Assembly: GCA_028700625.1 (NCBI GenBank) | Contig: JAQVSI010000001.1 | Span: 7,570-71,569, forward strand | From: Candidatus Shapirobacteria bacterium | GTDB lineage: Bacteria > Patescibacteriota > Microgenomatia > UBA12405 | Length of the DNA: 64,000 nt | Direction of reading: 5' to 3' | Part shown: positions 1-64,000 of the stretch, piece by piece | Numbering within the stretch: the first letter of the stretch is position 1 | How the letters are laid out: every line of letters starts with the position of its first letter | Notes under the pieces: generated by a model | What the model was told of the DNA's origin: nothing | The model's database searches: none | What the model saw: the letters and a program-made list of their open reading frames with translations, nothing else | Made by a program: the position numbers and the translations under genes

Positions 1-22
1 AATTTTAATAGTATCATTAATA

Positions 23-670
23 ATGTCACTCTTTCTCGATCTAATCTTCCCTAAAATCTGCTACGGTTGTGGTCAAAAAGGGGATTATTTATGCCCCAAA
101 TGCCAAAAAAATATTCATGTTTTAAACACTAAAGCACCCCAAAACGGTTTCGACGGTGGTCTTAGTCTTTTTAAATACGATTCAGCCATAAAATCGGCCA
201 TAATTGATTTAAAATACCACTTTGTTTCCGATAATATTGATATTCTAGTCAATTTCATTGTTAAAACCCTAAAATCAGACTTTCCCAATCTAATTAAATA
301 TTGGCAGCAAAATAATTTCATTTTAATTCCCATTCCTCTTCATCCTTCTCGTCAAAATTGGCGCGGTTTTAATCAATCCCAACTTTTAGCTCAAAAAATC
401 GCCTCAAAATTGTCTTTAGATTTCTCAGATGAGATTATTATTCGTCATCAAGAGACTATGCCTCAAGCCAGACTAAAAAATACCAAAGATAGAACAAAAA
501 ATGTCGTCAATATCTTCTCTTTAAACCCAAATATAGGAAAAATAAAACATAAAAATTTTATTCTTTTTGACGATGTTTCCACGACTCAATCGACTCTTTC
601 TTCTGCTCAAAACACTCTTAAAACCTTGTCCCCATTACACTGTTGGTATTTGACTCTATCGGCTGGATAA
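23..670 (+). CDS. comFC: ComF-family phosphoribosyltransferase (ComFC-like): N-terminal CxxC..CxxC zinc finger, PIPLHPSRQNWRGFNQ motif, C-terminal PRTase motif ILFDDVSTT
   Basis: Motif match read from the translated ORF; architecture typical of ComFC/amidophosphoribosyltransferase-like competence proteins. Confidence 0.7.
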   Translation: MSLFLDLIFPKICYGCGQKGDYLCPKCQKNIHVLNTKAPQNGFDGGLSLFKYDSAIKSAIIDLKYHFVSDNIDILVNFIVKTLKSDFPNLIKYWQQNNFILIPIPLHPSRQNWRGFNQSQLLAQKIASKLSLDFSDEIIIRHQETMPQARLKNTKDRTKNVVNIFSLNPNIGKIKHKNFILFDDVSTTQSTLSSAQNTLKTLSPLHCWYLTLSAG

Positions 671-1280
671 CTTCTTCTTCAGTCGACGTATTATTTTGAT
701 CCATTTGTTGCATTCCTTCAAATGGGGTCAAAGAGCTTAGATAAAAATTATCGACATGTAATCCATGTTGAGCCAAAGAATCAATCAATTCTTGTTTTAC
801 CTCATCTTCAATAATACTTCTATCAGTCGACAAAGCTTTTATTAAAGTATGATTGGTTAAAACTTTTCTAATTCGGCTTCGAGTTACTGGTCTAACCACT
901 TTTGAAACAAAATTTTCACCAATATTTTGCCAAATTTCAGGCAATTTTTCAGTATCGAGTTTGATTAAAACTGTTGCTTCTACTGCCACAAATTTATTAT
1001 CAGAAGTTACTGCATTAATCACTTCATCACCCATTATCTCTTTATTGTCTTTCAAGATAATATCTTTAGACACAGTATATTCTATTAATTGAGCATTAAA
1101 CAATTTTACTCGGTGAATTAGAGGTACTTTAAAATGCATTCCTGGGTGCCAAACATTTTTCAAAACTCCTCTAAAAATACTATAAATACAGCCAACGTGA
1201 CCTGGTGGAACGGTTACTATAAATCCGCCAACAACTTCGTCAACTAAAAGGGAAACTAAGAGATTATCTATTGATGCCAT
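618..1280 (-). CDS. SPFH/band-7 (prohibitin/HflC-like) domain protein
   Basis: 220 aa ORF; composition and length typical of SPFH domain proteins; convergent ~50 bp overlap with comFC 3' end. Confidence 0.5.
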   Translation of the reverse strand: MASIDNLLVSLLVDEVVGGFIVTVPPGHVGCIYSIFRGVLKNVWHPGMHFKVPLIHRVKLFNAQLIEYTVSKDIILKDNKEIMGDEVINAVTSDNKFVAVEATVLIKLDTEKLPEIWQNIGENFVSKVVRPVTRSRIRKVLTNHTLIKALSTDRSIIEDEVKQELIDSLAQHGLHVDNFYLSSLTPFEGMQQMDQNNTSTEEEVIQPIESNTNSVMGTRF

Positions 1281-1301
1281 ATATGTAGAAGAATTATAGC
1301 A

Positions 1302-1949
1302 TTAAAAGGCCAAAGTTATCTCGTTTAGCTCCTTTTCTGGGTCTTTAGCTTTAATAATAAATGAAGAAATTAATATTCCTTTTGCTCCAAGTTTCAAACT
1401 AACCGACACATCTTCTTTTGAGTGTATTCCAGCTCCCACTAAAACCGGTATTTTGCCATATTTTTCCACTATTTTTTTAATTATTTCTGGTTTTTCACTG
1501 GCTACCGATTTTTCACTATTGCCAATAAATTCTTTTGGTTCGTAAGCAATCATGTCAGGTTTAATATTTTTTGCCCAACCATCAGCTTGCCCAAGGGTAC
1601 TAACGCAAACCACCGATTTAAAACCTTTTGGCCAATTTTTTAATATATTTTTAATTGAACCGGGTTTTATTTTATGCTCAGAATGGTTTATTAATGTCCC
1701 TTCTATTTTTAATTCTTTGGCTTGGAAAGGGGAAATAAATCCTGTTTTAGCTCCATCATTAACACTATCGACTGCTTGCAAATATACATCAATTCCCAGT
1801 TTTTCTTTAATTCTAACAGCATCTAATGCCGAGACTATTGGAATAATTTTAACCCCAGTTTTTTTCATCACTTTTTGGCAAATCTCTGCCATTTTCAAAG
1901 CCCCATCTCCAAACGTTTCTTTATAAATTTTAAAATTAACTAATATCAT
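1302..1949 (-). CDS. tpiA: Triosephosphate isomerase, short archaeal-type (~215 aa)
   Basis: MILVNFKIY start, LINHSEHK (catalytic His region), AYEP (catalytic Glu), VLVGAGI phosphate-binding loop; length and sequence resemble archaeal TIM rather than the ~250 aa bacterial form. Confidence 0.7.
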   Translation of the reverse strand: MILVNFKIYKETFGDGALKMAEICQKVMKKTGVKIIPIVSALDAVRIKEKLGIDVYLQAVDSVNDGAKTGFISPFQAKELKIEGTLINHSEHKIKPGSIKNILKNWPKGFKSVVCVSTLGQADGWAKNIKPDMIAYEPKEFIGNSEKSVASEKPEIIKKIVEKYGKIPVLVGAGIHSKEDVSVSLKLGAKGILISSFIIKAKDPEKELNEITLAF

Positions 1950-1962
1950 TATTAATTTTTAA

Positions 1963-3483
1963 TTATTTAACCAAACCATATTTTTGTTTTAATTGACTAA
2001 TTCCACTAATCAAAGTTTTAACAACATCTTCACTCTTTTCATTTTTTAAATTAATACCATTTATTGCATCACCAAAATATTTTTGCATTTCTGTATTAAC
2101 CCCATCATCACCAGTATTTGAAGCCAAATACCAACTACTGGCATTATTAGCTGTATCTACAAAAGGCTTAATTTTAGTATTACTGCTTATTTTTTCCACC
2201 ATACTTTTTCGAGGATAAATTTGTCCAAAACTTCTAATTAAAGAATCGGCTTGATACATTTTTTCCAATCCTTCAGTTGAAGATAAATATTCCAAAAATT
2301 TCCAAGCTTCTTTCTGATATTTACTTTTGTTATTTATTCCCTCTGTCCAATAAGTCGACCAGTGAATATTTGTTAATTCAGCCTCTGCTCCAATTTTGTC
2401 AGTTGGGGTTGATGCATTTGTTGGTAGTTGAGGTAAACTAGTCACTTGAAAATCTAAATTAGGATTTAAGGTTTGAATATCAAAAATTCTCCATGAAGGC
2501 CCAAAATAAAAACCAAGATTTCCACTAGCAAAATATTGAGTTGAATTAGGCAAACTTTCATCCCAAACCTTGTCACTAGTTTTAAATAAAGTATAAAAAT
2601 CTAATACATCTTTTAATTTTTTTTCATTATCAGCAGATAAAGTGTTTAAATCAACTCCGTTTTGTTTCATCATCAAACCCACAATATCACTCCAATGATC
2701 CACATTTTCCACTGTTCCGATTGCTGCTCCAGCCACTTTAATTTTTCCATCAGCGTCTCTTTCAGTTATTTTAACAGCCGATTTTTTCAAATCCCACCAA
2801 TTATTAGGAACCTTAACTTGAGCTTTCTCTAACAAGGAAGGGTTATAGAACATCACTAATCCGTCATACATCAGTGGCACTGATAAATATTGACCATTTT
2901 CTTTTAAATCGCTTTTATAAACATCAAAAAAGTCATTTTCTAGTCCAATAGCTGTGACCACTTCAGTAGGAACAGCAGCTAAATTGTCCCTAAACATAGG
3001 CAACCAAGTATTATGGATTCTAAAAATATCTGGAACATCTTCAGTTTCTCCGCTTTTAGCTAATCTGCCATTAAGTCTTCCAGCATAACCATTTAATTGG
3101 TTTCTTTTATAATTTATTTTTATGTTTGGATTTTTGCTTTCAAAATCGGCAATTATTCCATTCATCACACTTTCGTCTTCCCACAACCCCCAATAATTCA
3201 AAGTAACAAGTTTACTAGAATCACTTCCTTTAATAAGATTAAAAACAATAATTGCTATTATAAAAAATATTATTCCTGATCCCATCAATATAAATAGTTT
3301 TTTATGACTCTTTTTAACTATTGGAACATTAATAGGTGGAACACTTTGAGAAATATTTGTTGGTGCCTCACTCGTTTGATCATTAACCAAAGGAATACTC
3401 TGTTCAATATTTTCGTTTTCTGTTTCCGTTTTAAAAACCACTTTTCTTGGTGGTAACGGTGATTTTATATCTTCAAGACTCAC
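1963..3483 (-). CDS. Membrane-anchored extracellular solute-binding protein (family 1 sugar SBP-like), orphan (no permease/ATPase adjacent)
   Basis: N-terminal Pro-rich cytoplasmic segment plus single TM, then ~400 aa domain with LNYWGLWEDE..NPNIKINY pattern typical of SBP_bac_1. Confidence 0.45.
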   Translation of the reverse strand: MSLEDIKSPLPPRKVVFKTETENENIEQSIPLVNDQTSEAPTNISQSVPPINVPIVKKSHKKLFILMGSGIIFFIIAIIVFNLIKGSDSSKLVTLNYWGLWEDESVMNGIIADFESKNPNIKINYKRNQLNGYAGRLNGRLAKSGETEDVPDIFRIHNTWLPMFRDNLAAVPTEVVTAIGLENDFFDVYKSDLKENGQYLSVPLMYDGLVMFYNPSLLEKAQVKVPNNWWDLKKSAVKITERDADGKIKVAGAAIGTVENVDHWSDIVGLMMKQNGVDLNTLSADNEKKLKDVLDFYTLFKTSDKVWDESLPNSTQYFASGNLGFYFGPSWRIFDIQTLNPNLDFQVTSLPQLPTNASTPTDKIGAEAELTNIHWSTYWTEGINNKSKYQKEAWKFLEYLSSTEGLEKMYQADSLIRSFGQIYPRKSMVEKISSNTKIKPFVDTANNASSWYLASNTGDDGVNTEMQKYFGDAINGINLKNEKSEDVVKTLISGISQLKQKYGLVK

Positions 3484-3546
3484 ATATATATCATACCCTA
3501 AATATTCATCTCTTGGCTATAATTAATTATTAGAAATTAAAGAAAG

Positions 3547-3587
3547 TCGCCCTGTCAAGGGAGATGCCCGAAGGGCAGAGGGTTTTA
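3547..3587. repeat. Double-hairpin palindromic element, copy 1 (intergenic, upstream of ZIP gene): gtcgCCCTGTCAAGGGAGatgCCCGaagGGCagaGGGTTTT
   Basis: Sequence family recurring about 10 times in the window (see findings). Confidence 0.75.
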
Positions 3588-3596
3588 ATTAAATTC

Positions 3597-4340
3597 ATGC
3601 AATCTTTATATTTATCTCTTCTAGCAGTTTTAATTGTCAGTTTAGTTTCCCTTTCTGGCATTGCTTTATTTTTTTTAAATAAAAAAACTAGTCAAAAAAT
3701 AAATCTTCTTCTTGTTAGTTTTGCCATTGGTGCTCTTTTAGGGGACACTTTTATTCATCTTTTGCCCGAAGCTTTTCAATCACTAAATTCCTTAACTGTT
3801 TCTTTTCTAACTATCGTCGGTTTATTACTTTTTTTTGTTTTGGAAAAAATTCTTCGTTGGCATCATTGTCATGAAATTAATTGTAATGAAAGTAAACATC
3901 TTATTGTTTTAAATACTGTCGGAGACACCATTCATAATCTAATTGATGGTATGCTCATTGCGGCCAGTTTTGCCGTCAATTTTAAATTGGGAATCGTTAC
4001 CAGCATTGCCGTTCTTCTTCATGAAATTCCCCAAGAAATAGGCGATTTTGCTATTTTAATTCATGGTGGATTATCAGCCAAAAAAGCTGTTTTATATAAT
4101 TTATTTACTGCCACTTCAGCTTTTTTAGGTGTCTTTTTATTTTTCTTTTTGGGCTCTAAAATTTCCTCTTTATCTCTATATTTACTTCCAATCACTGCCG
4201 GTGCTTTCATTTATTTGTCAGCCAGCGATCTAATTCCCGAGCTTCATCGCCACGATCAAAAACTTTCCCATTCTCTTTTGCAACTAATCTTTATAATTCT
4301 CGGAGTCGCTCTCATGTCCCTTTTGGCTTTTTTAGAATAA
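3597..4340 (+). CDS. ZIP family metal (Zn/Fe) transporter
   Basis: LLHEIPQEIGDFAIL signature of ZIP/ZupT; multiple TM helices; His-rich HHCHE loop. Start placed at ATG 3597 because the upstream Met lies inside the repeat element. Confidence 0.7.
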   Translation: MQSLYLSLLAVLIVSLVSLSGIALFFLNKKTSQKINLLLVSFAIGALLGDTFIHLLPEAFQSLNSLTVSFLTIVGLLLFFVLEKILRWHHCHEINCNESKHLIVLNTVGDTIHNLIDGMLIAASFAVNFKLGIVTSIAVLLHEIPQEIGDFAILIHGGLSAKKAVLYNLFTATSAFLGVFLFFFLGSKISSLSLYLLPITAGAFIYLSASDLIPELHRHDQKLSHSLLQLIFIILGVALMSLLAFLE

Positions 4341-4401
4341 GATCATTGTTTTTCTATAATTTAGGTGTATCTTACTGATACATTATAATCATTTAAATAA
4401 A

Positions 4402-4794
4402 ATGAAAGAAAGTTTTGATGTTGAAAAAAATAGAAGTAAGGATATTTCTAAAAATGAGAAATTATTAATAGATTCTGGCGTAATCGATCTATTTGAAAAT
4501 AAAATTAAATCCCAAAAGACACTAAATGGAGGGGATCTAGAAATAAAAAGAACTCACGATTTTTCAAGTGTTATTTTTAATTGGAATTTTAAAAGTACTA
4601 GGTGTGTTTTTAATAAAGGAGAAGATTGTATTATTAATACCTGTAAAACTGTAATCGCAAAAATTAAGGAAGAAGGTTTATTTATCGGTTATTTAGGACG
4701 ACATAGTTTAGAAAATTTTGAAAAAGTCGAATCAGGAAATTTAGAAGAATTAACAAATAGGGCTATAAAATTGGCAGAAAGAAATAGTTTTTAG
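4402..4794 (+). CDS. Hypothetical protein (130 aa)
   Basis: ORF only; no recognisable motif. Confidence 0.3.
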   Translation: MKESFDVEKNRSKDISKNEKLLIDSGVIDLFENKIKSQKTLNGGDLEIKRTHDFSSVIFNWNFKSTRCVFNKGEDCIINTCKTVIAKIKEEGLFIGYLGRHSLENFEKVESGNLEELTNRAIKLAERNSF

Positions 4795-4846
4795 CATTTA
4801 TCAAACAAAAAATCAGATTTGATGTCTAATTTGCTATTATTTAAAT

Positions 4847-5263
4847 ATGCAAATCAATGTTTTTACCGATGGTGGGTCTCGTGGTAATCCTGGTCACTCT
4901 GGTTATGGTCTAGTTATTTACGATGATGATAAAAAAATCTTATTTAAAGAATCAAAATATATTGGAATTAAAACCAATAACGAAGCCGAATATGCTGGTC
5001 TAATTGGTGCTCTAAATTGGATAAAAGACAACAAAGATTCTCATAAAATTTCTCAAATCAATTTTTTTGCCGATTCTCAATTGTTGGTTCGCCAAGTCCA
5101 AGGTTTATATAAAGTTAAGGCTGTTCATTTAAAACCACTTTTTACCACTGTTAAAAATTTATTAGACCAAATTAATACAACTTATTCTTTTAAAGATATT
5201 CGTCGCGAATCCAACGAATTAGCCGATGAGTTGGCCAATTGCGCCATGGATCGAAAATGTTAA
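4847..5263 (+). CDS. rnhA: Ribonuclease HI
   Basis: FTDGGSRGNPG..EAEYAGLIGAL..ADSQLLV RNase H catalytic motifs. Confidence 0.8.
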   Translation: MQINVFTDGGSRGNPGHSGYGLVIYDDDKKILFKESKYIGIKTNNEAEYAGLIGALNWIKDNKDSHKISQINFFADSQLLVRQVQGLYKVKAVHLKPLFTTVKNLLDQINTTYSFKDIRRESNELADELANCAMDRKC

Positions 5264-5266
5264 GTT

Positions 5267-6988
5267 ATGAATAAAAAATCCCTTTTTTACTTATTTTTTA
5301 TAATTTTTTTCATTTTCTTAACTCTTCTTTTAGGTCCAATTATTGCCTATTACGACAAAACCGGCAGTAATACTTATCTCTTAGATAAAAACTATTCTCA
5401 TCTTTCTCGTAGTCAAATTTTAGATCAAATCGATAAAGATTTTATTCTTCCAGAAAATATTATTTTAATTTCTCCAAACAAAGAAAAAACCAAATTTTCC
5501 TTGGCTTCCGTTTCCGCCCAAATCAATAAAAATAAAATAGCTAGCTCTATGCTCTATCGTCGCCTTAATCAAGGAATTCCTGCTTATATCAGGTATTTCT
5601 TTAAACCAAAAAAATTTAACTTAGAAATAACTTTTGACACCAACAAGTTAAATGAGCAAGTAAACTATGTGGCCTCTCTTGTCGACAAACCTTTTATTCC
5701 CACTGAAATTAATTATAAAAATAAAGTGGTTTCCATTACTAAAGGTTCCATTGGTGTTCAATTAAATAAAGATTCCTTTATAAACACTTTTACCAGCTCA
5801 CTTATCACGGGCAATTTTAATCAAGAAATTAATCTAGAAACAGAAAATATTGGTTTTATTCCCACCGACGACCAAATCAATGAAGCCAAGCAAAAAGCTC
5901 AAAAATTAACTAAAAAATCTTTAATCCTTAATGAAGGTTTTACTAAAATAACAGTAGATAGTAATACTCTAATTTCTTGGCTTGCCTTCGAAAATAATTA
6001 TCAATCAGATAAAATCAAAGATTATATTAAAAATTTAAGTGTAAGTCTTCAAAGAGAACCTGTCGATGCTGTTTTCAAGTTTGAAAACAATAAAGTTACC
6101 GAATTTAAACCTTCCCAAGACGGAATTAAAATCAAAGAAGACGAATTGTCTAATTTAATAATAAAATCCCTAGAAAAATTAATTAATTCTGATGATGTTT
6201 CTAAGACTATTGATGTTCCCACAATTGCCACTGCTCCAAAAATTACCAACGGTGATGCTAATAATTTGGGTATAAAAGATCTTTTAGGAAGGGGAACTTC
6301 CAGTTTCAGTCATTCCAGTGTTATTCGCAATATGAATGTAGAAAAAGGAGCTTCAATTATCAACCGCATTTTAGTAGCTCCAGGTGAAACTTTTTCTTTT
6401 ATTAAAAATTTAGGTGAAGTTAGTCTAGAAGCTGGTTACAAAAAAGCTTATATCATCCGTCAAGGTAAAACCGAGCTTGATGTTGGTGGGGGAGTTTGTC
6501 AGGTTTCTACCACTCTTTTCCGAGCCATGCTCGATGCTGGTTTAAATATTACTGCTCGTCAAAATCATGCTTATCGTGTCAGTTACTACGAAGAAGATTC
6601 TAAACCTGGTTTTGATGCCACTGTTTTTATTCCCAATCCAGACCTTAAATTTATAAACGACACTCCTAGTTATCTTTTAATTCAAAGCACTTACGATGGC
6701 ACAAATAAAAAATTAGCTTATGAAATTTATGGCACCAACGATGGTCGCAAAACTGAAATTTCCAATTATAAACAATGGGGGTCTCAATCTCCACCTCCAG
6801 ACGTTTGGATCGATGATCCAACCCTTCCTGTTGGTAAAGTTATTCAAGATGAACAAAGAATTCCTGGTTTAAAAACTGCTTTCGATTGGACAGTTAAAAA
6901 AGCCGATGGTTCCATTCTTCATCAAAAAACTTTTACCTCTAATTTCGTTCCCTGGGCTGCTGTTTTCCGCCGCGGCACCAAAATCTAA
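5267..6988 (+). CDS. VanW-domain protein (membrane-anchored, YoaR-like)
   Basis: N-terminal TM; GGGVCQVSTTLFRAMLDAGL is the VanW domain signature. Confidence 0.65.
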   Translation: MNKKSLFYLFFIIFFIFLTLLLGPIIAYYDKTGSNTYLLDKNYSHLSRSQILDQIDKDFILPENIILISPNKEKTKFSLASVSAQINKNKIASSMLYRRLNQGIPAYIRYFFKPKKFNLEITFDTNKLNEQVNYVASLVDKPFIPTEINYKNKVVSITKGSIGVQLNKDSFINTFTSSLITGNFNQEINLETENIGFIPTDDQINEAKQKAQKLTKKSLILNEGFTKITVDSNTLISWLAFENNYQSDKIKDYIKNLSVSLQREPVDAVFKFENNKVTEFKPSQDGIKIKEDELSNLIIKSLEKLINSDDVSKTIDVPTIATAPKITNGDANNLGIKDLLGRGTSSFSHSSVIRNMNVEKGASIINRILVAPGETFSFIKNLGEVSLEAGYKKAYIIRQGKTELDVGGGVCQVSTTLFRAMLDAGLNITARQNHAYRVSYYEEDSKPGFDATVFIPNPDLKFINDTPSYLLIQSTYDGTNKKLAYEIYGTNDGRKTEISNYKQWGSQSPPPDVWIDDPTLPVGKVIQDEQRIPGLKTAFDWTVKKADGSILHQKTFTSNFVPWAAVFRRGTKI

Positions 6989-7126
6989 ATATTATTTAGT
7001 TGTAGATTCTTTAAGTTTCAAAATTTTATCTCTCATAATCACTTCTACTTCATTTTTTGTTACGTTTTTTGGAAAATAAAAAGACTCACCAAAACAAATT
7101 TCTATTTGTTGATTTTTATAAGGTTT

Positions 7127-7746
7127 TCAGCTGTCACAACCATGTACATAAACTGGAATAAGAGGGACCGAAGATAATTCTTGCTTCAATCTTGTTTTAT
7201 AAATATGAAATATTCCAGATTGAAAAGGTAATTCTGGATTGTAATCAATATCTCCGACCACTTGTGGAAATATTAAAATAGATCTTTTATTTAGATCAAG
7301 TATTTCATTTACATCAGAAATAAAATTTCTATTTAATTTTTTCGGATTATTTCTAACTGGAATAAGGTCGTCTCCAATACTTTTATTAAAACCTTCTTTT
7401 ATTGGCAATATTATTTTTTCTTGAACATCATTCAAAATTTTATTTTTAGGATTTTTTTCATAATCAATCTGTCCTACTATTGTAATTTTTCCCCAGTCGT
7501 CTTATAAATTTGATTGAATATAAATAAATGGTCTGGTCTTGTCCCAGAATCATCGCCACCTTCTACTAGACTATTGTGATTTGAAAAAATAATATGTGGC
7601 TTATCGATAATCTCTTTAAGATTTTCAATTCCATAAGTTTTAACATTAAATTTTTCCACATAATCAGTTCTTAAATAACCCAAAATTGGGGCTAATGTTT
7701 TTTTACCAACAAAGTTGCTAACATTTTCTATTTTTTCACTAAACAT
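7127..7746 (-). pseudogene. Possible frameshifted 1-acyl-sn-glycerol-3-phosphate acyltransferase (PlsC-like) split into two ORFs (7477-7746 and 7127-7435)
   Basis: First ORF carries an NHxSxxE block resembling PlsC motif I (Asp replaced by Glu); second carries LIFPQ..LPFQSG..VPLIPVYVHG resembling motifs III/IV; the two ORFs are in different frames. Confidence 0.3.
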
Positions 7747-7753
7747 AATCGAA

Positions 7754-8779
7754 TTATAACCCCAGTCTCGGGTTTCGATCTAATTTTTCTTTATCTTTCA
7801 CAAATTCTTTTCTCAATGCTTTGTAATAAGCCGCAATTCCAATCATAGCTGCATTATCAGTATTAAATTGTTTTTTAACTGGCATAAAAATTGGAGTTTT
7901 AGTTTCTTTTGCTAATTTTCTTAATCTTTTTCTAAGTTCTAAATTTGCCAAAACTCCACCACTGACTAATAATGTTTTTGGCTTATAAAATTCAATCGCT
8001 TTTCTAAATTTTATTAAAAGACTATCAAACACTGCATCTTGGAAAGTTGCCGATAAGTTAGCTAAATTTTGTCCAATTTTTTCTTTTGGCCAATCTTTAA
8101 TTTGATAGTAAAAAGAAGTTTTTAATCCGGAAAACGAATAATCAAAATTCTTTTGATTTGATAATGGACGAGGCAGTTTTAAATAATTTTTATCACCTTT
8201 TTCAGCTAATCTTTCTAAAATTGGTCCACCTGGATATCCAAGCCCCATCATTTTTGCTGCTTTGTCCAAAGCCTCTCCCGCCGCATCATCCAAAGTCTCT
8301 CCAATTACTTTATATTTTCCAATTTTTTCAACTAAAACTAATTTTGTATGACCTCCAGAAACAGTCATCGCTAAAGCCGGAAATTCAATTTTTCTGTCTG
8401 GCTTTCCTTCTTTATTTTTAATTAAATTAACCAAAATATGGCCTTCCACATGGTTTACCCCGATTAATTTTTTATTATATTTAATTGCCATTTCCTTAGC
8501 TTTATTTACCCCAATTCCCAAAGCAATCGCCAATCCCGGCCCCAAAGTCACTGCAATCACATCAATATCTTCCATTTTTAAATGAGCCCTTTTCAAAGAA
8601 GTTTTTATTACTGGTTCAATTCTTTCATTATGTGCTCTCTTTGCAATATCAGGAACCACTCCACCCCATTTGGCATGTAAATCAGTTTGAGATGAAATCA
8701 CATTTGAAAGTAGTTGGTCGTTTTTCAAAACAGCCGCACAAGTATCGTCACAACTAGTTTCTATTGCTAATATTTTCAT
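7754..8779 (-). CDS. tsaD: tRNA N6-adenosine threonylcarbamoyltransferase TsaD (Kae1/Gcp family)
   Basis: MKILAIETSCDDT start, HxxGH metal site (VNHVEGH), 341 aa. Confidence 0.85.
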   Translation of the reverse strand: MKILAIETSCDDTCAAVLKNDQLLSNVISSQTDLHAKWGGVVPDIAKRAHNERIEPVIKTSLKRAHLKMEDIDVIAVTLGPGLAIALGIGVNKAKEMAIKYNKKLIGVNHVEGHILVNLIKNKEGKPDRKIEFPALAMTVSGGHTKLVLVEKIGKYKVIGETLDDAAGEALDKAAKMMGLGYPGGPILERLAEKGDKNYLKLPRPLSNQKNFDYSFSGLKTSFYYQIKDWPKEKIGQNLANLSATFQDAVFDSLLIKFRKAIEFYKPKTLLVSGGVLANLELRKRLRKLAKETKTPIFMPVKKQFNTDNAAMIGIAAYYKALRKEFVKDKEKLDRNPRLGL

Positions 8780-8799
8780 TATTAATGTATTATAAATGT

Positions 8800-9489
8800 A
8801 TGGAATCGAAAAATACTAAATATCTCGTATTAACCATAGTCTTGCTGATTTTATCAGTCTTTGGAATTTTTTTGATATTCAAGATTAATAATTCTCCAGT
8901 TTCTACTCAAAATAAACCTGAAACCCAAGATCTAATATCTAAAATTTCAATTACCCCAACTTCTAAACCTATTGTCACTATAACTCCTATTGCCACAATT
9001 ACTGGCAAGATTGCTTCTCCTTCACCAACCAAAAAACCAACTATTACCAAAACTCCAACCGCGACTCCAACTGCCAAAATAACTCCAACCACAATTATTA
9101 CCCCCAGTCCAATTCCAACAGAATCAGTTTCTGGTCAAATAAATTATAAAAACCAAGAAGACGGTTTTTCTATAGAATATTCATCTACAAGAAAGTTCTA
9201 TCAAGACAAAGAAAGTAGCGGTAATCGCTATACTTTCTATAGCTTGTCAGGTAATTTTGCAGTTCACGTTGCCCTCAGTGGCTCTTGGGCTTGGACTAAT
9301 TCAGACAGAAATTTTAGTTCTAGTTTTATAGTTTCTGGTCAAAACACTTTTCGCTATGAAATCGCCACTCAAACCATTGTTGATCTTCAATCAAGCGATA
9401 AAAATTACACCATCCAATGTGTTCACAATGGCAAAGAATCGCTCAAAACCGAATGCGAAGCCTTCATTAAATCCTTCCAATTATTATAA
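8800..9489 (+). CDS. Hypothetical N-terminally anchored secreted protein with Pro/Thr-rich linker
   Basis: TM helix then PTxTPT repeats then Cys-containing globular domain; start moved to the second Met to avoid overlap with tsaD. Confidence 0.4.
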   Translation: MESKNTKYLVLTIVLLILSVFGIFLIFKINNSPVSTQNKPETQDLISKISITPTSKPIVTITPIATITGKIASPSPTKKPTITKTPTATPTAKITPTTIITPSPIPTESVSGQINYKNQEDGFSIEYSSTRKFYQDKESSGNRYTFYSLSGNFAVHVALSGSWAWTNSDRNFSSSFIVSGQNTFRYEIATQTIVDLQSSDKNYTIQCVHNGKESLKTECEAFIKSFQLL

Positions 9490-9536
9490 AAAATTATATT
9501 TGGTCATTGGAAATTGGACATTAGAAATTAAATATC

Positions 9537-10616
9537 TTAATACCTTATTTCTCTCGTATTTTCATCCAAATATTTAAACTGAATTGTCACCATTTTATTT
9601 TCTTTTTTTAGTTTCTCAAAATTTTTCTCACCCATATTTTCCGGCCACTCAATACAAGCAATATTGTTTTTGAATAATTCAAAAAATTTTATTTCTTCCA
9701 ATTCATAATCGGCACTAATTCTATACAAATCAAAATGCAAAAACTTTTTTTGTCCCCCTTTCGTCAAAGGGGGATGTCCGAAGGACAGGGGGATTTGATA
9801 TTCATTATAAATCACAAAAGTCGGACTCGTGATTTTTTCTTTTACTCCCAATAAATGTCCTATTTTACGGCTAAAAACCGTCTTACCACATCCCAAATCC
9901 CCAGTTAGGGCAAAAATAATTGGTTTATCAATATATTTTTTTAATAAAAATTCAGCAATTTTTCCTGTCTCTTTTTCCGATTTGGAAATCAATGTTTGAC
10001 TATTAGTAGTAATTAAATCACCTCGTCTTAATATTTTTAATTCCGCTTCAGTGGCATCAATTACTGTTGATGGTTTATTTCTTGGCAATTTTCCCGCATC
10101 CACAATCAAATCAATCATCTTCTTTTTCTTATTAGAAAGTGGTCTTAAAAAACTGGCGATTGAATAATTTGGAGTTCGTCCCGATAAATTTGCTGAAGTT
10201 GCTGTTATTGGTTTTTTAAATATTTTTACTAAATCGTGAATATATTTATTGTCTGGAATTCTAATTCCCAAAGTTCCATTTTCTGCTTCTATTCCGAGAG
10301 AGACCTTATGTTTTCCATTACTGACAATTGTAAAAGGGCCGGGTAATAAATTTGTATAAATATTTTGTCCATTTTCATTAAGTTCAACGTATTCCAAGGC
10401 CATTTTTTTATTAAAAACTGCGACCGAAATTGCCTTACCTGTCCATCTATTTTTAAAAGACAATAGTTTTTCTGTCGCTTTTTGGTTAGTTGGATCTACT
10501 GCCAAAATATAAACCGTATCACTTGGAAACACTACCAATCCACCATTTTTTAAAATCCTTGCGGTTTCTGATATAACTTTTTGATAATTATTTTCCTTAA
10601 TCTCCACTATTTTCAT
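9537..10616 (-). CDS. tsaC-tsaE: Fused L-threonylcarbamoyladenylate synthase (TsaC/Sua5/YrdC domain) - TsaE (YjeE P-loop ATPase) bifunctional t6A protein
   Basis: N-terminal half: VFPSDTVYIL, TSANLSGRTP (YrdC signature). C-terminal half: GDLGCGKTVF P-loop, SPTFVIYNEY, HFDLYRI (TsaE signature). Contains an in-frame repeat insertion. Confidence 0.7.
   Translation of the reverse strand: MKIVEIKENNYQKVISETARILKNGGLVVFPSDTVYILAVDPTNQKATEKLLSFKNRWTGKAISVAVFNKKMALEYVELNENGQNIYTNLLPGPFTIVSNGKHKVSLGIEAENGTLGIRIPDNKYIHDLVKIFKKPITATSANLSGRTPNYSIASFLRPLSNKKKKMIDLIVDAGKLPRNKPSTVIDATEAELKILRRGDLITTNSQTLISKSEKETGKIAEFLLKKYIDKPIIFALTGDLGCGKTVFSRKIGHLLGVKEKITSPTFVIYNEYQIPLSFGHPPLTKGGQKKFLHFDLYRISADYELEEIKFFELFKNNIACIEWPENMGEKNFEKLKKENKMVTIQFKYLDENTREIRY
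9753..9796. repeat. Palindromic element, copy 2, located in frame inside the tsaE domain (encodes ..SFGHPPLTKGGQKK.. on the minus strand)
   Basis: tccCCCTTTCGTCAAAGGGGGatgtCCGaaggaCAGGGGGATTT matches the repeat family. Confidence 0.7.
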
Positions 10617-10659
10617 GACACTATTTTATCACCTAAATACAACTTCTCCCTTTTAAAAT

Positions 10660-10708
10660 CCTCCCTGTTAAGGGAGGAAAAAAAGGTTCTTTAGGGAAGG
10701 TAGGTTTT
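10660..10708. repeat. Palindromic element, degenerate copy 3 (intergenic, upstream of valS)
   Basis: CCTCCCTGTTAAGGGAGG hairpin followed by a second hairpin region and GGTTTT. Confidence 0.5.
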
Positions 10709-10733
10709 AACTGTTTTATGCTAAAATACTCGC

Positions 10734-13013
10734 ATGGATAAAGCTTATAATTCCTCACAAGAAAGCGAAATTTATGAACTCTGGCAAAATTCTGGTGCCT
10801 TCACTCCAATAGTTCCCAAAAATCCCAAACAAGCCAAATTAAAAGATAATCCTTATTCAATTATTCTTCCTCTTCCCAATGCCAACGACCCTATGCATAT
10901 GGGCCACGCTCTCTTCACTATCCAAGATATTTTAGTTCGTTATCACCGCATGCTTGGTCAACCAACCCTTTGGCTTCCTGGTGGCGATCATGCAGGCATT
11001 GAAACTCAATTTGTTTTTGAAAAAAGATTAGCCAAAGAAGGAAAAAGTCGTTTTGATTTTGATCGTCAAACTCTCTATAAAATGATTTGGGATTTTGTTG
11101 AAGAAAATCGAAAATTAAATCAATTTCAAATGAAAAAACTTGGCTTTTCTATGGATTGGACTCGTTACCACTATTCTCTAGAAGAGCCAATTGTCGAAAA
11201 TGTTCTCGCTACTTTTAAAAAGCTTTACAGTGACGGACTAGTTTATCGCGATGAAAAAATTGTCAATTATTGTACTTTTTGCGGCACTGCTTTTTCCAAT
11301 CTCGAAGTCGATCATAAAACTGTTGCTTCTCATCTTTGGTATATAAAATATGGTCCTTTAACCGTTGCCACCACTCGTCCCGAAACCATGTTGGGTGACA
11401 CCGCTGTAGCTGTGAACCCTAAAGATAAAAGATATAAAGATTTAATTGGCAAAACCATAACTCTTCCTTTAGTTAACAAAGAAATCCCTGTAATAGGGGA
11501 TGATTCTATTGATATCGAATTTGGTACCGGTGCTGTTAAAGTCACTCCAAGTCATTCTCTTGAAGATTATGACATGGCCAAAAAACACAATCTAGAATTT
11601 GTCCGTATTTTCGATTACGATGGTAAATCAAATAATAATGTTCCCGAAAAATATCGTGGCCTATTTCCAAATCAAGTCCGTCAAATGGTCATCGACGATT
11701 TAACTGCTCTTGGTCTCATGGAAAAAATTGAAGATTATTCGCATGAAGTTGGTCATTGTTATCGTTGTGGTCGCCCTATCGAGCCAATTACTGCTCCTCA
11801 ATGGTATGTCAAAATAGATAAATTAGCCAAACCTGCAATCGAAGCTGCTAAAACTAGTCAAATCAAATTTTTCCCCACTCGTTTCAAAAAAACCTATACC
11901 ACTTGGATGGAAAATATCCGAGATTGGAACATTTCCCGTCAAATTGTCTGGGGTCCACGTATTCCGGCTTGGTATTGTCTCGATTGCAATCCCGACATTA
12001 AATTAAATTTCTTGGATAAAAACAAAGAAGTTGTTTCTGGTTTTTACAAAGATTTAAAAGGTAAATATTCAGTCGAAGAAATTAAAAATGGTTTGCAATC
12101 ATTAGTGGCTCCAGTCGATGCCGATTTTACTGTCGATCATCTCGATCACTGTCCAAAATGTAAATCTACCTCTCTTATCCAAGAAACTGATACTTTTGAT
12201 ACTTGGTTTTTAAGTGGTCAATGGCCATTAAGTACTCTTGGTTTCAATACGGCAAATTCTTCTAAATCATCACCAGACTTTGATTATTTTTATCCAACCA
12301 CTGTTATGGATACTCTTTGGGATATTTTATTTTTTTGGGTGGCCAGAATGACCATGTTTGGCCTCTATCTAACTGGCAATGTTCCTTTCAAGACTGTTCA
12401 TCTTCATTCTAAAGTTACCGATGCTAAAGGTCAAAAAATGAGTAAAAGTAAAGGTAATGTAGTTAATCCTTTGGATGTAACCGAAAAATACGGGACAGAT
12501 GCTCTTCGTATGTCACTTGTCTATGGCATTGCCCCAGCTTCTGATTTTGTCGTTTCTGAAGATAAAATTAGGGCCCAAAGAAATTTTGTCAATAAAATTT
12601 GGAATGCTTCCCGTTTTGTTGAAATGCTCATCGATCGCCTTAATCCTTCAAAAATTTCTCTTGATATAGACAAATCCAAATTAACCGATGCAGATAAAAA
12701 TATTTTAGATAAATTAAATCAAATTATCATTTCTACTACTAAAAATTTAGAAACTTATCATTTTGGCCAAGCCTCTGAAGATTTATATCAATTTTTTTGG
12801 AAAGATTTTTGTGATGTTTATATTGAAAATGCCAAAGATAGGGGAGAAGAAACTATTCCTATTTTATTGACCGTTTTAGAAACTAGTTTAAAACTTCTTC
12901 ATCCTTTTATTCCTTTTATAACTGAAACCGTCTACCAAAATTTGCAGGGAAAATTCAATTTTAAAAAAGAATTGTTAATTTCTTCTTCCTGGCCAAATGA
13001 AATCAAATATTAA
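10734..13013 (+). CDS. valS: Valyl-tRNA synthetase (short form, 759 aa, lacks long C-terminal coiled-coil)
   Basis: HMGHA (HIGH motif), KMSKS, DWNISRQIVWGPRIP (ValRS-type), CP1 editing-domain region. Confidence 0.85.
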   Translation: MDKAYNSSQESEIYELWQNSGAFTPIVPKNPKQAKLKDNPYSIILPLPNANDPMHMGHALFTIQDILVRYHRMLGQPTLWLPGGDHAGIETQFVFEKRLAKEGKSRFDFDRQTLYKMIWDFVEENRKLNQFQMKKLGFSMDWTRYHYSLEEPIVENVLATFKKLYSDGLVYRDEKIVNYCTFCGTAFSNLEVDHKTVASHLWYIKYGPLTVATTRPETMLGDTAVAVNPKDKRYKDLIGKTITLPLVNKEIPVIGDDSIDIEFGTGAVKVTPSHSLEDYDMAKKHNLEFVRIFDYDGKSNNNVPEKYRGLFPNQVRQMVIDDLTALGLMEKIEDYSHEVGHCYRCGRPIEPITAPQWYVKIDKLAKPAIEAAKTSQIKFFPTRFKKTYTTWMENIRDWNISRQIVWGPRIPAWYCLDCNPDIKLNFLDKNKEVVSGFYKDLKGKYSVEEIKNGLQSLVAPVDADFTVDHLDHCPKCKSTSLIQETDTFDTWFLSGQWPLSTLGFNTANSSKSSPDFDYFYPTTVMDTLWDILFFWVARMTMFGLYLTGNVPFKTVHLHSKVTDAKGQKMSKSKGNVVNPLDVTEKYGTDALRMSLVYGIAPASDFVVSEDKIRAQRNFVNKIWNASRFVEMLIDRLNPSKISLDIDKSKLTDADKNILDKLNQIIISTTKNLETYHFGQASEDLYQFFWKDFCDVYIENAKDRGEETIPILLTVLETSLKLLHPFIPFITETVYQNLQGKFNFKKELLISSSWPNEIKY

Positions 13014-13464
13014 AAAGATATTATCAAAGCTTTTTATTTGTTTTTTTTTAATTTTTATTATTTCTGTCAATTTTTTTGTTTTATCTACTCGTTCCGATAT
13101 TTTTACTAAACATAAAAAAGATTTATTTAGCCAAAATTTAGGGGATAGTTATTCTGGTCGTCTCAATTTGTGGCGTCTTTTAGTTCAAAACAACGACTGG
13201 ATAAATGCTGTCAAGCTTGAGCCAAAATTAAATCAAACCGAAATTAGCGACTATAAATTTAATTATCAACCTTCAGAACTTCAAAAAAAAGTTGATTATT
13301 TAAATAATAAAACAGATAAATCAGTTGAAGATTATATCGAATTATCAAGAATACAACTCCTTTTAGGTCAAAAACAAGAAAGTCTACAATCCATCAAAAA
13401 AGCCCGTCAACTCGATCCTGTTAGGGATGATGTTGACAGGCTTTATTACTCTCTGTCTAAATAA
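12997..13464 (+). CDS. Hypothetical membrane-anchored protein (155 aa), overlaps valS 3' end
   Basis: N-terminal TM; no recognisable motif. Confidence 0.3.
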   Translation: MKSNIKKILSKLFICFFLIFIISVNFFVLSTRSDIFTKHKKDLFSQNLGDSYSGRLNLWRLLVQNNDWINAVKLEPKLNQTEISDYKFNYQPSELQKKVDYLNNKTDKSVEDYIELSRIQLLLGQKQESLQSIKKARQLDPVRDDVDRLYYSLSK

Positions 13465-13468
13465 CCCG

Positions 13469-14146
13469 TTATTCGGCTTTTTCTTCCTTGTCGGTTGAAG
13501 ATTCGTCAGAATCGGATTCACTTTTTTGTTCAGTTGCTGGGACATCTTCTGGAACAACTTCTGTCTCTGGAGTTTCAATCACTTCTTCAGCTCTTGGGGC
13601 TTCAATTTTAACAATAACTTGTTCTAAGCTAGTTACCATTTCTACTTTTTCATCAAGTTTAATATCAGCCACAGTGATAGCGTCATCAACTGCATTCAAA
13701 ACTGAAATATCGACTTCAATGCTTTTCGGTAAATCAGTTGGCAAAGCCTCAACTTCAACTTCAGTAGTAACTTCAATTAAAGTATTTCCTTCTTTAACAG
13801 CCACAGATTCACCAATAAATTCAATTGGCACTGAAGCAGTAATCTTTTCTTTTAAATTAACTTTATAACAATCAATATGAATAAGATCACCTAAAATTGC
13901 ACTATATTGAGGATTTCTAAATAATATTGGTAATTTTTCTTCACCAATCAAAAGTTCAACCAAACCGGATTCTCCAACTTCATTAAAAAGTTTTTCCAAT
14001 TCTAAAGTTTTAAATTGGATTGAAAGAGATTCGAATTTATGTCCATAAACAGTTGCTGGTATCAAACCTTCTTTTCTTAATTGTCTAACTTTTCTACCGA
14101 CTACAGTTCTAATATCGGCTATCATCTGATGTTTTTCTTTTGTCAT
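13469..14146 (-). CDS. rplY: 50S ribosomal protein L25 (Ctc form with acidic C-terminal extension)
   Basis: RTVVGRKVRQLRKEGLIPATVYG N-terminus typical of L25/Ctc. Confidence 0.8.
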   Translation of the reverse strand: MTKEKHQMIADIRTVVGRKVRQLRKEGLIPATVYGHKFESLSIQFKTLELEKLFNEVGESGLVELLIGEEKLPILFRNPQYSAILGDLIHIDCYKVNLKEKITASVPIEFIGESVAVKEGNTLIEVTTEVEVEALPTDLPKSIEVDISVLNAVDDAITVADIKLDEKVEMVTSLEQVIVKIEAPRAEEVIETPETEVVPEDVPATEQKSESDSDESSTDKEEKAE

Positions 14147-14264
14147 TTTTTTCTTTTGCCTAATGTTCCTTCAGCTTAATGCTTACCTAACTTCGGCTTT
14201 AATAAACTTCGTCTATTATACCAGTAAAATTATTTTTTCCAAATCAAATAAATTAAATCAATTT

Positions 14265-14735
14265 TTATTTGCTTTTTTGTCGAGGAATCCTAACAGTATA
14301 ATAATAAAGTGGTTCTGTTTTACCAGATGTTTTAAATTCTCTTAAGTTTTCAAACCAATACCTCAATACTGCTCTGGCATCTTCATTCAAAGATTTATCC
14401 GAATTATTGATGAATAACTCTAGTGCATTATCATCCATAGTTATTTTTGTTTCTCTATGTTCAGAAATATCAAGGTTAAATCTTTTAACTTTATAATTTT
14501 CTCCAATCAATTTTGGCCAAATTTCATCTCTAATTTTACTAAATTTATCCTTAGTGTTTGAGTAATTACAAACTTCAATATTTTTACCATTGTCAACAAA
14601 ATCAACGCTCATCCTTCTTAAATTAATATGCCTTGGAACCGGAACATCCAGCATTTCTCTTATTAATTGCTGAGATGGTTTTTCTATTGTTAATAACAGA
14701 TGAAAACCAACACCATTATTTTCTACTTTTGTCAT
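14265..14735 (-). CDS. Hypothetical protein (156 aa)
   Basis: ORF only. Confidence 0.3.
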   Translation of the reverse strand: MTKVENNGVGFHLLLTIEKPSQQLIREMLDVPVPRHINLRRMSVDFVDNGKNIEVCNYSNTKDKFSKIRDEIWPKLIGENYKVKRFNLDISEHRETKITMDDNALELFINNSDKSLNEDARAVLRYWFENLREFKTSGKTEPLYYYTVRIPRQKSK

Positions 14736-14776
14736 ATATTTCCGGGCAGAAAATATTAATTTAAATATTCTAACAC

Positions 14777-15790
14777 ATGGTAAAATTTCATATGTCTAAT
14801 AAACCACGAATTCTTACTGGAGATCGACCTACTGGCCCTCTCCACCTAGGTCATTACATTGGCACTCTTAAAAATAGGGTCAAACTTCAAGATGAATTTG
14901 ATTGTTTTTTTATTATGGCTGACCTCCATACTTTAACGACTGATTTTTCAAAAGATAAAACTTCTACTCTAAAAGATCGAGTTAGGGGATTAGTTCTTGA
15001 TTATCTTTCTGTCGGTATTGATCCAGCCAAAGCTGTTATTTACCAACAAAGTAAAGTCCCCCAAGTTACTTACTTAGAGAGCATTTTTACCAATTTAATT
15101 ACTGTTCCTAGAGCTCAAAGAGTTCCTACCTTAAAAGAAGTCATTCGCGATTTAAATATTAAACAGCCTTCCCTTGGTCTTCTCAATTATCCAGCTCTTA
15201 TGGCTGCCGATATTCTTATGGTCAAGGCCAATTTAGTTCCAGTTGGTAAAGATCAGGAAAGTCATGTTGAAGTTACTCGTGAAATTGCTTCCACTTTCAA
15301 TAAAACTTATGGTGAAGTTTTCCCAATCCCAAAAGCCTTAATTGGTGATGGTGGAACATTAATTGGCACTGATGGTCAAGCCAAAATGAGTAAATCTATT
15401 GGTAATTGTATTTATCTTTCTGATGATACTGAAACTGTTAATAAAAAAGTAAAGGGTATGTACACTGATCCTACTCGTCTTAAACCAACCGATCCAGGCC
15501 ATATCGAAGGTAACCCAGTTTTTATCTATCATGATGCTTTTAATGACAATAAAGCTGAAGTTGATGATTTAAAAGCTCGTTACATAAAAGGACAAGTGGG
15601 GGATGTCGAGGTCAAAGAAAAATTAAGTTTGGCTATCAATAAATTTTTAGACCCAATTCGTGCCAAAAGAGCCGAATTTGAGGGTAAATTAGATTTAATT
15701 GACCAAATTATTGACTCTGGTTCTAAAAAAGCTAGTCTCGAATCTCAAAAAACTCTAGACGAAGTGTTGTCAGCCATGGGAATTAGATAA
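14777..15790 (+). CDS. trpS: Tryptophanyl-tRNA synthetase
   Basis: TGDRPTGPLHLGHY (HIGH), KMSKS motif, 337 aa. Confidence 0.85.
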   Translation: MVKFHMSNKPRILTGDRPTGPLHLGHYIGTLKNRVKLQDEFDCFFIMADLHTLTTDFSKDKTSTLKDRVRGLVLDYLSVGIDPAKAVIYQQSKVPQVTYLESIFTNLITVPRAQRVPTLKEVIRDLNIKQPSLGLLNYPALMAADILMVKANLVPVGKDQESHVEVTREIASTFNKTYGEVFPIPKALIGDGGTLIGTDGQAKMSKSIGNCIYLSDDTETVNKKVKGMYTDPTRLKPTDPGHIEGNPVFIYHDAFNDNKAEVDDLKARYIKGQVGDVEVKEKLSLAINKFLDPIRAKRAEFEGKLDLIDQIIDSGSKKASLESQKTLDEVLSAMGIR

Positions 15791-15797
15791 TTTTAGG

Positions 15798-15871
15798 TGG
15801 GTATGCATGGACTCGAACCATGGACCCCCGACTTATAAGATCGGTGCTCTAACCAACTGAGCTACATACCC
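15798..15871 (-). tRNA. tRNA-Ile (anticodon UAU), cloverleaf folded by hand; CCA not encoded
   Basis: Reverse complement GGGTATGTAGCTCAGTTGGTTAGAGCACCGATCTTATAAGTCGGGGGTCCATGGTTCGAGTCCATGCATACCC: 7-bp acceptor, D-arm, anticodon loop CTTATAA, T-loop TTCGAGT. Confidence 0.7.
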
Positions 15872-15875
15872 TAAG

Positions 15876-15949
15876 TAGCAGGAGTGGGACTCGAACCCAC
15901 GACCTCAGCGTTATGAATGCTGTGCTCTAACCGGCTGAGCTACCCTGCC
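15876..15949 (-). tRNA. tRNA with anticodon CAU (Met elongator or lysidine Ile2)
   Basis: Reverse complement GGCAGGGTAGCTCAGCCGGTTAGAGCACAGCATTCATAACGCTGAGGTCGTGGGTTCGAGTCCCACTCCTGCT; anticodon loop TTCATAA; G-U pairs at the acceptor ends. Confidence 0.65.
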
Positions 15950-15985
15950 AAAGTATATGAATTATACCAAAATTTATAAAGATTT

Positions 15986-16035
15986 CTCCCTTTCATCAAA
16001 GAGAGATGCCCCGCAACAGCGGGGAGAGGGATTTA
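15986..16035. repeat. Palindromic element, copy 4 (between tRNAs): TCTCCCTTTCATCAAAGAGAGATGCCCCGCAACAGCGGGGAGAGGGATTT
   Basis: Repeat family member. Confidence 0.65.
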
Positions 16036-16083
16036 AGACAAAAAACAAAAAAGCCGCCTAATTAAAGACAGCCCCTTTGTTTG

Positions 16084-16153
16084 TTGCGGGGCTAGGAGTT
16101 GAACCTAGCCTGTGAGATTATGAGCCTCACGTGCAGCCGTACACTACCCCGCA
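16084..16153 (-). tRNA. tRNA with anticodon CAU (70 nt, short D-arm, 4-nt variable loop; fMet or Met/Ile2)
   Basis: Reverse complement TGCGGGGTAGTGTACGGCTGCACGTGAGGCTCATAATCTCACAGGCTAGGTTCAACTCCTAGCCCCGCAA; perfect 7-bp acceptor, anticodon loop CTCATAA. Confidence 0.5.
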
Positions 16154-16215
16154 TGTATAGTCTCTACAAAGCTTTACGCATAGAAGACTTTGTTCGCTAT
16201 TCTAGCACAGTCATT

Positions 16216-16563
16216 TTACTGAGTAAACAGCTTAATCCATTGTCTAATTTTAGGTATTTCTTTATTTTCATTTGTTTTAGGAAATAAATCCAGATTTTCT
16301 TCTTTGTTTAGCTTCAACCAAACATCGTTTTCTCTTCCCATCCCAAATTTTTCATGAGCTTGTTGATCAATAAAAGCACTACTGGTAGCGTATTCTATTT
16401 TTTGTTTCAAAATTTGGTTTTTTTGGCTCAAATTATTAATTTCTTTCTCTATCTTTATATTTTGTTTTTTAGCTTCTTTTAGGGTTCCAAACTGGGTCGT
16501 GATATTACTAATTATTGAGCCAGTTATTACCAACCCCAGTAAAATTAAAAAAAATTTCTTCAT
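16216..16563 (-). CDS. ftsB: Septum formation initiator (FtsB/DivIC-like) protein
   Basis: N-terminal TM, coiled-coil, and conserved C-terminal IDQQAHEKFGMGRENDVW block typical of FtsB/DivIC. Confidence 0.5.
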   Translation of the reverse strand: MKKFFLILLGLVITGSIISNITTQFGTLKEAKKQNIKIEKEINNLSQKNQILKQKIEYATSSAFIDQQAHEKFGMGRENDVWLKLNKEENLDLFPKTNENKEIPKIRQWIKLFTQ

Positions 16564-16625
16564 AGCTTGTATTTAATCCTAATTAATGTTATTATAAGCC
16601 ATAATTATTATAAAAAGTTCTCTTT

Positions 16626-17495
16626 ATGGCCGACTTATCAATTGAAAACGCTTTAAGTCTTTTCACTAGCGCGCTTACCAAAAATGGTAAGTCAATTAAT
16701 ACTATTGTAGCTTACAAAGGTGATTTGAACCAATTAATTGTTTTTTTACAAAAACAATTTCAAATTTCTACCGTTGACTTAGTTAATGAAGATTCTATTG
16801 AAGCTTTTAAAAAAAATTTAACTCAAAACGAATATACTGCTAAATCTATTTCTCGTAAACTTAATTCGGTTAAAAACTTTTTTTCTTTCTTAAAAAATGA
16901 ATCTATTATTACTATTGATCCTTCTCTTGAAATTAAACATCCAAAATACGAAAACGATTTACCAAAAATTTTAAAGCCAATTGAATACAGATCCCTTCGT
17001 GACGCCTGTCGAAATGATAGCCGTGCCACTGCCATTGTTGAATTAATGCTTCAATCGGGTTTAAGAATTAAAGAAATCGAAAGTTTAAAACTTGACGATG
17101 TAAAAGACAATGAGCTTTTAATCGAAAGTTATGAGTCTCATTCTTCTCGAGTTGTTCCTTTAAATAACTCAGCCAAAACTGCTCTTAAAAAATATTTAGA
17201 TGATGGTCGCTATCCAGGAAAAGCTAAAAATGTTTTTGTTACCAAAACTGGTCGTAGTTTATTAGCCAGAAACATTAGAAGTCTTTTAAATCGTTACTTT
17301 ATCAAGGCTGACATTAAAGATATTAAAGTTAATGATCTTCGTAACACTTTCATCGTTTTTCAGCTTAAGTCAGGTGTTCCAATTGATATTGTCTCTCAAG
17401 TCGTTGGCCATAAACGCATTTCTACTACTGAAAAATATTTGGAATTAATCGATTCTAAAGAAGAATCCAAAGGCATCAAATTAAAAGAACTCTAA
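16626..17495 (+). CDS. xerD: Tyrosine recombinase, XerC/XerD-like
   Basis: N-terminal SAM-like core-binding domain (TIVAYKGDLNQL), catalytic region LRNTF..VGHKRISTTEKYLEL (R..H..R..Y). Confidence 0.7.
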   Translation: MADLSIENALSLFTSALTKNGKSINTIVAYKGDLNQLIVFLQKQFQISTVDLVNEDSIEAFKKNLTQNEYTAKSISRKLNSVKNFFSFLKNESIITIDPSLEIKHPKYENDLPKILKPIEYRSLRDACRNDSRATAIVELMLQSGLRIKEIESLKLDDVKDNELLIESYESHSSRVVPLNNSAKTALKKYLDDGRYPGKAKNVFVTKTGRSLLARNIRSLLNRYFIKADIKDIKVNDLRNTFIVFQLKSGVPIDIVSQVVGHKRISTTEKYLELIDSKEESKGIKLKEL

Positions 17496-17500
17496 ATAAG

Positions 17501-17545
17501 CCGTCCCTTTTCAAGGGAGGGTGCCCGCAGGGCGGGTGGGTTTTA
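17501..17545. repeat. Palindromic element, copy 5 (canonical): CCGTCCCTTTTCAAGGGAGGGTGCCCGCAGGGCGGGTGGGTTTTA, between convergent xerD and the ATPase gene, abutting the ATPase stop codon
   Basis: Repeat family member; double hairpin plus T-run is terminator-like. Confidence 0.75.
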
Positions 17546-19876
17546 CAATCTCGCCCTTTTTCCTATTTCCGCTTCCACCAATTCTCTTGGTCGGCCATAT
17601 TTCAATGATGATAATTTCTTAATCATCTCGGCTTTTTTAGGATCGCCTGCTTTAAGTCTTTCTGCTGCTGCCACTTTTAATGAAAATGGCTGTTTAGGAA
17701 CTCCATTAATCATAGTTTTCATATATATTTCTCCCGTTCCTAAATTCAATAGATCATGTTCTCCAAATTCTGGTTGAAATTGTTTAGCCAAAAATCCAGC
17801 ATCGGAAATACCAAGTCTAAAACTACTTATAGTACCAACGTTTCCAAACACAGCGTTTTTAACTTCATCGTCCATCTGAGAAATAAATTGATTAGCAACT
17901 GTTAAATTTAAGTGATATTTTCTGGCTTCAGATAAAATAACAGCAAAGTCTTGAGTAGCAAAATTTTGAAACTCATCCACGTATAGATAAAAATCTTTTC
18001 TCAATGCCTCTGGAGTATCTTGTCGGCTCATAGCGGCAATTAAAATCTTAGGAATCAACACTAATCCTAAAAATGCTGAATTTTCTTCTCCAATTGTTCC
18101 TTTAGCTAAATTAATTATCAAAATTTTTCCATCATCCATCGCTTGTCTAAAATTAAAAGAAGAAGTGCTTTGGCCAATAATATTTCTCATCATAGTGTTG
18201 GTAATAAAGCGTCCAAATTTAGACACTATATAATCCAAAACTTCTGATTTGTGGAAATCACTAGTTTGGGCAATTTGATCAGTCCAATAACGTCTCACCA
18301 TTGGATCAGTTAATTTTGGTAATAATTCTTGAACATAATTTTGATCAGTTAAACAACGGACTATTTCAATAAAAGTTGCCCCAGGCTCAATCATAACTGT
18401 TAACATTATATTTCTAATTGCGTGTTCAAATCGAGGTCCCACAATACCAGTTTTATATGGATCATAAAGTTTATACATCAAATTGATAATAGAACTTGTT
18501 ACAAAATCTTTTTGATCTTCTCGGTCACATTCCATCACATTAAAACCCATTGGTCTTTCTGTTTGAGATGGATCAAAATAGATAACATCATCAATTCTCT
18601 CTGGAGGAATTCTTTCCAAAATACTTTCATAAGTATCGTGTGGATCAATAAAACAAACTCCATGACCAGCCTTAATATCTTGAAGTGCCATGTCTGCTAA
18701 AAGCCAAGATTTACCCACACCAGTTTGTCCCACAATATAAAAATGTCGTTGCCTATCATTTGTTGTCATACAAAATTTTTTATTAACTCCGCGATACAGA
18801 TTGTCACCAACATAAAGTCCCTCTTGAGGGGAATCAGTTGGAGCCGGTGCTTTTTTGGCCTTTAACCAATAAATATTTGGAGTTTCAATCGATTTATTTG
18901 GAAAATGGAAGATGCCAGCAATTTCATCTGAAGATAAAACAGTCTTATTTTTAATCCACATTAACACAGGATATTTATAGATGAAATCAGCCATAAACAT
19001 CGATTTGACCATTATTTTTTTGCTAGTAAGCTTATTCCAGGGCGATTCAAATTGGCCAAAACATGCCTTAATATTGGAAATATTCATCTTAGCTATTTCT
19101 TTGCTTGGTGCCACTGCTAGAATTCTTATCACCACTTCAAAACTAGGTTTACTACTTTTTTGTTCAATTGCTTCCAATTGTTTAGCATCGATTTTGTAAG
19201 AAGCCTTTTCGGAATTAGATTCTGATTTTTTAGTACTACTAATAAAACCTCGACCCATTTTTGCCCACTTACCTTCAGTCGGTGATAAAACTAGTTGGAT
19301 TGAAATTGTTTCATTTTCGTTTAATTTAGACAAAGTTGAAGTTACTGCAGCTAAAGGATCAACCGAAATTTCTTTGTAGTTTTTTAAAGGATAATAGGGG
19401 ATTTTTTTTAAAGCCAACCATAAGTATTCTACTTTACCATCGTTAGTATAGATATTTGGTTCTTCAACCACCTTAACATCAGCTCCAGCATAAACACTGT
19501 AAATTTGTTTTTCGATTAAATCTTGATATTTTTCTGGAATTGAAATATAGAACTTAATATCATCATGAGTTCCAATAATTTCCAAAGATACACTTGGTTG
19601 AGAAATTAATGGTTGCAAAAATTTTAATTTTGCCGATTTATGTAGGCTGGAAATTGAATTAATTATTTGTTCACTAGCATCAATTTTTATCTCATTATCT
19701 TGTGGCACTGCTATCAATAAAGTTATCAACTTTAAAGACTTTTCTTCTCTATCTCTCCACTTCCACCACATTAAAACTGCCAAACTTAAAAATCCTAAAA
19801 GCAAGACAATTAATACTATTATTAGTAGTGACATCAAAAACGCAGTTATTTGTTCAACTATCAAACTTTGATTCAT
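17543..19876 (-). CDS. Membrane-anchored FtsK/TraG/VirD4-superfamily P-loop DNA-translocase-like ATPase (777 aa) with ~400 aa non-canonical N-terminal domain
   Basis: Single N-terminal TM; Walker A GQTGVGKS; Walker B LYVDEFQ; LTVANQFISQMDDEVKNAVFGNVGTISSFRLG matches the post-Walker-B Q..SQL..G....FR block of coupling proteins and FtsK. Confidence 0.5.
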   Translation of the reverse strand: MNQSLIVEQITAFLMSLLIIVLIVLLLGFLSLAVLMWWKWRDREEKSLKLITLLIAVPQDNEIKIDASEQIINSISSLHKSAKLKFLQPLISQPSVSLEIIGTHDDIKFYISIPEKYQDLIEKQIYSVYAGADVKVVEEPNIYTNDGKVEYLWLALKKIPYYPLKNYKEISVDPLAAVTSTLSKLNENETISIQLVLSPTEGKWAKMGRGFISSTKKSESNSEKASYKIDAKQLEAIEQKSSKPSFEVVIRILAVAPSKEIAKMNISNIKACFGQFESPWNKLTSKKIMVKSMFMADFIYKYPVLMWIKNKTVLSSDEIAGIFHFPNKSIETPNIYWLKAKKAPAPTDSPQEGLYVGDNLYRGVNKKFCMTTNDRQRHFYIVGQTGVGKSWLLADMALQDIKAGHGVCFIDPHDTYESILERIPPERIDDVIYFDPSQTERPMGFNVMECDREDQKDFVTSSIINLMYKLYDPYKTGIVGPRFEHAIRNIMLTVMIEPGATFIEIVRCLTDQNYVQELLPKLTDPMVRRYWTDQIAQTSDFHKSEVLDYIVSKFGRFITNTMMRNIIGQSTSSFNFRQAMDDGKILIINLAKGTIGEENSAFLGLVLIPKILIAAMSRQDTPEALRKDFYLYVDEFQNFATQDFAVILSEARKYHLNLTVANQFISQMDDEVKNAVFGNVGTISSFRLGISDAGFLAKQFQPEFGEHDLLNLGTGEIYMKTMINGVPKQPFSLKVAAAERLKAGDPKKAEMIKKLSSLKYGRPRELVEAEIGKRARL

Positions 19877-20250
19877 TCCTCATTAAATTTTACATTACCT
19901 TTGTTCTTTTTAATTAATCTAAACACAAACTCAGATAACCATCTTCCTGCATCGCCAACAGTTTTATTGAAACCTTCCGAAAAAACTTTCTTATTTGTTG
20001 GAAGAGATACTTTAACAACTGCTGGGGCAATTGTTTGTAAAACCGAATCATCATCTCCTTTAATTTGGTTTTGGCCACTTATGGCTGGATCTTGTTCCAC
20101 TTTTTCCATCCAACTTTGCACCTCTCTAGGAATAATTACATCTTTTTTTAAATCAATTAAAACCTCTGTTGGTTTTTCATTTTGTCTTCCAAGTTGTTCA
20201 CTATTTTGTTCATTTTGATCGTCTACTAATCTTTCTTTAATTTCAGCCAT
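19873..20250 (-). CDS. Hypothetical acidic protein (125 aa), 4-bp overlap with the downstream ATPase gene (likely co-transcribed)
   Basis: ORF organisation only. Confidence 0.4.
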   Translation of the reverse strand: MAEIKERLVDDQNEQNSEQLGRQNEKPTEVLIDLKKDVIIPREVQSWMEKVEQDPAISGQNQIKGDDDSVLQTIAPAVVKVSLPTNKKVFSEGFNKTVGDAGRWLSEFVFRLIKKNKGNVKFNEE

Positions 20251-20285
20251 GTATACAGTATAAGTTAGAAGGTATAATTAACACA

Positions 20286-21488
20286 ATGGTTGAAAATGAA
20301 TCCAGCTTTTCTAAAATCCGAAAAATAGATAACAGTCGTCAATGGTTGCCTTTTTGGACTACTCTTTTGCTCGTTTTTTTGATTGTGCTTGTTGTTTGGT
20401 TTTTTAAAGGAGGCAGCTTTAAATTATATGCCAGTGTCTTTTTCTTTATTTACTCTTTAACAAACAAGATCTGGATTTCTGTTATTTTAATGGGTGTTCT
20501 TCAAAATGTTTTTTTTATGCCTTTGCGTCTTATTGGTAATTCTTTTGATAAATCTCTAAAAGAGTTTGAAGATGAGTTGGATAAAATAGACAGACAAGAC
20601 AATCAGTCTTTAGTTTTTAGTAAAAAAATTAAAGAGGGAAGTCTTTCTCTTGTTTTTTATATTTTCAATTTCTTTGTTAATGCAATTGCTTTCTTTTCTG
20701 CTGGACGTATATTTTTAATCGATTTTTATTCAGATCCTCTCAAGTTACAAAAGATGAAACTCCTTTACGATTGGGTTCCTTATCCAAAATATCCACTAAA
20801 TGGCATAAATTTCCATGTTCCGCTTTTAAGAGTCACTGAAACTATGGCTCTGGATTGGTCTAGAATTTTTACTTTTGTGGGTATCACTGTTTTATTTTTT
20901 GTTGTTCTCCGTCTTTTATGGAGAATCCTTCGTATTTTTCTTGGTCGAAATAAAAAAGTTCTTTTTGCCCGCATCAAATATAATCGTTTACTTTTTACTA
21001 TTAGTGGTTTTGGTGGTGTTGCTTTAATTTTAATGGTTATCTTTTTGCGTCACATCCCAACAGCATTCCAATCGTTTGTTTTCATTGCGAATCTAAGTCG
21101 TCAAAACACTCCTATGAATTTTGTTACCGCTGTTGGCACTTTTATAGTAACCATGCATGCTGGTTATAAAAACAACATAGAAGCATCTAAAAAAGCCGAA
21201 CTTTCCAATATTCCACCCGAAATTATTAAAAAAGTTTTCAAAAATAAAATGAAACAGAGCCTTAAAAATGCCACTGTGCTTGGTCTTGGAGCCTTCTTTA
21301 TTACCAATCAAATTCCTTCTGCTTTTGAATTGTCAGTTACCACTTTTGAAGTGATGTATCTTATTTATCCCTACACTTTCGGTCTAATTATTAAAAAAAG
21401 TGGTCAATTAACTCCACCCAAATCTACTGAAGATATTCACCCTTCTCCACCTCAAAATGAGTTAATCATTGCTGAAAAAATATCATGA
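20286..21488 (+). CDS. Hypothetical polytopic membrane protein (400 aa), stop overlaps start of polyprenyl synthase gene (ATGA)
   Basis: Multiple hydrophobic segments; no recognisable motif. Confidence 0.4.
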   Translation: MVENESSFSKIRKIDNSRQWLPFWTTLLLVFLIVLVVWFFKGGSFKLYASVFFFIYSLTNKIWISVILMGVLQNVFFMPLRLIGNSFDKSLKEFEDELDKIDRQDNQSLVFSKKIKEGSLSLVFYIFNFFVNAIAFFSAGRIFLIDFYSDPLKLQKMKLLYDWVPYPKYPLNGINFHVPLLRVTETMALDWSRIFTFVGITVLFFVVLRLLWRILRIFLGRNKKVLFARIKYNRLLFTISGFGGVALILMVIFLRHIPTAFQSFVFIANLSRQNTPMNFVTAVGTFIVTMHAGYKNNIEASKKAELSNIPPEIIKKVFKNKMKQSLKNATVLGLGAFFITNQIPSAFELSVTTFEVMYLIYPYTFGLIIKKSGQLTPPKSTEDIHPSPPQNELIIAEKIS

Positions 21489-22555
21489 TAAAAATTGATG
21501 CAGTTGAGGTTTTAGATAGATATAAAAATATTTTATGGCCAGAAATTGAAAAGCACCTAGATCTTATTAAAAATTATCCTACTTTTTGTCAAATAAAGCC
21601 GGGATATCAACCACTTTTAGATTTTCATTTCAAAATGGTTTCCGATTATCCCAAAAGAAAGGGAAAATATCTTCGTCCTACTCTTTTGATGTTAACCGCC
21701 CAATCTCTTGGTGTTGATCTAAAAAATACTCTCCTTACTGCCGAGTCTATGCAAATTTCCGAAGACTGGATTCTTAATCATGATGACATTGAAGATCAAT
21801 CAGAACAGCGTCGTGGCCAGCCGGCTCTTCAAAAAATTTATGGCAATGAATTGGCTCTCAATGCCGGTGATGCTCTTCATCTTTTAATGTGGCAGGTTTT
21901 GGCAAAAAATTATTTGATTTTGGATAAAAATATAGCTCAAAAAATCGAAGACGAATTTTTTACCATGATCAACCGCACTATTCTTGGTCAAACCATTGAA
22001 ATCAAATGGACTCAAGAAAATCGTTTCGATCTAACAGAAGAAGATATTTTGTTAATTTTAGAAAGTAAGACTGGTTATTACACCATTGCCGGTCCAATGA
22101 GATTAGGTGCAATTTTAGCCAGTGCCAACGAATTTCAATTAGAATCAATTTATCGTTTTGGAGTTCTGCTTGGTCGTTCCTTTCAAATAGTCGACGATCT
22201 TTTAGATTTAACTTCCAATTTTGCTGGTCAAAAAAAGCAAAAAGGCAATGATATCTACGAAGGCAAACGAACAATTATGCTAATTCATCTATTAAATAAT
22301 GCCTCACCAGAAGATTTATCAAAATTAAAAGAAATTTTAAATAAAGCCGGGACAAAAAAATCTCCAGAAGAAGTCGCTTGGGTAATTCGAAAAATGGAAG
22401 AATATAAAAGTCTCGATCATGGTCGGGAATTAGTCAAACAGTTTGCCACCGAAGCCAATATTATTTTCGACCAAGAATTAACTTTTTTCAACAAAGAACC
22501 ATTCAATTCTGAATTAAAACTAATTTTTGATTTTATAATAACCAGAGATCACTAA
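21485..22555 (+). CDS. Polyprenyl diphosphate synthase (trans-isoprenyl diphosphate synthase family; GGPPS/octaprenyl-like)
   Basis: First Asp-rich motif LNHDDIEDQSEQRRG and second FQIVDDLLD. Confidence 0.75.
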   Translation: MIKIDAVEVLDRYKNILWPEIEKHLDLIKNYPTFCQIKPGYQPLLDFHFKMVSDYPKRKGKYLRPTLLMLTAQSLGVDLKNTLLTAESMQISEDWILNHDDIEDQSEQRRGQPALQKIYGNELALNAGDALHLLMWQVLAKNYLILDKNIAQKIEDEFFTMINRTILGQTIEIKWTQENRFDLTEEDILLILESKTGYYTIAGPMRLGAILASANEFQLESIYRFGVLLGRSFQIVDDLLDLTSNFAGQKKQKGNDIYEGKRTIMLIHLLNNASPEDLSKLKEILNKAGTKKSPEEVAWVIRKMEEYKSLDHGRELVKQFATEANIIFDQELTFFNKEPFNSELKLIFDFIITRDH

Positions 22556-22558
22556 ATT

Positions 22559-22605
22559 AGCCCTCTTTGTCAAGGGAGGGTGCCCGCAGAGTGGGTGGGT
22601 TTAAG
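22559..22605. repeat. Palindromic element, copy 6 (canonical), immediately upstream of dnaG, overlapping its annotated N-terminus
   Basis: GCCCTCTTTGTCAAGGGAGGGTGCCCGCAGAGTGGGTGGGTTTAAGG. Confidence 0.75.
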
Positions 22606-24412
22606 GTATAATAAGCCAGTGGACAATCAAGTAGACGAAATTAAACAAAAACTCAACATTGTCGATGTAATTAATCGCTATGTTCCTCTAAAAAAGCGAG
22701 GTCGTCATCATGTGGCTTGTTGCCCTTTTCATGGCGAAAAAACTCCCTCATTTACAGTCTCAGAAGAAATGCAGATTTTTAAATGTTTTGGTTGTGGTAA
22801 AGCTGGTGATATTTTTACTTTTTTAGAAGAATATGAAAAAATTGATTTTAGAGAAGCGTTGGAAGAATTAGCCAAATTAGCCGGGGTTACTTTAGTTAAA
22901 AGTAGTTTTATTGATCACCAAGAATCCAAGAAGAAATTATTAATCGAAATTAATACTCAAGTTGCCAAATTTTACAACTACATTCTTTTGTCCCATCCCA
23001 TGGGCAAAGAAGCATTAGAATATACCACCAAAAGGGGAATAACCCTAGAAACCATTAAAACTTTTAACATCGGTTTTTCTCCCGACGATTCAAAATATTT
23101 AAGCAATTTCATTTTAAAAAAAGGCTACAAAATTGATGATTTAATTTCTACAGGTACTTTTGGTAAAAGTAATTATGGACCTGGTCTTTATGATCGTTTT
23201 CAAGGTCGTCTAGTTTTTCCTCTTCCAGATTATCGTGGTCATATTGTTGCTTTTGCTGGTCGTATTTTGCCATCAACCAAAAATCCCAACATGGCTAAAT
23301 ACATTAACTCTCCAGAAACTGAAATCTATCACAAAAGCAGTATGCTTTTCGGTTTAAATTTGGCCAAAGAAGCCATTAGAGCTGAAAATTCAGTTATTGT
23401 GGTTGAAGGTGAATTCGATATGATTTCTCCTTATCAATCTGGTTTCAAAAATATAGTTGCTCTGAAAGGCACTGCTTTTACCCAAGATCAACTTCAACTT
23501 CTCCGTCGTTACACCGACACTATTATTCTTGCTCTCGATTCCGATTTTGCTGGCAATAATGCCGCCAGAAAAAGTATCGAACTTGCCGATTCTATGGAAT
23601 TTGATATTAAAGTTTTAAATTTAGGCGATAAATATAAAGATCCAGACGAAGCCATCAAAGACGATCCAGAATTTTTTAAATCACAACTCCTCAAAACCAC
23701 TGATGTTTGGGATTTCATTATTCAGTCTCAATTAAAAAGTAATGATATTAATACTGTCAAAGGCAAAAGAGAAATTTTGAATGTGACTCTTCCTTTTTTA
23801 GTTAAAATAAAAAGTCCTGTCACTAAATCAGATTATTTCAAAAAATTGGCCAATGAAATTAATTCCAACATTGAATCTGTCTATGAAGAATCCCAAAAAT
23901 TTTTACTTTCACCCGTCCGAAGCTTTAACGTAGGAGGGCCAAAACCAGTTGAGCCAGTCGAAGAATCTGAAAGCAAAACCGAAAAATTAGAAGAACTTTT
24001 ATTATCTTTAATTATTGGTGCCAAAAATCCTTCCAAATTGGCCCTAAAACTAAAAAAATATCTCGACCAGCTTACTGTTCCTCGTTTTAAAACTATCGCT
24101 AATTATCTTCTGGAAAAAGAAAATTTTTCTTTAAAAGAAATAATGGATTCTCTTCCCGCTGAAATCCAACCTCTTTTCCAAGAAATTTATTTTGAATCAG
24201 AAAAAAACCAGATCGATTCCAAAGATCGTCTATCAGAAATCAAAAAAGCTACTTCCAAAATATCTTCAATTTTATTGAAAAAGAGGTTAAATCAGCTTAG
24301 TAATCAAATAAGTAAATTAGAATCAGAAGAAGATGAAGAGCTTCTAAAACAAGTCGAAGTGGAATACAAACAAGTCCTAGAAAAACTCCATCAACTCCAA
24401 ATTAATAAATAA
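22580..24412 (+). CDS. dnaG: DNA primase DnaG
   Basis: CHC2 zinc finger (CPFHGEKTPSF..FKCFGCGKAGD), TOPRIM region (VVEGEFDMIS). True start probably slightly downstream of the repeat (near VDNQVDEIK). Confidence 0.8.
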   Translation: MPAEWVGLRYNKPVDNQVDEIKQKLNIVDVINRYVPLKKRGRHHVACCPFHGEKTPSFTVSEEMQIFKCFGCGKAGDIFTFLEEYEKIDFREALEELAKLAGVTLVKSSFIDHQESKKKLLIEINTQVAKFYNYILLSHPMGKEALEYTTKRGITLETIKTFNIGFSPDDSKYLSNFILKKGYKIDDLISTGTFGKSNYGPGLYDRFQGRLVFPLPDYRGHIVAFAGRILPSTKNPNMAKYINSPETEIYHKSSMLFGLNLAKEAIRAENSVIVVEGEFDMISPYQSGFKNIVALKGTAFTQDQLQLLRRYTDTIILALDSDFAGNNAARKSIELADSMEFDIKVLNLGDKYKDPDEAIKDDPEFFKSQLLKTTDVWDFIIQSQLKSNDINTVKGKREILNVTLPFLVKIKSPVTKSDYFKKLANEINSNIESVYEESQKFLLSPVRSFNVGGPKPVEPVEESESKTEKLEELLLSLIIGAKNPSKLALKLKKYLDQLTVPRFKTIANYLLEKENFSLKEIMDSLPAEIQPLFQEIYFESEKNQIDSKDRLSEIKKATSKISSILLKKRLNQLSNQISKLESEEDEELLKQVEVEYKQVLEKLHQLQINK

Positions 24413-24413
24413 T

Positions 24414-24453
24414 TCCCATCCTTTTGTCAAAGGAGGGGTTAGGGGTAGATTTT
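24414..24453. repeat. Palindromic element, variant copy 7, in dnaG-rpoD spacer
   Basis: CCCATCCTTTTGTCAAAGGAGGGGTTAGGGGTAGATTTTA. Confidence 0.55.
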
Positions 24454-24481
24454 AAAAGAATTTTCCTATACAATATACCGC

Positions 24482-25567
24482 ATGGCAGCCACGTTAAACA
24501 TATCCAAAGTCAAACAAACGTTACTTGCTCAAGCAAAGAAGCTTCATTATCTTACCAATGATGAAATTTTAAGTCAAATTCCCGAACCAGAAAAATATCT
24601 TCAAGAAGTAGACGATGTTTTTGATTATCTTTTTGAACATGGTATTGATGTTTTTGATCGAGTTGAATCTAAAGAAGTCCTAGAAATTGAAAAAGAAAAA
24701 AATAATTCTGCCGATCTTTTAAGTCTTTTGTCTCAAAAAGTAAACATGGATTCGGTCAGAATGTATCTAAAAGAGATTGGTAAAATTAACCTTTTAACTT
24801 TTCCAGAAGAAGTCGACTTAGCTCAACAAATTGAAAAAGGTTCTGCTTCTGCTCGTGAAAAATTAATTAATGCTAATTTAAGATTAGTTGTTTCTATCGC
24901 CAAAAAATATATTGGTCGTGGTCTAACTTTTTTAGATTTAGTTCAAGAAGGAAATCAAGGTCTTATGCGCGCTGTCGAAAAATTCGATTGGCACCGCGGT
25001 TTTAAATTTTCTACTTATGCCACTTGGTGGATTCGCCAAGCCATCACTCGTGCTATTGCCGATCAAGCCAAAACCATTCGTATTCCAGTTCATATGGTTG
25101 AAACTATCAATAAAGTTTATAAAGCCACTCGCGCCTTAACCCAAAGATTAGGCCATGAACCAGAAATTGAACAAATTGCCGAAGAAGTTGGTATAACTAT
25201 TGAAAAAGTTGAAGAAATTTATCGTATTTCTCAAGATACCACCTCTCTTTCCACTCCAGTTGGTGATGATGAAGATTCGTTTTTAGGCGATTTTATAGAA
25301 GACACCACTCAAATGTCTCCTTATGAAGAAACTAGTAAAGATTTATTAAGAGAATCAATCGAAGAAGTTTTAGGATCCTTAGATGAAAGAGAAACCAAAG
25401 TTCTGTCTCTTCGTTTTGGTCTAATGGGGGAGACTCCAAAAACTCTTGAAGAAGTCGGCAAAATTTTTAATGTCACTCGTGAGCGTATTCGCCAAATCGA
25501 AGCCAAAGCATTAAGAAAATTAAGACATCCAAGTCGTCGCAAGAAACTCCAAGATTATTTAGAATAA
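24482..25567 (+). CDS. rpoD: RNA polymerase primary sigma factor (sigma-70 family)
   Basis: Region 2 [39 protein letters not shown]; region 4 [29 protein letters not shown]; classic dnaG-rpoD linkage. Confidence 0.85.
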
Positions 25568-25571
25568 AAAA

Positions 25572-26126
25572 TCAGACTTTTTCTGTTTCTATTTCAAATT
25601 CCATTATTTCGGCATTATTTACTTCAATTTCATCAATACTTTTTCCGGTTAATTTATTTATCATCATTCTTATTGATCCATCATGAGCTATCACTAATAT
25701 TGTTGAATTTTCGTTTTCCAATTTCAAATCCTCCAAAAACAAATCAGTTCTTTTTTTTAGTTCAACCCAACTTTCAACTCCCATTTCGTCATTTATTTTA
25801 TTATCTTGATCCAATTCCTCAAGATCAATTAATTGCATTTCCATTCCCTTATATTCTCCTAAATCTCTTTCTTCTAATAATTTACACATAAATACAGGTC
25901 CTTCAATCGGATATTCAACCAAAATAGATTCTAGGGTCTCCACACATCTTTTTAAAGGTGAGCAAAAAATCATATCGATTTTATATTTTTCTTTCAACTT
26001 TTTTCCAGCTTCTTTTGCTTGTTTAATCCCTTCCTGGGTTAACTTAGTTTCTTCAATTGCCAATTTACGATCACGATTTGCTTCAGACTCACCATGTCTA
26101 ATTAAAATTAATTTCATGTCAAACAT
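25572..26126 (-). CDS. Histidine phosphatase family protein (phosphoglycerate mutase-like)
   Basis: LILIRHGESEANRD N-terminal RHG catalytic motif. Confidence 0.6.
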   Translation of the reverse strand: MFDMKLILIRHGESEANRDRKLAIEETKLTQEGIKQAKEAGKKLKEKYKIDMIFCSPLKRCVETLESILVEYPIEGPVFMCKLLEERDLGEYKGMEMQLIDLEELDQDNKINDEMGVESWVELKKRTDLFLEDLKLENENSTILVIAHDGSIRMMINKLTGKSIDEIEVNNAEIMEFEIETEKV

Positions 26127-26168
26127 TATACTATATGATTTTCTTTATTTTCTAAATCAATCTCAAAT

Positions 26169-26177
26169 GTTATAATG
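26169..26177 (+). promoter_or_regulatory. Candidate extended -10 promoter element (TGtTATAAT) ~70 nt upstream of tRNA-Asn
   Basis: Perfect TGnTATAAT read from sequence; no convincing -35; orientation uncertain. Confidence 0.25.
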
Positions 26178-26247
26178 CCTAGTACATTGATTAATTTTTA
26201 GTTTTTATTTGACATTTGTCATTGGAAATTAGAAATTAATTGTATAT

Positions 26248-26322
26248 TCGCCCTTAGCTCAACGGTAGAGCAATCCGCTGTTAACGGAAAGGTTTTTGGT
26301 TCGAATCCAGAAGGGCGAGCCA
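26248..26322 (+). tRNA. tRNA-Asn (anticodon GUU), CCA encoded
   Basis: TCGCCCTTAGCTCAACGGTAGAGCAATCCGCTGTTAACGGAAAGGTTTTTGGTTCGAATCCAGAAGGGCGAGCCA; anticodon loop CTGTTAA; discriminator G. Confidence 0.8.
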
Positions 26323-26362
26323 GCTTCAAAACGATAAAAAGTTTGTAATTTTAGGTAAATAC

Positions 26363-27031
26363 TTGTATTTTCATAAATTTGATGTATATTACCGTTATAT
26401 GAACAATAAAGAAAGTATTGATAATATTATTGAGCGTAAAAGACAAGAAATTGAATTTAAAAAACAGACAGATATTCGTCAAAAAGAAGAAAAAGATTTA
26501 GCTGAAAAAGAAAGAGCAAAATTATTAGAAATAAAAAGACAACAAGAATTAACAGAAAGAATTAAAAAAACCAGAGAAAATTTCGCAGGTAGTGGAATAA
26601 TTGAAGCTTTTGAAGAAATTATAGATAAAAAAATCCTTATTCTTGCAAAGTTAGAAATGCATGAAGTAAAAAAGGGGATATTTGGTGGTTTACGTCATAA
26701 TTTCTATGAAAAAGTTATTCCCGCAAAAATACAATATTCATTGAACGAAGTTAGTCTACTTTATAATTATTATTATCAAAGTCATCTAGAGAAAGATAAT
26801 GATGAAAGCTGGATGTCGATAAATATTGAAAAAATAGATAATAATAATTTTAACTTAAAAATTTTCAATGAGAGAGAACATCGAAATGAAAGTATTATTG
26901 GAAATTCAGAGAAAACAATAGACAGAATTGCTGATTATATAGCGAGAAACAAAGGCGAACCGTATAACCTATCTCATAGTGGGTATTCAAGTGAAGGTTT
27001 GATTCATGCTATGGAACGTTTAGGTCAATAA
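26363..27031 (+). CDS. Hypothetical protein with N-terminal charged coiled-coil (222 aa); AT-rich, immediately after tRNA-Asn
   Basis: ORF only; KRQEIEFKKQTDIRQKEEKDLAEKERAKLLEIKRQQE heptad-like region. Confidence 0.35.
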   Translation: MYFHKFDVYYRYMNNKESIDNIIERKRQEIEFKKQTDIRQKEEKDLAEKERAKLLEIKRQQELTERIKKTRENFAGSGIIEAFEEIIDKKILILAKLEMHEVKKGIFGGLRHNFYEKVIPAKIQYSLNEVSLLYNYYYQSHLEKDNDESWMSINIEKIDNNNFNLKIFNEREHRNESIIGNSEKTIDRIADYIARNKGEPYNLSHSGYSSEGLIHAMERLGQ

Positions 27032-27189
27032 AAATTTAATTTCAAACCCCTTCCACTCTTCGAGCCAATTAGACGAGAACTTTTTTTAAACCAAAAATCA
27101 GTCAACTTCATTCGATCTGCCGACTATATTTCTACAATCGTTCACCGTGCAAATCCAGAAGACATTGTTGGAGTTTATCTAAATGGAAA

Positions 27190-27786
27190 TTATTTTGAGA
27201 GATGACTTGTATCATTCCAAAATTTTACTTCAGCTTTATCTTCATCTATTTCTAATAATGATAATGCAGCTCCGTTTGTATGCTCTAATTTAAGTCCAAA
27301 AATAGAATTGAATCTACCAATAAAATGGCCATGTGTAATGATCAGAATATTTTCAAACCCTGATTTTTCAATCATTTTTTTAAAATCTAAAGCCCTTTCT
27401 TTTACATCATTTTCGCTTTCTCCACCTTTACATCTAAAATCGTCTGGGTTTAAACCGCTAGTAGTATTTCTAACGGCATAATATTCAGTTGATGGTTGAC
27501 CTTCAAATTCAAGACGATTTATTTCTCTAATTAAATCAGTAATAACTATTTTTTTAGGATCTACTTTAAAACCACCTTTAAAAATTTGATCCATAGTTTG
27601 TAATGTTCGATAAAGACTACTGCAATAAATAGCATCGATTTTTATATTTTCTTTAACCAACCTCTCACCCAATTTCTTAGCATCTTCCAGCCCCTTATCT
27701 GATAATCCGGTATAAGAAAAGGCAATGTAGCCTTCAGCGTTACTTATCGATTCACCATGTCTAGTAATGTAAACTTTCATCATCAA
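27190..27786 (-). CDS. Histidine phosphatase family protein (second paralogue)
   Basis: VYITRHGESISNAEG RHG motif; ITHGHFIG second His. Confidence 0.6.
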   Translation of the reverse strand: MMMKVYITRHGESISNAEGYIAFSYTGLSDKGLEDAKKLGERLVKENIKIDAIYCSSLYRTLQTMDQIFKGGFKVDPKKIVITDLIREINRLEFEGQPSTEYYAVRNTTSGLNPDDFRCKGGESENDVKERALDFKKMIEKSGFENILIITHGHFIGRFNSIFGLKLEHTNGAALSLLEIDEDKAEVKFWNDTSHLSK

Positions 27787-27990
27787 AATTATAGCATTCT
27801 TAGATTAAAACCTAAATTGACTTTTTCATTCTAGTTCTAAATCCGTTCCACCTCTCGAGCACGAATTAATAATCATAACTCCTCCAATTATTCATAATTG
27901 ATGGAGTTCAACTCCACCAATTAGACTTTTGGTGTTAAGAATAAATGTTTTGATGCCAAGAAAGAATATGGTGGTTCTTGTAACGAAAGT

Positions 27991-28233
27991 TTGATTAGTC
28001 TTTTAGAAGATGAAAACAGAGGTTTTAGAGCTAGAAATTCAGCTATTTGGGCTTTAGGTCAATTGGGTAATCCAAATTCTTTACCAACTCTACAAAAATT
28101 TTATACTGGAAATATTCCCGACAGAGAACCATTAGATAAAACTATTAGTCAATATGAATTAAAAAAAGCCATCAACCTTACTAGCGGCGGCAAAAACATT
28201 ACGGCAATTTTTTGGAGATATAATCTAGATTAA
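27991..28233 (+). CDS. Short HEAT/PBS-lyase-repeat-like fragment (possible gene remnant)
   Basis: ARNSAIWALGQLGNPNSLPTLQKF resembles one HEAT-like repeat; too short for a full repeat protein. Confidence 0.2.
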   Translation: MISLLEDENRGFRARNSAIWALGQLGNPNSLPTLQKFYTGNIPDREPLDKTISQYELKKAINLTSGGKNITAIFWRYNLD

Positions 28234-28367
28234 ATTAAAATTAATACCAACTCTATTCTTTTCTTCAAGTAGTATTTTAGTATTCATTCTAGTTTTCAGA
28301 TATTTTTCAGATTGATTTCTTAATATTGATTATTAACAATTAATTAATAACAGGGGGTGAGATTAAA

Positions 28368-28730
28368 ATGAATAAAAAAATAATGTTATTTGGAGGAATG
28401 GCTCTAGTTCTAGGAGGATTAAGCATATTACCTCAAACAATTTTTGCTTATCGAGGAGATACATCCGTCAAAGGTCCTAATTATACCGAAGAAAGACACG
28501 CAATTATGACCGAAGCCTTTAAAAAAAATGATTATAAATCATGGAAAGAACAAATGCAAGGTAAAGGTCGAGTAATTGAAGTTATTAACGAAGGTAATTT
28601 TTCTCGTTTTGCCCAAGCTCATAAATTAGCCGAAGAAGGTAAAATTGATGAAGCTAACAAAATTAGGCAAGAACTTGGACTTGGATTGGGTGGTAGTAAA
28701 GGCAATGGTTTCAACCGAAGAAACCAATAA
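28368..28730 (+). CDS. Small secreted protein (signal peptide, 120 aa) with strong Shine-Dalgarno
   Basis: AGGGGGTGAG 8 nt upstream of ATG; N-terminal hydrophobic signal; followed by a hairpin terminator. Confidence 0.4.
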   Translation: MNKKIMLFGGMALVLGGLSILPQTIFAYRGDTSVKGPNYTEERHAIMTEAFKKNDYKSWKEQMQGKGRVIEVINEGNFSRFAQAHKLAEEGKIDEANKIRQELGLGLGGSKGNGFNRRNQ

Positions 28731-28738
28731 AAGTTAAA

Positions 28739-28782
28739 AACTAACTCTTGTATCTATAGCTACAAGAGTTAGTTTGCTTTTG
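28739..28782 (+). terminator. Rho-independent terminator hairpin (CTAACTCTTGTA / TACAAGAGTTAG stem) followed by TTTGCTTTTGC
   Basis: 12-bp perfect inverted repeat plus T-rich tail read from sequence. Confidence 0.6.
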
Positions 28783-28823
28783 CTATAATTTATTGTAGTC
28801 ATAAAAAAGGGAGGTGATGTAAT

Positions 28824-29036
28824 GTGATAAATGAACTAAATAAAAAGATTAAAAATTTAGATACTTGGGATATGGCTTGTACTAAATTAGCAGTAATGTT
28901 TTTTGTTATGTTCTTATTTTCTGTTTTGCCAGCCTTTAGAGATTTTATTCAGTCAACTAATTATTGGATATTTTTCTTAGGTTGGGTAATTTTTGCCATA
29001 CGACCACTTAAAAGATTTTTTTATAAAAAAGTATAA
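28824..29036 (+). CDS. Small two-TM membrane protein (70 aa) with strong Shine-Dalgarno (AAGGGAGGTGA)
   Basis: ORF plus RBS plus hydrophobicity. Confidence 0.35.
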   Translation: MINELNKKIKNLDTWDMACTKLAVMFFVMFLFSVLPAFRDFIQSTNYWIFFLGWVIFAIRPLKRFFYKKV

Positions 29037-29056
29037 GGATAAAAATCTAATTAGAT

Positions 29057-30443
29057 TTAACTTCCTTTTATTACAAAGTAGCTAAAAAGTCCAAAAAATA
29101 AAATTACTAGTAATAAAATTATTTTTCTCCACCAAGATGGTTTTAGTTCTTTGGCCAGAGTTTTTTGGTTTAACCATAAAACTGCGATGCTATAAATAAA
29201 CATTGTTATTGCATTTAAAAAAGCACTAATTACCACTAATTGTAGAGGTTCTTTAAAACCAACCAATAGAATTATTATTCCTAAAATTATTTGTGTCCAT
29301 AAAAAAGCAAAATAAAAATAAGGTAGTTTATTTGCTTTAAATTTCTTTTGATTTAAAATAATCAAATTTTCAGAGTTAATTCTACTAGTTGCATCCATTA
29401 CTGACAATTGAGTTGAAAACAACATCATGGCTACCAATATTAGAAAAAATGCCCCAATTGTCGGTGCTGTTGATATTGAAATACTTTGTGCTTCTTTAAA
29501 CAAAAAATTAATACCAGACACCCCATCGGTTTTATTGTAAACAGTACTAAAAGCCAATAAACTAAGCAAAATTATTGTTGTTGCTCCAGTAAGCCAAAAG
29601 ACTAATAAATGTTCTAGATTTATTTTTTTCCACCATTCTTTAAATATTTTTAAATTTTCTTTATTAATCGAGAAAGTTTTTCCTTCTAAACTAAATTTTT
29701 ACATTTTTTTTAAGTAAGCTAGTAATTTTTCCTCCATATTTACCCATTCCATATTCTTTTTCTCTTATATAAAAAGATTGAGCTAAGTTTAAATTCCCCC
29801 CGGCTCCAGAATAAGCAAATGCTCCCAGAAAAGTTATTAGAGGTAAAGCTGCTGGTATTAACCAAAAATCATTTCCCTTGCCTATTAATCCTTGAGCTAA
29901 ATTTTGCCAATCATTTCCTTTACTTAGATAAAATGTTAACAAAAATATAAAAGGTACGCCGATAAAAATTAAGAGTTTTTGAATTTTTTCCTGTGTTTTA
30001 TAAGCCACCTTACTTAAACTTAAAATTAGGCCTATGGTTATTAACATTAATATAGCTATTAAGTTAGTGTTTTTAAACCCAAAAATATTAGCTGTTAATA
30101 CTGCTGAAGATAAAATTATTCCTGGCCACATCCAAGGAATAATGGTCGATAAAATAAACCAAATGGGTGAAATAATTTTTAATTTTCTTGCCAAACCAAC
30201 AAACACACTTTCTCCAGTAACAAGAGTATATCTTTCAATTTCCATATTTATAAAAAATTGAAAAGTAATTCCAATTATTGCTGCCCAAACAATTCCTAAT
30301 CCAAAATTAGCCGCTAGATAAGGCCACATTATTAATTCTCCGCTACCCAAACCCATTCCCAATAAGACAAAACTTGGCCCAATCATTTTTTTTAAAATGG
30401 GAGATTTTGGTAATTTAGCTTTACCGATTTCACTAAGTATCAT
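29057..30443 (-). pseudogene. Nramp-related divalent metal transporter-like gene split into two overlapping-frame ORFs (29691-30443 and 29057-29569 plus upstream extension); frameshift near 29690
   Basis: N-terminal ORF resembles Nramp TM1-TM6 (GPSFVLLGMGLGSGELIMWPY.., ..TGESV); C-terminal ORF has ~5 further TMs; the second frame opens exactly where the first stops. Confidence 0.4.
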
Positions 30444-30485
30444 ACAATATTTATATCAAAAAAAAGACATTACATATTTATTGGA

Positions 30486-31085
30486 TTGATTAATCTTTAT
30501 AAAGTAAAATTATTAATAATGACTCCTAATAATAATCATCTTTGGAAGTATAAAAACTTAATAATACTTTTCTTTGGTATTATTTTGGCTATTATTTTAT
30601 CTCAAGTAGAATCTTTTCATTCTTTTTTACTTCACCTAAACAACTTTGGTTATATTGGGGCCTTTATTGCCGGTATACTTTTTGTTTCCACTTTTACTGT
30701 TGCTACTAGTGCTTTAATTTTACTTACTCTTGCCGAAGTTTTATCCCCTATAGAAATTGCTCTAATTGCTGGTCTTGGTGCAGTAGTAGGTGATTTGTTA
30801 ATTTTTAATTTAATCAAAGATAATCTGTTTAATGAAATTAAGGAAATTTATAATAAAATTGACCAAAAAAACCATTTGAAAAAAATATTTTATTCCAAAT
30901 ATTTTAATTGGATGTTACCTGTTATCGGCGCCATTATCATTGCTTCACCACTTCCTGATGAAGTTGGTATTAGCCTAATGGGTTTATCAAAAATAAGTAC
31001 TCCTAAATTTATTTTTATTTCTTACATCTTAAATTCTATTGGCTTGTTTCTAATTATATCGGCATCAGTAGTTATTAAACCTTAA
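30486..31085 (+). CDS. Hypothetical membrane protein (199 aa)
   Basis: Hydrophobic segments only. Confidence 0.35.
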   Translation: MINLYKVKLLIMTPNNNHLWKYKNLIILFFGIILAIILSQVESFHSFLLHLNNFGYIGAFIAGILFVSTFTVATSALILLTLAEVLSPIEIALIAGLGAVVGDLLIFNLIKDNLFNEIKEIYNKIDQKNHLKKIFYSKYFNWMLPVIGAIIIASPLPDEVGISLMGLSKISTPKFIFISYILNSIGLFLIISASVVIKP

Positions 31086-31327
31086 TTTTAGACAAAACAA
31101 TTTCTGGTTTATTCCAAGACTGAAGTTTGTTTTGATATTTATTAATATTACGATTAAAACATTTTAGTAATTTGAATTACTAAGAAAGATAAACCGAAGT
31201 TACTGAATATTGAATCTTAAGGCTAATTCAAAAAAACCAATTATTTTTTAATTGAAGAAGTTTTAAGAGTATAATTAGATAATTATTTAATTAAGTTTAT
31301 TTTTAATATTTTAAAAATAAGGAAAAA

Positions 31328-31561
31328 ATGGTCACTAAAAAGAAAGAAAAAAACAGAGTTAATCCTTTTATTGCTGCCATAACAGGAGCTGTTATTGGAG
31401 CTGGTGTTGCTATTGCTAGTGTTATTTCTTTTAAAGACAAAAAGAATCGCGATAAAGTAAAAAAAGTTTTTATCGATGTTAAAGATAAAACTGAAACTTA
31501 TCTTAAACAAGCTGAAAATAAAGTAAAAAAGAAAAGAAAGGCCAAGAAAATAATTAAATAA
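31328..31561 (+). CDS. YtxH-like small membrane-anchored stress protein
   Basis: AAITGAVIGAGVAIASVISFKDKKNRDKV resembles the YtxH/DUF948 N-terminal motif; Lys-rich tail. Confidence 0.45.
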   Translation: MVTKKKEKNRVNPFIAAITGAVIGAGVAIASVISFKDKKNRDKVKKVFIDVKDKTETYLKQAENKVKKKRKAKKIIK

Positions 31562-31562
31562 T

Positions 31563-33026
31563 CTATCCTATTGCTACTATTTGTCTTAATTTAGGCAAAA
31601 ATATAGATGTATATTCAGCAAAGTCTTCTTTTTGAATTTCTCTTGATCCTGTCTCTCTAGCTGGTTCTCGTCCATGACCTAAAATAAAATTTTCTAATGA
31701 ATTTAAGTTAAATCTTTTGTAAAAATCGATTAATTCATGTCCACTAGCATGGCTACTATTACCATCAGCCCAAATTACTTCTGCAGTTTTTCTTTCTACT
31801 TTTCCATTTTCAATTTCTTTTATCATTTCTGCACCTCTAGTTCCTGGAACTTGAAAACAAGTAAGAATAAATGAATTATTAGGGTTTTGATTAAATTTAC
31901 CGCTTCTATAATTAACCGATCTCCCTCTAGTTACCATTCCACCACTAGCAAATACAATTGCTTTTTCTGAAGAATAAGCTAGATGTTCAACTAATAGTTT
32001 TGACTGTTCATGTGACTCAACTATAGTCAGATTTTTTATATTAAATCGACTCATACTATTTTCCTTAGTTTTATAAAAGCATGGATCATCACCATACCAA
32101 TTACTCATATAATCTGGACCTAAATCTTGATGAACTTTTAATACTTTTCTTGGCAACGGTGCATCCATGTAAAAATGATAATCAAGAAATTGACCCCTAC
32201 ATTCTTGATCATTGTGAAATATTTCCATTGTTGGTGCCAATCTGCCAGCTATAAGTGGCATCACCGAAACTCCACCTCTTTGTGCAGTTTTTGTTACTGC
32301 ATTAAATATATTAATCTCTCTTTCACTAAAAGAAACTGGATCTTTTTCGAAACAAGTTGATTCGGTTAATATCGTGTGAATTCTGCAGTCAGGGTATTTA
32401 CTGGAATATTCATTATAACCACCGCATGTCAATTGATTTGGTCTACCAATATCACCAGTAAATAAGGTATTTTTTTTAGTAACACCATCTTTAATTAATA
32501 CTGACACACTTCCGTTCATGTGGCCGTTTGGTATTAAAATAGCTGTTATTTTACCGTGACGACTTCCAATATCAATTTCTTCAAATGCTTCAATTATTTT
32601 CACTCGTTTTAAAATATCATTAACATCTTTCCTATTATAAAGTGGTTTTTTTTCCTTATCGCTTTCTTGAATTTTTACAGAGTCTTCCAACATTATTTTT
32701 GAAAGTTAAAATGTTTCTCTTGTAGTATAAACATTTGGAGTAAAACCATATTTAGCAATTAATGGAAATAATCCAATGTGATCAATATGGGCGTGAGTCA
32801 TAAAAAAATCTGATGTCCCTCGACAAATTTCACTTATATATTCAAGGTCTCTTAGTCTTCCTTTTTCAGATATTTCTTCAAATTTTCCTTGAAATTTCCC
32901 ATAATCAATTCCGATTTTATTATCTCCACGCTCGTAAATATGGCATGATCCAGTTACTAACCCTCCACTTCCGCCAAAAGATTCAACTGTGACATTATTT
33001 CTTTCGCAAGATTCTATTCTTTTCAT
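31563..33026 (-). pseudogene. Metallo-beta-lactamase-fold beta-CASP nuclease (RNase J/CPSF-like) interrupted by a single in-frame TAA (32706-32708); the two ORFs (32706-33026 and 31563-32693) are in the same frame
   Basis: N-terminal part carries THAHIDHIG (HxHxDH); downstream part carries TESTCF and HASGH beta-CASP motifs; only 4 codons including the stop separate them. Confidence 0.55.
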
Positions 33027-33174
33027 GATATTTTATTCAGTGTATCAATAACCTTATTAAATTATCTATAAGATAAATTTTACTTTTAACAATTTATCCC
33101 TAAAACAACATTTTATTTAAATTATTGTAATTAATTACAATTGGTGTCAAACTTAATTAGTTAAATTTAAAAAT

Positions 33175-33963
33175 ATGAAAAATAAAAATCTTTTTCTAAA
33201 AATCTTTGTTGCTGTTACTTATATAGGAATGGTTGTTGTTAATAGTTTGGCCAATATTATTCCTATTAATGGCGTAAAAACAGGACAAATTTCAGATTCA
33301 TATCAAAATTTATTTGCTCCATCTGGCTTAACTTTTTCTATTTGGAGTCTAATTTATTTTCTTCTTGCCGCCTATACTTTATATCAATTTGGACTTTTTC
33401 AAAAAAACAAAGGAATCAATAAAGATAAATTATTTAAAAAAATTGGAATTTATTTTTCTATCACTTCAATTACAAATATTTTTTGGATTTTTGCTTGGCA
33501 TTATAACTTTATTTTTATCTCAGTCTTGTTGATCGTCAATATTTTATTTTTCTTAATCAAAATTGCTGATATTTTAAACAAAGAAAAATTTTCTTTTAAA
33601 GAAAATTTATTTATAAAAACTCCCTTTAGTGTTTATTTTGGTTGGATAACTGTGGCCGTTATTGCTAATATAACCACTTTTTTAGTCAGTATAAACTGGG
33701 ACGGTTTTGGAATTTCTAATCAAATTTGGACTATTTTAATTCTTCTAATAGGAGCTGTTATTGGTATTTTAAGAATTTTAAAAGACAGAAATATTCCTTA
33801 TGGTCTAGTTTTAATTTGGGCCTACCTAGGCATTTTAATTAAACATAGTTCTCTCGATAAATTTGCCAATCGATATCCCAATATAATTGTTACTTTGATT
33901 ATTTGTATAGTTTTGTTTTCAGTTGCCGAATTCTCGATTTTATTCAACAAAAAAAGACTATAA
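33175..33963 (+). CDS. TspO/MBR-related tryptophan-rich membrane protein (long paralogue, 262 aa)
   Basis: Trp/aromatic-rich TM pattern (FAPSGLTFSIWSLIY.., FWIFAWHYNF, YFGWITVAVIAN) resembling TspO. Confidence 0.4.
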   Translation: MKNKNLFLKIFVAVTYIGMVVVNSLANIIPINGVKTGQISDSYQNLFAPSGLTFSIWSLIYFLLAAYTLYQFGLFQKNKGINKDKLFKKIGIYFSITSITNIFWIFAWHYNFIFISVLLIVNILFFLIKIADILNKEKFSFKENLFIKTPFSVYFGWITVAVIANITTFLVSINWDGFGISNQIWTILILLIGAVIGILRILKDRNIPYGLVLIWAYLGILIKHSSLDKFANRYPNIIVTLIICIVLFSVAEFSILFNKKRL

Positions 33964-33998
33964 TTCTAATTAGTTTAACTTATTAATTACCAGATTGT

Positions 33999-34397
33999 AT
34001 GAATAATACTCAAAGTTGGTATCAAAGTCTAATAAAACCATTCTGGGCCCCTCCAAGTTGGTTATTTGGGCCTACTTGGACAGTTTTATATATATTGATA
34101 TTTATTTCTTTTGGTTACGTTTTTTCTTTATTTTTCAAAGGTAAACTAACTTTTTTAGTTTCATTACCATTTATATTAAATATTTTCTTTAATATTATTT
34201 TTTCCCCCATTCAATTTGGTTTAAAAGACAACTTTTTAGCTTCAATAGATATTATTTTAATTTTATCTACTCTAATTTGGGCCATGTTTTCCATTTTTCC
34301 TCACGCAAAGTGGGTTACTTTTATAAATATTCCTTATTTGCTTTGGGTTTCTTTTGCCACAGTTCTACAAATAACAGTAACTTATTTTAATTGGTAA
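33999..34397 (+). CDS. tspO: TspO/MBR family protein (132 aa)
   Basis: WYQSLIKPFWAPPSWLFGPTWTVLYILI matches the TspO N-terminal signature. Confidence 0.6.
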   Translation: MNNTQSWYQSLIKPFWAPPSWLFGPTWTVLYILIFISFGYVFSLFFKGKLTFLVSLPFILNIFFNIIFSPIQFGLKDNFLASIDIILILSTLIWAMFSIFPHAKWVTFINIPYLLWVSFATVLQITVTYFNW

Positions 34398-34440
34398 TTT
34401 AATTTGAATTTATTGCTCCGATTTGTTAATATAACTGCTC

Positions 34441-34890
34441 ATGATCACAAAATTGGGCAAAGAAAATCTTGAAAAAGAAACAAAAAGCCTTCAAAAAGAA
34501 CTCGAAAGAACCTATAAACAGCGAAACGAAGCTGCTGCCGAAGGGGATTTAAAGGAAAATTCTGCCTATATCTTTATGGGTGAAAGAGCCGGAGTTCTTA
34601 GTTCTCAAATTTCTGAAGCCATGGACGACTTAAGGCAATCAATTGTTCAACCTGTTCCAACTCAATGTGAAACTATTTGTTTTGGCCACCAAGTTTCTGT
34701 TGTTTTTGAATCTGACAAAAAAAATTTAACTCTTACACTCGTTGGTAAAAATGATGCTCGTCTTAAAAAAGATTGGATTTCCATTAAAAGTCCAATAGGG
34801 GAAGCTCTTCTGGGTAAAAAGAAAAATGAGAAAGTTTTAGTCAATGATCAAATAATTACCATTAATGAAATTTCTGTTGGTGAAATTTAA
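34441..34890 (+). CDS. greA: Transcription elongation factor GreA
   Basis: N-terminal coiled-coil, EGDLKENSAY acidic tip motif, C-terminal FKBP-like domain. Confidence 0.8.
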   Translation: MITKLGKENLEKETKSLQKELERTYKQRNEAAAEGDLKENSAYIFMGERAGVLSSQISEAMDDLRQSIVQPVPTQCETICFGHQVSVVFESDKKNLTLTLVGKNDARLKKDWISIKSPIGEALLGKKKNEKVLVNDQIITINEISVGEI

Positions 34891-34899
34891 ATTAAAAAT

Positions 34900-35097
34900 A
34901 TGAGTAAAGAAAATTATAAAAAAGCTCATTATAAAAGAAATTGGATGCCAAACCTAGTCGGTCATCAGCAAAAAAAAACGACTCCCAGAGTTGTGGAAAA
35001 TATTGAAAAAAGAACAATTGAATTTAATCGACTTTTCTTTTCAGAGATTAAACCAGAAATCGAGGCTGCCAAAAGAAAAAATTTAGATCAATTATAA
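34900..35097 (+). CDS. Hypothetical basic small protein (65 aa)
   Basis: ORF followed by a terminator. Confidence 0.3.
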   Translation: MSKENYKKAHYKRNWMPNLVGHQQKKTTPRVVENIEKRTIEFNRLFFSEIKPEIEAAKRKNLDQL

Positions 35098-35117
35098 GAT
35101 TATCCTTTTATAACGCA

Positions 35118-35155
35118 AAAACAGGGTGTTTTTAGCACCCTGTTTTATTGTTTTA
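35118..35155. terminator. Bidirectional rho-independent terminator between convergent genes (CAGGGTG-TTTTTAG-CACCCTG flanked by T/A runs)
   Basis: 7-bp GC-rich stem with T-runs on both strands. Confidence 0.7.
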
Positions 35156-35166
35156 AGAAACGAGAA

Positions 35167-35505
35167 TTAGTATCTGCTTCCGCCACTTCGTCCACCACCA
35201 AAACCACCGTGATCATTACCACCGCGTGAGAAATTATCTCTTCGTGGAGGTCGATCTTCCATTGGTCTGGCTTCGTTAACCTTAACGGCTCGGCCATCCA
35301 ATTCCTTATCATTCCACATTTCGATAGCAGCTTGAGCTTCCTCTTCGCTGTTCATTTCCACAAATCCAAAACCTTTGGATCTACCGGAAAATTTATCTTT
35401 AATAACAATAGCTGAAACAACAGTTCCAGCTTGGGCAAAAGATGCCCCTAAGGTCTCATCGGTAGTATTGAAACTCAATCCTCCGACATACAATTTTTTG
35501 ATCAT
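35167..35505 (-). CDS. RRM-domain RNA-binding protein with Gly/Arg-rich C-terminal tail
   Basis: RNP2 LYVGGL and RNP1 KGFGFVEM motifs. Confidence 0.7.
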   Translation of the reverse strand: MIKKLYVGGLSFNTTDETLGASFAQAGTVVSAIVIKDKFSGRSKGFGFVEMNSEEEAQAAIEMWNDKELDGRAVKVNEARPMEDRPPRRDNFSRGGNDHGGFGGGRSGGSRY

Positions 35506-35639
35506 TGTCTAAAAAATATATAACTGTAGGATCTCTTTTCAAAACTATTCGGCTTGACAGAAACTTCTCTACGTTGATATTGTATCTAATTTGTCAACTA
35601 AAAGCAAATTAATTGACAGTCAACTGTTAAAATACAAAA

Positions 35640-36770
35640 ATGTTTCTAGATCAAAAAAACTATTATTATTCTCTTCCAGATTCTTTAATTGCCAACAAGC
35701 CTGAATCTAGGCGTGATCACTGTCGTCTTTTGTCTTTAAACAAAAAAAATGGCAGTATAAATCACCTTAATTTTTTTGATTTAAAAAAACTTTTAGGCCC
35801 CAATGATGTTTTGGTTTTAAACCAAAGTAAAGTTTTCCCAGCTCGTCTTTTTGGTAAAAAAATAACTGGTGGTAACTTTGAAATCTTGTTACTTCGCCAA
35901 ATCAATGTTTTTTCTTGGTTGGCTATTTCCAAACCCCGTCTAATTGTCGGTCAAAATTTAACTTTTGGTCATAAATTAGAAGCTCAAGTTTTAACAAGCG
36001 ATAAAGATACCGGTCAAATTGAGCTTAAATTTAATCAAAGTCATCAAATTTTTCTTCAAACTTTAGATAAAATTGGATACACTCCACTTCCACCCTATAT
36101 TTCTACCAAGGATTCGGAAAAAGAAATTAGAAAAGAATATCAAACCGTTTATGCTAAAGAATTAGGCTCAGCAGCAGCTCCTACTGCTGGTCTTCACTTC
36201 ACCAAAAAATTAATTTCTGATTTAAAAAAACAGGGAGTTCAAATAGAATATATCACTCTTCATGTTGGTCTTGGAACTTTTCAAAACCTTCGTCCAGAAA
36301 ATATTGCAACTAAAACTCTTCATCAAGAATTTTACGAGATAACTCCAGATACTGCTAATCGCCTTAATCTGGCCAAAAAACAAGGTAAAAGAATTATTGC
36401 TGTCGGCACCACTTCCATCCGCACCCTCGAATCTGCTGCTACATTAATTAATAATAATTTAGAAAATTCTGAATTTACCATTTTTGAAGGCCTTGAACGT
36501 GCGACGCACATTCACCAGCCAAAAAAATGTGTGAAGAGGAATTTTTATAAAATTAACTCTGGCAAAAGTTCAACTCAAATATTTATTTATCCTCCCTACA
36601 AATTCAAATTTGTCGATGCTCTTATTACTAATTTTCACCTTCCAGAATCTAGCCTTTTAATGTTGGTTTCTGCCTTTGCTTCAAAAAAATATGTCTTTAA
36701 GGCTTATCAAGAAGCTATTGAGAAACAATATCGTTTTTTTAGTTTTGGCGACGCCATGTTTATTTTTTAG
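35640..36770 (+). CDS. queA: S-adenosylmethionine:tRNA ribosyltransferase-isomerase
   Basis: YSLPDSLIANKPESRRDHCRLL N-terminus and GTTSIRTLES motif. Confidence 0.8.
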   Translation: MFLDQKNYYYSLPDSLIANKPESRRDHCRLLSLNKKNGSINHLNFFDLKKLLGPNDVLVLNQSKVFPARLFGKKITGGNFEILLLRQINVFSWLAISKPRLIVGQNLTFGHKLEAQVLTSDKDTGQIELKFNQSHQIFLQTLDKIGYTPLPPYISTKDSEKEIRKEYQTVYAKELGSAAAPTAGLHFTKKLISDLKKQGVQIEYITLHVGLGTFQNLRPENIATKTLHQEFYEITPDTANRLNLAKKQGKRIIAVGTTSIRTLESAATLINNNLENSEFTIFEGLERATHIHQPKKCVKRNFYKINSGKSSTQIFIYPPYKFKFVDALITNFHLPESSLLMLVSAFASKKYVFKAYQEAIEKQYRFFSFGDAMFIF

Positions 36771-37100
36771 TTGTATAATAAAAATATGAAAGCGATGAAA
36801 GAATTTGTTGAATTTATTCGTTCTCAAGGTGTTGTTGGTCTAGCTGTCGGTTTTATCATGGGTGGTTCCATCACTAAATTTATTACTTCTTTTGTTAACG
36901 ACATAATCAATCCACTTGTTGGTATTTTAATTAGCAGAGCAGGTGATCTAAGTTCTAATTATTTTGTAATTGGTAATGCCAAAGTTATGTGGGGAAATTT
37001 TATTAGTAATTTTATCGATTTCATTATTATTGCTCTTATCGTTTATTTTGGAGTCAAGATTCTAGGTATTAATAAATTAGATAAAGAAAAGAAAAAATAA
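36771..37100 (+). CDS. mscL: Large-conductance mechanosensitive channel
   Basis: EFVEFIRSQGVVGLAVGFIMGGSITKFITSFVNDIINPLVG matches the MscL TM1 signature. Confidence 0.8.
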   Translation: MYNKNMKAMKEFVEFIRSQGVVGLAVGFIMGGSITKFITSFVNDIINPLVGILISRAGDLSSNYFVIGNAKVMWGNFISNFIDFIIIALIVYFGVKILGINKLDKEKKK

Positions 37101-37119
37101 GTGTTATACTCTGGCTATT

Positions 37120-37383
37120 ATGGGTAAAGAAATTTTAAGTAATATACCATTTATAAAAAAAATTTTAGACGATAGATGTATAAAAAAAATTTCAAAAAAA
37201 ACAGAATTAAGAGATAACAATAACTCTCTTTCTTTAAATGGAGATACTTTTTATAGAGATAATTCTAGATGGTTATGGATGAATAACGGAAACCCTTCAG
37301 GTGAATGTAGTCTAACTTCTAAAGAATTTGGAAAAATGTTAGACCAAATCGTTCAACGAAAAGTAACAAAAAAATCTAATTAG
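37120..37383 (+). CDS. Hypothetical protein (87 aa)
   Basis: ORF only. Confidence 0.25.
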   Translation: MGKEILSNIPFIKKILDDRCIKKISKKTELRDNNNSLSLNGDTFYRDNSRWLWMNNGNPSGECSLTSKEFGKMLDQIVQRKVTKKSN

Positions 37384-38725
37384 AAAAATTTGTGTAACCT
37401 ATTTGCCAATTTTCTAATTTTATTTCTCTAAAATTTTCTTCGCTAGTTTTTTTATAACCTAATTTTTTTAATATTTCTTCCGAATTTATTCCATGAATTG
37501 CTTCTCCATATGGAATCACCCAAATTTGCCTTCCTTCAATCGGAGATCTTATATCTGAAATCTGAATATCTGGTCTATAATACTTAACCGGATCCCCAAA
37601 AGACCCAATCATATAAACCGTTTTATCTAAGATCTGAGATCTGCCATCTGAAATCTTTTTTACCACTCCTTTCCAATCTTCTCTATAATAATTAGGATTT
37701 AAAAGATAAGCCAAACTAAAAATTAAAAAACCGCCAACTACTAATATTTTTTGCCAAAATTTATTAGCATTTATTGCCAAAATTAAAGCCATAATTGGCA
37801 CTAAAAATAAAAATCTAAAATATTGTAAAAGCGGTGATTTTATTGAAAATAAAATGGCTAAAATTATTGGTACTGTTAAAAATATTTTTAACCAATTATT
37901 TTCTTTTTTGTTTTTTAAAATTAATCCAAAGATAATCAAACTCCAACTTCCTCCAACTAAATAATATAAAGTTTTTGGCAAAAAACTTATTTTCCCAATA
38001 CTAAATTTCAATGGAATTAACAACAGATTTTTTAAATTTACCTTACCTAAAACCAACATCCAATTAGTTACTTGAGCCAACATTATTTTTGAATTTTTAA
38101 TTTGAATTAACAAAAGGGGAGTTAAAACTATTATGGCAATTACGACTCCTATGTTAGTCAACCAAAATAATTTAAATTCTTTTTTGATTAATAAATAAAT
38201 AGCAAAAGTGGCAATTAGAAAAATTGATCCATAAAAAGTTCCAAACGCCAAAGCCATCATTAGATTTAAAATTATTAAATCTTTTATTTTATATTCTTTA
38301 TTTTTAATTTTTATAAAGTAATAAAATCCAATTATCAACCACATCGTCGCCATTGAATACATTCTTAATTCCTGTGAGTAATAAACGAACAATGGATTAA
38401 CCGCCAAAATCAAAGCCGTCCAAATTCCAATTTTTTTATTTTTAATTTTTTTACCAATTAAATAAACAAAATAAATTGTAATTAATGAAAACAAAACGGA
38501 ACTTAATCTTAAAACTATTACATTGTTTCCAAAAATATTTGTCCAAAAATTTAAAAATAGATAATAAAGTGGGGGATGAAAATCATTTATTGAAAAATTT
38601 TTAATAATTTCCCAAAATGGCATTTGAGCTACATTTGCCGAAATTGCTTCGTCTAACCATAAAGATTGATTAATTCCTATCAATCTTAAGCCTAAAGATA
38701 AAATTAAAACAACAATTATTTCCAT
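37376..38725 (-). CDS. GT-C fold membrane glycosyltransferase (ArnT/PMT family-like)
   Basis: Polytopic; first loop WLDEAISANVAQ and HPPLYY motifs characteristic of ArnT/PMT_2. Confidence 0.55.
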   Translation of the reverse strand: MEIIVVLILSLGLRLIGINQSLWLDEAISANVAQMPFWEIIKNFSINDFHPPLYYLFLNFWTNIFGNNVIVLRLSSVLFSLITIYFVYLIGKKIKNKKIGIWTALILAVNPLFVYYSQELRMYSMATMWLIIGFYYFIKIKNKEYKIKDLIILNLMMALAFGTFYGSIFLIATFAIYLLIKKEFKLFWLTNIGVVIAIIVLTPLLLIQIKNSKIMLAQVTNWMLVLGKVNLKNLLLIPLKFSIGKISFLPKTLYYLVGGSWSLIIFGLILKNKKENNWLKIFLTVPIILAILFSIKSPLLQYFRFLFLVPIMALILAINANKFWQKILVVGGFLIFSLAYLLNPNYYREDWKGVVKKISDGRSQILDKTVYMIGSFGDPVKYYRPDIQISDIRSPIEGRQIWVIPYGEAIHGINSEEILKKLGYKKTSEENFREIKLENWQIGYTNFSN

Positions 38726-38823
38726 AAAAAATTATAGCCCAAAACTATTCATAGGGCTATTTTAAAAACACCTGACAGTTGTCCTACTTTTAAATAACTT
38801 GTTTTTTATTGTAAACTTAAATA

Positions 38824-39495
38824 ATGAAAAAAGTTATTTGTATTACTGGTGGTGCCAACGGTCTTGGTCGTCAACTAGCTGCTTTTTTTTCTCGTCAAGC
38901 ACAGGTCATAATTTTTGATATTAACGAAAAATTTTTAGAAACTGTTGCTAAAAAATTCGATTGCGATTACCAGGTTTGTGATGTTTCCGATTTCTCTGTA
39001 GTTTCTGCCAGCATTAAAAATGTTATAAAAAAACATCACAAGATTGATTGTTTTATTAATTGTGCTGGTATCTATATTGATGGTGAAATCGAATCCAACG
39101 ACCCTAAATTAATAAAAAAAGTCTACGAAGTTAACAGTCTTGGCCCTGTTTTTACAACTCAAGCTTTGGTTGCTTTTTTTAAAAAACAAAAATCAGGCAC
39201 TATTATTAATATTAATTCAACTGCAGGTCTTCATCCTAAAGCTTTTAATTCGGTTTATCACTCATCAAAATGGGCTTTGAAAGGTTTTTCTGAGTCAATT
39301 CAACCAGAATTAGCCAATTTTGGTATTAAAGTTGTTGATATTTATCCTGGAGTTATGGCTACCAAATTTACCGATGGTACCAATTGTGATTTATCTAAAG
39401 CCATGGATCCACACCAAGTTGTCAAAGCCATCGATTTTGTTTTGTCACTCGACAGTGACACTATAATTTCCGAGTTGACCATCAAACATCTCTAG
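38824..39495 (+). CDS. Short-chain dehydrogenase/reductase (SDR) family oxidoreductase
   Basis: TGGANGLGRQLA Rossmann motif; YHSSK catalytic YxxxK. Confidence 0.7.
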   Translation: MKKVICITGGANGLGRQLAAFFSRQAQVIIFDINEKFLETVAKKFDCDYQVCDVSDFSVVSASIKNVIKKHHKIDCFINCAGIYIDGEIESNDPKLIKKVYEVNSLGPVFTTQALVAFFKKQKSGTIININSTAGLHPKAFNSVYHSSKWALKGFSESIQPELANFGIKVVDIYPGVMATKFTDGTNCDLSKAMDPHQVVKAIDFVLSLDSDTIISELTIKHL

Positions 39496-39528
39496 TCTAT
39501 ACTGGGATATTAACCAAATAAAACCCGA

Positions 39529-40722
39529 ATGATTTCACAACCGTTAGCTTCATTACTTCGTCCTAAAAATTTAGAAGATTTTGTCGGTCAAACTCATCTG
39601 GTTGGTCCTCAAAAACCGCTTCGTTTGGCAATCGAAAACCACCAAGTTTTTTCCATGATTTTTTGGGGTCCTCCTGGAGTTGGTAAAACCACATTAGCTC
39701 GAATTTTAGCCAGTGAAGCCGAGGCTACTATTCACGAGTTATCGGCAGTTTCTGCCAGTAAAGATGATATTAAAAAAATTATTGCCGCTTATCGTCCTAT
39801 GGAAAAGAATATTCTTTTTCTAGATGAAATTCATCGTTTTAATAAAGCTCAACAAGATTTTCTACTTCCCTCAGTTGAATCGGGAAAATTAATTTTAATC
39901 GGTGCCACCACTGAAAATCCCAGCTTTGAGGTCATTTCTCCACTTCTTTCTCGTTGTCGAGTTTTTGTTTTAAAAGAATTATCCGACGATGAAATGAGTC
40001 AAATCATCGATAAGGCAGTTCAAAAATTAGCTCCCCTGTCAAGGGGGGGTGGTCGTAAGACCGGAGGGGTTTTAATCAAAAAAGACGCCAAAGATTGGAT
40101 TATTCAAATGGCCAATGGTGATGCTCGTCAATGTATTACCATCATGGATAACGCTTTTACTCTTTATGGCGATTTAAAACTAGAAAGTTTAAAACAAGCC
40201 CTTCAAAATTCTTTTCTCCGTTTCGACAAAAAAGGTGAGGAGCATTACAATACCATTTCCGCTTTTATTAAATCCATGCGCGCCAGTAATGTCGACGCCT
40301 CTCTTTATTATTTAGCCCGAATGATTACTGCTGGTGAAGATCCAAAATTTATTGCCCGTCGTATGGTTGTTTTTGCTAGTGAAGATATTGGCATTGCCAA
40401 TTCTTCAGCCCTGATGTTGGCCAATAATGTTTTCGATGCAGTTATGAAAATTGGCTATCCAGAATGTCGTGAAAATTTAGCCCATGGCGTGGTTTATTTA
40501 GCAAAATCACCTAAAGATAGGTCAGCTTATGAAGCCTATTTATCTGCTCTTAAAGACGTTGAGATTCATGGTAATTTACCAATACCGCTTAATCTCCGCA
40601 ACCCCGAAACCAAATTAATGGAAGACATTGGCTATGGTAAAGGTTACGAAAAATATACCAAAGAGTCTCTTTTACCAAATAAAATTAAAGATAAAAAATA
40701 TTTTATTGAAAAGAAAAAATAA
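39529..40722 (+). CDS. rarA: Replication-associated recombination protein A (RarA/MgsA AAA+ ATPase), carrying an in-frame repeat insertion
   Basis: FWGPPGVGKTTLARILA Walker A, LFLDEIHRFNKAQQD, NGDARQ sensor region. Confidence 0.8.
   Translation: MISQPLASLLRPKNLEDFVGQTHLVGPQKPLRLAIENHQVFSMIFWGPPGVGKTTLARILASEAEATIHELSAVSASKDDIKKIIAAYRPMEKNILFLDEIHRFNKAQQDFLLPSVESGKLILIGATTENPSFEVISPLLSRCRVFVLKELSDDEMSQIIDKAVQKLAPLSRGGGRKTGGVLIKKDAKDWIIQMANGDARQCITIMDNAFTLYGDLKLESLKQALQNSFLRFDKKGEEHYNTISAFIKSMRASNVDASLYYLARMITAGEDPKFIARRMVVFASEDIGIANSSALMLANNVFDAVMKIGYPECRENLAHGVVYLAKSPKDRSAYEAYLSALKDVEIHGNLPIPLNLRNPETKLMEDIGYGKGYEKYTKESLLPNKIKDKKYFIEKKK
40029..40074. repeat. Palindromic element, copy 8, in frame within rarA (encodes ..APLSRGGGRKTGGVLI..)
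   Basis: AGCTCCCCTGTCAAGGGGGGGTGGTCGTAAGACCGGAGGGGTTTTA. Confidence 0.7.
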
Positions 40723-40724
40723 AA

Positions 40725-40973
40725 ATGTATTTTGTCTACATTATTCAATGTAATGATCAAACTCTTTACACTGGTATTACTACCGATCTAGACAGAAGGA
40801 TTAAAGAACATAATAATTCAAAACTCGGTGCTAAATATACTAAAATTAGACGACCAGTAAAATTAGTTTATTCAAAAGAATTTATTGACAGGTCTGAAGC
40901 TTCAAAAGAAGAATCAAAAATTAAAAAATTATCACGCCAAGAAAAATTAGATTTATTAAAAAATTTTAAATAA
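40725..40973 (+). CDS. GIY-YIG nuclease family small protein (UPF0213/YhbQ-like)
   Basis: FVYIIQCNDQTLYTGITTDLDRRIKEH matches the GIY-YIG motif. Confidence 0.7.
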   Translation: MYFVYIIQCNDQTLYTGITTDLDRRIKEHNNSKLGAKYTKIRRPVKLVYSKEFIDRSEASKEESKIKKLSRQEKLDLLKNFK

Positions 40974-41021
40974 AAACATTTAGTTTACATTATCACAATT
41001 AAATTGTGTATTATGTTATAA

Positions 41022-43139
41022 ATGTTTTCTTTACTAATCACTTTTCTATTATTTTTTATAGTTACAGTTCAACCTGTTAACGCTCAATTATTAGAAGAAT
41101 CCACTTCCAGCGCTCAAATTATCCCCACTGAAATTCCAATAACCGAAATCACACCAATCCCAACCGATATCGCTTCAACCTTAACAGAAAATATTTTAAT
41201 CCCCACCGAAACACCAACATTAACCCCAACTTTAATTCCAACTCCAACTCCAACTCCAACTCCAACTCCAAAAGTTATTGAAAGTGAATCCATAAAATTT
41301 CCCCAAATCACCACCGACAAGGCTGATTATTCTCCAACCGATATTGCTATTATTTCTGGTAATAATTTTTTATCAAATACTCAATACATTTTAAATATCA
41401 CTTCAGACAATTTAAATGTTAATTATCAAATTAATTCCGACGAATCCGGTTCTTTTATTTATAATTATCAACTCGATGGTATTTATCGACCAAATTATAA
41501 AGTTGAAGCCAGAGATTTAAACAACAATATTATTTCCTTCATCACTTTTACCGACAAAAGAAGTGTCCTTTCGGCCACTGTTAATGGACAAAATTCAATC
41601 AATGTTTTTTCCAGAGATTCAATTACTGTCGGAGTAAGTGTTAACACAGATTGGTGGTGGTTTTGGAACAATGATTGGAGATCAACTTCCTGGAGGTTTG
41701 GTAATTCTGGAGAGTGGAATTGTGTTGACACTCCAAACCATCTTAAATCAGGCGATTATTCAGAATTTTTTCAAATAAATGCTCCCATAAATCCCAAAAA
41801 ATATCAATTACAAATCAGAATTCATGGTTTAGAAAATTGTGGAATTTTATTTAAAAGTGATATTTTTACTCTAAAAGATGCTATAACAGTTTCTCTTCCC
41901 GACACCACTCCTCCAATTATTACCATCGATTTATACAACACAAATTTAACCAATCAAGATATTATTGTCTCAGCTTCTACCAATGAAGGCACTTTAAATT
42001 TTACTTCTCACACTTTTGAATCAAATGATTCTTTTACTTTTATTGCCACTGATAGTGTTGGTAACATTGCTACTGAAATTATAACTATCAATAATATCGA
42101 TAAAACCCCACCAACTCTTTTAAACAAAACCGAATTTGGAAACAGTTGGTACAACACCGATCAACTTTCAGTTTTTAATTTTACCGATGAAAATGGCGTT
42201 ATTTCTGGTAATAATCCAACTTGCCAAATTTTCAGCGAAGGTTCTTTTCAAACTTGTTCTGTTGGTTTAAATGTTTGTGATACCGCTGGTAATTGCAATA
42301 CTGATTTAATTTTTTCCAATAGTGCCAACATCGACAAAACTAAACCAATTTTGGGTTTTTCCATAACTCCATCTTCTTCTAATGCCGATAATAATTGGTA
42401 TAGAACTCAGCCAGAAATAAATTTAACTAATATTGAAAATAACCCTTTTATTTTCCAATACAAATGGGATTCTGAAAATAGTTGGACTAATTATAATTTT
42501 TGTTTAAGACCTTCTTTTGAAGGTTCACATACTCTTTATTTCCAATCTCAAGATTTGGCTGGTAATCAGACAAGTTCTCTTATTGAAATTAAATGGGACC
42601 AAACTGAACCATCTATTGCCCCTCAAAACATAAGTGCCAATCCAAACAACACTAGTAATAGTGTTTCTACTATCAAATGGGACCAAGCCATCGACAATAT
42701 TGGCATTGATAAATATGAAATTAAATGGACTTTAAATAACCCTAATAATCCATTTTCTTATTCTAAAACAGTTGGGTTTGATGTTAGAGAAACTGAAATT
42801 GATAAATTAATTGAAGGTCGTTGGACTGTTCAGGTTTTTGCTATCGATCCAAGTGGTTTAAAAAAAGACAATGCTATCGATTTATTTATTATTAAAAATA
42901 GCGAAATTATTTTTAATGATGTTCCTGTAAAAACAGTCTTGGCTCAAAAAAAATTATTAACAGAAATTAAAGATACTGATAATCAAATTATTCCGATTCT
43001 AACTTCATTTCCAACTGTTTTAGGCACTTCAACCACTAAAAAGAAATTTAATTTAAAATGGTTTCTTTTAGTTACAATTATGGTTCTTTTATATATCAGC
43101 ATCCGCAAGTACAACAATAAATCAAAAAAAATAATATAG
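41022..43139 (+). CDS. Large cell-surface protein (705 aa): signal peptide, Pro/Thr-rich linker, beta-rich repeats, C-terminal TM plus basic tail
   Basis: Architecture read from translation; (PT)n linker; C-terminal WFLLVTIMVLLYISIRKYNNKSKKII anchor. Confidence 0.45.
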   Translation: MFSLLITFLLFFIVTVQPVNAQLLEESTSSAQIIPTEIPITEITPIPTDIASTLTENILIPTETPTLTPTLIPTPTPTPTPTPKVIESESIKFPQITTDKADYSPTDIAIISGNNFLSNTQYILNITSDNLNVNYQINSDESGSFIYNYQLDGIYRPNYKVEARDLNNNIISFITFTDKRSVLSATVNGQNSINVFSRDSITVGVSVNTDWWWFWNNDWRSTSWRFGNSGEWNCVDTPNHLKSGDYSEFFQINAPINPKKYQLQIRIHGLENCGILFKSDIFTLKDAITVSLPDTTPPIITIDLYNTNLTNQDIIVSASTNEGTLNFTSHTFESNDSFTFIATDSVGNIATEIITINNIDKTPPTLLNKTEFGNSWYNTDQLSVFNFTDENGVISGNNPTCQIFSEGSFQTCSVGLNVCDTAGNCNTDLIFSNSANIDKTKPILGFSITPSSSNADNNWYRTQPEINLTNIENNPFIFQYKWDSENSWTNYNFCLRPSFEGSHTLYFQSQDLAGNQTSSLIEIKWDQTEPSIAPQNISANPNNTSNSVSTIKWDQAIDNIGIDKYEIKWTLNNPNNPFSYSKTVGFDVRETEIDKLIEGRWTVQVFAIDPSGLKKDNAIDLFIIKNSEIIFNDVPVKTVLAQKKLLTEIKDTDNQIIPILTSFPTVLGTSTTKKKFNLKWFLLVTIMVLLYISIRKYNNKSKKII
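41236..41266 (+). repeat. Hexanucleotide (CCAACT)n microsatellite encoding the PTPTPT linker
   Basis: About 5 perfect tandem hexamers. Confidence 0.6.
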
Positions 43140-43192
43140 CCCTCCTTGTCAAGGGAGGGTGGTCCCGCTGCTGCGGGACCGGGTGGGTTTTA
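43139..43192. repeat. Palindromic element, long copy 9, between convergent genes, ending at the helicase stop codon
   Basis: GCCCTCCTTGTCAAGGGAGGGTGGTCCCGCTGCTGCGGGACCGGGTGGGTTTTA. Confidence 0.75.
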
Positions 43193-44512
43193 ATATTTGC
43201 TTTCCACAAACGTCAACGCAAAACCAGTTTTATCACCTCGACCAGTTCGTCCAATTCGGTGAACATAATCTTCGTAATTGTTTGGTTTATCAAAATTAAT
43301 TACATGAGTAATATCGGCCACATCTAAGCCTCTGGCTGCCACATCAGTAGCAATTAAAATATTGATTTCGTTTTCTTTAAATTTTCTTAAAGTTGTTTGT
43401 CTTTGGTATTGAGCTTTGTCACCATGAAGTGATCCAACCCTAAATCCTTTTTGGCCTAAACCAACAGATATTTTTTCAACCATCGATTTAGTTGCTCCAA
43501 AAACCAACACTTTTTTAAATTCTTCTTGTGCTAATAATCTATGCAAAGTAATTTCTTTTTCTTCTCGTCTTACTCTAACAATGTTTTGTTCCACATTTTT
43601 AGAACTTTCTTGAGTTTTAACCGAAATTTTAGCTGGATTAGTTAAAAATGAATCAATTAAGTGTTCAATTTTTTTATTAACTGTCGCGGAAAAGAATAAT
43701 GTTTGATGAGGGGAGGGAATTTGCTTTACAATTTCTTTAATATCTTCCACAAAACCCATATCCAACATTCGATCAACTTCGTCTAAAACCACAGTATTAA
43801 GTCGAGAAAAATTAATTATTCTTCGTTTGGCTAAATCTTTAATTCTTCCTGGAGTTCCAACAATAATATGTGGATCTCTTTTAATATCCAAAATTTGTTC
43901 TCTAATATAAGCTCCGCCAATTGCTAAAGCCACATAAACTCTAAGTCCAAAAGTGAAAGATCTAATTTCTTGTTTAATTTGTTGGGCCAACTCTCTAGTT
44001 GGTGCCAAAACAATTATTCTTTTGCTTGAGTCCAATAAAATTTGATTAATTAAAGGCAATGCAAAAGCGGCAGTTTTTCCAGTTCCAGTATTGGCAACTC
44101 CTAAAACATCTCGGCCTTCTAAAATACGAGGAATAATTTCATCTTGAATAGAAGTTGGTTTTAAATAACCTTTATTTTTAATGTTGTCCATTAAAACCGG
44201 ACTAAAATCAAAATCGGAAAATTTATTTTTAACAACAACATCTTCGATTTTTATAACTGGTTCAGCTCTTCTAATAAACATTGAGGTGTCAATTCGGCTT
44301 TCAAAACTTCGGTTTTTTCGACCACCAAACCTACTGCCACTATTTCCATTTCTTGGGCTAAAATTACTTCGACCTCCAAATCGGATTTGATTACCATTGG
44401 ATTTTTGTCGACTTCTTGCACCAAAGTTATTGGTGAATTTATTCTGATACATAATATTTGTTGACCCAAACCTGTTTTTCGGCCTTAACCTAGAAACTTG
44501 CGGTGCCCACAA
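43190..44512 (-). CDS. DEAD-box ATP-dependent RNA helicase with Gly/Arg-rich N-terminal extension
   Basis: GTGKTAAF (motif I), DEVD, SAT, HRIGRTGR. Confidence 0.85.
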   Translation of the reverse strand: MWAPQVSRLRPKNRFGSTNIMYQNKFTNNFGARSRQKSNGNQIRFGGRSNFSPRNGNSGSRFGGRKNRSFESRIDTSMFIRRAEPVIKIEDVVVKNKFSDFDFSPVLMDNIKNKGYLKPTSIQDEIIPRILEGRDVLGVANTGTGKTAAFALPLINQILLDSSKRIIVLAPTRELAQQIKQEIRSFTFGLRVYVALAIGGAYIREQILDIKRDPHIIVGTPGRIKDLAKRRIINFSRLNTVVLDEVDRMLDMGFVEDIKEIVKQIPSPHQTLFFSATVNKKIEHLIDSFLTNPAKISVKTQESSKNVEQNIVRVRREEKEITLHRLLAQEEFKKVLVFGATKSMVEKISVGLGQKGFRVGSLHGDKAQYQRQTTLRKFKENEINILIATDVAARGLDVADITHVINFDKPNNYEDYVHRIGRTGRGDKTGFALTFVESKY

Positions 44513-44580
44513 AATATAAATGCACCAATTGCTTAAATCAGTCTGTAGTCTATCACAATCAACTCTAATTGCAAGCTTCT

Positions 44581-45858
44581 TTAAAGTTTACTTGCCACTA
44601 ATTGCCACAACATTACCAACATTGCCATTGTCATAAAAAATAGAGTTACTAAAGCGGCAAATCTATGTTTTTTCTTAGTTTTAAATTTACCAACAACTCT
44701 TTCATCATCAGACACTTTAATAATAATTGCAATCAACGGCACTGACGCTAAACCATTAATTATGGCTGCATAATATAAAGCATTCATCACATTAATCCCT
44801 AATAAATTTATTAAAAAACCAATTCCCGTTGCTACGGCAATAATTATGTAAAATACTTTAGCTTGGCTAAATTTTTTAGATAATCCTTCTTTAAATCCAA
44901 AAGTCTCAGATAAAGCATATGCCAAAGATCCAGCCAAAACTGGGATTGATTGCCATCCAATTCCAATTATTCCGACTGCAAATAGGATATAAGCAAAATT
45001 TCCAACTAATGGTTTTAAAGCCATTGCTGCTTGTTGTGGAGTATCTATTGAAAATATTCCGTTTGCATGTAAAGTTGCTGCTGTTGTTAACATAATTGCC
45101 AAAGCTATTAAATTAGAAAAAGCCATTCCTATTTTAGTGTCAAATTCCATTAATTTAACTTCATGTCTAGTAGTTACTGGATGAGAATTAAAATCTTTAA
45201 TTTCTCCAGTTGCGATTTGCTCTTCAACTTCTTGTGCACTTTGCCAAAAAAACAGATAAGGTGAAATGGTTGTTCCGACTAACCCAATAATAATCATTAA
45301 ATATTCCAAATTTATTTCTACCTGAGGAACAAAAGTATCCCAAACCAAATCGCTAAGATCATGTTTAACTAAAAATGCTGTTATTAAATAAACTATCAAA
45401 ACTAAACCAAGCCATTGTAAATATTTTATATATTTTCGATAAGGAATAGCAATTTGCATCCACACTATAAAAATAGCGGCCACTGCTAGCCAATAATAAT
45501 AATTAAAATCAAAAAGCATTTGCATTGATGCCGCCATTATTCCTAAATCTGCTCCAATATTAATTATATTAGCGATGGCCAAAAGTGAAGTAGCTAAAAC
45601 CAACATTCTTTTTGAATAATATTTTTTAATAATACTTGCCAACCCCTTACCACTTACCATTCCTATTCGACCACACATTTCTTGGATAGAAACCATCGCC
45701 GGCCATAAAAACAACATCATCCAATTCAATTTATATCCAAATTTTGCTCCCACCATCGAATAAGTAGCAATTCCAGAAGGATCATCGTCGGCTGCTCCAG
45801 TCACAAAACCAGGTCCAGTTTTTTTAAAAAAATCTTTAACCTTTTTTAATATCATCAC
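44581..45858 (-). CDS. Nramp family divalent metal transporter
   Basis: GPGFVTGAADDDPSGIATYSMVGAKFGYKLNWMML matches Nramp TM1 signature; ~11 TMs. Confidence 0.65.
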   Translation of the reverse strand: MMILKKVKDFFKKTGPGFVTGAADDDPSGIATYSMVGAKFGYKLNWMMLFLWPAMVSIQEMCGRIGMVSGKGLASIIKKYYSKRMLVLATSLLAIANIINIGADLGIMAASMQMLFDFNYYYWLAVAAIFIVWMQIAIPYRKYIKYLQWLGLVLIVYLITAFLVKHDLSDLVWDTFVPQVEINLEYLMIIIGLVGTTISPYLFFWQSAQEVEEQIATGEIKDFNSHPVTTRHEVKLMEFDTKIGMAFSNLIALAIMLTTAATLHANGIFSIDTPQQAAMALKPLVGNFAYILFAVGIIGIGWQSIPVLAGSLAYALSETFGFKEGLSKKFSQAKVFYIIIAVATGIGFLINLLGINVMNALYYAAIINGLASVPLIAIIIKVSDDERVVGKFKTKKKHRFAALVTLFFMTMAMLVMLWQLVASKL

Positions 45859-45931
45859 ATTAAAGATATCTGTTTTTTTTAATTAAATCTAGCCCTAAGA
45901 AAATTCAATAATTCTGTAGTAAAATGAAGCC

Positions 45932-47662
45932 ATGACGTCAAACTTTTCCACTATAAAAATTGCTGGTCCTGCTGGTTCTGGCATTAAATCTGCCGGTCAA
46001 CTTTTTTCCAAATTTTTAATTGATCATAGTTTTAATTTGGTCGATTATAGTGAATATCCATCTCTGGTTCGTGGTGGTCACAATACTTATCAAATTACTT
46101 TTTCCGACGAAAAAGTTTTTTCCACTCATTTTAATGTGGATCTATTTTTTTCTGTCTATCCAAATCATTGGCAACAACACTTAGAAGAATTTACTAAAGA
46201 TACTTTAATTTTTTCTGATGAGGATTTCTCTAAAGTCAAAACTAAAGCTAAGTTTTTACGTCTGCCTTTAAAAGATATGGCCACTGAAGTTGGTAGTCTT
46301 TTAGTTGTTAATACACTTTGTCTAGGAGTAGCTGCTTATCTTTATGATTTAGATACTACTCTCATTAAAGATCTTATTTGTGAAACTTACGGTAAACACG
46401 GTGACTTAAACTGTAATGCTTTTAATATTGCTTATCAATATGCATTTAAAAACTTTTTTAAGTTTCAAATTAAAATAAAAAAACCAAGCAAAAAGATAAA
46501 AATGGGTTTTTATGACGGTAACGAAGCTTTTGGTTGGGGATTTATCAAGGGTGGTGGCATTTTTTATTCCGCTTATCCAATGACTCCAGCCACCGGTGCT
46601 CTCCATTTTTTGGCTGCCAAACAAACAGAATATAAATTAACAGTAATCCATCCAGAAGATGAAATTTCTTCAGCTAACATGGCTGCTGGTGCTGCTTTCA
46701 CTGGGGCTCGTAGTGCCACAGGCACTTCAGGTGGTGGTTTTGCTCTCATGAATGAAGCTATCAGTTTCTGTGGAATTACTGAAATTGGTATGGTTTATTA
46801 TTTAGTATCAAGACCAGGTCCAGCCACTGGCCTTCCAACGTGGACAAGTCAAGGAGATCTTCTTCATGCTATCTATTCTGGTCATGGTGAATTTCCCAAA
46901 GTTGTTCTTGCTCCAGGAGATCTCGATGAATCTTTTGAATTAAGCCATACTGCTCTTGATCTAGCTGCTCATCTCCAAACTCCAATAATAGTTTTAAGCG
47001 ATAAATTAATCGGTGAATCAAGTGGTAGTACTAATTATTTCCCAGAAATGGAAGTAAAAATTGATAAGGGTGAAATTCTAAATGAAATTGAAGATGAAGA
47101 TTATAAAAGATATGCTTTCACTAAAAACGGCATTTCTCCACTTTCTCTTCCAGGCACTCCAAATGGTGAATTTTTATCCAACAGCTATGAACATGACGAA
47201 TATGGTTTTGCCACAGAAGATGCTAATCTTTCAGAAAAAATGTCTAAAAAGAGAATGTTAAAAAATAAAGTTGCTTTAACTATTTGTCCAAAAGCTAATT
47301 TTTTTGGATCTAAAAAAGCCAAAAAATTAATTATTGCCTGGGGTTCTCCCAAAGGAGCTATTCTTGAAGCCTTAAAATTAATAGAAAATAAAGAAGATTT
47401 TGCTTTTTTACAATTAAAAACTCTCTGGCCAATTAATCCTGAAATTAAAACTATTATTAATGCTTTTAAAGAAATTATTGTTATAGAAAACAATGGTACT
47501 AGCCAACTAGTTACTCTTCTTAAATCTCAATTCGATTTTAATCCAACTAGAATAATCAATAAAAACAATGGCCGTCCTTTCTTTCCAGAAGAAATCATTA
47601 AATTATTAAAAAGTTATCCTGTCAAAGGAAATGCACGCAGGGCAGAGGGTTTAAAACTATGA
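45932..47662 (+). CDS. 2-oxoacid:ferredoxin oxidoreductase alpha subunit (fused gamma-alpha, KorA-like); C-terminal residues encoded by a repeat copy
   Basis: N-terminal gamma-like IKIAGPAGSGIKSAGQLF; alpha domain GNEAFGWGFIKGGGIFYSAYPMTPAT. Confidence 0.7.
   Translation: MTSNFSTIKIAGPAGSGIKSAGQLFSKFLIDHSFNLVDYSEYPSLVRGGHNTYQITFSDEKVFSTHFNVDLFFSVYPNHWQQHLEEFTKDTLIFSDEDFSKVKTKAKFLRLPLKDMATEVGSLLVVNTLCLGVAAYLYDLDTTLIKDLICETYGKHGDLNCNAFNIAYQYAFKNFFKFQIKIKKPSKKIKMGFYDGNEAFGWGFIKGGGIFYSAYPMTPATGALHFLAAKQTEYKLTVIHPEDEISSANMAAGAAFTGARSATGTSGGGFALMNEAISFCGITEIGMVYYLVSRPGPATGLPTWTSQGDLLHAIYSGHGEFPKVVLAPGDLDESFELSHTALDLAAHLQTPIIVLSDKLIGESSGSTNYFPEMEVKIDKGEILNEIEDEDYKRYAFTKNGISPLSLPGTPNGEFLSNSYEHDEYGFATEDANLSEKMSKKRMLKNKVALTICPKANFFGSKKAKKLIIAWGSPKGAILEALKLIENKEDFAFLQLKTLWPINPEIKTIINAFKEIIVIENNGTSQLVTLLKSQFDFNPTRIINKNNGRPFFPEEIIKLLKSYPVKGNARRAEGLKL
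47617..47656. repeat. Palindromic element, copy 10, forming the last ~13 codons of the oxidoreductase alpha subunit (..PVKGNARRAEGLKL*)
   Basis: TCCTGTCAAAGGAAATGCACGCAGGGCAGAGGGTTTAAAA. Confidence 0.65.
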
Positions 47663-48282
47663 ATATTAATTATCGCTCAAAAATTGTTCCCACTTAGTGT
47701 CCAGGTTGTCATAACTTTTTAGTTTTTTCAGCTATTCAAACTGCTTTTAATTCTCTTAATTTAAAATCTTCCGATGTTGTCATGAATTACGATATTGGTT
47801 GTGTTGGTAATATGGCTGATTTCTTTAAAACTTATGGTGTTCATACTCTTCATGGTCGATCTATTGCTGTCGCTATGGGTGAAAAATTAATCAATCCAAA
47901 TCTTATGGTTTGTGTTATTGCTGGTGATGGTGGTGCTTACGGTGAAGGTTTAAACCATTTAATCGCCGCTGCCAGGGCCAACATTGATATTAAAGTTTTT
48001 GTTTCTAATAATTTTCTTTACAGTTTAACCACTGGTCAGACCAGTCCTACCACTCCCAAAGGTGCTCGCACAAAATCAACTCCACTTGGTAATTTAAACG
48101 AACCAATCAATATAATAGAGTTACTCAAAACTATTAACCCTAATATTTTTGCCAAATCAGTCGATGCTAAAAATATTTCTGAAGTTACCAAAAGAATAAA
48201 AGAAGCTCTTGAATTTAAAGGCTTTGCTTTTGTTGAAACCCTCCAGGAATGTGTCGCTTTTGGTAAACAATTAAAAAGCTAA
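47659..48282 (+). pseudogene. 2-oxoacid:ferredoxin oxidoreductase beta (TPP-binding) subunit with an in-frame TAG at 47695-47697 replacing the conserved Trp of the WCPGCG motif
   Basis: ATG at 47659 overlaps the alpha stop (ATGA); reads MNINYRSKIVPT-TAG-CPGCHNF..; downstream GDGGAYGEGLNHLIAAARANIDIKVFVSNNFLYSLTTGQTSPTTPKG is the TPP-binding signature. Internal ATG at 47782 would give a truncated product. Confidence 0.55.
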
Positions 48283-48283
48283 A

Positions 48284-49036
48284 TTAGTTCTTTTTCGCAA
48301 TTATTGTCATAAATAATGGAAATTCTTTTCTAGCTCTGTCTTCAACTTTAGCGTTAGATCCGGTGCTTTTTTTATCACTTATCCATTCTTCTATTTTTTC
48401 AATACAAAATCCGTTGTCAAAAAGCATTTCACTATAAGCTGATAAAGGATAATGATAAGACCAAGTATTTTCACTTTTTATTTTTCCCGGATGAGCTAAA
48501 ATTGGAATTTCTAGAGGTGTAGTATAACTATCAATTCGACGATATTGAATCTTTCCATTACTTATATCTTCACCCCAACTACTATGGCGGGGGATCCTAA
48601 ACACTGGATGATTTAAAACAATTACTAATTTGCCATCTTTTTTCAAGTGTTTTGAAAAATTTTTAATCACTCCAAAAGCTTTTTTAATATTTTGTAATGC
48701 TAAAACAATAGCTCCACTATCAAAATTAGTTTTACTAATTGGTAAATCTTTACTTACGTCGGCAATTAAAAATTTATGTTCTTTATTAATTTTTTTTTCA
48801 TTGGCTTCTCTAATCAAATTGCTGGCCAAATCAATTCCTATATATTCAATTTTTTCATTCATATTTCTTTCCAAAATTCCCTGTCCACAGGCTAAATCCA
48901 AAAGAGATTCATTATCTTTTAAATTTAAAATTCGCCTTAAATTTGGCATTATTATATGTTGGTGGTAATAATGACCTTCGTCTCCAACAGTGTTGTTGTA
49001 CCACTTACTTACTTTTTGCCAAGAGCTGTTTTGCAT
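48284..49036 (-). CDS. Class I SAM-dependent methyltransferase
   Basis: LLDLACGQGIL motif I; acidic motif II region. Confidence 0.65.
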   Translation of the reverse strand: MQNSSWQKVSKWYNNTVGDEGHYYHQHIIMPNLRRILNLKDNESLLDLACGQGILERNMNEKIEYIGIDLASNLIREANEKKINKEHKFLIADVSKDLPISKTNFDSGAIVLALQNIKKAFGVIKNFSKHLKKDGKLVIVLNHPVFRIPRHSSWGEDISNGKIQYRRIDSYTTPLEIPILAHPGKIKSENTWSYHYPLSAYSEMLFDNGFCIEKIEEWISDKKSTGSNAKVEDRARKEFPLFMTIIAKKN

Positions 49037-49064
49037 GTCTGAATTTTAGCATTATAATGAAACC

Positions 49065-49709
49065 ATGAAAACAAAAAAACTTTCAATTATTTTTCCTATT
49101 ATTTTAATTTTATTTTCTTTTGTCGTCGCTATTTATTTTTATCCAATTCTTCCACCTCAAGTTGCCACTCATTGGGGAATAAATAGTCAACCAAATGGTT
49201 ATTCTTCAAAAGCTTTTGGTTTATTTTTTATGCCGATTTTATCAGTTTTCTTGTTTTTTATTTTTATTTTTTTGCCAAAAATAGATCCTTATAAAAAGAA
49301 CTTTAGTCAATTTCAAAACTATTTTCAAATTTTTATTAATCTAATTTTTGCCTTTTTCTTTTATATTTATTTAACTACCATCATTTGGAATTTAGGTATT
49401 AGTTTTAATATGATGCAAGTTCTTTCTCCAGCTTTTGCTATTCTTTTTTATTATGCCGGAGTTTTAATGACTCATGCTAAACAAAATTGGTTTGTTGGAA
49501 TCCGTACTCCTTGGACTATGTCTAATGAAAAAGTTTGGGATAAAACTCATCAGCTCGGTGGTAAATTATTTAAAATAGTCGGGTTTTTAAATCTTTTGAG
49601 CTTACCTTTTCCTCAATTTTCTGTCTTTTTTATTTTAGTTCCAATTTTAATCGTTACGGTTTTCATTTTTGCCTATTCTTATTGGGAATATAGAAAAATC
49701 GTTATATAA
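49065..49709 (+). CDS. SdpI/YhfL-family membrane protein (DUF1648 plus SdpI-like)
   Basis: WFVGIRTPWTMSNEKVWDKTHQLGG resembles the SdpI family motif. Confidence 0.5.
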   Translation: MKTKKLSIIFPIILILFSFVVAIYFYPILPPQVATHWGINSQPNGYSSKAFGLFFMPILSVFLFFIFIFLPKIDPYKKNFSQFQNYFQIFINLIFAFFFYIYLTTIIWNLGISFNMMQVLSPAFAILFYYAGVLMTHAKQNWFVGIRTPWTMSNEKVWDKTHQLGGKLFKIVGFLNLLSLPFPQFSVFFILVPILIVTVFIFAYSYWEYRKIVI

Positions 49710-49716
49710 TACAAGA

Positions 49717-50475
49717 GTGATTATTATTAAAACTCTAGAACAAATTGAAGGCATCCGAAAATCGTCAAAATTGGCAGCCCTTACTTTAGAATATCTTTCT
49801 AAAATTATTAAAGCAGGTGTTTCCACTGAAAAATTAAATGAACTTGGTCATAAGTTCATTGTCGACCATCATTCCATTCCTGCTCCTCTAAATTACAGTG
49901 GTTTTCCTAAAAGTATTTGTACTTCTATTAATAACGTTGTTTGTCATGGTATTCCATCAGTAGATGAAATTTTAAAAGAAGGAGACATTATAAATATTGA
50001 TGTTACGACTATTTTAAATGGCTATTACGGTGATGTTTCTGCTTCTTTTCCTGTTGGAAAAATTAGTAAAGAAGCTCAAAATTTAATTAATATTACTAAA
50101 AAATGTCTCAATGACTCTATAAAATGCCTTAAACCTGGCAAATTATTAAATGATTGTGTTGGTAAAATTATCGAGCCTATCGCTAAAAAAAATAATTATA
50201 GTATTGTTCGCGAACTTGGTGGTCATGGAGTCGGTATCAGTTTTCATGAAGATCCTTTCGTTTACCACTTCGACACTAGTCAGGAAAAAGTAGTGTTAAA
50301 AGAGGGGATGATTTTCACTATTGAACCAATGGTTAATGCTTCTCCAAATTCCAAAATTACTCTCGATCGTAATGACGGCTGGACCATTCGCACTCTTGAT
50401 GGTTCTAATTCCGCCCAATTCGAACATACAGTTTTAATTACTAAAAATGGATCAGAAATATTAACAACTTTATAA
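49717..50475 (+). CDS. map: Methionine aminopeptidase type I
   Basis: Metal-ligand residues (VCHGIPS, NIDVT..GYYGD, HGVG, TIEPM, EHTVLIT). Start proposed at GTG 49717 (MIIIKTLEQIEGIRKS) directly after the upstream stop; the annotated ATG 49669 would overlap the preceding gene by 40 nt. Confidence 0.75.
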   Translation: MIIIKTLEQIEGIRKSSKLAALTLEYLSKIIKAGVSTEKLNELGHKFIVDHHSIPAPLNYSGFPKSICTSINNVVCHGIPSVDEILKEGDIINIDVTTILNGYYGDVSASFPVGKISKEAQNLINITKKCLNDSIKCLKPGKLLNDCVGKIIEPIAKKNNYSIVRELGGHGVGISFHEDPFVYHFDTSQEKVVLKEGMIFTIEPMVNASPNSKITLDRNDGWTIRTLDGSNSAQFEHTVLITKNGSEILTTL

Positions 50476-50483
50476 TTTTGTAC

Positions 50484-50505
50484 GGGCGGACTAATGTGTC
50501 CGCCC
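50484..50505 (+). terminator. GC-rich hairpin (GGGCGGAC-TAATGT-GTCCGCCC) after map; weak T-tail
   Basis: 8-bp perfect stem; only a TT after the stem, so terminator function is uncertain. Confidence 0.4.
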
Positions 50506-50520
50506 TTAATATAATCAATT

Positions 50521-51351
50521 ATGCAAATTTTAGATGGCAAAAAACTTTCAGAAAAAATTCTAAATGACTTGTCGTCAGAAATTAGAAATTTAGATATTAA
50601 ACCAACTCTAGATATTATTATCGTTGGCAACGATCTTTCCAGTCAAAAATATGTGGAAATGAAGCAACAAAAAGCCGAATCTATCGGTATTGGCGGAAAC
50701 ATTCATCAACTAGATCAAAACTCTACCACAGAAGCTGTTTTAGCTCTAATTGATAAATTAAATCAAGACAATTTAGTTACTTCTTTTATGGTTCAGCTTC
50801 CGCTTCCATCGCAAATTGATACCGAAAAAGTTTTATCCCAAATTAATCCTAAAAAAGATGCTGATGGTCTTAGTCCTTTTAATCTGGGTCTTCTTTTCCA
50901 AAAAAAATCAAGTGGAATTGTTTCTGCCACGGCTCTAGGAATTATTAAATTATTAGAAGAGTATCAAATTGATGTCAGCGGTAAAAACGCGGTAATAATT
51001 GGTCGTAGTCCAGAAGTATCAATTCCATTATTTGCCTCACTTATGGCAAAAAATGTAACAGTAACCATCTGTCACACCTCCACTCAAAATTTACCAGAAA
51101 TTTGTAAAAATGCCGATATTTTAATTTCATCTATTGGTAAGGCAAAGTTTGTCAATAAAAACTTTATTAAAGAGGGTGCTGTTATTATTGATGTTGGTTT
51201 TAGTATTGATTCAAATGGTTCTCTTTCTGGTGATTTTGATTTTGATCAAGTTGCTCCGATTTCTAGTTTTATCACTCCAGTTCCTGGCGGTGTCGGCCCT
51301 ATGACCATCGCTTCACTTCTTTCTAATACCGTCCAAATTGCTAAAAAATAA
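50521..51351 (+). CDS. folD: Bifunctional methylenetetrahydrofolate dehydrogenase/cyclohydrolase
   Basis: MQILDGKKLSEKI start; NAD(P)-binding and catalytic-region pattern; 276 aa. Confidence 0.8.
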   Translation: MQILDGKKLSEKILNDLSSEIRNLDIKPTLDIIIVGNDLSSQKYVEMKQQKAESIGIGGNIHQLDQNSTTEAVLALIDKLNQDNLVTSFMVQLPLPSQIDTEKVLSQINPKKDADGLSPFNLGLLFQKKSSGIVSATALGIIKLLEEYQIDVSGKNAVIIGRSPEVSIPLFASLMAKNVTVTICHTSTQNLPEICKNADILISSIGKAKFVNKNFIKEGAVIIDVGFSIDSNGSLSGDFDFDQVAPISSFITPVPGGVGPMTIASLLSNTVQIAKK

Positions 51352-51370
51352 ATTTTGTTATAATTAATTC

Positions 51371-51613
51371 ATGAAAATACAACTTTTTGATCGTGGAACT
51401 CCACAAGGTAAACAGTTATTTTCCAATATCGAAGAAGTTTGTAAACGTCTTCAAATCGATTATGATCCCGAATATGTAAAAGACATGTCACGTGTAATAA
51501 ACATGGGTCTTCAGGGTAAAACTATTCTTTTAATCAATGGGGAAATTGCTTTTATGGACAAATATCCATCAGTCAGAGAATTAGAAACCATTATTTCCGA
51601 TTTTCAAAAATAA
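51371..51613 (+). CDS. Hypothetical small protein (80 aa)
   Basis: ORF only. Confidence 0.3.
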   Translation: MKIQLFDRGTPQGKQLFSNIEEVCKRLQIDYDPEYVKDMSRVINMGLQGKTILLINGEIAFMDKYPSVRELETIISDFQK

Positions 51614-51617
51614 ACCT

Positions 51618-51827
51618 ATGTTCATAAAAAAAATTTTTCGACATATTTCTAAAAACAAACTATTTTTTACTATTTTGGAAGCAGTTACTTTTGTCACAAT
51701 CTGGAGGGGAACTTGGGGTCTTTTAGATAAATATTTATTTCCAAACTCTCCTCAAACTAGCTATTTAACCTCAATTTCTATTGGTATTCTTCTTCTTGTT
51801 ATTTTTAAAGATAAATTAATCGATTGA
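51618..51827 (+). CDS. Hypothetical small membrane protein (69 aa)
   Basis: ORF plus hydrophobic segment. Confidence 0.25.
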   Translation: MFIKKIFRHISKNKLFFTILEAVTFVTIWRGTWGLLDKYLFPNSPQTSYLTSISIGILLLVIFKDKLID

Positions 51828-52535
51828 AAATAGTATTTTAGCATTCGCGTCAATTATTTTTTCTGTTTCTTCAAAACTCATTCCCCAAATTTCTGCTACC
51901 TTTTTATAAACATATTCCACATTTTTTGGACTGTTAATTTCACCTCTAAATGGCACTGGTGTTAAGTAAGGGCAATCAGTCTCTAAAATTAACCTATCTT
52001 TAGGTATATTTTTAACTATTTCCACAAGTCCATCCTCATAAGTCAAATTTCCATCAATTCCAAAATACCAATTTTCTCCCAAATCAATTATTTTTTTAAT
52101 TCTTTTATTTCCTCCGGCATAGCAATGAAAAACTCCCGATAAATTTTTATATTCTTTTAATATTTCTACAGTTTCATCAACCGCTTTTCTTGCATGAATT
52201 ATTAGAGGTAATTTATATTTTTGTGCCAATTCAACTTGTTTCTTAAAAACAATAATTTGTTTTTCTTTATCAAAATCACTAGAAAAGTCTAATCCACATT
52301 CACCAATCGCTACAATTTTTTTATAATTTTCGTCAACTAATTTTTTCAGTTCAGCAGGGGAATCTTGATTTTCCATTGGGTGTATTCCCAAACTAGCTAA
52401 AAGTTTTTCAGGATATTTTTCACCTAAAATAAGGTTATTTTTTGAGTCTTTCATACCAGAAGCAGCTAAAATAATCTTATCTACCCCCCTATCAATGTCG
52501 CACAATGTATCTAAGTGAGCATGTGTATCAATCAT
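51816..52535 (-). CDS. tatD: TatD family metal-dependent hydrolase/DNase
   Basis: MIDTHAHLD start motif, 239 aa; directly downstream of metG as in many bacteria. Confidence 0.8.
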   Translation of the reverse strand: MIDTHAHLDTLCDIDRGVDKIILAASGMKDSKNNLILGEKYPEKLLASLGIHPMENQDSPAELKKLVDENYKKIVAIGECGLDFSSDFDKEKQIIVFKKQVELAQKYKLPLIIHARKAVDETVEILKEYKNLSGVFHCYAGGNKRIKKIIDLGENWYFGIDGNLTYEDGLVEIVKNIPKDRLILETDCPYLTPVPFRGEINSPKNVEYVYKKVAEIWGMSFEETEKIIDANAKILFSID

Positions 52536-52536
52536 C

Positions 52537-53943
52537 TTATTTTATTCTCGGAAATAAAGACTCATTTAATGGTTTTACTTCATTTTTAAAACAATTTTCA
52601 ATTTTTTTGGCCACTTTCGGGCATAAAATTTGCAAGTGGAAGGCAGCCTTTCTTATATTTTTGATACATTCATCTAATACTGCAATTCTCTCTGGATTTT
52701 CCTTTTCTAACTTCCATGGTGTAGTTTGATTCAGTTTTAAATTTGAAGTGTCAATCCATTTATTAAAAATTAAACCGAAAGCTTCGTCCAAATCAAGATT
52801 ATTAATCAAATTTTCAAACTCAATATCAAAAGTAATTTCTTCATCTATTGTTTTTTGACCTTCAGCTAATTTTGCCACTCTAGAAACTAAATTTCCTAAA
52901 TTATTAGCTAAATCAGCATTATATTTTTCCTTAAATCGATTAATTCCAACATCTGAATCATTTTTAGAAGGAAAAGATCTAACAATTAAATATTTAGTTC
53001 CCTCAACTCCAAATAGATCGATTAACTGTTGTGGTGAAATTACATTACCTAAAGATTTAGACATTTTTTGTCCATCAATCATGTAAAAACTATGAGTGTA
53101 TGTTTTTTTAGGCAATTCAATTTTTGCTGAAAGAAGCATTGCTTGCCAAATAACGGTGTGAAACCACAAAATTTCTTTTCCAAGTAAATGTAAATCAGCT
53201 GGCCAGAAATCTTTTTTACCATCCACAAACTGGGTGGCACTAAAATAATTTATTAAAGCGTCAATCCACACATAAACGGTTTGTTTTGCATCCCAAGGGG
53301 TTGAAATTCCCCATTCTACATTTTCTCTTGAAATTGAAACATCTTTAACTCCAGATTTAAGTTTTGTCAATATTTCCGATCTTTTACCTTCTGGAAAAAT
53401 ATAATTACTTTCATTATTTTCAATTAATTTAATAATCTCGGGAATATATTTAGTCAATTTAAAAAACCAATTTTCTTCACTTTTAAAAACAGTTTTTTCT
53501 GGTGGGTGAAGAGGACATTTGTTATCGACTAAATCAGTTTCGGTTAAAAATTTTTCACAGCCAACACAATACAAACCTTCATATTTAGCTTTATAAACAT
53601 CATTATTATTGTAAATTTTTTGCAAAATTTCACCAACCACTTTCTTGTGTCGTTCATCAGTTGTTCTAATGAAAAAATCAAAACTAATGTCTAAATTTTT
53701 CCAAGCTGCTTCAAATCTTGGGGAAATTTTATCGCAGTAAACCTTAACTTCTAGTCCTTCTTTTAAAGCTGTTTCTGCTACTTTTTGGCCATGCTCATCA
53801 GTTCCAGTTAAAAAGAAAACATTTTCTCCTTTTGCTCGATGAAATCTAGCCACTACATCAGCAGCCACTGTTGTACAAGTATGACCAATATGAGGAATAT
53901 CATTTATGTAATAAATTGGGGTTGTTATAAAAAAATTTTTCAT
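52537..53943 (-). CDS. metG: Methionyl-tRNA synthetase (short form)
   Basis: ITTPIYYINDIPHIGH (HIGH), KMSKS, Cys-knuckle CVGCEKF. Confidence 0.85.
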   Translation of the reverse strand: MKNFFITTPIYYINDIPHIGHTCTTVAADVVARFHRAKGENVFFLTGTDEHGQKVAETALKEGLEVKVYCDKISPRFEAAWKNLDISFDFFIRTTDERHKKVVGEILQKIYNNNDVYKAKYEGLYCVGCEKFLTETDLVDNKCPLHPPEKTVFKSEENWFFKLTKYIPEIIKLIENNESNYIFPEGKRSEILTKLKSGVKDVSISRENVEWGISTPWDAKQTVYVWIDALINYFSATQFVDGKKDFWPADLHLLGKEILWFHTVIWQAMLLSAKIELPKKTYTHSFYMIDGQKMSKSLGNVISPQQLIDLFGVEGTKYLIVRSFPSKNDSDVGINRFKEKYNADLANNLGNLVSRVAKLAEGQKTIDEEITFDIEFENLINNLDLDEAFGLIFNKWIDTSNLKLNQTTPWKLEKENPERIAVLDECIKNIRKAAFHLQILCPKVAKKIENCFKNEVKPLNESLFPRIK

Positions 53944-54028
53944 TTTAGTTTAAAAAACAAAAAAGAGTATCTCTTAGATACTCTTCATTTTGCCACATTA
54001 TTTGGATAAATCCAAATCTCTGTGGCTA

Positions 54029-54349
54029 TTACATTTTTTTGTTAGATTTTTTAGTCACTTTTTTGACTATTTTTTTAGTTGGTTTTTTCTTAGCCACAAC
54101 TTTTTTTACAACTTCAATCCCAACTTTTTTTGAGTAGTTAGATTTAAGTCTGTCAGATTTATTTTTATGAAATAAATTCTTTTTAACAGCTTTATCTAAA
54201 ATAGAATAAACTTCTTTTAAACCATCATTAGTTGGTTTAGCTAAAAACTTTTTAATAATAGTTTTTAACTGATTTTTAAAAGAAACATTATCCTTATTAT
54301 TTTTTAAGGATTTTCTTAATGATTTTTTTGCAGATAAACTAATTGGCAT
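54029..54349 (-). CDS. rpsT: 30S ribosomal protein S20 with Lys-rich C-terminal extension
   Basis: MPISLSAKKSLRKS N-terminus and LFHKNKSDRLKS motif resemble S20. Confidence 0.6.
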   Translation of the reverse strand: MPISLSAKKSLRKSLKNNKDNVSFKNQLKTIIKKFLAKPTNDGLKEVYSILDKAVKKNLFHKNKSDRLKSNYSKKVGIEVVKKVVAKKKPTKKIVKKVTKKSNKKM

Positions 54350-54424
54350 GAGCAGTATTTTATCTTATCTTTTTCCTATTTACAACCATATATAACTAGT
54401 TAATAATCAGATATAATTCAAATC

Positions 54425-56038
54425 ATGACCTTTAAAGAAAGAATTCAGCTTATAAGTCAAAAAAAACAAAGTACTATTTTGTCAGCTTCTTTGGTTTTAG
54501 CCATAACTTTCAGTATTTCTTCTATTCTTGGTCTTTTAAGAAACCGTTTTCTTTATGCTAAGTTCTTTTCTTGTTGTGTTGCTCAACTTGATGTTTATAA
54601 TGCTGCTTTTCGTCTCCCTGATTTAATTTTTAAACTTTTAGTTACTGGTGTTTTATCAGCTTCATTTATTCCAGTTTTTTCTAGTTATCTACATAAAAAC
54701 AAAAAAGTTGCCGACGAAATCGCTTCAACTGTTATCAATCTTCTCCTTATTACTTTTATTTTCATTTCTCTTATTGCTTTCATTTTCATTAAACCAATTT
54801 CAGCTTTAATTGCTGCTGGTTTTTCCCCAGAGCAGTTAACTCTTATGGTTGGTATTAGTCGGATACTTCTTATTGCTCAAATTTTCTTTCTCCTTAGTAA
54901 TTTTGTTACCGCCATTCTTCAAGTCAATCAGATTTTTATTATTCCAGCTATCTCCCCTATTGTCTACAACCTCTTCATTATTATTAGTATTTTTACCCTA
55001 GCTCCAATTTTTGGAATTTATGGAGTGGCCGTTGGAGCTGTTGTTGGTGCTTTTTTTCATTTAGCTATTCAAATACCAGTTCTTCGTCGTCAAGGTTTTG
55101 TTTACTATCCCATAATTAGAACAAAATTAAGTGGTGTCAGAGAGATTTTTAGACTTATGGTACCAAGAATTTTATCGTTAGGTTTGGGTGAAATTGAAAA
55201 TACTGTTACTTTGTTTTTTGCCAGTTCTCTTGCTTCTGGCTCCATTTCTCTTTTAAATTTAGCCCTTCAATTTATGTATTGGCCTAGCCGTATTTTTGGA
55301 ACTACTGTTGGTCAAGCATCTCTTCCTGTTCTTTCAAAAAATATTGCTAAAAACGAGTTAAATACTTTTAGAAATACCGTTAATCGAATTATTGTTCAAA
55401 GTTTGTTTATTGCCGTTCCCATTAGTGCTTTAATTTTGGTCGAAAGAGTTTCCCTTATTAGACTTCTCTATGGATCTCGTGAATTTCCTTGGACAGCCAC
55501 TATTTTAACTTCTAGAATTTTGGCTTTTTTAACACCAGGGATAATTTGTCAGGCAGTAATTCAGATATTGGTTAGAGCTTTTTATGCTCTTCACAACACC
55601 AAAATTCCTTTCATTGTTTCAACAATTTCCTTAATTGTAAATATTTTAACCAGTTTCTACTTTGTTAGGTTTACAAATCTTGGAGTGATTGGTTTAGCAA
55701 TTAGTGCTTCGGTTGGCAATTTAATTCAACTCTTTGGTCTATTAATTATGTTTATCAGAGTTGTCGATGGTTTCAATTGGTCTCTAATGCTCACTAAATT
55801 CTATAAAATTTTTGTTTCTGCTCTTTTGATGGGTATTAGTAGTTGGTTTTCAATAAAATTTTTAGATCTTTTCATTTTAGACACTACACATGTCATTCCA
55901 GTCTTGACATTAATGATAATTTCTTCAATTGTTGGCCTACTTACCTACATATTTTCTGTTCGTTTTTTAAAACTTGATGAAGCAAATGATTATCAAAAAT
56001 ATTTTATAAAATTTAAAGATTTTATTTTCCACAAATAG
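54425..56038 (+). CDS. murJ: Lipid II flippase MurJ/MviN
   Basis: 537 aa, ~14 TM; N-terminal SILGLLRNRFLYAKF..DVYNAAFRLPDLIFKLL pattern typical of MurJ. Confidence 0.7.
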   Translation: MTFKERIQLISQKKQSTILSASLVLAITFSISSILGLLRNRFLYAKFFSCCVAQLDVYNAAFRLPDLIFKLLVTGVLSASFIPVFSSYLHKNKKVADEIASTVINLLLITFIFISLIAFIFIKPISALIAAGFSPEQLTLMVGISRILLIAQIFFLLSNFVTAILQVNQIFIIPAISPIVYNLFIIISIFTLAPIFGIYGVAVGAVVGAFFHLAIQIPVLRRQGFVYYPIIRTKLSGVREIFRLMVPRILSLGLGEIENTVTLFFASSLASGSISLLNLALQFMYWPSRIFGTTVGQASLPVLSKNIAKNELNTFRNTVNRIIVQSLFIAVPISALILVERVSLIRLLYGSREFPWTATILTSRILAFLTPGIICQAVIQILVRAFYALHNTKIPFIVSTISLIVNILTSFYFVRFTNLGVIGLAISASVGNLIQLFGLLIMFIRVVDGFNWSLMLTKFYKIFVSALLMGISSWFSIKFLDLFILDTTHVIPVLTLMIISSIVGLLTYIFSVRFLKLDEANDYQKYFIKFKDFIFHK

Positions 56039-56055
56039 TCGTATATACTGGATAT

Positions 56056-56634
56056 ATGGCTGCCAAGAAAGAAATTTCTCTATTACCAGAATCCAAAAAT
56101 CCAAGATCTTTTGGAGCACGTTTTCTTAAATGGATTACCACTACTGGTAGAGTTACTATTATCCTTACCGAGCTAATTGTTATTTCTGTTTTTATTTCTC
56201 GCTTTTGGTTAGACCGTAAAAATTCAGATCTTTCAGAGATTTTACGTCAAAAGCAGGCTATTTTAGAAAGTGTTATTCCTTTTGAGCAAGAGTTTATTGG
56301 TCTACAGCAAAGATTAACCTACATAAAAGACTTTTATTCAAATCAACCAGAATATAATAAACAGATAGATTCTCTAATTTCTAGCACTCCTCAAAATCTT
56401 TTTTACGAAAGCCTTTCAATCTTAAAAGATGAAAAATCGAAATCGACTACAATTAATACATCTCTAATTGCCTACAAAGAAGAAGATATCGTTTCTTTTA
56501 TTACCAATCTTATGTTGAATCCAGACATTGATCAAGTTGACGTAAATAGAATCGAGAAAAAAGAAAAAGAGAATCAATATTCAATTTCACTTACCTTATT
56601 TTTTAAAACAGTCAAAACTAATCCTAAAACATGA
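56056..56634 (+). CDS. PilN-like type IV pilus assembly protein (bitopic)
   Basis: N-terminal ISLLP motif (cf. PilN INLLP), single TM, periplasmic domain. Confidence 0.45.
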   Translation: MAAKKEISLLPESKNPRSFGARFLKWITTTGRVTIILTELIVISVFISRFWLDRKNSDLSEILRQKQAILESVIPFEQEFIGLQQRLTYIKDFYSNQPEYNKQIDSLISSTPQNLFYESLSILKDEKSKSTTINTSLIAYKEEDIVSFITNLMLNPDIDQVDVNRIEKKEKENQYSISLTLFFKTVKTNPKT

Positions 56635-57266
56635 TAATAACTAAATCTTGGTCCCAACTTAGACCAATGTATGATTATATTAAAAAACAGACAGAAAATG
56701 AAAAGTTTTTTAAAAACTTAGAAATTGGTGGCACTTTCACCTTAATTGCCATCTTTCTATTTTTCGCTATTATGCCAACCATAATTACTATTTCTTCATT
56801 GATTGGAGATATTAAGTCTAAAGAAGCTTTTATAAAAAAAGTGGATTTAAAGGTTGCTAATATTATTAAAGCTCAAGAATCCTACAGTCAAGTTCAAGAA
56901 AAATACTATTTAATTGAAGAGACCTTTCCTTCTCTGGCTAATTACTACAGTGGAACTTCTAATATTGCTACCATATTTAGAGATTCTTCTTTGAGTATTG
57001 ATCAAATTAGTTTAAACTTGAATGAAAATAAAAATGAAGAAAAAAAATTCTTTAGTTCTTATCAACTCAATCTTAATGGTGAAGGTAACTATTCTTCAAT
57101 TATAGAAATGGTTAAAAAAATGTTAAACAATCGCCGTCTAGTTGACACTACTAGTATCCAGATTAGTCAAGTAAAATCGGATGCTAATCAAGCATCTACT
57201 GAGAATGTTAGGGTCAATTTTTCTAGTAATTTATATTTTTTACCAGATAATAATGAAAAAAAATAA
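56631..57266 (+). CDS. PilO-like bitopic membrane protein
   Basis: TM at ~residue 30-60 followed by a coiled-coil and C-terminal domain; 4-bp overlap with the previous gene. Confidence 0.4.
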   Translation: MIITKSWSQLRPMYDYIKKQTENEKFFKNLEIGGTFTLIAIFLFFAIMPTIITISSLIGDIKSKEAFIKKVDLKVANIIKAQESYSQVQEKYYLIEETFPSLANYYSGTSNIATIFRDSSLSIDQISLNLNENKNEEKKFFSSYQLNLNGEGNYSSIIEMVKKMLNNRRLVDTTSIQISQVKSDANQASTENVRVNFSSNLYFLPDNNEKK

Positions 57267-57564
57267 ATTATCTTCTTATTTTATATTTATATCTTTTATC
57301 ACCTTTTTAACTATATTTTTATCGATAGTTCAAAAAAGTTATTTTAGCTTAAAAAAGCCTCAGAATATAGTTGAAAAAAATGCATTATTAAAAGAAATTA
57401 GCCCAAATCTAGATCTTTTTGTTATTTCTATTATTGAATCAAAAGGAAAAAATACAGACGATAATTTTGATTTTTCAATCATAAGATCAAGCAAAAACTT
57501 GAATACAAACACAATGATTACTCCAATTGCCAGCCAGGCAGCTGAAGCATTAACAACACCATAA
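57253..57564 (+). CDS. Small N-terminally anchored protein (about 103 aa); start chosen at MKKNKLSS
   Basis: Overlaps the previous stop by 14 nt; TM then soluble region. Confidence 0.3.
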   Translation: MKKNKLSSYFIFISFITFLTIFLSIVQKSYFSLKKPQNIVEKNALLKEISPNLDLFVISIIESKGKNTDDNFDFSIIRSSKNLNTNTMITPIASQAAEALTTP

Positions 57565-58859
57565 TGATTAAAGAAAAAAAAATTCCCACAATATTGGGAC
57601 TATTTATTTTAATAGGGGGACTTTTTGTTGGTGTTTTATTAAACAACAAAAATACTAATTTTATTTCTAAAGCGAGTAGTGATTGCGTTCCCCAAAACCC
57701 ACAAATAACCAATATAACAGACAATTCCGTTGCTTTATCTTTTGTTACTGAATCTTCTTGTCTTTCAACCTTGTTGATTAATAATCAAATTATTAATAAT
57801 TCTGCTGTTTTAGCTAATAGTCAGAAAAGTAAAATTCATTATTTTGATGTCACTAATTTATCAGACAACACTCAATACGAGTATTCTTTTGTTAACGACG
57901 GTAAATCTTATCCTCAATCTCCAAAAATTAAGACGGCTGAAAAACCAAACGGATCAATTCCTTCTTCAAATTTGGCTTGGGGTAGAGTTTTTACTCCAGA
58001 GTTAAAATCAGCAAGTAAGGTTATGCTTTTTATTAATATTCCTGGAGCTGCACCTTTATCTGCTTTAGTGACCACTTCTGGTAATTGGAATATTTCTCTA
58101 GTTAATAGTTTTAATGAATCAAAAACCAACAGATTTAATCCACCTCAAGATACAGTTGAAGAGATTATTGTCATTGATCAGGAAAAACAAACCACTCAAA
58201 TTAGTGCCAATACTTCACAAAACAATCCAGTTCCAGATATTATCTTAGGTCAAAATCAATTTTCCTTACTACCTGTCACTTTTAATGCAGAAACAAACAC
58301 TGGTTTTTTGCCTTCAATTTCTCCAGTTCAAAGTTCTAAAGAATTAGATATTTTAAATCCAAAAGATAACGAACCTCTTTCTACAAAAAAGCCAGATTTT
58401 TTTGGAACTGGGCCAATTAATTCTAAAATAAAAATAGAAGTGCACTCACCCACTGTCTACAAAGGGGAAGTAACTACTCAAAGTGATGGTTCCTGGAATT
58501 GGTCTCCACCATCAGATTTAACTCCAGGAGAACATACTATTACTGCTACTGTTATCGAAAATGGTGTTGAAAAAATTATTTCTCGAAAATTTATCGTTCT
58601 TGCTGCTGACAATTCTCTTGCTTATTCAGCCTCTTCTTCCGCAATTACCTCGACTCCAACTCCAACTACAACCCCAACCCTAACTCCAACCAAAATAATC
58701 ACTCCCACTGTCATTCCAACCATTCGTACTAGTAAACCAAGTACAAGCTCTGGTGTTCCTACAACGGGAAATTCATTTCCTACTTTTATTTTAATTTTAA
58801 CAGCCATTTCTTTTATTAGCCTTTCTCTTTTCTCTCTTAGAAAAGTAATAAAAAACTAA
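57564..58859 (+). CDS. Surface protein (431 aa): N-terminal TM/signal, beta-rich domains, Pro/Thr linker, C-terminal VPTTG plus hydrophobic plus basic tail
   Basis: Read from translation; the C-terminus resembles a sortase-type sorting signal (VPTTG..FILILTAISFISLSLFSLRKVIKN). Confidence 0.4.
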   Translation: MIKEKKIPTILGLFILIGGLFVGVLLNNKNTNFISKASSDCVPQNPQITNITDNSVALSFVTESSCLSTLLINNQIINNSAVLANSQKSKIHYFDVTNLSDNTQYEYSFVNDGKSYPQSPKIKTAEKPNGSIPSSNLAWGRVFTPELKSASKVMLFINIPGAAPLSALVTTSGNWNISLVNSFNESKTNRFNPPQDTVEEIIVIDQEKQTTQISANTSQNNPVPDIILGQNQFSLLPVTFNAETNTGFLPSISPVQSSKELDILNPKDNEPLSTKKPDFFGTGPINSKIKIEVHSPTVYKGEVTTQSDGSWNWSPPSDLTPGEHTITATVIENGVEKIISRKFIVLAADNSLAYSASSSAITSTPTPTTTPTLTPTKIITPTVIPTIRTSKPSTSSGVPTTGNSFPTFILILTAISFISLSLFSLRKVIKN

Positions 58860-58897
58860 AATATAAAGCTAAACAATCGTAATGGTATTATATTATA

Positions 58898-59833
58898 TTG
58901 ATGATATCTCAAATTAAACTTTTCAAGTCTATTTTAGAAGAACTTCGTCCTATTCAATGGATAAAAAATTTAGCTATTTTTGCTGCTGTAATTTTGAATG
59001 GTCAATTGTTCGATAAAAATTTGTTTATTAAAAGTTTTTTTGCTTTTGTAACTTTTTGCTTACTCTCTTCTTCTTCTTACATAATTAATGATCTTATTGA
59101 TATTGAAAAAGATCGTCTTCATCCAACCAAAAAAAATAGACCAATTGCTAGAGGTGATATTCCAGAATATCTAGGTGTCTTTATTGCTATTATCCTTCTG
59201 TTTTTTGGTTTAGCCATTGCTCTTTTTACCAGTTATCCATTTTTTATTATTTCTCTGATTTTTATCTTACTCCAATATTCTTATTCCTTATTTTTAAAAA
59301 AGAAAGCTATCATAGATATTGTTGGAATTGCTTTGTTTTTCATAATTCGTGCTTACGCCGGTGAATTGGTTACTGGATATCATCTTCCAATTTGGATTAT
59401 GTTAACTGTTATTTTCTTATCACTCTTTATCGCTAGTGGAAAACGTCGCAGCGAACTAGTAAACAGTGGAATCAAAACACGCTCTGCCTTGGCTGGTTAC
59501 GGTAAAACCTTATTGAATTTCTATACCACCATGTTTGCTGTTTGCACTTTAATTACCTACGCTATGTTTACTTTTTTTGAAGAATCAGTAACTTTTTCTG
59601 GATCTGGTATCTTACATAGCTTCCTTTTAGATAATTTTCCAAACGCTTTGAATCGAAAATGGTATATGATCACTCTTTTACCAGTTATATTCGGAATGAT
59701 GCGTCATGGTCAGATTATTTTTGAAATGCAAGAAGGTGAGAGACCTGAAAGAGTTATTGCTACAGACATACCACTTTTACTTTCAGTTCTAACTTGGGGA
59801 TTGATGATGATTGGTATTATCTATGCAATTTAA
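58898..59833 (+). CDS. UbiA-family prenyltransferase resembling decaprenyl-phosphate phosphoribosyltransferase (DPPR synthase)
   Basis: NDLIDIEKDRLHPTKKNRPIARGDI Asp-rich motif characteristic of the DPPR-synthase-like UbiA subfamily; ~8 TMs. Confidence 0.65.
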   Translation: MMISQIKLFKSILEELRPIQWIKNLAIFAAVILNGQLFDKNLFIKSFFAFVTFCLLSSSSYIINDLIDIEKDRLHPTKKNRPIARGDIPEYLGVFIAIILLFFGLAIALFTSYPFFIISLIFILLQYSYSLFLKKKAIIDIVGIALFFIIRAYAGELVTGYHLPIWIMLTVIFLSLFIASGKRRSELVNSGIKTRSALAGYGKTLLNFYTTMFAVCTLITYAMFTFFEESVTFSGSGILHSFLLDNFPNALNRKWYMITLLPVIFGMMRHGQIIFEMQEGERPERVIATDIPLLLSVLTWGLMMIGIIYAI

Positions 59834-61319
59834 TAAAATTAAGAATTTTTTAATTCCACTGTCTTTATTAGTTTTGATGCTAGCTACTCGTTTTTGTTTT
59901 CTAAATTGGGGTAATGGTTTTTTCTTCAATCCAGACGAAAATAATATGGCCGCTTCAATAGCTCAAATGAGTTATTCCAATCTTAATCCTGATTTTTTTG
60001 CTTATGGTCAGTTTCCTCTTTTTCTAACTTTTTTTACTACTCCAAATTATAATTTTTCGACCATTATTTTAACTCTTCGTTTTTGGTCAGCCATTTTTTC
60101 TTGTCTTTCTCTTTTTTTCTTTTATTTAATTTCTAAAAATATTTTTAAATCTCCCAAAGTTAGTTTTATTTTTGTTTTACTGTTAATTTTTACCCCAGGT
60201 CTAATTCAATTAGCTCATTTTGGTACTACCGAATCTCTTTTGATTTTTGTTTTTTCCGCTAACATTTTTTTGTCTTTAAAATATTATCAAAATCAACAAA
60301 AAAAATATTTTCTTTTTTCTGTTTTAATTAGTGCCATAGGTCTTTCTTCAAAAATAACTGCCATCTTTTTTATACTTCCTTTTTACTTTTCTCTTTTTTT
60401 TATTTTTTTAGAAAATAAAAAAATATTAAATTTTATTTCCACCACCTTAATTTTTACTTTTTTCTTTTTATCTTTATCTATTCTTTTTTCACCATTTAAT
60501 ATTATTGATTTTTCCAATTTTAAATCAACCATGATTCATGAAACTTCAATTGCCACTGGTCAACTTAAAATTTTTTATACTCATCAATTTGAAAATTCCT
60601 ATGCCTATTTATTTCAATTTAAAAATATTTTTCCTTATACAAATGGCATTTTTATATTTACTTTATCTTTTTTTGGTTTTTTTATTTTTTTAAAAAATAA
60701 AATTAGAAAAGAATTACTTTTAGTTTTTCTTCCATCAATAATTTATTTTCTCTATGTTGGTCAACTTTTTGTTAAATGGACACGTTTTGTTTCTCCTCTC
60801 TTTTTTATTGGACCATTTTTTTGTCTTTTTATTTTTAAAAAATTTAAAAATGTTTTTCTGACTTTTATTTTAATTATTTTAATGATTAGTCCAGGAATTT
60901 ATTTTTTTCAAAAATATTTTTTACCAGACAATAGAATAACAGCCTCTAATTGGATTAATTCCAATATTCCTCTAAATTCTTATATTTTATCTGAATCCGG
61001 TAATGTTATTAATTTACCTTTATTTTCTTCAAAATTTACTGTAAATAATTTTGATTTTTATAATCCAGAAAATCTAAGCAATTTATCAGCAGAAATAAAC
61101 AAAAGTGATTATATTATTGTTCCGTCTCGACGTGTTTTTAAAAACAATTTTTCATTGACACAAAATTATTATCAACAATTATTTTCAGGAGAAATTGGTT
61201 TTAACGAAATTAAAAAATTTAATAATCAAAAAAGTTTATTTTTAAATTCCGAAAATGCTGAAGAAACATGGTCAGTTTTTGATCATCCAACCATCAGAAT
61301 ATATCAACATGTCAAATAA
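59811..61319 (+). CDS. GT-C fold polytopic membrane glycosyltransferase
   Basis: 502 aa, many TMs, NPDENN motif in first extracytoplasmic loop. Confidence 0.45.
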   Translation: MVLSMQFNKIKNFLIPLSLLVLMLATRFCFLNWGNGFFFNPDENNMAASIAQMSYSNLNPDFFAYGQFPLFLTFFTTPNYNFSTIILTLRFWSAIFSCLSLFFFYLISKNIFKSPKVSFIFVLLLIFTPGLIQLAHFGTTESLLIFVFSANIFLSLKYYQNQQKKYFLFSVLISAIGLSSKITAIFFILPFYFSLFFIFLENKKILNFISTTLIFTFFFLSLSILFSPFNIIDFSNFKSTMIHETSIATGQLKIFYTHQFENSYAYLFQFKNIFPYTNGIFIFTLSFFGFFIFLKNKIRKELLLVFLPSIIYFLYVGQLFVKWTRFVSPLFFIGPFFCLFIFKKFKNVFLTFILIILMISPGIYFFQKYFLPDNRITASNWINSNIPLNSYILSESGNVINLPLFSSKFTVNNFDFYNPENLSNLSAEINKSDYIIVPSRRVFKNNFSLTQNYYQQLFSGEIGFNEIKKFNNQKSLFLNSENAEETWSVFDHPTIRIYQHVK

Positions 61320-61941
61320 ATATTTAACAAAAAAAACTATTAATTTATTTCCTCTTTTTTGGCCAAGATTTTATGTCTATTTAAGATCAATAGTATTGCC
61401 TCTTTTTCAAATTGAATCTCTTTTACCCCCAAAAGGATCAATTTTAGATGTTGGCTGCGGTTATGGATTTACTTCAATTTTTTTTGCTCTTAAAAATAAA
61501 AAGCGTCAAATTTTTGGCTCAGAAATTGAATCAAAAAGAGTTTTATTGGCGAAAAAAGTTTCAAAATCTATTTCAAATATCTCGTTTGAAACTTCAGATT
61601 TGATCAATAAAAATAAATCAAAATTCGATGTTGTTTTGGCAATCGATCTTCTTCACCATATAAATTTTTCTCAAAAAAAGACTTTTTTAAAAGATGCTTC
61701 TTTAAAACTAAAGCCAAAAGGACTTTTAATTATTAAAGATATCGATACTACACCTATACATAAATATTTTTGGAATTATATTCATGATTCAATCATGACC
61801 AAATTTTCCAAACTTTATTTTTTATCTTCTAATCAAATAGAAAATCTTTTAATTAAAAATAATTTTAAAATTATTAAAAAAGGAAAATATAAAAACCTTT
61901 TTTACCCACATATTTTTTATGTTTGTCAAAAAAACTTTTAA
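61255..61941 (+). CDS. Class I SAM-dependent methyltransferase
   Basis: ILDVGCGYGFTSIFFAL motif I; LAIDLLHH motif. Confidence 0.6.
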   Translation: MLKKHGQFLIIQPSEYINMSNKYLTKKTINLFPLFWPRFYVYLRSIVLPLFQIESLLPPKGSILDVGCGYGFTSIFFALKNKKRQIFGSEIESKRVLLAKKVSKSISNISFETSDLINKNKSKFDVVLAIDLLHHINFSQKKTFLKDASLKLKPKGLLIIKDIDTTPIHKYFWNYIHDSIMTKFSKLYFLSSNQIENLLIKNNFKIIKKGKYKNLFYPHIFYVCQKNF

Positions 61942-63646
61942 TTATCAAATATTTTTCATTTTTTCAATTTTTTGTTTATCCTTAATAATCAGGCTTTTTA
62001 ATATTAATTGGGATCAAGGCCAACATCTTCATCCAGACGAAAGATTTTTGACGATGGTAGAAAGCACCATTAAATTGCCAAACTCACTTTCCCAGTATTT
62101 AAATACTGGTGATTCTCCTTTAAATCCATACAACTATAAAGAATTTCAATTTTTCGTTTACGGTACTTTTCCTATTTTTTTAATTAAATACATATCAAAT
62201 TTTATTAATATGGGTGAATATCATCAGGTTTATTTAGTTGGTCGATTTTTTTCTGCCTTTTTTGATTCATTAAACATAATCGGTATTTATTTATTTATGA
62301 AATTTTTAATTAAAGAAAAGAAAAATAAATTTATAGTTTTATTGCCAAGTTTCTTATATGCTTTTTGCGTTTTACCAATTCAGTTATCTCATTTTTTTGC
62401 TGTCGATACTTTTTTAACACCAATTTTATTATTTACTTTTATTTTTCTTGTTTATTGGATTTCCAAAAGAAAAATTATTTTTCTTTTAATCGCTGCCGTT
62501 TTATTTGGGTTAGGCCTTTCAACTAAAATTTCTGCTTATTTATTTTCACCAGTAATTTTACTTTTTTTTATTTATCATTTTTTCACCACTAAAAACAAAA
62601 TACAAACTTTATACTTATCAATTATTTTTTCTCTGATAAGTCTTACTATTTTTAGATTTTTTCAGCCATATGCTTTTGTTGGTTTATTTAAAATAAATCC
62701 AATTTTTGTTGAAAACATGGTTTATTTAAAATCAATGTTAACTAACAAAAATGTTTTTTATCCACCAGAAATTCAATGGTTAAGTAAAACACCTCTAATT
62801 TATCCTCTCTATAACATTTTAGTTTGGGGTCTCGGTTTACCCCTCAGTTTAATTCTTTTTTTAAAAATAAAAAAAACCACCAATCCATTTGTTGTGTTTT
62901 GCATTATTTTTTGGATTCTTTTTCTTTTTATTCAACAAGGTCTTCAATTTACTCACACTATGCGTTATTTTCTACCAATTTATCCATTTATATTTGTTTT
63001 AGTTGGTTTAATTTTTCAAAATCATTTTTCTAAAAAAATTCTTTTTATTTTACTTTCACTGCATGTTATTTATTGTTTGTTCTTTATTTCAATTTACACT
63101 CGGCCACATTCTCGAATTCAAGCCTCAAATTGGATTTATAAAAATATTCCTTCAGAATCAAAAATCGCCAATGAATATTGGGATGATCCGCTTCCTCTTT
63201 ATTTAGACTCTTCTAATTTTTATTCAAACCAAACACTTGATCTTTATTCCCCAGACACTCAAGAAAAATGGCAGAAAATTAACTCCATTTTAGAAGACAC
63301 AGATTATCTTTTTCTTAGCTCAAATCGTCTATGGTCTTCTATTCCGTCAGTTCCCAAAAAATATCCTTTAGCTACTAAATATTACCAAGATCTTTTTGAT
63401 GGTAATTCAAATTTTAAGAAAATAATAGAATTTAATTCTTATCCAGGCATTTCACTCCCTTTTTTAAACAAGTGTTTTTATTTTGGTCCAACTAATTTTC
63501 CTTATTCACAAAATGAAAATAAATGGTTTGAGGTCAACAAAAGTTGTCTTTATCCAGGGATTTATCTTAGAGATGATGTTGCTGAAGAAGCTTTTTCAGT
63601 CTACGATCATCCAAAAGTAATTATCTTTAAAAAAATGATAAACTAA
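61919..63646 (+). CDS. GT-C fold polytopic membrane glycosyltransferase (second paralogue)
   Basis: 575 aa, HLHPDERF motif after TM1; many TMs. Confidence 0.45.
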   Translation: MFVKKTFNYQIFFIFSIFCLSLIIRLFNINWDQGQHLHPDERFLTMVESTIKLPNSLSQYLNTGDSPLNPYNYKEFQFFVYGTFPIFLIKYISNFINMGEYHQVYLVGRFFSAFFDSLNIIGIYLFMKFLIKEKKNKFIVLLPSFLYAFCVLPIQLSHFFAVDTFLTPILLFTFIFLVYWISKRKIIFLLIAAVLFGLGLSTKISAYLFSPVILLFFIYHFFTTKNKIQTLYLSIIFSLISLTIFRFFQPYAFVGLFKINPIFVENMVYLKSMLTNKNVFYPPEIQWLSKTPLIYPLYNILVWGLGLPLSLILFLKIKKTTNPFVVFCIIFWILFLFIQQGLQFTHTMRYFLPIYPFIFVLVGLIFQNHFSKKILFILLSLHVIYCLFFISIYTRPHSRIQASNWIYKNIPSESKIANEYWDDPLPLYLDSSNFYSNQTLDLYSPDTQEKWQKINSILEDTDYLFLSSNRLWSSIPSVPKKYPLATKYYQDLFDGNSNFKKIIEFNSYPGISLPFLNKCFYFGPTNFPYSQNENKWFEVNKSCLYPGIYLRDDVAEEAFSVYDHPKVIIFKKMIN

Positions 63647-63650
63647 AGCT

Positions 63651-64000
63651 GTGAATTTAAACCTAAAAAAAATTCTATTTTGGCAATCAAAAAAAGATTT
63701 TCTTGTTGTTTTTGATCACGATTTTTGGGGAGAAATTTCTTTAATTTTTTTAAATTATTCAATTTGGATTTTTTTCTTTTTTCTTTCTTATCAATTAATT
63801 TCTTTTGATATTAATTTTTTTGGCCGTCTTCTTATTGCCACCATTATTGCCGAATTAATTGAAAGAGGTCTTAAAAAGAAATGTTTTTGGATTAGACCTA
63901 TGTTTAATCGTCGAAAAGTTTCGCCAAAAGGTTTAGTTAATAATTGGTATCACAGTGGTTCTTTTCCGTCGGGCCACACCATGAAAGCCACTTTTTTCTT
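63651..64000 (+). CDS. PAP2-family phosphatase (3'-truncated by window edge; GTG start)
   Basis: KKKCFWIRP (KxxxxxxRP) and SFPSGH PAP2 motifs. Confidence 0.6.
   Translation, partial: MNLNLKKILFWQSKKDFLVVFDHDFWGEISLIFLNYSIWIFFFFLSYQLISFDINFFGRLLIATIIAELIERGLKKKCFWIRPMFNRRKVSPKGLVNNWYHSGSFPSGHTMKATFF

Follow-up and report, generated by a model that had tools for sequence, protein, structure and literature searches.

Dispersed GC-rich repeats of a Candidatus Shapirobacteria genome with the sequence features of a class II purine-motif intrastrand DNA triplex

The closest described counterparts of the repeats analysed here are the BoxC/PIT/TMECO elements, a little-studied class of repeat in E. 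coli and further Proteobacteria (Hoyne & Maher 2000, 2002, cited in Holder et al. 2015, PMC4666352). A class II triplex motif consists of a pyrimidine domain (Y), then a purine domain (R), then a reverse-Hoogsteen domain, the last running antiparallel to the purine arm with G.G-C, A.A-T and T.A-T triads (PMC4666352). [quoted passage not shown] In RNA, the purine motif reportedly yields no triplex; the ITxF search admits stems of 6–15 nt containing no more than one mismatch, and its loops span 1–6 nt (PMC4666352). For the PIT elements of E. coli, the available text describes no function in the reported assays and neither terminator nor promoter activity (PMC4666352). The G-rich/C-rich repeats of Methanomicrobiaceae are also comparable, with similar repeats noted in Deinococcus, and related E. 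coli and archaeal repeats interconvert between G-quadruplex and triplex in vitro, according to the available part of that report (PMC8044849).

Here, we analysed a window of 64,000 nt from the genome of an uncultured, ultra-small Candidatus Shapirobacteria bacterium (CPR), in which a GC-rich element of about 37–54 nt stands out from DNA of ~31% GC. The first-pass annotation had proposed ~10 dispersed copies, and all ten of its sites carry the element, giving a density of ~1 copy per 6 kb (10 in 64 kb). A covariance model (R1), seeded with 36 copies from the window and related genomes and scanned with filters off, recovers exactly these ten sites in the window with E-values of 3e-18 to 6e-3, including those at 10660 and 24414, which are both absent from the seed. 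All ten matches lie on the + strand; the next-best match, at 14 bits, is the palindromic hairpin 1 of the copy at 10660 on the opposite strand. Within the window, the exact canonical 45-mer occurs once, at 17501, and a degenerate 18-nt core gives 6 matches where 0.55 are expected.

At its 5′ end, the element has a pyrimidine arm, which a conserved (T)GTCA(A) loop connects to its Watson-Crick partner, the purine arm; a linker, a third segment mirroring the purine arm, and TTTWA follow in the 3′ direction. Arms measure 6–9 nt and the first loop 4–6 nt. The linker is of two kinds, either ~3 nt (TTA/TTT, the short form) or TG followed by a GC mini-hairpin, ‘hairpin 2’ (the long form). The Y arm is complementary to the following R arm, as in a class II motif, with helix 1 being 92.7% paired and 6/8 pairs showing changes on both sides. 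Taken over both hairpins, pairing holds in 86.9% of cells and double-sided changes are seen in 52, compared with 15.9 in shuffles (0/500 shuffles reach 52), and every covariation measure drops when the 3′ partner is slid. These compensatory changes bear out the earlier proposal that structure rather than sequence is conserved in the stems; the (T)GTCA(A) loop is the most conserved part of the element. The accompanying claim that each copy has both hairpins needs correcting: the copy at 24414 lacks hairpin 2, and in the copy at 10660 it is degenerate. DNA folding gives z-scores of −2.2 to −5.2, and a tail of 12–17 nt stays unpaired in Watson-Crick folding with ViennaRNA, which does not model triplexes.

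This tail, previously described as GGGTTTT, in fact mirrors the hairpin 1 purine arm: it consists of 6–9 nt of G/A/T, then TTT, with G opposite G and A or T opposite A. We reduced 61 elements to 48 distinct arm/tail types and permuted the tails 20000 times. The mirror match is 93.1%, against 79.1% (sd 1.3) with permuted tails, a level reached in 0/20000 permutations, and the 33 asymmetric arms behave likewise (92.1% versus 78.5% permuted; 0/20000). A direct-repeat model for the tail was also tried and gave a poorer fit (83.3% versus 80.2%). In the triad table, an R-arm G faces G in 178/195 cases and an R-arm A faces A (51) or T (57) in 108/116, and the rule spans 27 distinct arm sequences, for example AGAGGGG>GGGGAGA, AGGGAGA>AGAGGGA and GGGGGAG>GAGGGGG. 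Linkers measure 2–3 nt in 11 types and 10–21 nt in 25, and a single outlier reaches 36 nt; hairpin 2 is thus optional, being replaced by TTA or TTT in short forms, and a double hairpin with a tail no longer serves as the defining architecture. Because the 3′ G-rich segment mirrors the purine arm and hairpin 2 is dispensable, we regard the element as an intrastrand-triplex repeat, which by its sequence is a predicted class II purine-motif intrastrand DNA triplex.

The purine arm and tail together could also be read as four G-runs forming a G-quadruplex that competes with hairpin 1, a switch for which the canonical copies (GGGAGGG...GGGTGGG), the four G3 tracts of 24–30 of the 61 copies (~40–50% could form a G-quadruplex) and the in vitro interconversion of related repeats described in the available part of PMC8044849 would speak. 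A three-tetrad G-quadruplex is, however, impossible in half of the copies, such as GGGAGA/AGAGGG and AGAGGGA/AGGGAGA, and all copies obey the mirror/triad rule including its A and T positions, none of which a G-quadruplex needs, making this switch very unlikely.

Like BoxC/PIT/TMECO, the Shapirobacteria element has a C-rich arm, a loop, a G-rich arm, a short loop and a G-rich third strand that mirrors the preceding arm, each A being matched by T or A; its short form shares the second loop TTA with TMECO type A. Both are GC-rich, dispersed and multi-copy with occasional close inverted pairs (here on the related contigs L015, L020 and L023), vary in presence between relatives and have no associated transposase, which for the Shapirobacteria element applies to the window ORFs scanned. 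The TMECO consensus itself has 0 matches in the window. TMECO arms are 9 nt, compared with about 6–8 nt in Shapirobacteria copies, and are near-identical with varying loops in E. coli, whereas here loop 1 is conserved and the arms covary. The short-form second loop (2–3 nt) lies within the ITxF limit; the GC mini-hairpin in loop 2, which sets the long form apart from TMECO, extends that loop to 10–21 nt, beyond the 1–6 nt limit, so that an ITxF search would presumably miss the long form. In E. coli, the elements are always intergenic, show no strand bias (13+/10−) and number 23 per ~4.6-Mb genome (PMC4666352), in contrast to the in-frame genic copies, strong polarity and density of ~1 per 6 kb, given as ~100 times higher, in this CPR bacterium. 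New relative to the E. coli triplex repeats are the nested hairpin, the conserved GTCA loop with covarying arms and the density, as well as the in-frame placement of copies within tsaE, rarA and a POR gene, the strand polarity and the spread across CPR lineages. The Methanomicrobiaceae repeats are likewise dispersed and GC-rich, with a C3TC3-type pyrimidine arm, a possible hairpin plus antiparallel G-rich third strand and a possible G-quadruplex, but in them the G-rich part comes first, on the 5′ side of the C-rich tract (class I-like), and they are intergenic only; the available part of their description mentions neither a nested hairpin nor strand polarity (PMC8044849).

From these sequence comparisons, the copies are probably high-copy short GC-rich repeats of the BoxC/PIT/TMECO kind, whose G-rich strand would fold as a class II purine-motif intrastrand triplex. 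The folded structure would act as single-stranded DNA rather than RNA, since RNA reportedly does not form purine-motif triplexes and the orientation of the copies ignores gene direction. The copies may be non-autonomous and largely selfish or neutral, having multiplied in some CPR lineages and surviving only where tolerated, in tiny spacers and permissive protein loops.

The positions of the copies bear this indifference to gene direction out. The long form at 3547..3587 (+; 56.3 bits, mirror 6/6) has the Y arm TCGCCC, loop TGTCAA, R arm GGGAGA, linker TG with hairpin 2 GCCC-GAA-GGGC, third strand AGAGGG and TTTTA, and lies between a divergent SBP gene (1963..3483, −) and a ZIP transporter gene. 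The copy at 10660..10708 (+; 31 bits, outside the model seed), with its degenerate hairpin 2, occupies the 117-bp spacer between tsaCE (−) and valS (+), and the long form at 15986..16035 (+; 38 bits) lies between two tRNA-Met genes, both on the − strand. The canonical long form at 17501..17545 (+; 54.3 bits) fills the spacer where a xerC/D-like recombinase gene (+) converges with a HerA/DUF87-like ATPase gene (−), the TTTTA end of the copy supplying the stop codon (17543–17545) of the ATPase gene. Another canonical long form, at 22559..22603 (+; 57.7 bits), separates a polyprenyl synthase gene from dnaG and is identical in the strain-level contig L031; between dnaG and rpoD lies the short form at 24414..24454 (+; 15.9 bits, outside the model seed), with linker TTA and without hairpin 2. 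The long form at 43139..43192 (+; 59.8 bits), whose hairpin 2 has 8 bp, is the exact spacer of two convergent genes, from the stop TAG at 43137–43139 to TTA (reverse complement TAA) at 43190–43192. To judge by the translations, overlaps of the copies at 3547 and 22559 with ORFs look like upstream extensions of mechanically listed ORFs.

GC-rich hairpins followed by a T-run, with several copies exactly at gene ends or between convergent genes, would suit an RNA-level element, be it an intrinsic terminator, an mRNA 3′-end stabiliser or a regulatory hairpin. We consider this barely probable. Orientation is independent of transcription, as the copy at 9753 is antisense in tsaE and that at 15986 antisense to the tRNA genes, those at 3547 and 10660 lie between divergent genes, and genic copies in relatives are sense or antisense. 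The G-rich third strand also places 6–9 nt between the last hairpin and the T-run, which departs from an intrinsic terminator, and no Rfam family matches the element. A purine-motif triplex moreover reportedly does not form in RNA, and the available text on PIT reports no terminator or promoter activity (PMC4666352).

Instead of gene direction, element orientation tracks the chromosome strand. In 57/61 elements, and in 14/15 loci with uniform orientation, it is the locally C-rich strand that carries the G-rich strand of the element. Measured at third codon positions in the window, GC skew is −0.28 in + strand genes and −0.27 in − strand genes, and such similar values indicate that skew follows the strand rather than transcription. 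In the triplex-repeat reading that we prefer, the one-strand orientation would arise at the replication fork: the triplex-prone G-rich strand lies on the strand with C-rich third codon positions, by the usual skew convention the leading-strand template, which suggests that copies folding on the lagging-strand template, where the single-stranded state is long-lived, either never insert or soon undergo deletion. We infer the leading/lagging assignment from that GC-skew convention, and it is in mild conflict with the 64% of window coding length that lies on the C-rich strand. As TMECO has no strand bias, fork-based selection would not be general for this kind of element.

Coding sequence holds three of the ten copies, in agreement with the earlier placement of copies both in spacers and in three CDSs, and some are translated as part of essential genes. 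The long form at 9753..9797 (+; 54.7 bits) is antisense within the tsaC(Sua5)-tsaE fusion gene (9537..10616, −), where its in-frame reading extends the TsaE domain by PLSFGHPPLTKGG; about two dozen out of 120 homologues have no insert in this loop. The long form at 40029..40074 (+; 53.6 bits) is sense within a rarA/mgsA-type AAA ATPase gene (39529..40722, +) and adds about APLSRGGGRKTGGV in frame, at a site empty in most rarA homologues. The decayed long form at 47617..47653 (+; 39 bits) provides the C-terminal codons ...YPVKGNARRAEGLKL* at the end of a POR-type oxidoreductase gene (45932..47662). Rickettsia palindromic elements (RPEs) are short repeats of a small AT-rich genome that likewise sit in frame in protein genes and are translated; they are simple palindromes of about 100–150 bp without a triplex third strand. 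The suggested RPE-type organisation agrees in the placement of copies in spacers and in frame within genes, but we take the element for a triplex repeat of 40–55 nt (about 37–54 nt over the window copies) and not for an RPE; in-frame insertion is the only shared trait, as compared by description rather than by sequence. Fungal mitochondrial GC clusters and double-hairpin elements are also GC-rich hairpins in an AT-rich genome, sometimes within coding regions; to our knowledge, no mirrored third strand has been described for these organellar elements, which are set apart by description.

In-frame genic copies, together with presence that differs between relatives, would also be expected of a double-hairpin mobile element of RPE, REP or MITE type, the hairpins being recognised by a transposase in trans and the G-rich tail being incidental. 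The covariation of both hairpins agrees with this, the highly conserved (T)GTCA(A) loop suggests protein recognition, and co-orientation on one replication strand is typical of single-strand transposition, as in IS200/IS605 and REP/RAYT. We nevertheless consider such an element unlikely. Many copies have no hairpin 2, no hairpin model explains the mirror rule of the tail, and the size of 40–55 nt departs from the 100–150 nt of RPEs. A Pfam scan of the 20 least obvious window ORFs found no Y1, HUH or DDE transposase domain; the sole recombinase in the window is the xerC/D-like gene, which is also present in a copy-poor relative (L001). No marks of mobility emerged at the loci compared: alignments of filled and empty tsaE, tsaD and SBP/TIM sites, at 80–85% divergence, show AT-rich flanks without clear target-site duplication or terminal inverted repeats, strain-level contigs show no presence/absence polymorphism, and the relatives' loci and window ORFs scanned yielded no empty-site junction or mobilising enzyme. 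No phage copies were found. REP/REPIN sequences are similar in being short GC-rich hairpin repeats at gene ends that conserve structure over sequence and probably act as single-stranded DNA. They differ, in the available parts of their descriptions, in having a GTAG or CGTC tag, an extragenic position and a RAYT gene alongside (PMC3733652, PMC3337134), whereas the Shapirobacteria flank tables show no GTAG or CGTC tag, only a weakly T/A-rich upstream flank and TTTWA downstream, and copies also occur in coding sequence.

The family extends to other CPR lineages, and its unpaired loop is conserved across Shapirobacteria, Peribacteria and Absconditabacterales. Orthologous sites differ in presence or absence of a copy among relatives (tsaD, SBP/TIM, tsaE and rarA), as the first-pass annotation had led us to look for; at the tsaD and SBP/TIM sites, for example, L003 has a copy and the window has none. 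Copies orthologous to that at 10660 lie upstream of valS in L003 (9316) and, as a short form, in L001 (9350). Coding-sequence copies in relatives can be sense or antisense, depending on the gene. Density is very uneven: L007 carries 8 copies in 8 kb and L003 carries 8 in 21 kb, but the 42 kb of L039 and L040 combined have none. Such unevenness, which within one genome amounts to 8 copies in 8 kb versus 0 in 21 kb, speaks against a host-functional, strand-polar DNA signal kept by selection for replication, repair or segregation (candidates being fork pausing, priming, recombination or KOPS/Chi-like polarity), as do the copy-free syntenic region of L040, the only two weak copies of that region in L001, and the disruption of protein loops by copies. 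KOPS and Chi are leading-strand motifs, opposite to a G-rich motif on the C-rich strand. E. coli PIT elements, in the available text, had no function in reported assays (PMC4666352). A host signal is thus rather doubtful, despite the very strong polarity, the loop conserved across CPR classes and the three-way covariation, which points to selection on the fold. Retention at identical sites also speaks for it: one copy is kept at the same site in proteins only 35% identical and another in the same spacer between ORFs 45–60% identical, the triplex arms being kept and the hairpin-2 stems altered with compensation. Same-site retention across such deep divergence is more readily explained by selection or repeated homing than by neutral persistence, and in this it counts against the largely selfish or neutral reading that we prefer.

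A GC-rich island of 37–54 nt is present at each of the ten coordinates at which the first-pass annotation had placed a dispersed palindromic element (3547, 9753, 10660, 15986, 17501, 22559, 24414, 40029, 43139 and 47617; copies are named by start), in a window of ~31% GC whose GC skew is negative over its entire length and whose proteins identify a Candidatus Shapirobacteria genome (Microgenomates, Candidate Phyla Radiation, CPR). The exact canonical 45-mer occurs once in the window, while a degenerate 18-nt core occurs six times versus 0.55 expected. We built a covariance model (R1) on an alignment of 36 copies from the window and related genomes (A2). Here 86.9% of cells are paired, two-sided changes occur in 52 cells versus 15.9 in shuffles (0/500), and sliding the 3' partners lowers every pairing measure, bearing out the proposal that structure is conserved over sequence. 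Searching the window with R1, filters off, returned exactly the ten sites, all on the forward strand and two of them absent from the seed, with no other credible match, confirming a dispersed ten-copy family. Rfam, run on the whole window at gathering thresholds and on copy 43139 at E ≤ 10, gave just tRNAs and sub-threshold chance matches, so the elements match no Rfam family.

In every copy, the G-rich segment past hairpin 2, previously described as a GGGTTTT tail, is the mirror of the hairpin-1 purine arm, and neither its complement nor its direct repeat. Thus the purine arm GGGAGA of copy 3547 is followed by the third strand AGAGGG, and the canonical GGGAGGG by GGGTGGG; in loci of related genomes (L003:3044 being the element at position 3044 of L003), AGAGGGG is matched by GGGGAGA (L003:3044 and L003:10818), AGGGAGA by AGAGGGA (L003:7300), AGAGGGA by AGGGAGA (L019:2492), GGGGGAG by GAGGGGG (L020:245, L023:6918) and GGGAGGA by AGGTGGG (L028). 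Over 61 elements with 48 distinct arm/tail types, the mirror model gave a positional match of 93.1%, compared to 79.1% (sd 1.3) when tails were permuted among elements (0/20000 permutations as high); among the 33 asymmetric arms, the match was 92.1% versus 78.5% (0/20000). A direct-repeat model of the tail fitted worse (83.3% versus 80.2% permuted), and a hand check of Watson-Crick pairing between tail and 5' arm failed for asymmetric arms. G-quadruplex formation was also rejected as a general fold, with just 24–30 of the 61 copies qualifying.

Position by position, a purine-arm G faces G in 178/195 cases and a purine-arm A faces A (51) or T (57) in 108/116, a rule valid over 27 different arm sequences, and Watson-Crick folding leaves the third-strand segment unpaired. 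Three segments of the element therefore co-vary by the purine-motif code, in addition to the two Watson-Crick helices. The predicted contacts (G.G-C, A.A-T and T.A-T, the third strand running antiparallel to the purine arm) are the exact code of a purine-motif triplex, and a pyrimidine arm followed by a purine arm and then a third strand corresponds to 'class II' of a published classification (PMC4666352). This three-way covariation argues that the triplex itself, and not merely a hairpin, may be under selection. On one reading, the joint change of the three segments, seen in 27 or more arm variants and in several CPR lineages, would amount to comparative evidence for in-cell selection of an intramolecular DNA triplex, using covariation of the kind normally employed to prove RNA structures.

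Two hairpins had been assigned to every copy; both covary in A2, but copies can do without hairpin 2. In related loci the model search recovered many short forms that have TTA, TTT or CTA alone between purine arm and mirror (L003:3044, 7300 and 10818; L009:3744; L012:2462; L015:4527; L017:4921; L019:2492), and window copy 24414 is of the same form. Linker lengths fall into two classes, 2–3 nt (11 types) and 10–21 nt (25 types), with a single outlier of 36 nt. The long-form linker consists of TG followed by a GC mini-hairpin whose stems vary freely among copies with compensatory changes; because a stem-loop joins its ends like a 3-nt turn, the long form can be understood as the same triplex motif, its second loop carrying a nested hairpin. 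C-GNA-G triloops, present in 10/40 distinct predicted hairpins 3' of the purine arm, some of which are spurious, are suggestive at most as a signature of stable DNA mini-hairpins. With a mirrored third strand and an optional hairpin 2, the elements are not double hairpins of the Rickettsia-palindromic-element type, as the first-pass annotation had proposed, but, judged from their sequences, a CPR family of putative intrastrand-triplex repeats.

Intrastrand triplex repeats (BoxC/PIT/TMECO) have been on record since the 1990s, and to our knowledge they have no assigned function and there is no evidence for their triplex in cells. In E. coli they have the form CCCTCNCCC-N3-6-GGGNGAGGG-N3-GGGNGAGGG, the second loop being TTA or CCG, and thousands of occurrences are reported in Proteobacteria (PMC4666352). 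The isolated TMECO single strand forms a very stable triplex by CD and NMR (Tm 70–82 °C), whereas none was detected in vivo, and the repeat is reported to show no promoter or terminator activity (PMC4666352). It is always intergenic, without strand bias (13+/10−), sometimes in close inverted pairs and linked to local instability (PMC4666352). Similar G-rich/C-rich repeats are described for Methanomicrobiaceae and Deinococcus (PMC8044849). The CPR elements share with TMECO the architecture, the TTA loop and inverted pairs, although the TMECO consensus has no match in the window. Their close tail-to-tail or head-to-head pairs (L020:245–336, L023:6875–6958 and L015:4423–4570) recall the paired type A/type B arrangement of E. 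coli. Unlike in TMECO, conservation peaks in loop 1, (T)GTCA(A), and the arms differ between copies and covary; being nearly identical to one another, E. coli copies carry no covariation signal, whereas the CPR family is diverse and its three segments change together. In the literature searched, no paper mentions triplexes together with the Candidate Phyla Radiation.

Scanning a single genome of each species for the pattern, we detected true copies in several Shapirobacteria MAGs, Peribacteria, Absconditabacterales and one further Patescibacteria MAG. MAGs labelled Gammaproteobacteria also scored; however, L015 is syntenic with the Shapirobacteria locus L010, and L026 with L007, so the labels of L015 and L026 are probably wrong and we do not regard Gammaproteobacteria as hosts. 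The MAGs of L011, L012, L015, L026 and L028 were deposited as 'uncultured Gammaproteobacteria'; they have a GC content of 27–42%, contain canonical copies and are GTDB species representatives. Carriage by phages was likewise rejected, since the full pattern had no match on phage contigs and four matches of the hairpin-1 core were all chance. Density is high but patchy, with 10 copies in the 64 kb of the window, 8 in 8 kb of L007 and 8 in 21 kb of L003; a separate 21-kb region of the L007 genome has no copies, and neither does the syntenic 21-kb stretch from a more distant relative.

All ten window copies lie on the forward strand irrespective of neighbouring gene direction: divergent genes flank two of them and convergent genes another two, one runs antisense within a gene and one is antisense to tRNA genes. 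More generally, the G-rich strand of the element lies on the locally C-rich strand in 57/61 elements and in 14/15 uniformly oriented loci (two-sided sign test over loci, ~0.001), and three of the four exceptions belong to the inverted pairs of L015, L020 and L023. Third-codon GC skew in the window is −0.28 for forward-strand genes and −0.27 for reverse-strand genes, indicating that the skew is a property of the strand, i.e. of replication, and not an effect of transcription. At L007, one strand has the rnpA-yidD-yidC-jag cluster, the genes and the positive skew, with the elements on the opposite strand, which fits the usual convention of a G-rich leading strand. L039 (709–730 kb of a 735-kb contig) has no elements and the same sign of skew in contig orientation.

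Because RNA is reported not to form triplexes of the purine motif (PMC4666352), and because orientation ignores transcription, we infer that the fold would act as single-stranded DNA. The polarity may arise at the replication fork, where by the usual skew convention the triplex-prone strand would be the leading-strand template. The reverse orientation would expose this strand on the single-stranded lagging-strand template, where polymerase arrest and deletion could follow; triplexes of this type can arrest polymerases (PMC4666352). Biased insertion via a single-stranded intermediate, rather than a fork effect, would be an equally possible source of the polarity.

The first-pass annotation had allowed for a mobile element, and orthologous loci do differ in occupancy: L003 has a copy at the tsaD site and another at the SBP/TIM spacer site, both of which are empty in the window, and L001 likewise lacks the one in tsaD. 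Three filled/empty sites (tsaE, tsaD and SBP/TIM), aligned for target-site duplication, were ambiguous at 80–85% identity. Among the 20 least obvious window ORFs we found no transposase domain, and the sole recombinase gene is xerC/D-like; L001, a relative that has just two weak copies in the region, carries this gene too. At strain level (contigs L029–L032, 99.4–99.9% identity), no copy was gained, lost or changed. In relatives, an HD-domain gene lies between valS and tsaCE (L001:9398–9988, L003:9398–9988 and L037:9372–10004); it is absent from the window, where its site is a 117-bp spacer (10617–10733) with copy 10660; conversely, a ZIP gene (3564..4340) and an ORF (4402..4794) are in the window and not in L003. 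Also, L031 and the window are 99.4% identical over 8 kb, with 47/52 differences in 320 bp of a HerA/DUF87-like ATPase gene (18383–18703), a pattern resembling a recombination tract.

Some copies are very old: the window, L003 and L001 share the one upstream of valS; L010 and L015 have a copy between the same two ORFs at 45–60% protein identity; and L007 and L026 have one at the same position of a protein just 35% identical (peptides EIKPTHSAIAELPSLEKGGL and DLNPPVTAVAVTPSLDKEGK), with identical triplex arms and completely different hairpin-2 stems. Most copies may be selfish or neutral passengers, persisting where tolerated. Retention of some copies over deep divergence, together with the conservation of the loop, leaves room for a host-functional or protein-recognised role. 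We consider it rather unlikely that the elements are host-relevant, strand-polar single-stranded-DNA signals at the CPR replication fork, not junk, kept at the same sites over deep divergence, with the triplex selected in living cells.

As the first-pass annotation stated, copies lie inside three coding sequences, and they are read through in frame: copy 9753, antisense in tsaE, adds PLSFGHPPLTKGG; copy 40029, sense in rarA, adds about APLSRGGGRKTGGV; and copy 47617 forms the C-terminus of a POR-type oxidoreductase subunit. L003 has copies within tsaD, the 3' end of valS and a small ORF. The tsaC (Sua5/YrdC)-tsaE fusion gene (9537–10616, reverse strand; Pfam PF01300 and PF02367) is common to all 120 homologues listed, and the window protein is 100% identical to that of a Shapirobacteria MAG. 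Its element site is empty in about two dozen of the 120, most others having long, short or double versions that differ from one another, whereas the rarA site is filled in ~30 of 120 homologues and empty in most. The same tsaE loop holds unrelated inserts in other lineages, namely a tandem heptamer (GATCGTC/GATCGTA, four units; L038:1205–2338) and an AT-rich insert (L037:10001–11095). The loop is hypervariable in general, which weakens the idea of hot-spot targeting, and the tsaE and rarA sites are probably permissive loops, not specific targets. The elements cause indels in conserved CPR proteins, and they probably break metagenomic assemblies. Strict polarity, very high density in a ~1 Mb genome and translated copies in the essential genes tsaE, tsaD, valS and rarA make the role and spread of triplex repeats directly testable.

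At gene ends, a TAG stop (43137–43139) lies immediately 5' of copy 43139, and the TTTTA ends of copies 17501 (17541–17545) and 43139 (43188–43192) read TAA for converging reverse-strand genes; since flanking stops abut or are formed by these two elements, the element is the whole intergenic spacer. Copy 15986 lies between two tRNA-Met(CAT) genes (15875–15949 and 16083–16153), which are adjoined by a tRNA-Ile gene with anticodon TAT (15796–15871, reverse strand), an anticodon unusual for bacteria. Elsewhere in the window, a beta-CASP/metallo-beta-lactamase (RNase J-like) gene at 31563–33026 (reverse strand) appears split into 32706..33026 (MBL N-terminus) and 31563..32693 (beta-CASP and RMMBL), which may reflect a frameshift, pseudogene formation or a programmed event.

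Follow-up and report, generated by a model that had tools for sequence, protein, structure and literature searches.

A ~45-nt two-hairpin repeat read in frame within a TsaE loop of Candidatus Shapirobacteria

Described palindromic repeats and the R1 family

The closest described counterparts of the repeat reported here are the Rickettsia palindromic elements (RPEs; Ogata et al. 2000 Science 290:347; 2002 Genome Res 12:808). As far as the summary in PMC10969869 goes, RPEs are palindromes dispersed in a small-genome bacterium, present between genes and also in frame in unrelated housekeeping genes, where they are translated as an extra peptide at positions compatible with the fold. REP, BIME and REPIN sequences are short imperfect palindromes, rich in GC, that fall into several subfamilies and are present in many copies (PMC3333891, PMC3733652, PMC6006769), IS200/IS605 elements carry hairpins and show an orientation bias relative to the replication fork (PMC5027513, PMC6006769), and SPRITE of pneumococcus and the Correia elements are terminator-like mobile repeats (PMC10969869). 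Y1 HUH enzymes recognise hairpins, and the transposition is single-stranded and uses the lagging-strand template (PMC6006769, PMC5027513).

The window analysed here is a 64-kb stretch of Candidatus Shapirobacteria DNA, and it contains ten copies, every one on the plus strand, of a ~45-nt dispersed two-hairpin repeat of this lineage, which we name R1. In the repeat, hairpin 1 has a loop of the TTGTCAA type; hairpin 2, a GC hairpin, is variable, and a single-stranded GRGGGRTTT tail follows. Like the RPEs of that summary, R1 is a family of dispersed hairpins with intergenic copies and with copies that lie in frame in unrelated housekeeping genes, where they would be translated as an extra peptide; the tsaE copy is absent from orthologues. 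The two differ in size (~45 nt, or 12-16 residues, for R1 versus ~100-150 nt), in host (a CPR/Patescibacteria lineage versus Rickettsia) and in that several R1 subfamilies re-occupy the very same loops. Set apart by size and host, R1 is best regarded as an analogue of the RPEs and not as a member of them. It would provide another, independent instance in nature of what Rickettsia shows, namely selfish palindromes translated in housekeeping proteins, and since it is three times shorter than an RPE its structural effect on proteins should be easier to test. We know of no report of RPE orientation tied to GC skew, unlike the orientation of R1. Hairpin-forming mobile repeats of cyanobacteria, only tens of nucleotides long, are said to lie inside conserved genes without breaking them; R1 is like these very small dispersed repeats in its hairpins and its in-gene habit and differs in sequence and phylum, and neither GC-skew polarity nor recurrent loop hot spots are known to us for the cyanobacterial repeats.

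An exact-stem hairpin scan was too strict, recovering 3 of the 10 window copies, and nhmmer and a covariance model were used instead. Besides the copy in the tsaC-tsaE fusion gene (tsaCE), intergenic copies lie between a solute-binding protein gene and a ZIP transporter gene (3540..3590; cmsearch 51.3 bits, neighbours by Pfam), between the start codons of tsaCE and valS (10654..10711, degenerate; cmsearch 24.9 bits), between tRNA genes found by Rfam (15982..16038; cmsearch 25.5 bits), in a convergent gap, beginning 2 nt past the stop of a xerC/D-like gene (17497..17547, the best copy; 62.6 bits, Pfam), between a polyprenyl synthetase gene and dnaG (22556..22606; cmsearch 53.4 bits, Pfam), between dnaG and rpoD (24413..24456, weak; cmsearch 12.1 bits, E=0.02) and, with a long hairpin 2, in another convergent gap (43135..43194; 39.3 bits, a copy outside the seed alignment). 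Two further copies are read in the sense direction. One is in frame in rarA and encodes APLSRGGGRKTGGV (40025..40075; cmsearch 45.3 bits), and the other supplies the final ~16 codons, with the stop, of a POR-like ORF at 45932..47662, encoding SYPVKGNARRAEGLKL before the stop (47607..47657; 43.7 bits). All these copies are on the plus strand, and window copies are mostly just 61-69% identical to one another.

Many of these positions would suit a transcription terminator of the C-rich-strand genes, in which case the tsaE copy, lying 260 nt within tsaCE, a convergent gene, would block read-through from the upstream gene 8764..9489 on the plus strand. The copies at 17497, 22556, 24413 and 43135 begin 1-5 nt past plus-strand stop codons, the copy at 47607 overlaps the last codons and the stop of a plus-strand gene, and each of the five ends in TTT(T); the copies at 17522 and 43160 were flagged as terminator-like. 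In this respect R1 is like SPRITE and the Correia elements, many intergenic copies standing right after stop codons and ending in a T-run. Unlike in those families, however, R1 copies often lie in coding sequence, in both gene orientations, and the tsaE copy does not qualify as an intrinsic terminator, whereas some intergenic copies were flagged: it was unflagged on both strands, with an A-run after it in the mRNA sense and only GAUUUGAU on the plus strand. Moreover, hairpin 2 is followed by 6 unpaired bases before a stretch of just three conserved T, the copies at 3540 and 10654 are in divergent promoter gaps, and sense copies are found inside rarA and valS, where a terminator would harm. Termination is thus an unlikely explanation of the family.

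The insert in the TsaE domain

The host gene, essential and involved in tRNA modification, is an intact tsaC-tsaE fusion of 359 aa on the minus strand (9537..10616; ORF list and Pfam). A Sua5_yciO_yrdC domain covers residues 21-199 (143.5 bits, Pfam), and a TsaE domain covers residues 212-356 (9549..9983, minus strand), placed in the TsaE/YjeE family of P-loop ATPases by PF02367 at 100.7 bits against a cut-off of 26.6. In this Pfam match, 126 profile positions are spread over 145 residues. Foldseek with the TsaE domain of the AlphaFold model gave TM scores of 0.66 to 1HTW, 0.69 to 5NP9 and 0.64 to 6N9A_E. The translation retains the Walker A motif GDLGCGKT and the SPTF, HFDLYR and EWPE motifs. 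Because the insert leaves the frame and the catalytic motifs intact, TsaC-TsaE most probably still works, as judged from its sequence.

The R1 copy in this domain lies at 9750..9800 (core of 44 nt, 9753-9796; cmsearch and nhmmer) on the plus strand, antisense to tsaCE, with TGTCCCCCTTTCGTCAAAGGGGGATGTCCGAAGGACAGGGGGAT located at 9751-9794 of the window. Hairpin 1 is a perfect 9-bp stem, TCCCCCTTT / cgtc / AAAGGGGGA (9753..9774; hairpin scan and RNA fold), hairpin 2 is TGTCC / gaa / GGACA (9775..9787; RNA fold and family covariation), and the conserved single-stranded tail is GGGGGATTT (9788..9796; family consensus GRGGGRTTT, from column frequencies), all on the plus strand. In the mRNA sense, too, the RNA fold gives two hairpins side by side (-20.4 kcal/mol, z=-3.5). 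The minus-strand reading of the element is stop-free and in frame, giving SPTFVIYNEY-QIPLSFGHPPLTKGGQKK-FLHFDLYRI, and the 13 inserted codons, P276-G288, encode PLSFGHPPLTKGG (9753..9791, minus strand; translation and orthologue comparison). The peptide stretch of TsaC-TsaE in the region of the insert reads YQIPLSFGHPPLTK.

Two other readings of the tsaE copy were dropped: a G-quadruplex, as there are just two G-runs, and a promoter with the loop sequence TTGACA, for which there is no suitably spaced -10 box. A scan of the window at Rfam gathering thresholds returned four tRNAs only; the element matches no known RNA family.

The length of the TsaE loop is intrinsically variable, ranging from 2 to 39 residues, and the segment might on that account be ordinary loop-length variation, or else an assembly artefact. 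Against both stand full-length, significant matches by profiles in which the copy had no part. A DNA profile made from neither the tsaE copy nor its orthologue in locus L081 still matches the copy (nhmmer, E=3.2e-8), and so does a profile from the 3 intergenic window copies alone (E=1.9e-6); the covariance model, in whose seed the tsaE copy was included, spans it over all 51 positions with 51.3 bits. The two-hairpin anatomy and the tail are those of the intergenic copies. An independent metagenome contig (L080) has a sequence identical to the tsaE insert, and in a second lineage (L160) the insert differs at 2 synonymous positions and encodes an identical peptide. As a result, the tsaE copy is real and no assembly artefact, and a chance match to the family is excluded; 160 independent contigs likewise argue against the repeat family itself being an artefact. 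We give loop-length variation or artefact almost no credence. The first-pass annotation had proposed an in-frame palindromic element in TsaE, with the minus-strand reading of a full repeat copy as its source, and the profiles that leave the copy out bear this proposal out.

Orthologues show where the additional residues lie. An alignment by phmmer against H. influenzae YjeE (HI0065, 1HTW) opens a 12-residue gap precisely at PLSFGHPPLTKG, and the solved TsaE/YjeE proteins are without the insert segment. In the nearest empty relatives the loop has 6 residues versus 18 in the window, a difference of 12 (ETGKNK in L085 and KTKNNK in L094; best tblastn segment 82-83% identical to the window gene), and in deep Shapirobacteria clades it has 2 or 9. 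Because the solved proteins, the relatives with 6 residues and the deep clades all lack the segment, it is an insertion and not an ancestral loop. The annotation's estimate of ~14 extra residues was close; the measured value is 12, both against HI0065 and against the empty relatives. The insert sits where the beta-hairpin turns between its SPT (switch I) and HxDxYR (Walker B) strands. In the AlphaFold model it falls between strands 270-274 and 291-296, with pLDDT <50 at residues 280-287, and the 12-13 extra residues are thus predicted to be a flexible loop capping the hairpin at its end away from the P-loop.

Recurrent occupation of loops and conservation of the hairpins

The related DNA, 1.5 Mb from regions around tsaCE and rarA, yielded 255 R1 matches. 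Within a set of 223 distinct copies, 137 (61%) are inside ORFs, and the in-frame hosts are tsaCE, tsaD, valS and rarA. Host genes were assigned for 72 in-ORF copies, with 34 in tsaCE (at least 4 sites), 19 in tsaD (2 sites) and 9 in valS. The rarA gene is a second hot spot, and most close RarA relatives are without the 12 residues. CPR/Patescibacteria genomes are usually called streamlined and repeat-poor; R1 explains many length differences among orthologues of the essential proteins TsaC-TsaE, TsaD, ValRS and RarA, and its inserts bear on annotation, on alignment and on the reading of "CPR-specific insertions".

In 160 related loci the same TsaE loop holds various R1 subfamilies in two frames, or arrays of AT-rich heptamers. 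The insert of L005 is near-identical to the intergenic window copy at 3540, those of L084 and L122 are near-identical to the window copies at 17497 and 22556, and a third subfamily occupies the loop in the window and in L081. Two antisense frames are in use, ..PSLTRGE.. (TTG ACA) and ..PSLDKEG.. (CTT GAC AAG); the hairpin-1 loop could be recognised in 87 antisense in-ORF copies, and these fall into the three phases as 59, 28 and 0, the empty phase being one that creates TGA. Genes on the opposite strand carry R1 in the sense frame. In a neighbour-joining tree of tsaCE the insert types are interspersed, the same type recurring on distant branches; the tree was not used to count gains, as it is short and recombination is possible, and L160 is a mosaic with 76-93% identity along the tsaCE gene. 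Because subfamily identity and reading frame differ between occupants, these comparisons support repeated occupation of the same TsaE loop by independent insertions. For the same reason, the conserved entity is the DNA and not the peptide. The earlier statement that the gene tolerates the element as a peptide insertion is supported, yet it understates the matter, the window gene being one case of recurrent loop occupation.

A functional peptide module in TsaC-TsaE, for example one that contacts TsaD or TsaB, would make the resemblance to the repeat secondary. The identical insert peptides of the window and L160 would fit such a module, as would the very high frequency of such inserts in the crown clade. 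However, different subfamilies and frames give wholly different peptides, some relatives have AT-rich tandem heptamers instead, 6 residues suffice in close relatives, the model shows a disordered loop, and substitutions preserve base pairs, not residues. We therefore consider a peptide module very unlikely.

Pairing was assessed across the family: 84.9% of cells are paired, 11 of 13 pairs have changed on both sides, and none of 500 shuffles reaches the covariation score. For helix 2 alone, 93% of cells are paired and all 5 pairs have changed on both sides. The two helices of R1 are thus supported by covariation. Pairing is equal in ORFs (0.86) and between genes (0.87), and between the window and L081 a C:G pair has changed to T:A, which keeps the pairing while P is replaced by L and G by E in the protein. 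Over 223 copies the tail columns read G (95%), R, G, G (85%), G (99%), R, T (98%), T (100%) and T (86%), and the 5' flank of R1 is not conserved.

Resident copies are also conserved in sequence. In 8 genomes that share one insert type, the pairwise difference is 0.055 in the element versus 0.275 in the flanking codons, and at third positions it is 0.033 versus 0.433. Within each of two sets of tsaE-loop inserts of one type, the element is less variable than the synonymous sites beside it. Such strong nucleotide conservation of resident copies is unexpected for inert selfish DNA.

Strand polarity and the proposed route of spread

The orientation of R1 equals the sign of the local GC skew, computed with elements masked, in 121/121 and 134/134 matches, 255/255 in total. 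This holds even where the host gene is turned around: 16 copies in 11 loci with tsaCE inverted relative to the skew still follow the skew. In the window the GC3 skew is strand-wide, at -0.34 for plus-strand genes and -0.27 for minus-strand genes. The orientation of R1 is thus tied to strand composition whatever the orientation of the host gene. Compared with polar chromosome motifs of the KOPS and Chi kind, R1 is strand-polar with GC skew as the proxy, and its polarity exceeds that known for Chi or KOPS. Literature searches returned no report, for such elements, of a coupling between orientation and GC skew or of excess conservation of in-gene copies; the skew coupling and the excess conservation seen in two in-gene groups could help to study the spread and function of hairpin repeats in unculturable bacteria.

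A cis-acting DNA or RNA signal maintained by the host, its polarity set by replication, for example one that orients a translocase or recombinase or that acts in recombination and repair or with the primase and replisome, would account for this polarity, with the peptide as a by-product in permissive loops. It would also fit the conservation of resident in-gene copies, 3- to 10-fold above that of flanking synonymous sites, the compensatory changes that keep stems while altering protein, the equal pairing in and out of ORFs, the conserved GRGGGRTTT tail, and the retention of intergenic copies at orthologous positions between species, as where the degenerate copy at 10654 corresponds to copies of ~50 bits in L002, L003 and L007. 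Yet the distance between neighbouring window copies varies irregularly from 0.9 to 15.6 kb, the final 16 kb of the window lacks R1 altogether, R1 is absent from three 21-kb rarA loci in relatives, and many of the orthologous positions in close relatives hold no copy. R1 has no known binding protein or phenotype, and the conservation could also come from concerted evolution or from repeated insertion of a conserved master copy. A host signal is therefore a doubtful explanation, although it deserves more weight than termination.

We consider it probable, with good confidence, that 9753-9796 is an R1 copy translated in frame in the TsaE loop. Part of this reading is the proposal that the family spreads by a strand-specific process with a selection filter. 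R1 would spread, or would have spread, through hairpin-forming single-stranded DNA at the replication fork, possibly in the style of IS200/IS605 and REP/RAYT elements. Purifying selection would then purge all insertions but those in stop-free frames in permissive A/T-rich loop codons, and under such a filter a few loops would come to resemble hot spots. More tentatively, R1 might represent a replication-polar element of ultra-small CPR genomes, either a new ~45-nt class mobilised as single strands and re-inserting site-specifically, or a host-maintained polar signal. If so, scarce intergenic space would have led to hairpins being written into loops of essential proteins, and selection on DNA would shape loop sequence.

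A Pfam scan of all 68 window ORFs found no transposase and no Y1 transposase, and a phmmer search with E. coli RayT as query, run on the six-frame ORFs of every tsaCE locus, returned nothing. RayT-like Y1 transposases do occur in close relatives. Their genes are flanked by, and contain, another palindrome family, GTAGAGACG-N10-CGTCTCTAC, and not R1. A phage origin was considered and rejected: in IMG/VR the full-element pattern had 0 hits, and the hairpin-1 pattern had hits on 15 contigs, with weak partial matches of at most 24 bits.

With REP, BIME and REPIN sequences, R1 shares the GC-rich imperfect palindromes in many copies and several subfamilies, the combination of a hairpin with a conserved single-stranded motif and the presence of RayT-like genes in close relatives. 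R1 is unlike them in that it is without the GTAG/CGTC tag of REPs, is 61% intragenic whereas REPs are predominantly extragenic, and occurs in a single orientation whereas REPs form inverted doublets; moreover, the RayT genes in relatives go with the GTAGAGACG..CGTCTCTAC palindromes. With IS200/IS605, R1 shares hairpins and, by the GC-skew proxy, the orientation bias, but it has two adjacent hairpins within 45 nt in place of separate left and right ends, and no TnpA is linked to it.

A further likeness to IS200/IS605 may be insertion at a short specific sequence, AAAC, without target duplication. Among the 160 loci, the best flanks in a search for recent filled and empty pairs were ~88-90% identical, and there was no pair above 90%. 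No target duplication was visible in 4 filled-versus-empty comparisons, in which the flanks have diverged. AAAC precedes the element on the G-rich strand and is also present at the empty sites of L085, L094, L011, L107 and L140, likewise with diverged flanks; in a genome of 31% GC, an AAAC target rule is only suggestive. In a comparison with MITEs, the 5' arm of hairpin 1 and the R1 tail are just loosely inverted copies of each other.

The R1 copy within the TsaE domain

The tsaC-tsaE fusion ORF, tsaCE, lies on the minus strand (9537..10616; 359 aa) and matches the TsaC/Sua5/YrdC domain over residues 21-199 (143.5 bits) and the TsaE domain over residues 212-356 (100.7 bits). Since 145 residues span 126 profile positions in the latter match, the TsaE domain is ~19 residues over-long. 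Within it, at 9753-9796, is a copy of R1, a ~45-nt dispersed two-hairpin repeat, with the plus-strand sequence TCCCCCTTT-cgtc-AAAGGGGGA / TGTCC-gaa-GGACA / GGGGGATTT. Read on the minus strand, this copy is in frame with tsaCE and stop-free, and it encodes P276-G288 in the context SPTFVIYNEY-QIPLSFGHPPLTKGGQKK-FLHFDLYRI. In the mRNA sense its predicted fold is a pair of neighbouring hairpins (-20.4 kcal/mol, z=-3.5; 0/200 shuffles equally stable). The window has a GC content of 31%, and the only strongly folding GC-rich segments in its coding sequence are this copy and one in rarA.

We defined the R1 family by repeat finding, alignment, nhmmer and a covariance model (from alignment A4). Hairpin 1 has the consensus CCCTCC-TTGTCAA-GGGAGGG, hairpin 2 is a variable GC stem, and the GRGGGRTTT tail is conserved and unpaired; the 5' flank shows no conservation. 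With filters off and E <= 0.02, the covariance model detected ten copies in the window, on the plus strand only (3540, 9750, 10654, 15982, 17497, 22556, 24413, 40025, 43135 and 47607); four of the ten were absent from the seed alignment, and the tsaE copy was in it. The tsaE copy scored E=3.2e-8 with a profile rebuilt without itself and its orthologue, and E=1.9e-6 with a profile from only three intergenic window copies. With these leave-out scores and the stop-free translation, the claim of the first-pass annotation that a palindromic repeat copy sits in frame inside TsaE holds. An independent metagenome contig (L080) carries the identical sequence, and another related locus (L160) has this insert too, apart from two synonymous differences; together they rule out an assembly artefact.

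The extra residues are lacking in distant orthologues. In a phmmer search of PDB sequences, HI0065/YjeE of H. influenzae (1HTW) showed one 12-residue gap, precisely opposite PLSFGHPPLTKG, and YdiB and the other TsaE chain among the matches listed were likewise shorter here. We compared loop lengths across 146 DNA loci and 120 homologous proteins of 67-100% identity. The loop has 18 residues in the window, 2 (GR, GK, GH) or 9 (PLSNSNFKI-type) in deep Shapirobacteria clades, and 6 in two relatives without the element, L085 (ETGKNK) and L094 (KTKNNK), which show 82-83% identity in their best tblastn segment. At the nucleotide level, the codons flanking the loop are almost invariant and the loop itself is hypervariable. 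These sequence comparisons show that the segment is an insertion and not an ancestral loop.

In an AlphaFold2 model of tsaCE (mean pLDDT 71), the insert forms a segment without regular structure between strands 270-274 and 291-296, with pLDDT <50 at residues 280-287. Superposition of the modelled C-terminal domain on TsaE structures gave TM 0.66 for 1HTW, 0.69 for 5NP9 and 0.64 for 6N9A chain E. The SPT motif opens the first strand and the HxDxYR motif closes the second; because both motifs lie at the nucleotide site, the tip of the hairpin should be the end farthest from the P-loop, and this geometry would place the insert there. Both the observation of the first-pass annotation and its interpretation, a palindromic element tolerated as a peptide insertion, stand.

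Recurrence and constraint of the hairpins

The TsaE loop of relatives carries different R1 subfamilies at one and the same place. The L005 insert is near-identical to the window intergenic copy 3540, those of L084 and L122 are near-identical to window copies 17497 and 22556, and a third type is shared by L081, L160 and the window. Other types encode ..TLTPxPFPLTGQGEK.., ..SPNPSLTRGEQN.. and ..NPSKSPFDKGD.., and double or triple inserts reach 39 residues. Relatives are also occupied at the tsaCE N-terminus and at sites ~208, ~230, ~309 and ~317, with at least 5 extra residues at ~230 in 55 of 120 proteins. AT-rich tandem heptamers, (GAAAGTY)4, (GATCGTM)4, (GTTACGA)4, (ATTACGA)4 and (AATTTCC)4, occur in frame at the TsaE loop of L001, L087, L117, L023, L098, L020, L074, L032, L048, L141, L132, L082 and L004; these arrays resemble microsatellites and are a second source of variation in the loop. 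L160 has a 21-nt mini-hairpin, AATCCGCCACTAAGCGGATTG (NPPLSGL), at site ~317, in TsaE-coding DNA ~93% identical to the window, which lacks it at 9650-9680. Identity of L160 to the window varies as a mosaic along tsaCE (76-93%), a pattern that suggests recombination.

Applied to related DNA totalling 1.47 Mb, the covariance model gave 255 matches, 223 of them distinct: 137 (61%) inside ORFs, 63 intergenic and 23 at ORF edges. Host genes, assigned for a set of 72 in-ORF copies, include tsaCE (34), tsaD (19) and valS (9). The fusion of tsaC and tsaE in one ORF is conserved among all ~160 relatives examined. Copies in tsaD follow SGGHTK or lie near residue 63, and those in valS lie near residues 630-650; the window's own tsaD (7754..8779), directly downstream of tsaCE, is empty at both of its hot spots. 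The rarA copy (40025-40075; ORF 39529..40722, plus strand) is read in frame in the sense direction as APLSRGGGRKTGGV. Twelve of its residues are absent from most close RarA relatives (385 aa), which read KL-ET-KISKDA, and some other relatives have different inserts there (SPLSKGDLEGL, SPLHQGEIPRKGRG); this site is another hot-spot loop.

Two antisense reading frames are in use, TTG ACA (..LT(R/K)G..) and CTT GAC AAG (..LDKEG..), and the third would contain TGA; of the antisense copies inside ORFs, 87 have a recognisable hairpin-1 loop, and these are divided 59, 28 and 0 among the phases. Since one DNA is read in various frames and orientations into unrelated peptides, the nucleic acid is the conserved entity. 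This diversity, and the disorder of the insert in the model, make a protein-level function of the TsaE-loop insert unlikely. A terminator role suits some intergenic copies, which lie just past stop codons and two of which are flagged as terminator-like, but it is improbable for R1 as a family: the tsaE copy is unflagged and has an A-run after it in the mRNA sense, and the copies read in the sense direction within rarA and valS do not fit either.

Of the cells, 84.9% were paired and 11 of 13 pairs had changes on both sides in an alignment of 121 copies, which was model-fitted and so favours structure; in the same alignment, 0/500 shuffles reached the observed covariation, and slid controls were clearly lower. 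Pairing was equally good inside ORFs (0.86) and between genes (0.87). A C:G pair has become T:A, with P-to-L and G-to-E replacements, between the presumed orthologous TsaE-loop copies of the window and L081, and similar protein-altering compensatory changes separate L088 from L092 and L003 from L022. Among eight genomes sharing one insert type, the pairwise difference was 0.055 in the element (third positions 0.033) versus 0.275 in the flanking 240 nt (0.433); a second group gave 0.154 versus 0.271 (third positions 0.138 versus 0.441). Contrary to these, the insert was more variable than its flanks in a third, smaller group of three loci (0.164 versus 0.079). An unconstrained loop would not be expected to vary as little as the inserts of the two larger groups do, which points to selection on the hairpins, concerted evolution among copies or repeated site-specific insertion of a conserved master copy.

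Strand polarity

Every window copy has the plus-strand orientation, although host or neighbouring genes occur on both strands. This strand is C-rich whatever the gene direction (GC3 skew -0.34 for plus-strand and -0.27 for minus-strand genes), and it carries ~64% of window coding bases. The leading strand is usually G-rich; if this rule holds here, most window genes would be on the lagging strand. In related loci, with elements masked, R1 orientation tracked the sign of GC skew at each locus (codon positions pooled; a proxy only for replication direction) in 121/121 and 134/134 matches, and the sampled loci cross neither origin nor terminus. The form that starts 5' with hairpin 1 and finishes 3' with the G-rich tail was always on the C-rich strand; because a G-rich form sits on a C-rich strand, background composition was rejected as the cause of polarity. 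In 11 deeper-clade loci (e.g. L040, L051, L055-L057, L060, L142, L146-L149, L158), which may derive from few inversion events, tsaCE is inverted relative to the skew, and their 16 R1 copies are flipped too.

Orientation by strand asymmetry, irrespective of gene direction, is a reported signature of IS200/IS605 transposition, which is single-strand, hairpin-dependent and takes place on the lagging-strand template; REP/RAYT has been proposed to behave similarly in orientation (PMC5027513, PMC6006769, PMC3333891). The signature is also that of polar host motifs, and we regard a polar signal maintained by the host as a less likely reading of R1.

Candidate enzymes and known palindromic elements

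None of the 68 ORFs in the 64-kb window was identified as a transposase gene. A XerC/D-like tyrosine recombinase gene (16626-17495) ends just ahead of the best-scoring R1 copy, which may be a coincidence. Close relatives encode a RayT-like Y1 HUH protein (L179 11199-11795; L180 4001-4483; L181 4001-4600; L182 4001-4573). That of L179 passes the Pfam Y1_Tnp cut-off of 23 (28.9 bits) and falls under the NCBIfam REP_Tyr_transpos equivalog cut-off of 80 (64.7 bits), and the HUH (HLH) and Y-x3-N-P motifs align with E. coli RayT Y115/N119. Its 312 homologues vary greatly in length (160-304 aa), several being labelled RayT or Shapirobacteria transposase by their sources, and the L004 and L007 genomes have the conserved context RNase J-rayT-aaRS-ftsK. 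A different palindrome of 28 nt, the perfect GTAGAGACG-N10-CGTCTCTAC with a GTAG tag as in classical REPs, forms a second family (L179 11529-11556; L182 3930-3957 and 4311-4338; 16 further loci; none in the window). It lies just upstream of RayT-like genes and also inside them in frame, and in tsaCE, where it occupies sites ~208 and ~230, its in-frame translation is ..VET....SLQ... REP/RAYT machinery is therefore present in the lineage; no R1 copy was found near the RayT-like genes of relatives.

Rickettsia palindromic elements are described, in a passage of PMC10969869 citing Ogata 2000 and 2002, as translated in frame at permissive positions of housekeeping proteins. They are the closest known phenomenon. 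At the protein level R1 resembles these elements, and at the DNA level it is like hairpin elements of the REP/IS200 type. R1 differs from the Rickettsia elements in size and host, and from REPs in lacking a GTAG/CGTC tag, being mostly intragenic, having a single orientation and having no linked cognate RAYT. No description of REP-, MITE- or RPE-like elements from CPR bacteria turned up in full-text literature searches, which does not prove their absence. Our analysis adds hot-spot recurrence, strand polarity and nucleotide-level conservation.

Several other features of the window were observed. The copy at 47607-47657 supplies the last ~16 codons and stop of a pyruvate:ferredoxin oxidoreductase-like ORF (45932..47662; SYPVKGNARRAEGLKL*), whose C-terminus appears element-derived. 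ATG/GTG codons within copies 3540-3590 and 22556-22606 produce spurious N-terminal extensions of the ZIP transporter (3564..) and dnaG (22580..) calls, the true starts probably lying downstream. An 82-aa stand-alone GIY-YIG nuclease-domain ORF (40725-40973) directly follows rarA, a position kept in L177 and L178. Finally, Pro/Thr-rich (ACTCCA)n tandem stretches (9024-9118, 41201-41283 and 58643-58701) encode TP-repeat linkers of three otherwise unrelated ORFs.

Follow-up and report, generated by a model that had tools for sequence, protein, structure and literature searches.

We found that TsaC and TsaE, two components of the t6A pathway, are encoded as a single protein, TsaCE, in the genome of a Candidatus Shapirobacteria bacterium. 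The gene (tsaCE) lies in a stretch of 64,000 nucleotides, the whole of which was analysed and is called the window here (Table 1). TsaCE carries all the catalytic motifs of TsaC and TsaE, and a bifunctional enzyme is the best reading of the sequence. We consider it probable (about 60%) that the fusion serves the hand-over of L-threonylcarbamoyl-AMP (TC-AMP), coupled to the TsaE cycle on TsaD. The pathway itself is known, and the architecture appears undescribed: the literature searched had no account of a fusion joining TsaC with TsaE (YrdC with YjeE), nor any of the t6A genes of CPR bacteria. The lone literature match for “TsaE-TsaC” was an engineered operon, not a natural fusion.

Table 1 Features of the tsaCE region, with positions in the window.
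Feature	Position	Strand	Basis or remark
tsaD, t6A transferase subunit	7754..8779	-	TIGR03723, 384.7 bits
Membrane-anchored protein gene, ~240 aa, between tsaCE and tsaD	8764..9489	+	No Pfam match; not TsaB-like
tsaCE, TsaC-TsaE fusion of 359 aa	9537..10616	-	ATG-to-stop ORF; two-domain matches in Pfam and NCBIfam
TsaE/YjeE P-loop ATPase domain (predicted), aa ~212–357	9546..9983	-	PF02367, TIGR00150
In-frame 18-aa insert QIPLSFGHPPLTKGGQKK, TsaE surface loop	9744..9797	-	Missing from solved TsaE structures and short homologues
Interdomain linker, aa ~203–211	9984..10010	-	pLDDT dip to ~73
TsaC/YrdC domain (predicted), L-threonylcarbamoyl-AMP synthase family, aa ~8–202	10011..10595	-	TIGR00057, aa 8–202
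Intergenic copy of the palindromic repeat that the 18-aa insert contains, TCCTCCCTGTTAAGGGAGGA	10659..10678	.	43 nt 5′ of the tsaCE start

The initial annotation had read this gene as a TsaC-TsaE fusion, and the domain search bore this out, with both Pfam domains above their curated cut-offs and the predicted fold in agreement. PF01300 (Sua5_yciO_yrdC) matched aa 21–199 (E = 6.5e-42, 143.5 bits, cut-off 25.1), and the NCBIfam equivalog for TC-AMP synthase, TIGR00057, scored 152.2 bits (cut-off 123.2). TC-AMP synthases are defined by a catalytic KxR…SxN tetrad (PMC9654439), recognized here as K55-N-R57 and S141-A-N143. Both motifs were invariant in 20 close homologues; among 30 distant fusions the K and N had a conservation of at least 90%, and in some the Arg had moved by one residue. 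They aligned with the same motifs of MTH1692 and of Thermotoga maritima TsaC2, which were also the best PDB sequence matches of the domain, with YciO behind. The AF2 model of the domain (pLDDT 91) belongs to the YrdC alpha/beta twisted-sheet fold, with Foldseek matches to E. coli YrdC (1hru, TM 0.82, rmsd 2.8 Å), 1k7j and 2mx1. Profile, motif and fold thus confirmed this half as a predicted TC-AMP synthase.

The C-terminal half, on which the fusion claim depended, matched the TsaE/YjeE profiles: PF02367 at aa 212–356 (E = 7.3e-29, 100.7 bits, cut-off 26.6) and the equivalog TIGR00150 (79.5 bits, cut-off 60.1). The fusion therefore stands. The defining TsaE motifs are Walker A, SPT(F/Y), HxD and EW (PMC9654439, PMC6009658). 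We recognized the Walker A motif as G239-DLGCGK-T246 (nt 9879–9902), switch I as S264-P-T-F, and the other two as H294-F-D296-L-Y-R and E323-W324. These cover the P-loop, the switch I loop and the switch II region. G242, G244, K245, T246, S264, H294, D296, E323 and W324 were invariant in 30 fusions of 33–66% identity, and the motifs aligned residue by residue with those of HI0065 (1htw). HI0065 was also found by Foldseek (TM 0.70, rmsd 2.8 Å), together with 6n9a_E, 6s84_E and 5np9. Here too, profile, motif and fold confirmed the assignment, to a predicted TsaE P-loop ATPase.

The Sua5/TsaC2 synthases likewise pair an N-terminal catalytic YrdC/TsaC domain with a C-terminal alpha/beta domain of comparable size. 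In TsaCE the TsaE domain holds the sequence position of the SUA5 domain, and Foldseek aligned the whole model to Sua5/TsaC2 chains. It is conceivable, and very improbable, that the TsaE-like domain has ceased to act on TsaD and has taken over the SUA5 role, as an intramolecular regulator of the TsaC active site. Those superpositions had an rmsd of 15–17 Å, the arrangement not being common to both, and no SUA5-domain (PF03481-type) profile matched TsaCE, whose C-terminal domain is the TsaE P-loop ATPase instead. The motifs contacting TsaD and ATP (Walker A, SPTF, HxD, EW) were invariant, and the surroundings of tsaD showed no stand-alone tsaE.

The TsaE domain of the window also carries the insert QIPLSFGHPPLTKGGQKK in a surface loop, where the AF2 model had a pLDDT of 61. 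The insert is one member of a repeat family. Its 54 nt fold at -20.4 kcal/mol and hold a G + C-rich palindrome at 9753–9774.

The junction between the two halves was read in an uninterrupted frame, with no stop or frame change, and a Candidatus Shapirobacteria MAG encodes a protein with 100% identity to the product. Both Pfam domains were found in 120 of 120 homologues among the matches listed. About 120 of the best 150 representatives of 50%-identity clusters were full-length fusions, reaching down to ~33% identity, and 189 cluster representatives had E < 1e-30. Genome contigs were retrieved with an 8-sequence alignment of the fusion as query. In all 50 GTDB species-representative loci, one of them in a closed genome, the fusion was a single ORF. 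The labels of these genomes were Shapiro-, Roizman-, Beckwith-, Woese- and Dojkabacteria. The fusion is conserved across Microgenomates-type CPR lineages. Within ±10 kb of these 50 loci there was no stand-alone tsaC or tsaE. In the longer members (410–486 aa) the extra length consisted of inserts and Pfam matched these two domains only, and a further domain such as TsaB was rejected for them.

The uninterrupted architecture was present in hundreds of independent assemblies (NCBI, JGI, ENA, Logan), a recurrence that rules out a one-off sequencing error. That two neighbouring genes were joined by an assembly or annotation artefact has a negligible probability, and we rejected it: nothing beyond the general error rate of metagenome assembly speaks for it, against the hundreds of assemblies, the 50 species representatives and the unbroken junction. 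The databases name the fusion proteins “L-threonylcarbamoyladenylate synthase” alone, and name-based surveys would therefore wrongly score these genomes as lacking TsaE.

The linker was the least conserved part of TsaCE, with 18% pairwise identity vs 42% and 34% for the TsaC and TsaE domains. The tether between the domains was short, ~10–15 residues. The distance from the PSTV motif to Walker A had a median of 61 aa and fell between 55 and 69 aa in 84% of 97 fusions. The length of the linker is thus constrained, though its sequence is poorly kept. The dN/dS was ~0.04–0.15 in the TsaC and TsaE halves alike, and both are subject to purifying selection. In the AF2 model of the full protein the domains were confident and the linker was of low confidence. 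No fixed interdomain interface or channel was evident in this model (pTM 0.61).

In the initial annotation tsaD was a same-strand gene at a distance of ~750 bp; the measured gap was 757 nt, with tsaD downstream of tsaCE. A same-strand tsaD downstream of the fusion was found in 43 of the 50 species loci, with abutting or overlapping frames in 25. Three to four genomes had a non-adjacent tsaD, among them the closed Beckwithbacteria genome CP011210.1. In the Shapirobacteria loci (L001–L015) the gap was occupied by the opposite-strand membrane-protein gene, which was missing in other lineages; there the frames abutted, or a HIT-family gene or unrelated ORFs lay in between. The best explanation is that the ancestral unit was a tsaCE-tsaD operon, into which an unrelated opposite-strand gene was inserted later in the Shapirobacteria clade of the window. 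This gene is context and not part of the t6A pathway. The 3′ side of tsaD varied among loci, and in the window it held a split PlsC-like gene. A promoter and terminator scan around the genes of the region gave signals at background level.

No TsaB had been noticed in the window by the initial annotation, and profile searches agreed. PF00814 matched one of the 65 window ORFs of at least 100 aa, namely TsaD. Two TsaB HMMs, which recovered TsaB in control genomes, found none in the window or within ±10 kb of the 50 fusion loci (~20 kb inspected per genome), cross-matching TsaD. The extra flanks of contigs carrying window proteins also had no tsaB. We rejected a cryptic tsaB in the tsaCE-tsaD gap or beside tsaD, the gap gene being membrane-anchored, HIT-family or unrelated; the PlsC-like gene was dropped as a candidate as well, its weak match to TsaD (E = 0.035) being noise. 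Metagenome contigs were scanned for an AT-rich tsaB with the codon-biased pattern GPG[ST][FYW]TG[LIV]R. All 120 matches were true TsaB, and none was on a Microgenomates-like contig. Locus L158, taken up as a possible Microgenomates tsaB locus, proved to be an ordinary low-GC bacterium with tsaE-tsaB-rimI.

One way to account for these results is that Microgenomates-type CPR bacteria make t6A with TsaCE and TsaD only, TsaD being a Qri7-like homodimer on which the TsaE domain docks. Genome reduction is strong in CPR bacteria, mitochondrial Qri7 needs no partners (PMC6009658), and in 55% of 118 sampled ordinary tsaB loci, by contrast, tsaE adjoined tsaB. We regard this reading as unlikely. The negative result covers ~20 kb per genome, and many bacteria have their tsaB apart from tsaE and tsaD (SyntTax survey). 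A review, in the one general statement that we found, has TsaB accompanying TsaD in all bacterial genomes (PMC9654439), and in all solved complexes TsaE sits at the TsaB-TsaD interface (PMC6009658), while the TsaE domain here is fully conserved. In such a system TC-AMP loading and the resetting of the enzyme would both fall to the tethered TsaC-TsaE. If true, no simpler bacterial t6A machine would be known, and this would be the first bacterial lineage shown to do without TsaB yet retain TsaE. We infer instead that a putative TsaB partner encoded elsewhere in the genome would complete the complex.

With respect to substrates, all four tRNA genes of the window (tRNA-Ile(UAU), two tRNA-Met and tRNA-Asn) read ANN codons and had U36-A37-A38. 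TsaCE resembles the canonical four-protein systems (E. coli YrdC/YeaZ/YgjD/YjeE and T. maritima TsaC2/B/D/E) in having both enzyme families with all motifs, a TsaD partner and U36-A37-A38 tRNAs. It differs from them in that TsaC and TsaE are tethered in one polypeptide, and in that tsaB was not found near by. A Dehalococcoidia locus had the usual arrangement of four individual genes, in the order tsaE-tsaB-tsaD-tsaC.

In the hand-over that we propose, the TsaC domain would make the labile TC-AMP from threonine, bicarbonate and ATP. The TsaE domain would act as an ATPase switch, binding the TsaD complex where the TsaD active site opens and coming off on ATP hydrolysis. Because a short flexible tether of ~10–15 residues joins the two domains, every docking of TsaE would place the TC-AMP synthase beside TsaD. 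With TsaE in the tRNA site, TC-AMP would be loaded. Hydrolysis of ATP would next expel the entire TsaCE and be followed by the binding of an ANN-decoding tRNA, whose A37 would accept the threonylcarbamoyl group.

Several published findings bear on this scheme. TsaE is positioned at the opening of the TsaD active site and competes with tRNA (PMC6009658). Missoury et al. proposed that TsaC delivers TC-AMP to a TsaD readied by TsaE, within a transient complex of four proteins that resisted isolation (PMC6009658). Multiple turnover needs ATP hydrolysis by TsaE, and a TC-AMP mimic sits in TsaD while TsaE is docked (PMC6614819). It has also been suggested that transient contacts bring TsaC/Sua5 near TsaD/Kae1/Qri7, overcoming diffusion-limited delivery of TC-AMP (PMC10484737). 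A TobZ-like docking of TsaC on TsaD would put TsaC on the face opposite to TsaE (Missoury et al., PMC6009658), and a tether of ~10–15 residues may be too short to reach the opposite face of the same TsaD.

The substrate channelling or simplified t6A complex suggested by the initial annotation is a reasonable hypothesis. The tsaCE-tsaD operon, the short tether and the intact motifs fit a functional coupling and match the hypothesis in PMC6009658; however, the AF2 model has no fixed interface and the linker is poorly conserved. Such a linker fits a passive tether equally well. The domains may then act as separate proteins, the gain being co-expression at 1:1 and less regulatory sequence, without kinetic coupling or channelling. 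This is a possible reading that we hold to be rather doubtful. The flexible linker and the lack of a predicted interface are consistent with it, the CPR genomes studied here are very compact, with neighbours such as tsaCE and tsaD routinely overlapping, and t6A genes fused to unrelated partners are known (yjeE::alr, TsaC/HemK). Against it, the order of the domains and a tightly constrained spacer length are kept across lineages down to 33% identity, the activities of TsaC and TsaE meet at the same TsaD active site, and the instability of TC-AMP means that proximity should matter.

Other natural fusions place the coupled hand-over in context. In TobZ, HypF and the pandoravirus TsaN (TsaD-TsaC-SUA5-TcdA), as in TsaCE, a YrdC-type adenylate module is covalently joined to another component of a two-step carbamoyl transfer, and in TobZ and HypF the fusion forms a channel for the unstable adenylate. 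Unlike in these proteins, TsaC is here joined to the ATPase switch TsaE and not to the transferase, and TsaD is a separate gene; TsaCE does not combine YrdC-like and Kae1/TsaD-like domains, and the longer members of its family have no third domain. Any hand-over must therefore cross a subunit interface, in step with the ATPase cycle of TsaE. The archaeal Kae1-Bud32 fusion (for example MJ1130 and HVO_1895) likewise contains a nucleotide-hydrolysing switch subunit of the t6A machine, and has been taken as evidence of a functional link. There the switch is joined to the transferase Kae1, whereas in TsaCE it is joined to the TC-AMP synthase. TsaE is not related to Bud32, and the two contact the transferase on different faces (PMC6009658). 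The SyntTax survey used the fusions yeaZ::rimI::ygjD, yjeE::alr and hydrolase::yeaZ for Rosetta-stone inference, and a TsaC/HemK fusion in Mycoplasma genitalium is listed in a table footnote. Unlike TsaCE, none of these unites TsaC with TsaE. The SyntTax paper notes that a direct interaction of YrdC with the YgjD complex was not yet on record.

TsaCE bears on two questions about a pathway that is universal and, for the most part, essential: how the very unstable TC-AMP gets from its synthase to the transferase, and which task the TsaE ATPase performs. Nature has here linked TsaC and TsaE covalently, and a large bacterial radiation has retained the fusion in an operon with tsaD; by Rosetta-stone reasoning this is evidence for joint action of the two on TsaD. 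TsaCE would also be a ready-made tethered construct for trapping the four-protein complex by cryo-EM and for measuring channelling.

The AT-rich window (~31% G + C) encoded TsaC and TsaE in one ORF, tsaCE, whose product was identical (100%) to one encoded by a metagenome-assembled genome of Candidatus Shapirobacteria (Patescibacteria/Microgenomates group). Pfam recognized the Sua5/YciO/YrdC domain (PF01300) at residues 21–199 (E = 6.5e-42) and the TsaE domain (PF02367) at residues 212–356 (E = 7.3e-29). The NCBIfam equivalog cut-offs were passed both for TC-AMP synthase (TIGR00057, 152 bits, cut-off 123) and for TsaE (TIGR00150, 79.5 bits, cut-off 60). The initial annotation had proposed this fusion, to be given up if the C-terminal half failed the TsaE profile; both TsaE models were matched, and therefore the fusion stands. 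The tsaD gene that it had placed nearby on the same strand was confirmed as well. By sequence, the N-terminal half was closer to true TC-AMP synthases (MTH1692, 1.9e-25; TsaC2, 1.6e-23) than to the paralogue YciO (~1e-15).

Features of the tsaCE region and of related elements in the window
Feature	Position	Strand	Evidence or remark
Weaker repeat cores	near 3550, 11486, 17504, 18819, 40033		
PlsC-type acyltransferase-like stretch	7127-7746 (ORFs 7477-7746 and 7127-7435)	-	directly downstream of tsaD; …IIFSNHNS… then …ILIFPQ…
tsaD	7754-8779	-	TIGR03723, 385 bits; 757 nt downstream of tsaCE
Membrane-anchored protein, ~240 aa	8764-9489	+	between tsaCE and tsaD; no Pfam match
tsaCE	9537-10616	-	359-aa ORF, ATG to stop
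In-frame repeat in the TsaE domain	9744-9797 (palindrome 9753-9774)		18-aa loop insert
Repeat just upstream of tsaCE	10659-10678		
tRNA genes (Ile-UAU, two Met, Asn; n = 4)	15796-16153 and 26248-26322	- and +	

The TsaC half kept P-S/T-D-T-V-Y-G, K55-x-R57, LPGP, T-A-T-S141-A-N143 and PSTV, and the TsaE half the Walker A motif (G239-DLGCGK-T246), switch I (S264-P-T-F), H294-x-D296 and E323-W324. They match the KxR...SxN tetrad and the Walker and switch motifs of TsaE described in the literature (PMC6614819, PMC6009658, PMC9654439). They did not vary among 20 close homologues and were largely unchanged across 30 fusions of 33–66% identity. Since the TsaD- and ATP-contacting motifs of the TsaE domain are intact, a SUA5-like intramolecular role for this domain is hardly credible. 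Purifying selection acts on both halves: dN/dS was ~0.04–0.15 against Shapirobacteria orthologues, at dS near saturation.

An AlphaFold2 model built from a 30-sequence alignment had a mean pLDDT of 91 and a pTM of 0.61, with confidence dropping in the linker (residues ~200–210) and at residues ~281–290. Foldseek matched its N-terminal domain to E. coli YrdC (1hru, TM 0.82, rmsd 2.8 Å); for the C-terminal domain, the matches were HI0065/YjeE (1htw, TM 0.70) and TsaE from the T. maritima TsaB2D2E2 complex (6n9a_E). Superposition of the model on two-domain Sua5/TsaC2 enzymes, in contrast, was possible only at an rmsd of 15–17 Å. The linker was the least conserved segment (mean pairwise identity 18%, vs. 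42 and 34% for the domains), but its length is constrained: the distance from PSTV to Walker A had a median of 61 aa and was 55–69 aa in 84% of 97 fusions, which leaves roughly 10–15 tether residues.

The loop insert in the TsaE domain belonged to a family of small G + C-rich palindromic repeats, usually ~20–22 nt, with the core CCCTT(T)-GAC(A/G)-(A)AAGGG. Its DNA (54 nt) folded at -20.4 kcal/mol. The tsaCE orthologues of loci L003 and L006 each had two in-frame copies at other loop sites, yielding recurring peptides such as PLTKGRN, SPFDKGD and PSLTRGE. The core was strongly enriched in some Shapirobacteria loci and absent from others (13 in 21 kb of L006 vs. 0.3 expected, 8 vs. 0.2 in L003, 7 vs. 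1.1 in the window). The repeats are reminiscent of the Rickettsia palindromic elements, which insert in frame into genes, but are much shorter. Several TsaD orthologues (L006, L007, L008, L054, L057 and L058) had an insert of ~20–55 aa at one position, after about residue 66, breaking the match to the window’s TsaD into two or three pieces. These may be further loop inserts like those in tsaCE.

Both Pfam domains were present in all 120 homologues listed from NCBI, JGI, ENA and Logan assemblies (67–100% identity). Of 1.84 billion cluster representatives searched exhaustively, 189 matched the TsaCE protein with E < 1e-30. About 120 of the best 150 were full-length (at least 330 aa) and matched end to end, down to ~33% identity; the shorter ones were mostly fragments crossing the TsaC-TsaE junction. 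Scanning one genome per GTDB species, we found the single-ORF fusion in 50 species, labeled Shapirobacteria, Roizmanbacteria, Beckwithbacteria (including the closed genome CP011210.1), Woesebacteria, Dojkabacteria, or generically; the labels of several binchicken MAGs (“Gammaproteobacteria”, “Saccharibacteria”) appear doubtful. Recurrence of the fusion in independent assemblies and 50 species excludes an assembly or annotation artefact. In the species scan, matches from other CPR groups, archaea and ordinary bacteria were confined to residues ~1–200, meaning a stand-alone TsaC. The longer fusions (410–486 aa) carried inserts but no domain besides TsaC and TsaE.

In 43 of the 50 species loci tsaD lay downstream of the fusion on the same strand. 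The two frames abutted or overlapped in 25 loci, and two more had a gap below 100 nt; therefore, the tsaCE-tsaD operon is the ancestral arrangement. In three or four genomes, including CP011210.1, tsaD was elsewhere. The gene separating the two in the window is an opposite-strand insertion found only in the Shapirobacteria clade. The gene is conserved there, and its product is anchored in the membrane at the N terminus and has a Thr/Pro-rich linker before a conserved C-terminal domain (…SGNRYTF…W.WT…IVD.Q…KNYTIQCVHNG…EC..F..SF). The Dehalococcoidia locus L067, which came from the same species scan, showed the ordinary layout of four separate genes, tsaE-tsaB-tsaD-tsaC. The division of the PlsC-like stretch over two frames may reflect pseudogenization by frameshift, recoding or an error in sequencing. 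All four tRNAs in the window read ANN codons and carry U36-A37-A38, the t6A determinant. One tRNA-Met (16083–16153) was 71 nt long, with a lower score (49 bits) and a short D-arm region. A genomic tRNA-Ile(UAU) is unusual in bacteria, where AUA is normally read by a lysidine-modified CAU tRNA.

GC skew was negative in nearly all 2-kb bins, the cumulative skew falling steadily across the 64 kb, apparently independent of gene orientation. Closed Microgenomates (UBA1400) genomes have been reported to show the same disparity of G and C on one strand (PMC7143001). A ~335-aa protein from two Shapirobacteria loci (L003, 4613–5617; L015, 17162–18235) was 63–65% identical to one from a low-GC bacterium (L158, 1556–2578), and only 48% to a Microgenomates copy (L010), a sequence relationship that hints at horizontal transfer. 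It is probably a class Ib aminoacyl-tRNA synthetase of the TrpRS/TyrRS type, judged only from a similar-sized PF00579 gene in locus L001.

As the initial annotation had stated, tsaB was missing from the window: TsaD was the sole PF00814 match among 65 ORFs, and phmmer with TsaD as query gave no further match there. TsaB HMMs built from 5 and 99 sequences, which recovered TsaB in two control genomes at E ~1e-43 or better and cross-matched ~50 TsaDs, detected no TsaB in the window, nor in additional flanking sequence of related contigs, nor up to 10 kb on either side of the 50 fusion loci. If present in these organisms, tsaB is unlinked from tsaCE-tsaD. Among 118 TsaB loci fished from metagenomes, 55% had tsaE alongside. 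That metagenome scan yielded no Microgenomates-like tsaB contig. According to the only general statement found, every bacterial genome has TsaB alongside TsaD (PMC9654439), and a TsaB-dependent complex is therefore the default and very probable reading; a TsaB-less minimal t6A system in these lineages is improbable.

In systems with separate proteins, TsaC is known to make the labile TC-AMP, from which TsaD with TsaB moves the threonylcarbamoyl group onto A37. With ATP bound, TsaE docks where TsaB and TsaD meet, at the entrance to the TsaD active site, excluding tRNA; multiple turnover requires its ATP hydrolysis, and a TC-AMP mimic can occupy TsaD with TsaE bound (PMC6614819; PMC6009658). In the proposal of Missoury et al., TsaE “prepares” TsaD for TsaC, and TC-AMP changes hands in a transient four-protein complex, which was seen in gel shifts and never isolated (PMC6009658). 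We infer that the fusion is a covalent form of this proposal. Each TsaE docking event would bring the TC-AMP synthase to TsaD, ATP hydrolysis would then eject both domains together, and tRNA would bind the already loaded enzyme. The initial annotation had taken the fusion to imply channelling or a simplified complex, a reading that is partly supported: anatomy, conservation and the operon with tsaD point to coupling at TsaD, but AlphaFold2 predicted no fixed interdomain interface and the linker sequence is unconserved. Moreover, a TobZ-like TsaC-TsaD docking would sit on the TsaD face opposite TsaE (PMC6009658), which may be beyond the reach of the short tether, unless TC-AMP is delivered via the TsaE-side entrance or to a second protomer. 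The main alternative is that the fusion is passive, serving only to fix stoichiometry and co-expression in a compact genome; this appears somewhat unlikely.

The t6A-related fusions on record are Kae1-Bud32, YrdC-Kae1 (in TobZ, HypF and TsaN), TsaC/HemK, yeaZ::rimI::ygjD, yjeE::alr and hydrolase::yeaZ; none pairs TsaC with TsaE. In a SyntTax survey, a direct interaction of YrdC with the YgjD complex was not known. Full-text literature searches, run with current and older names of the fused proteins and also covering t6A genes in CPR bacteria, returned no description; the sole text match was an engineered operon. In public databases the fusion proteins are named only “L-threonylcarbamoyladenylate synthase”. 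The architecture, its conservation in Microgenomates-type CPR bacteria and the operon with tsaD thus appear undescribed in the searchable literature. Both domains and the t6A pathway were already known, and a finding of this kind is not very surprising. The fusion nevertheless bears directly on how TC-AMP passes from TsaC to TsaD and on what the TsaE ATPase does, and as a natural construct it makes these mechanistic questions testable.
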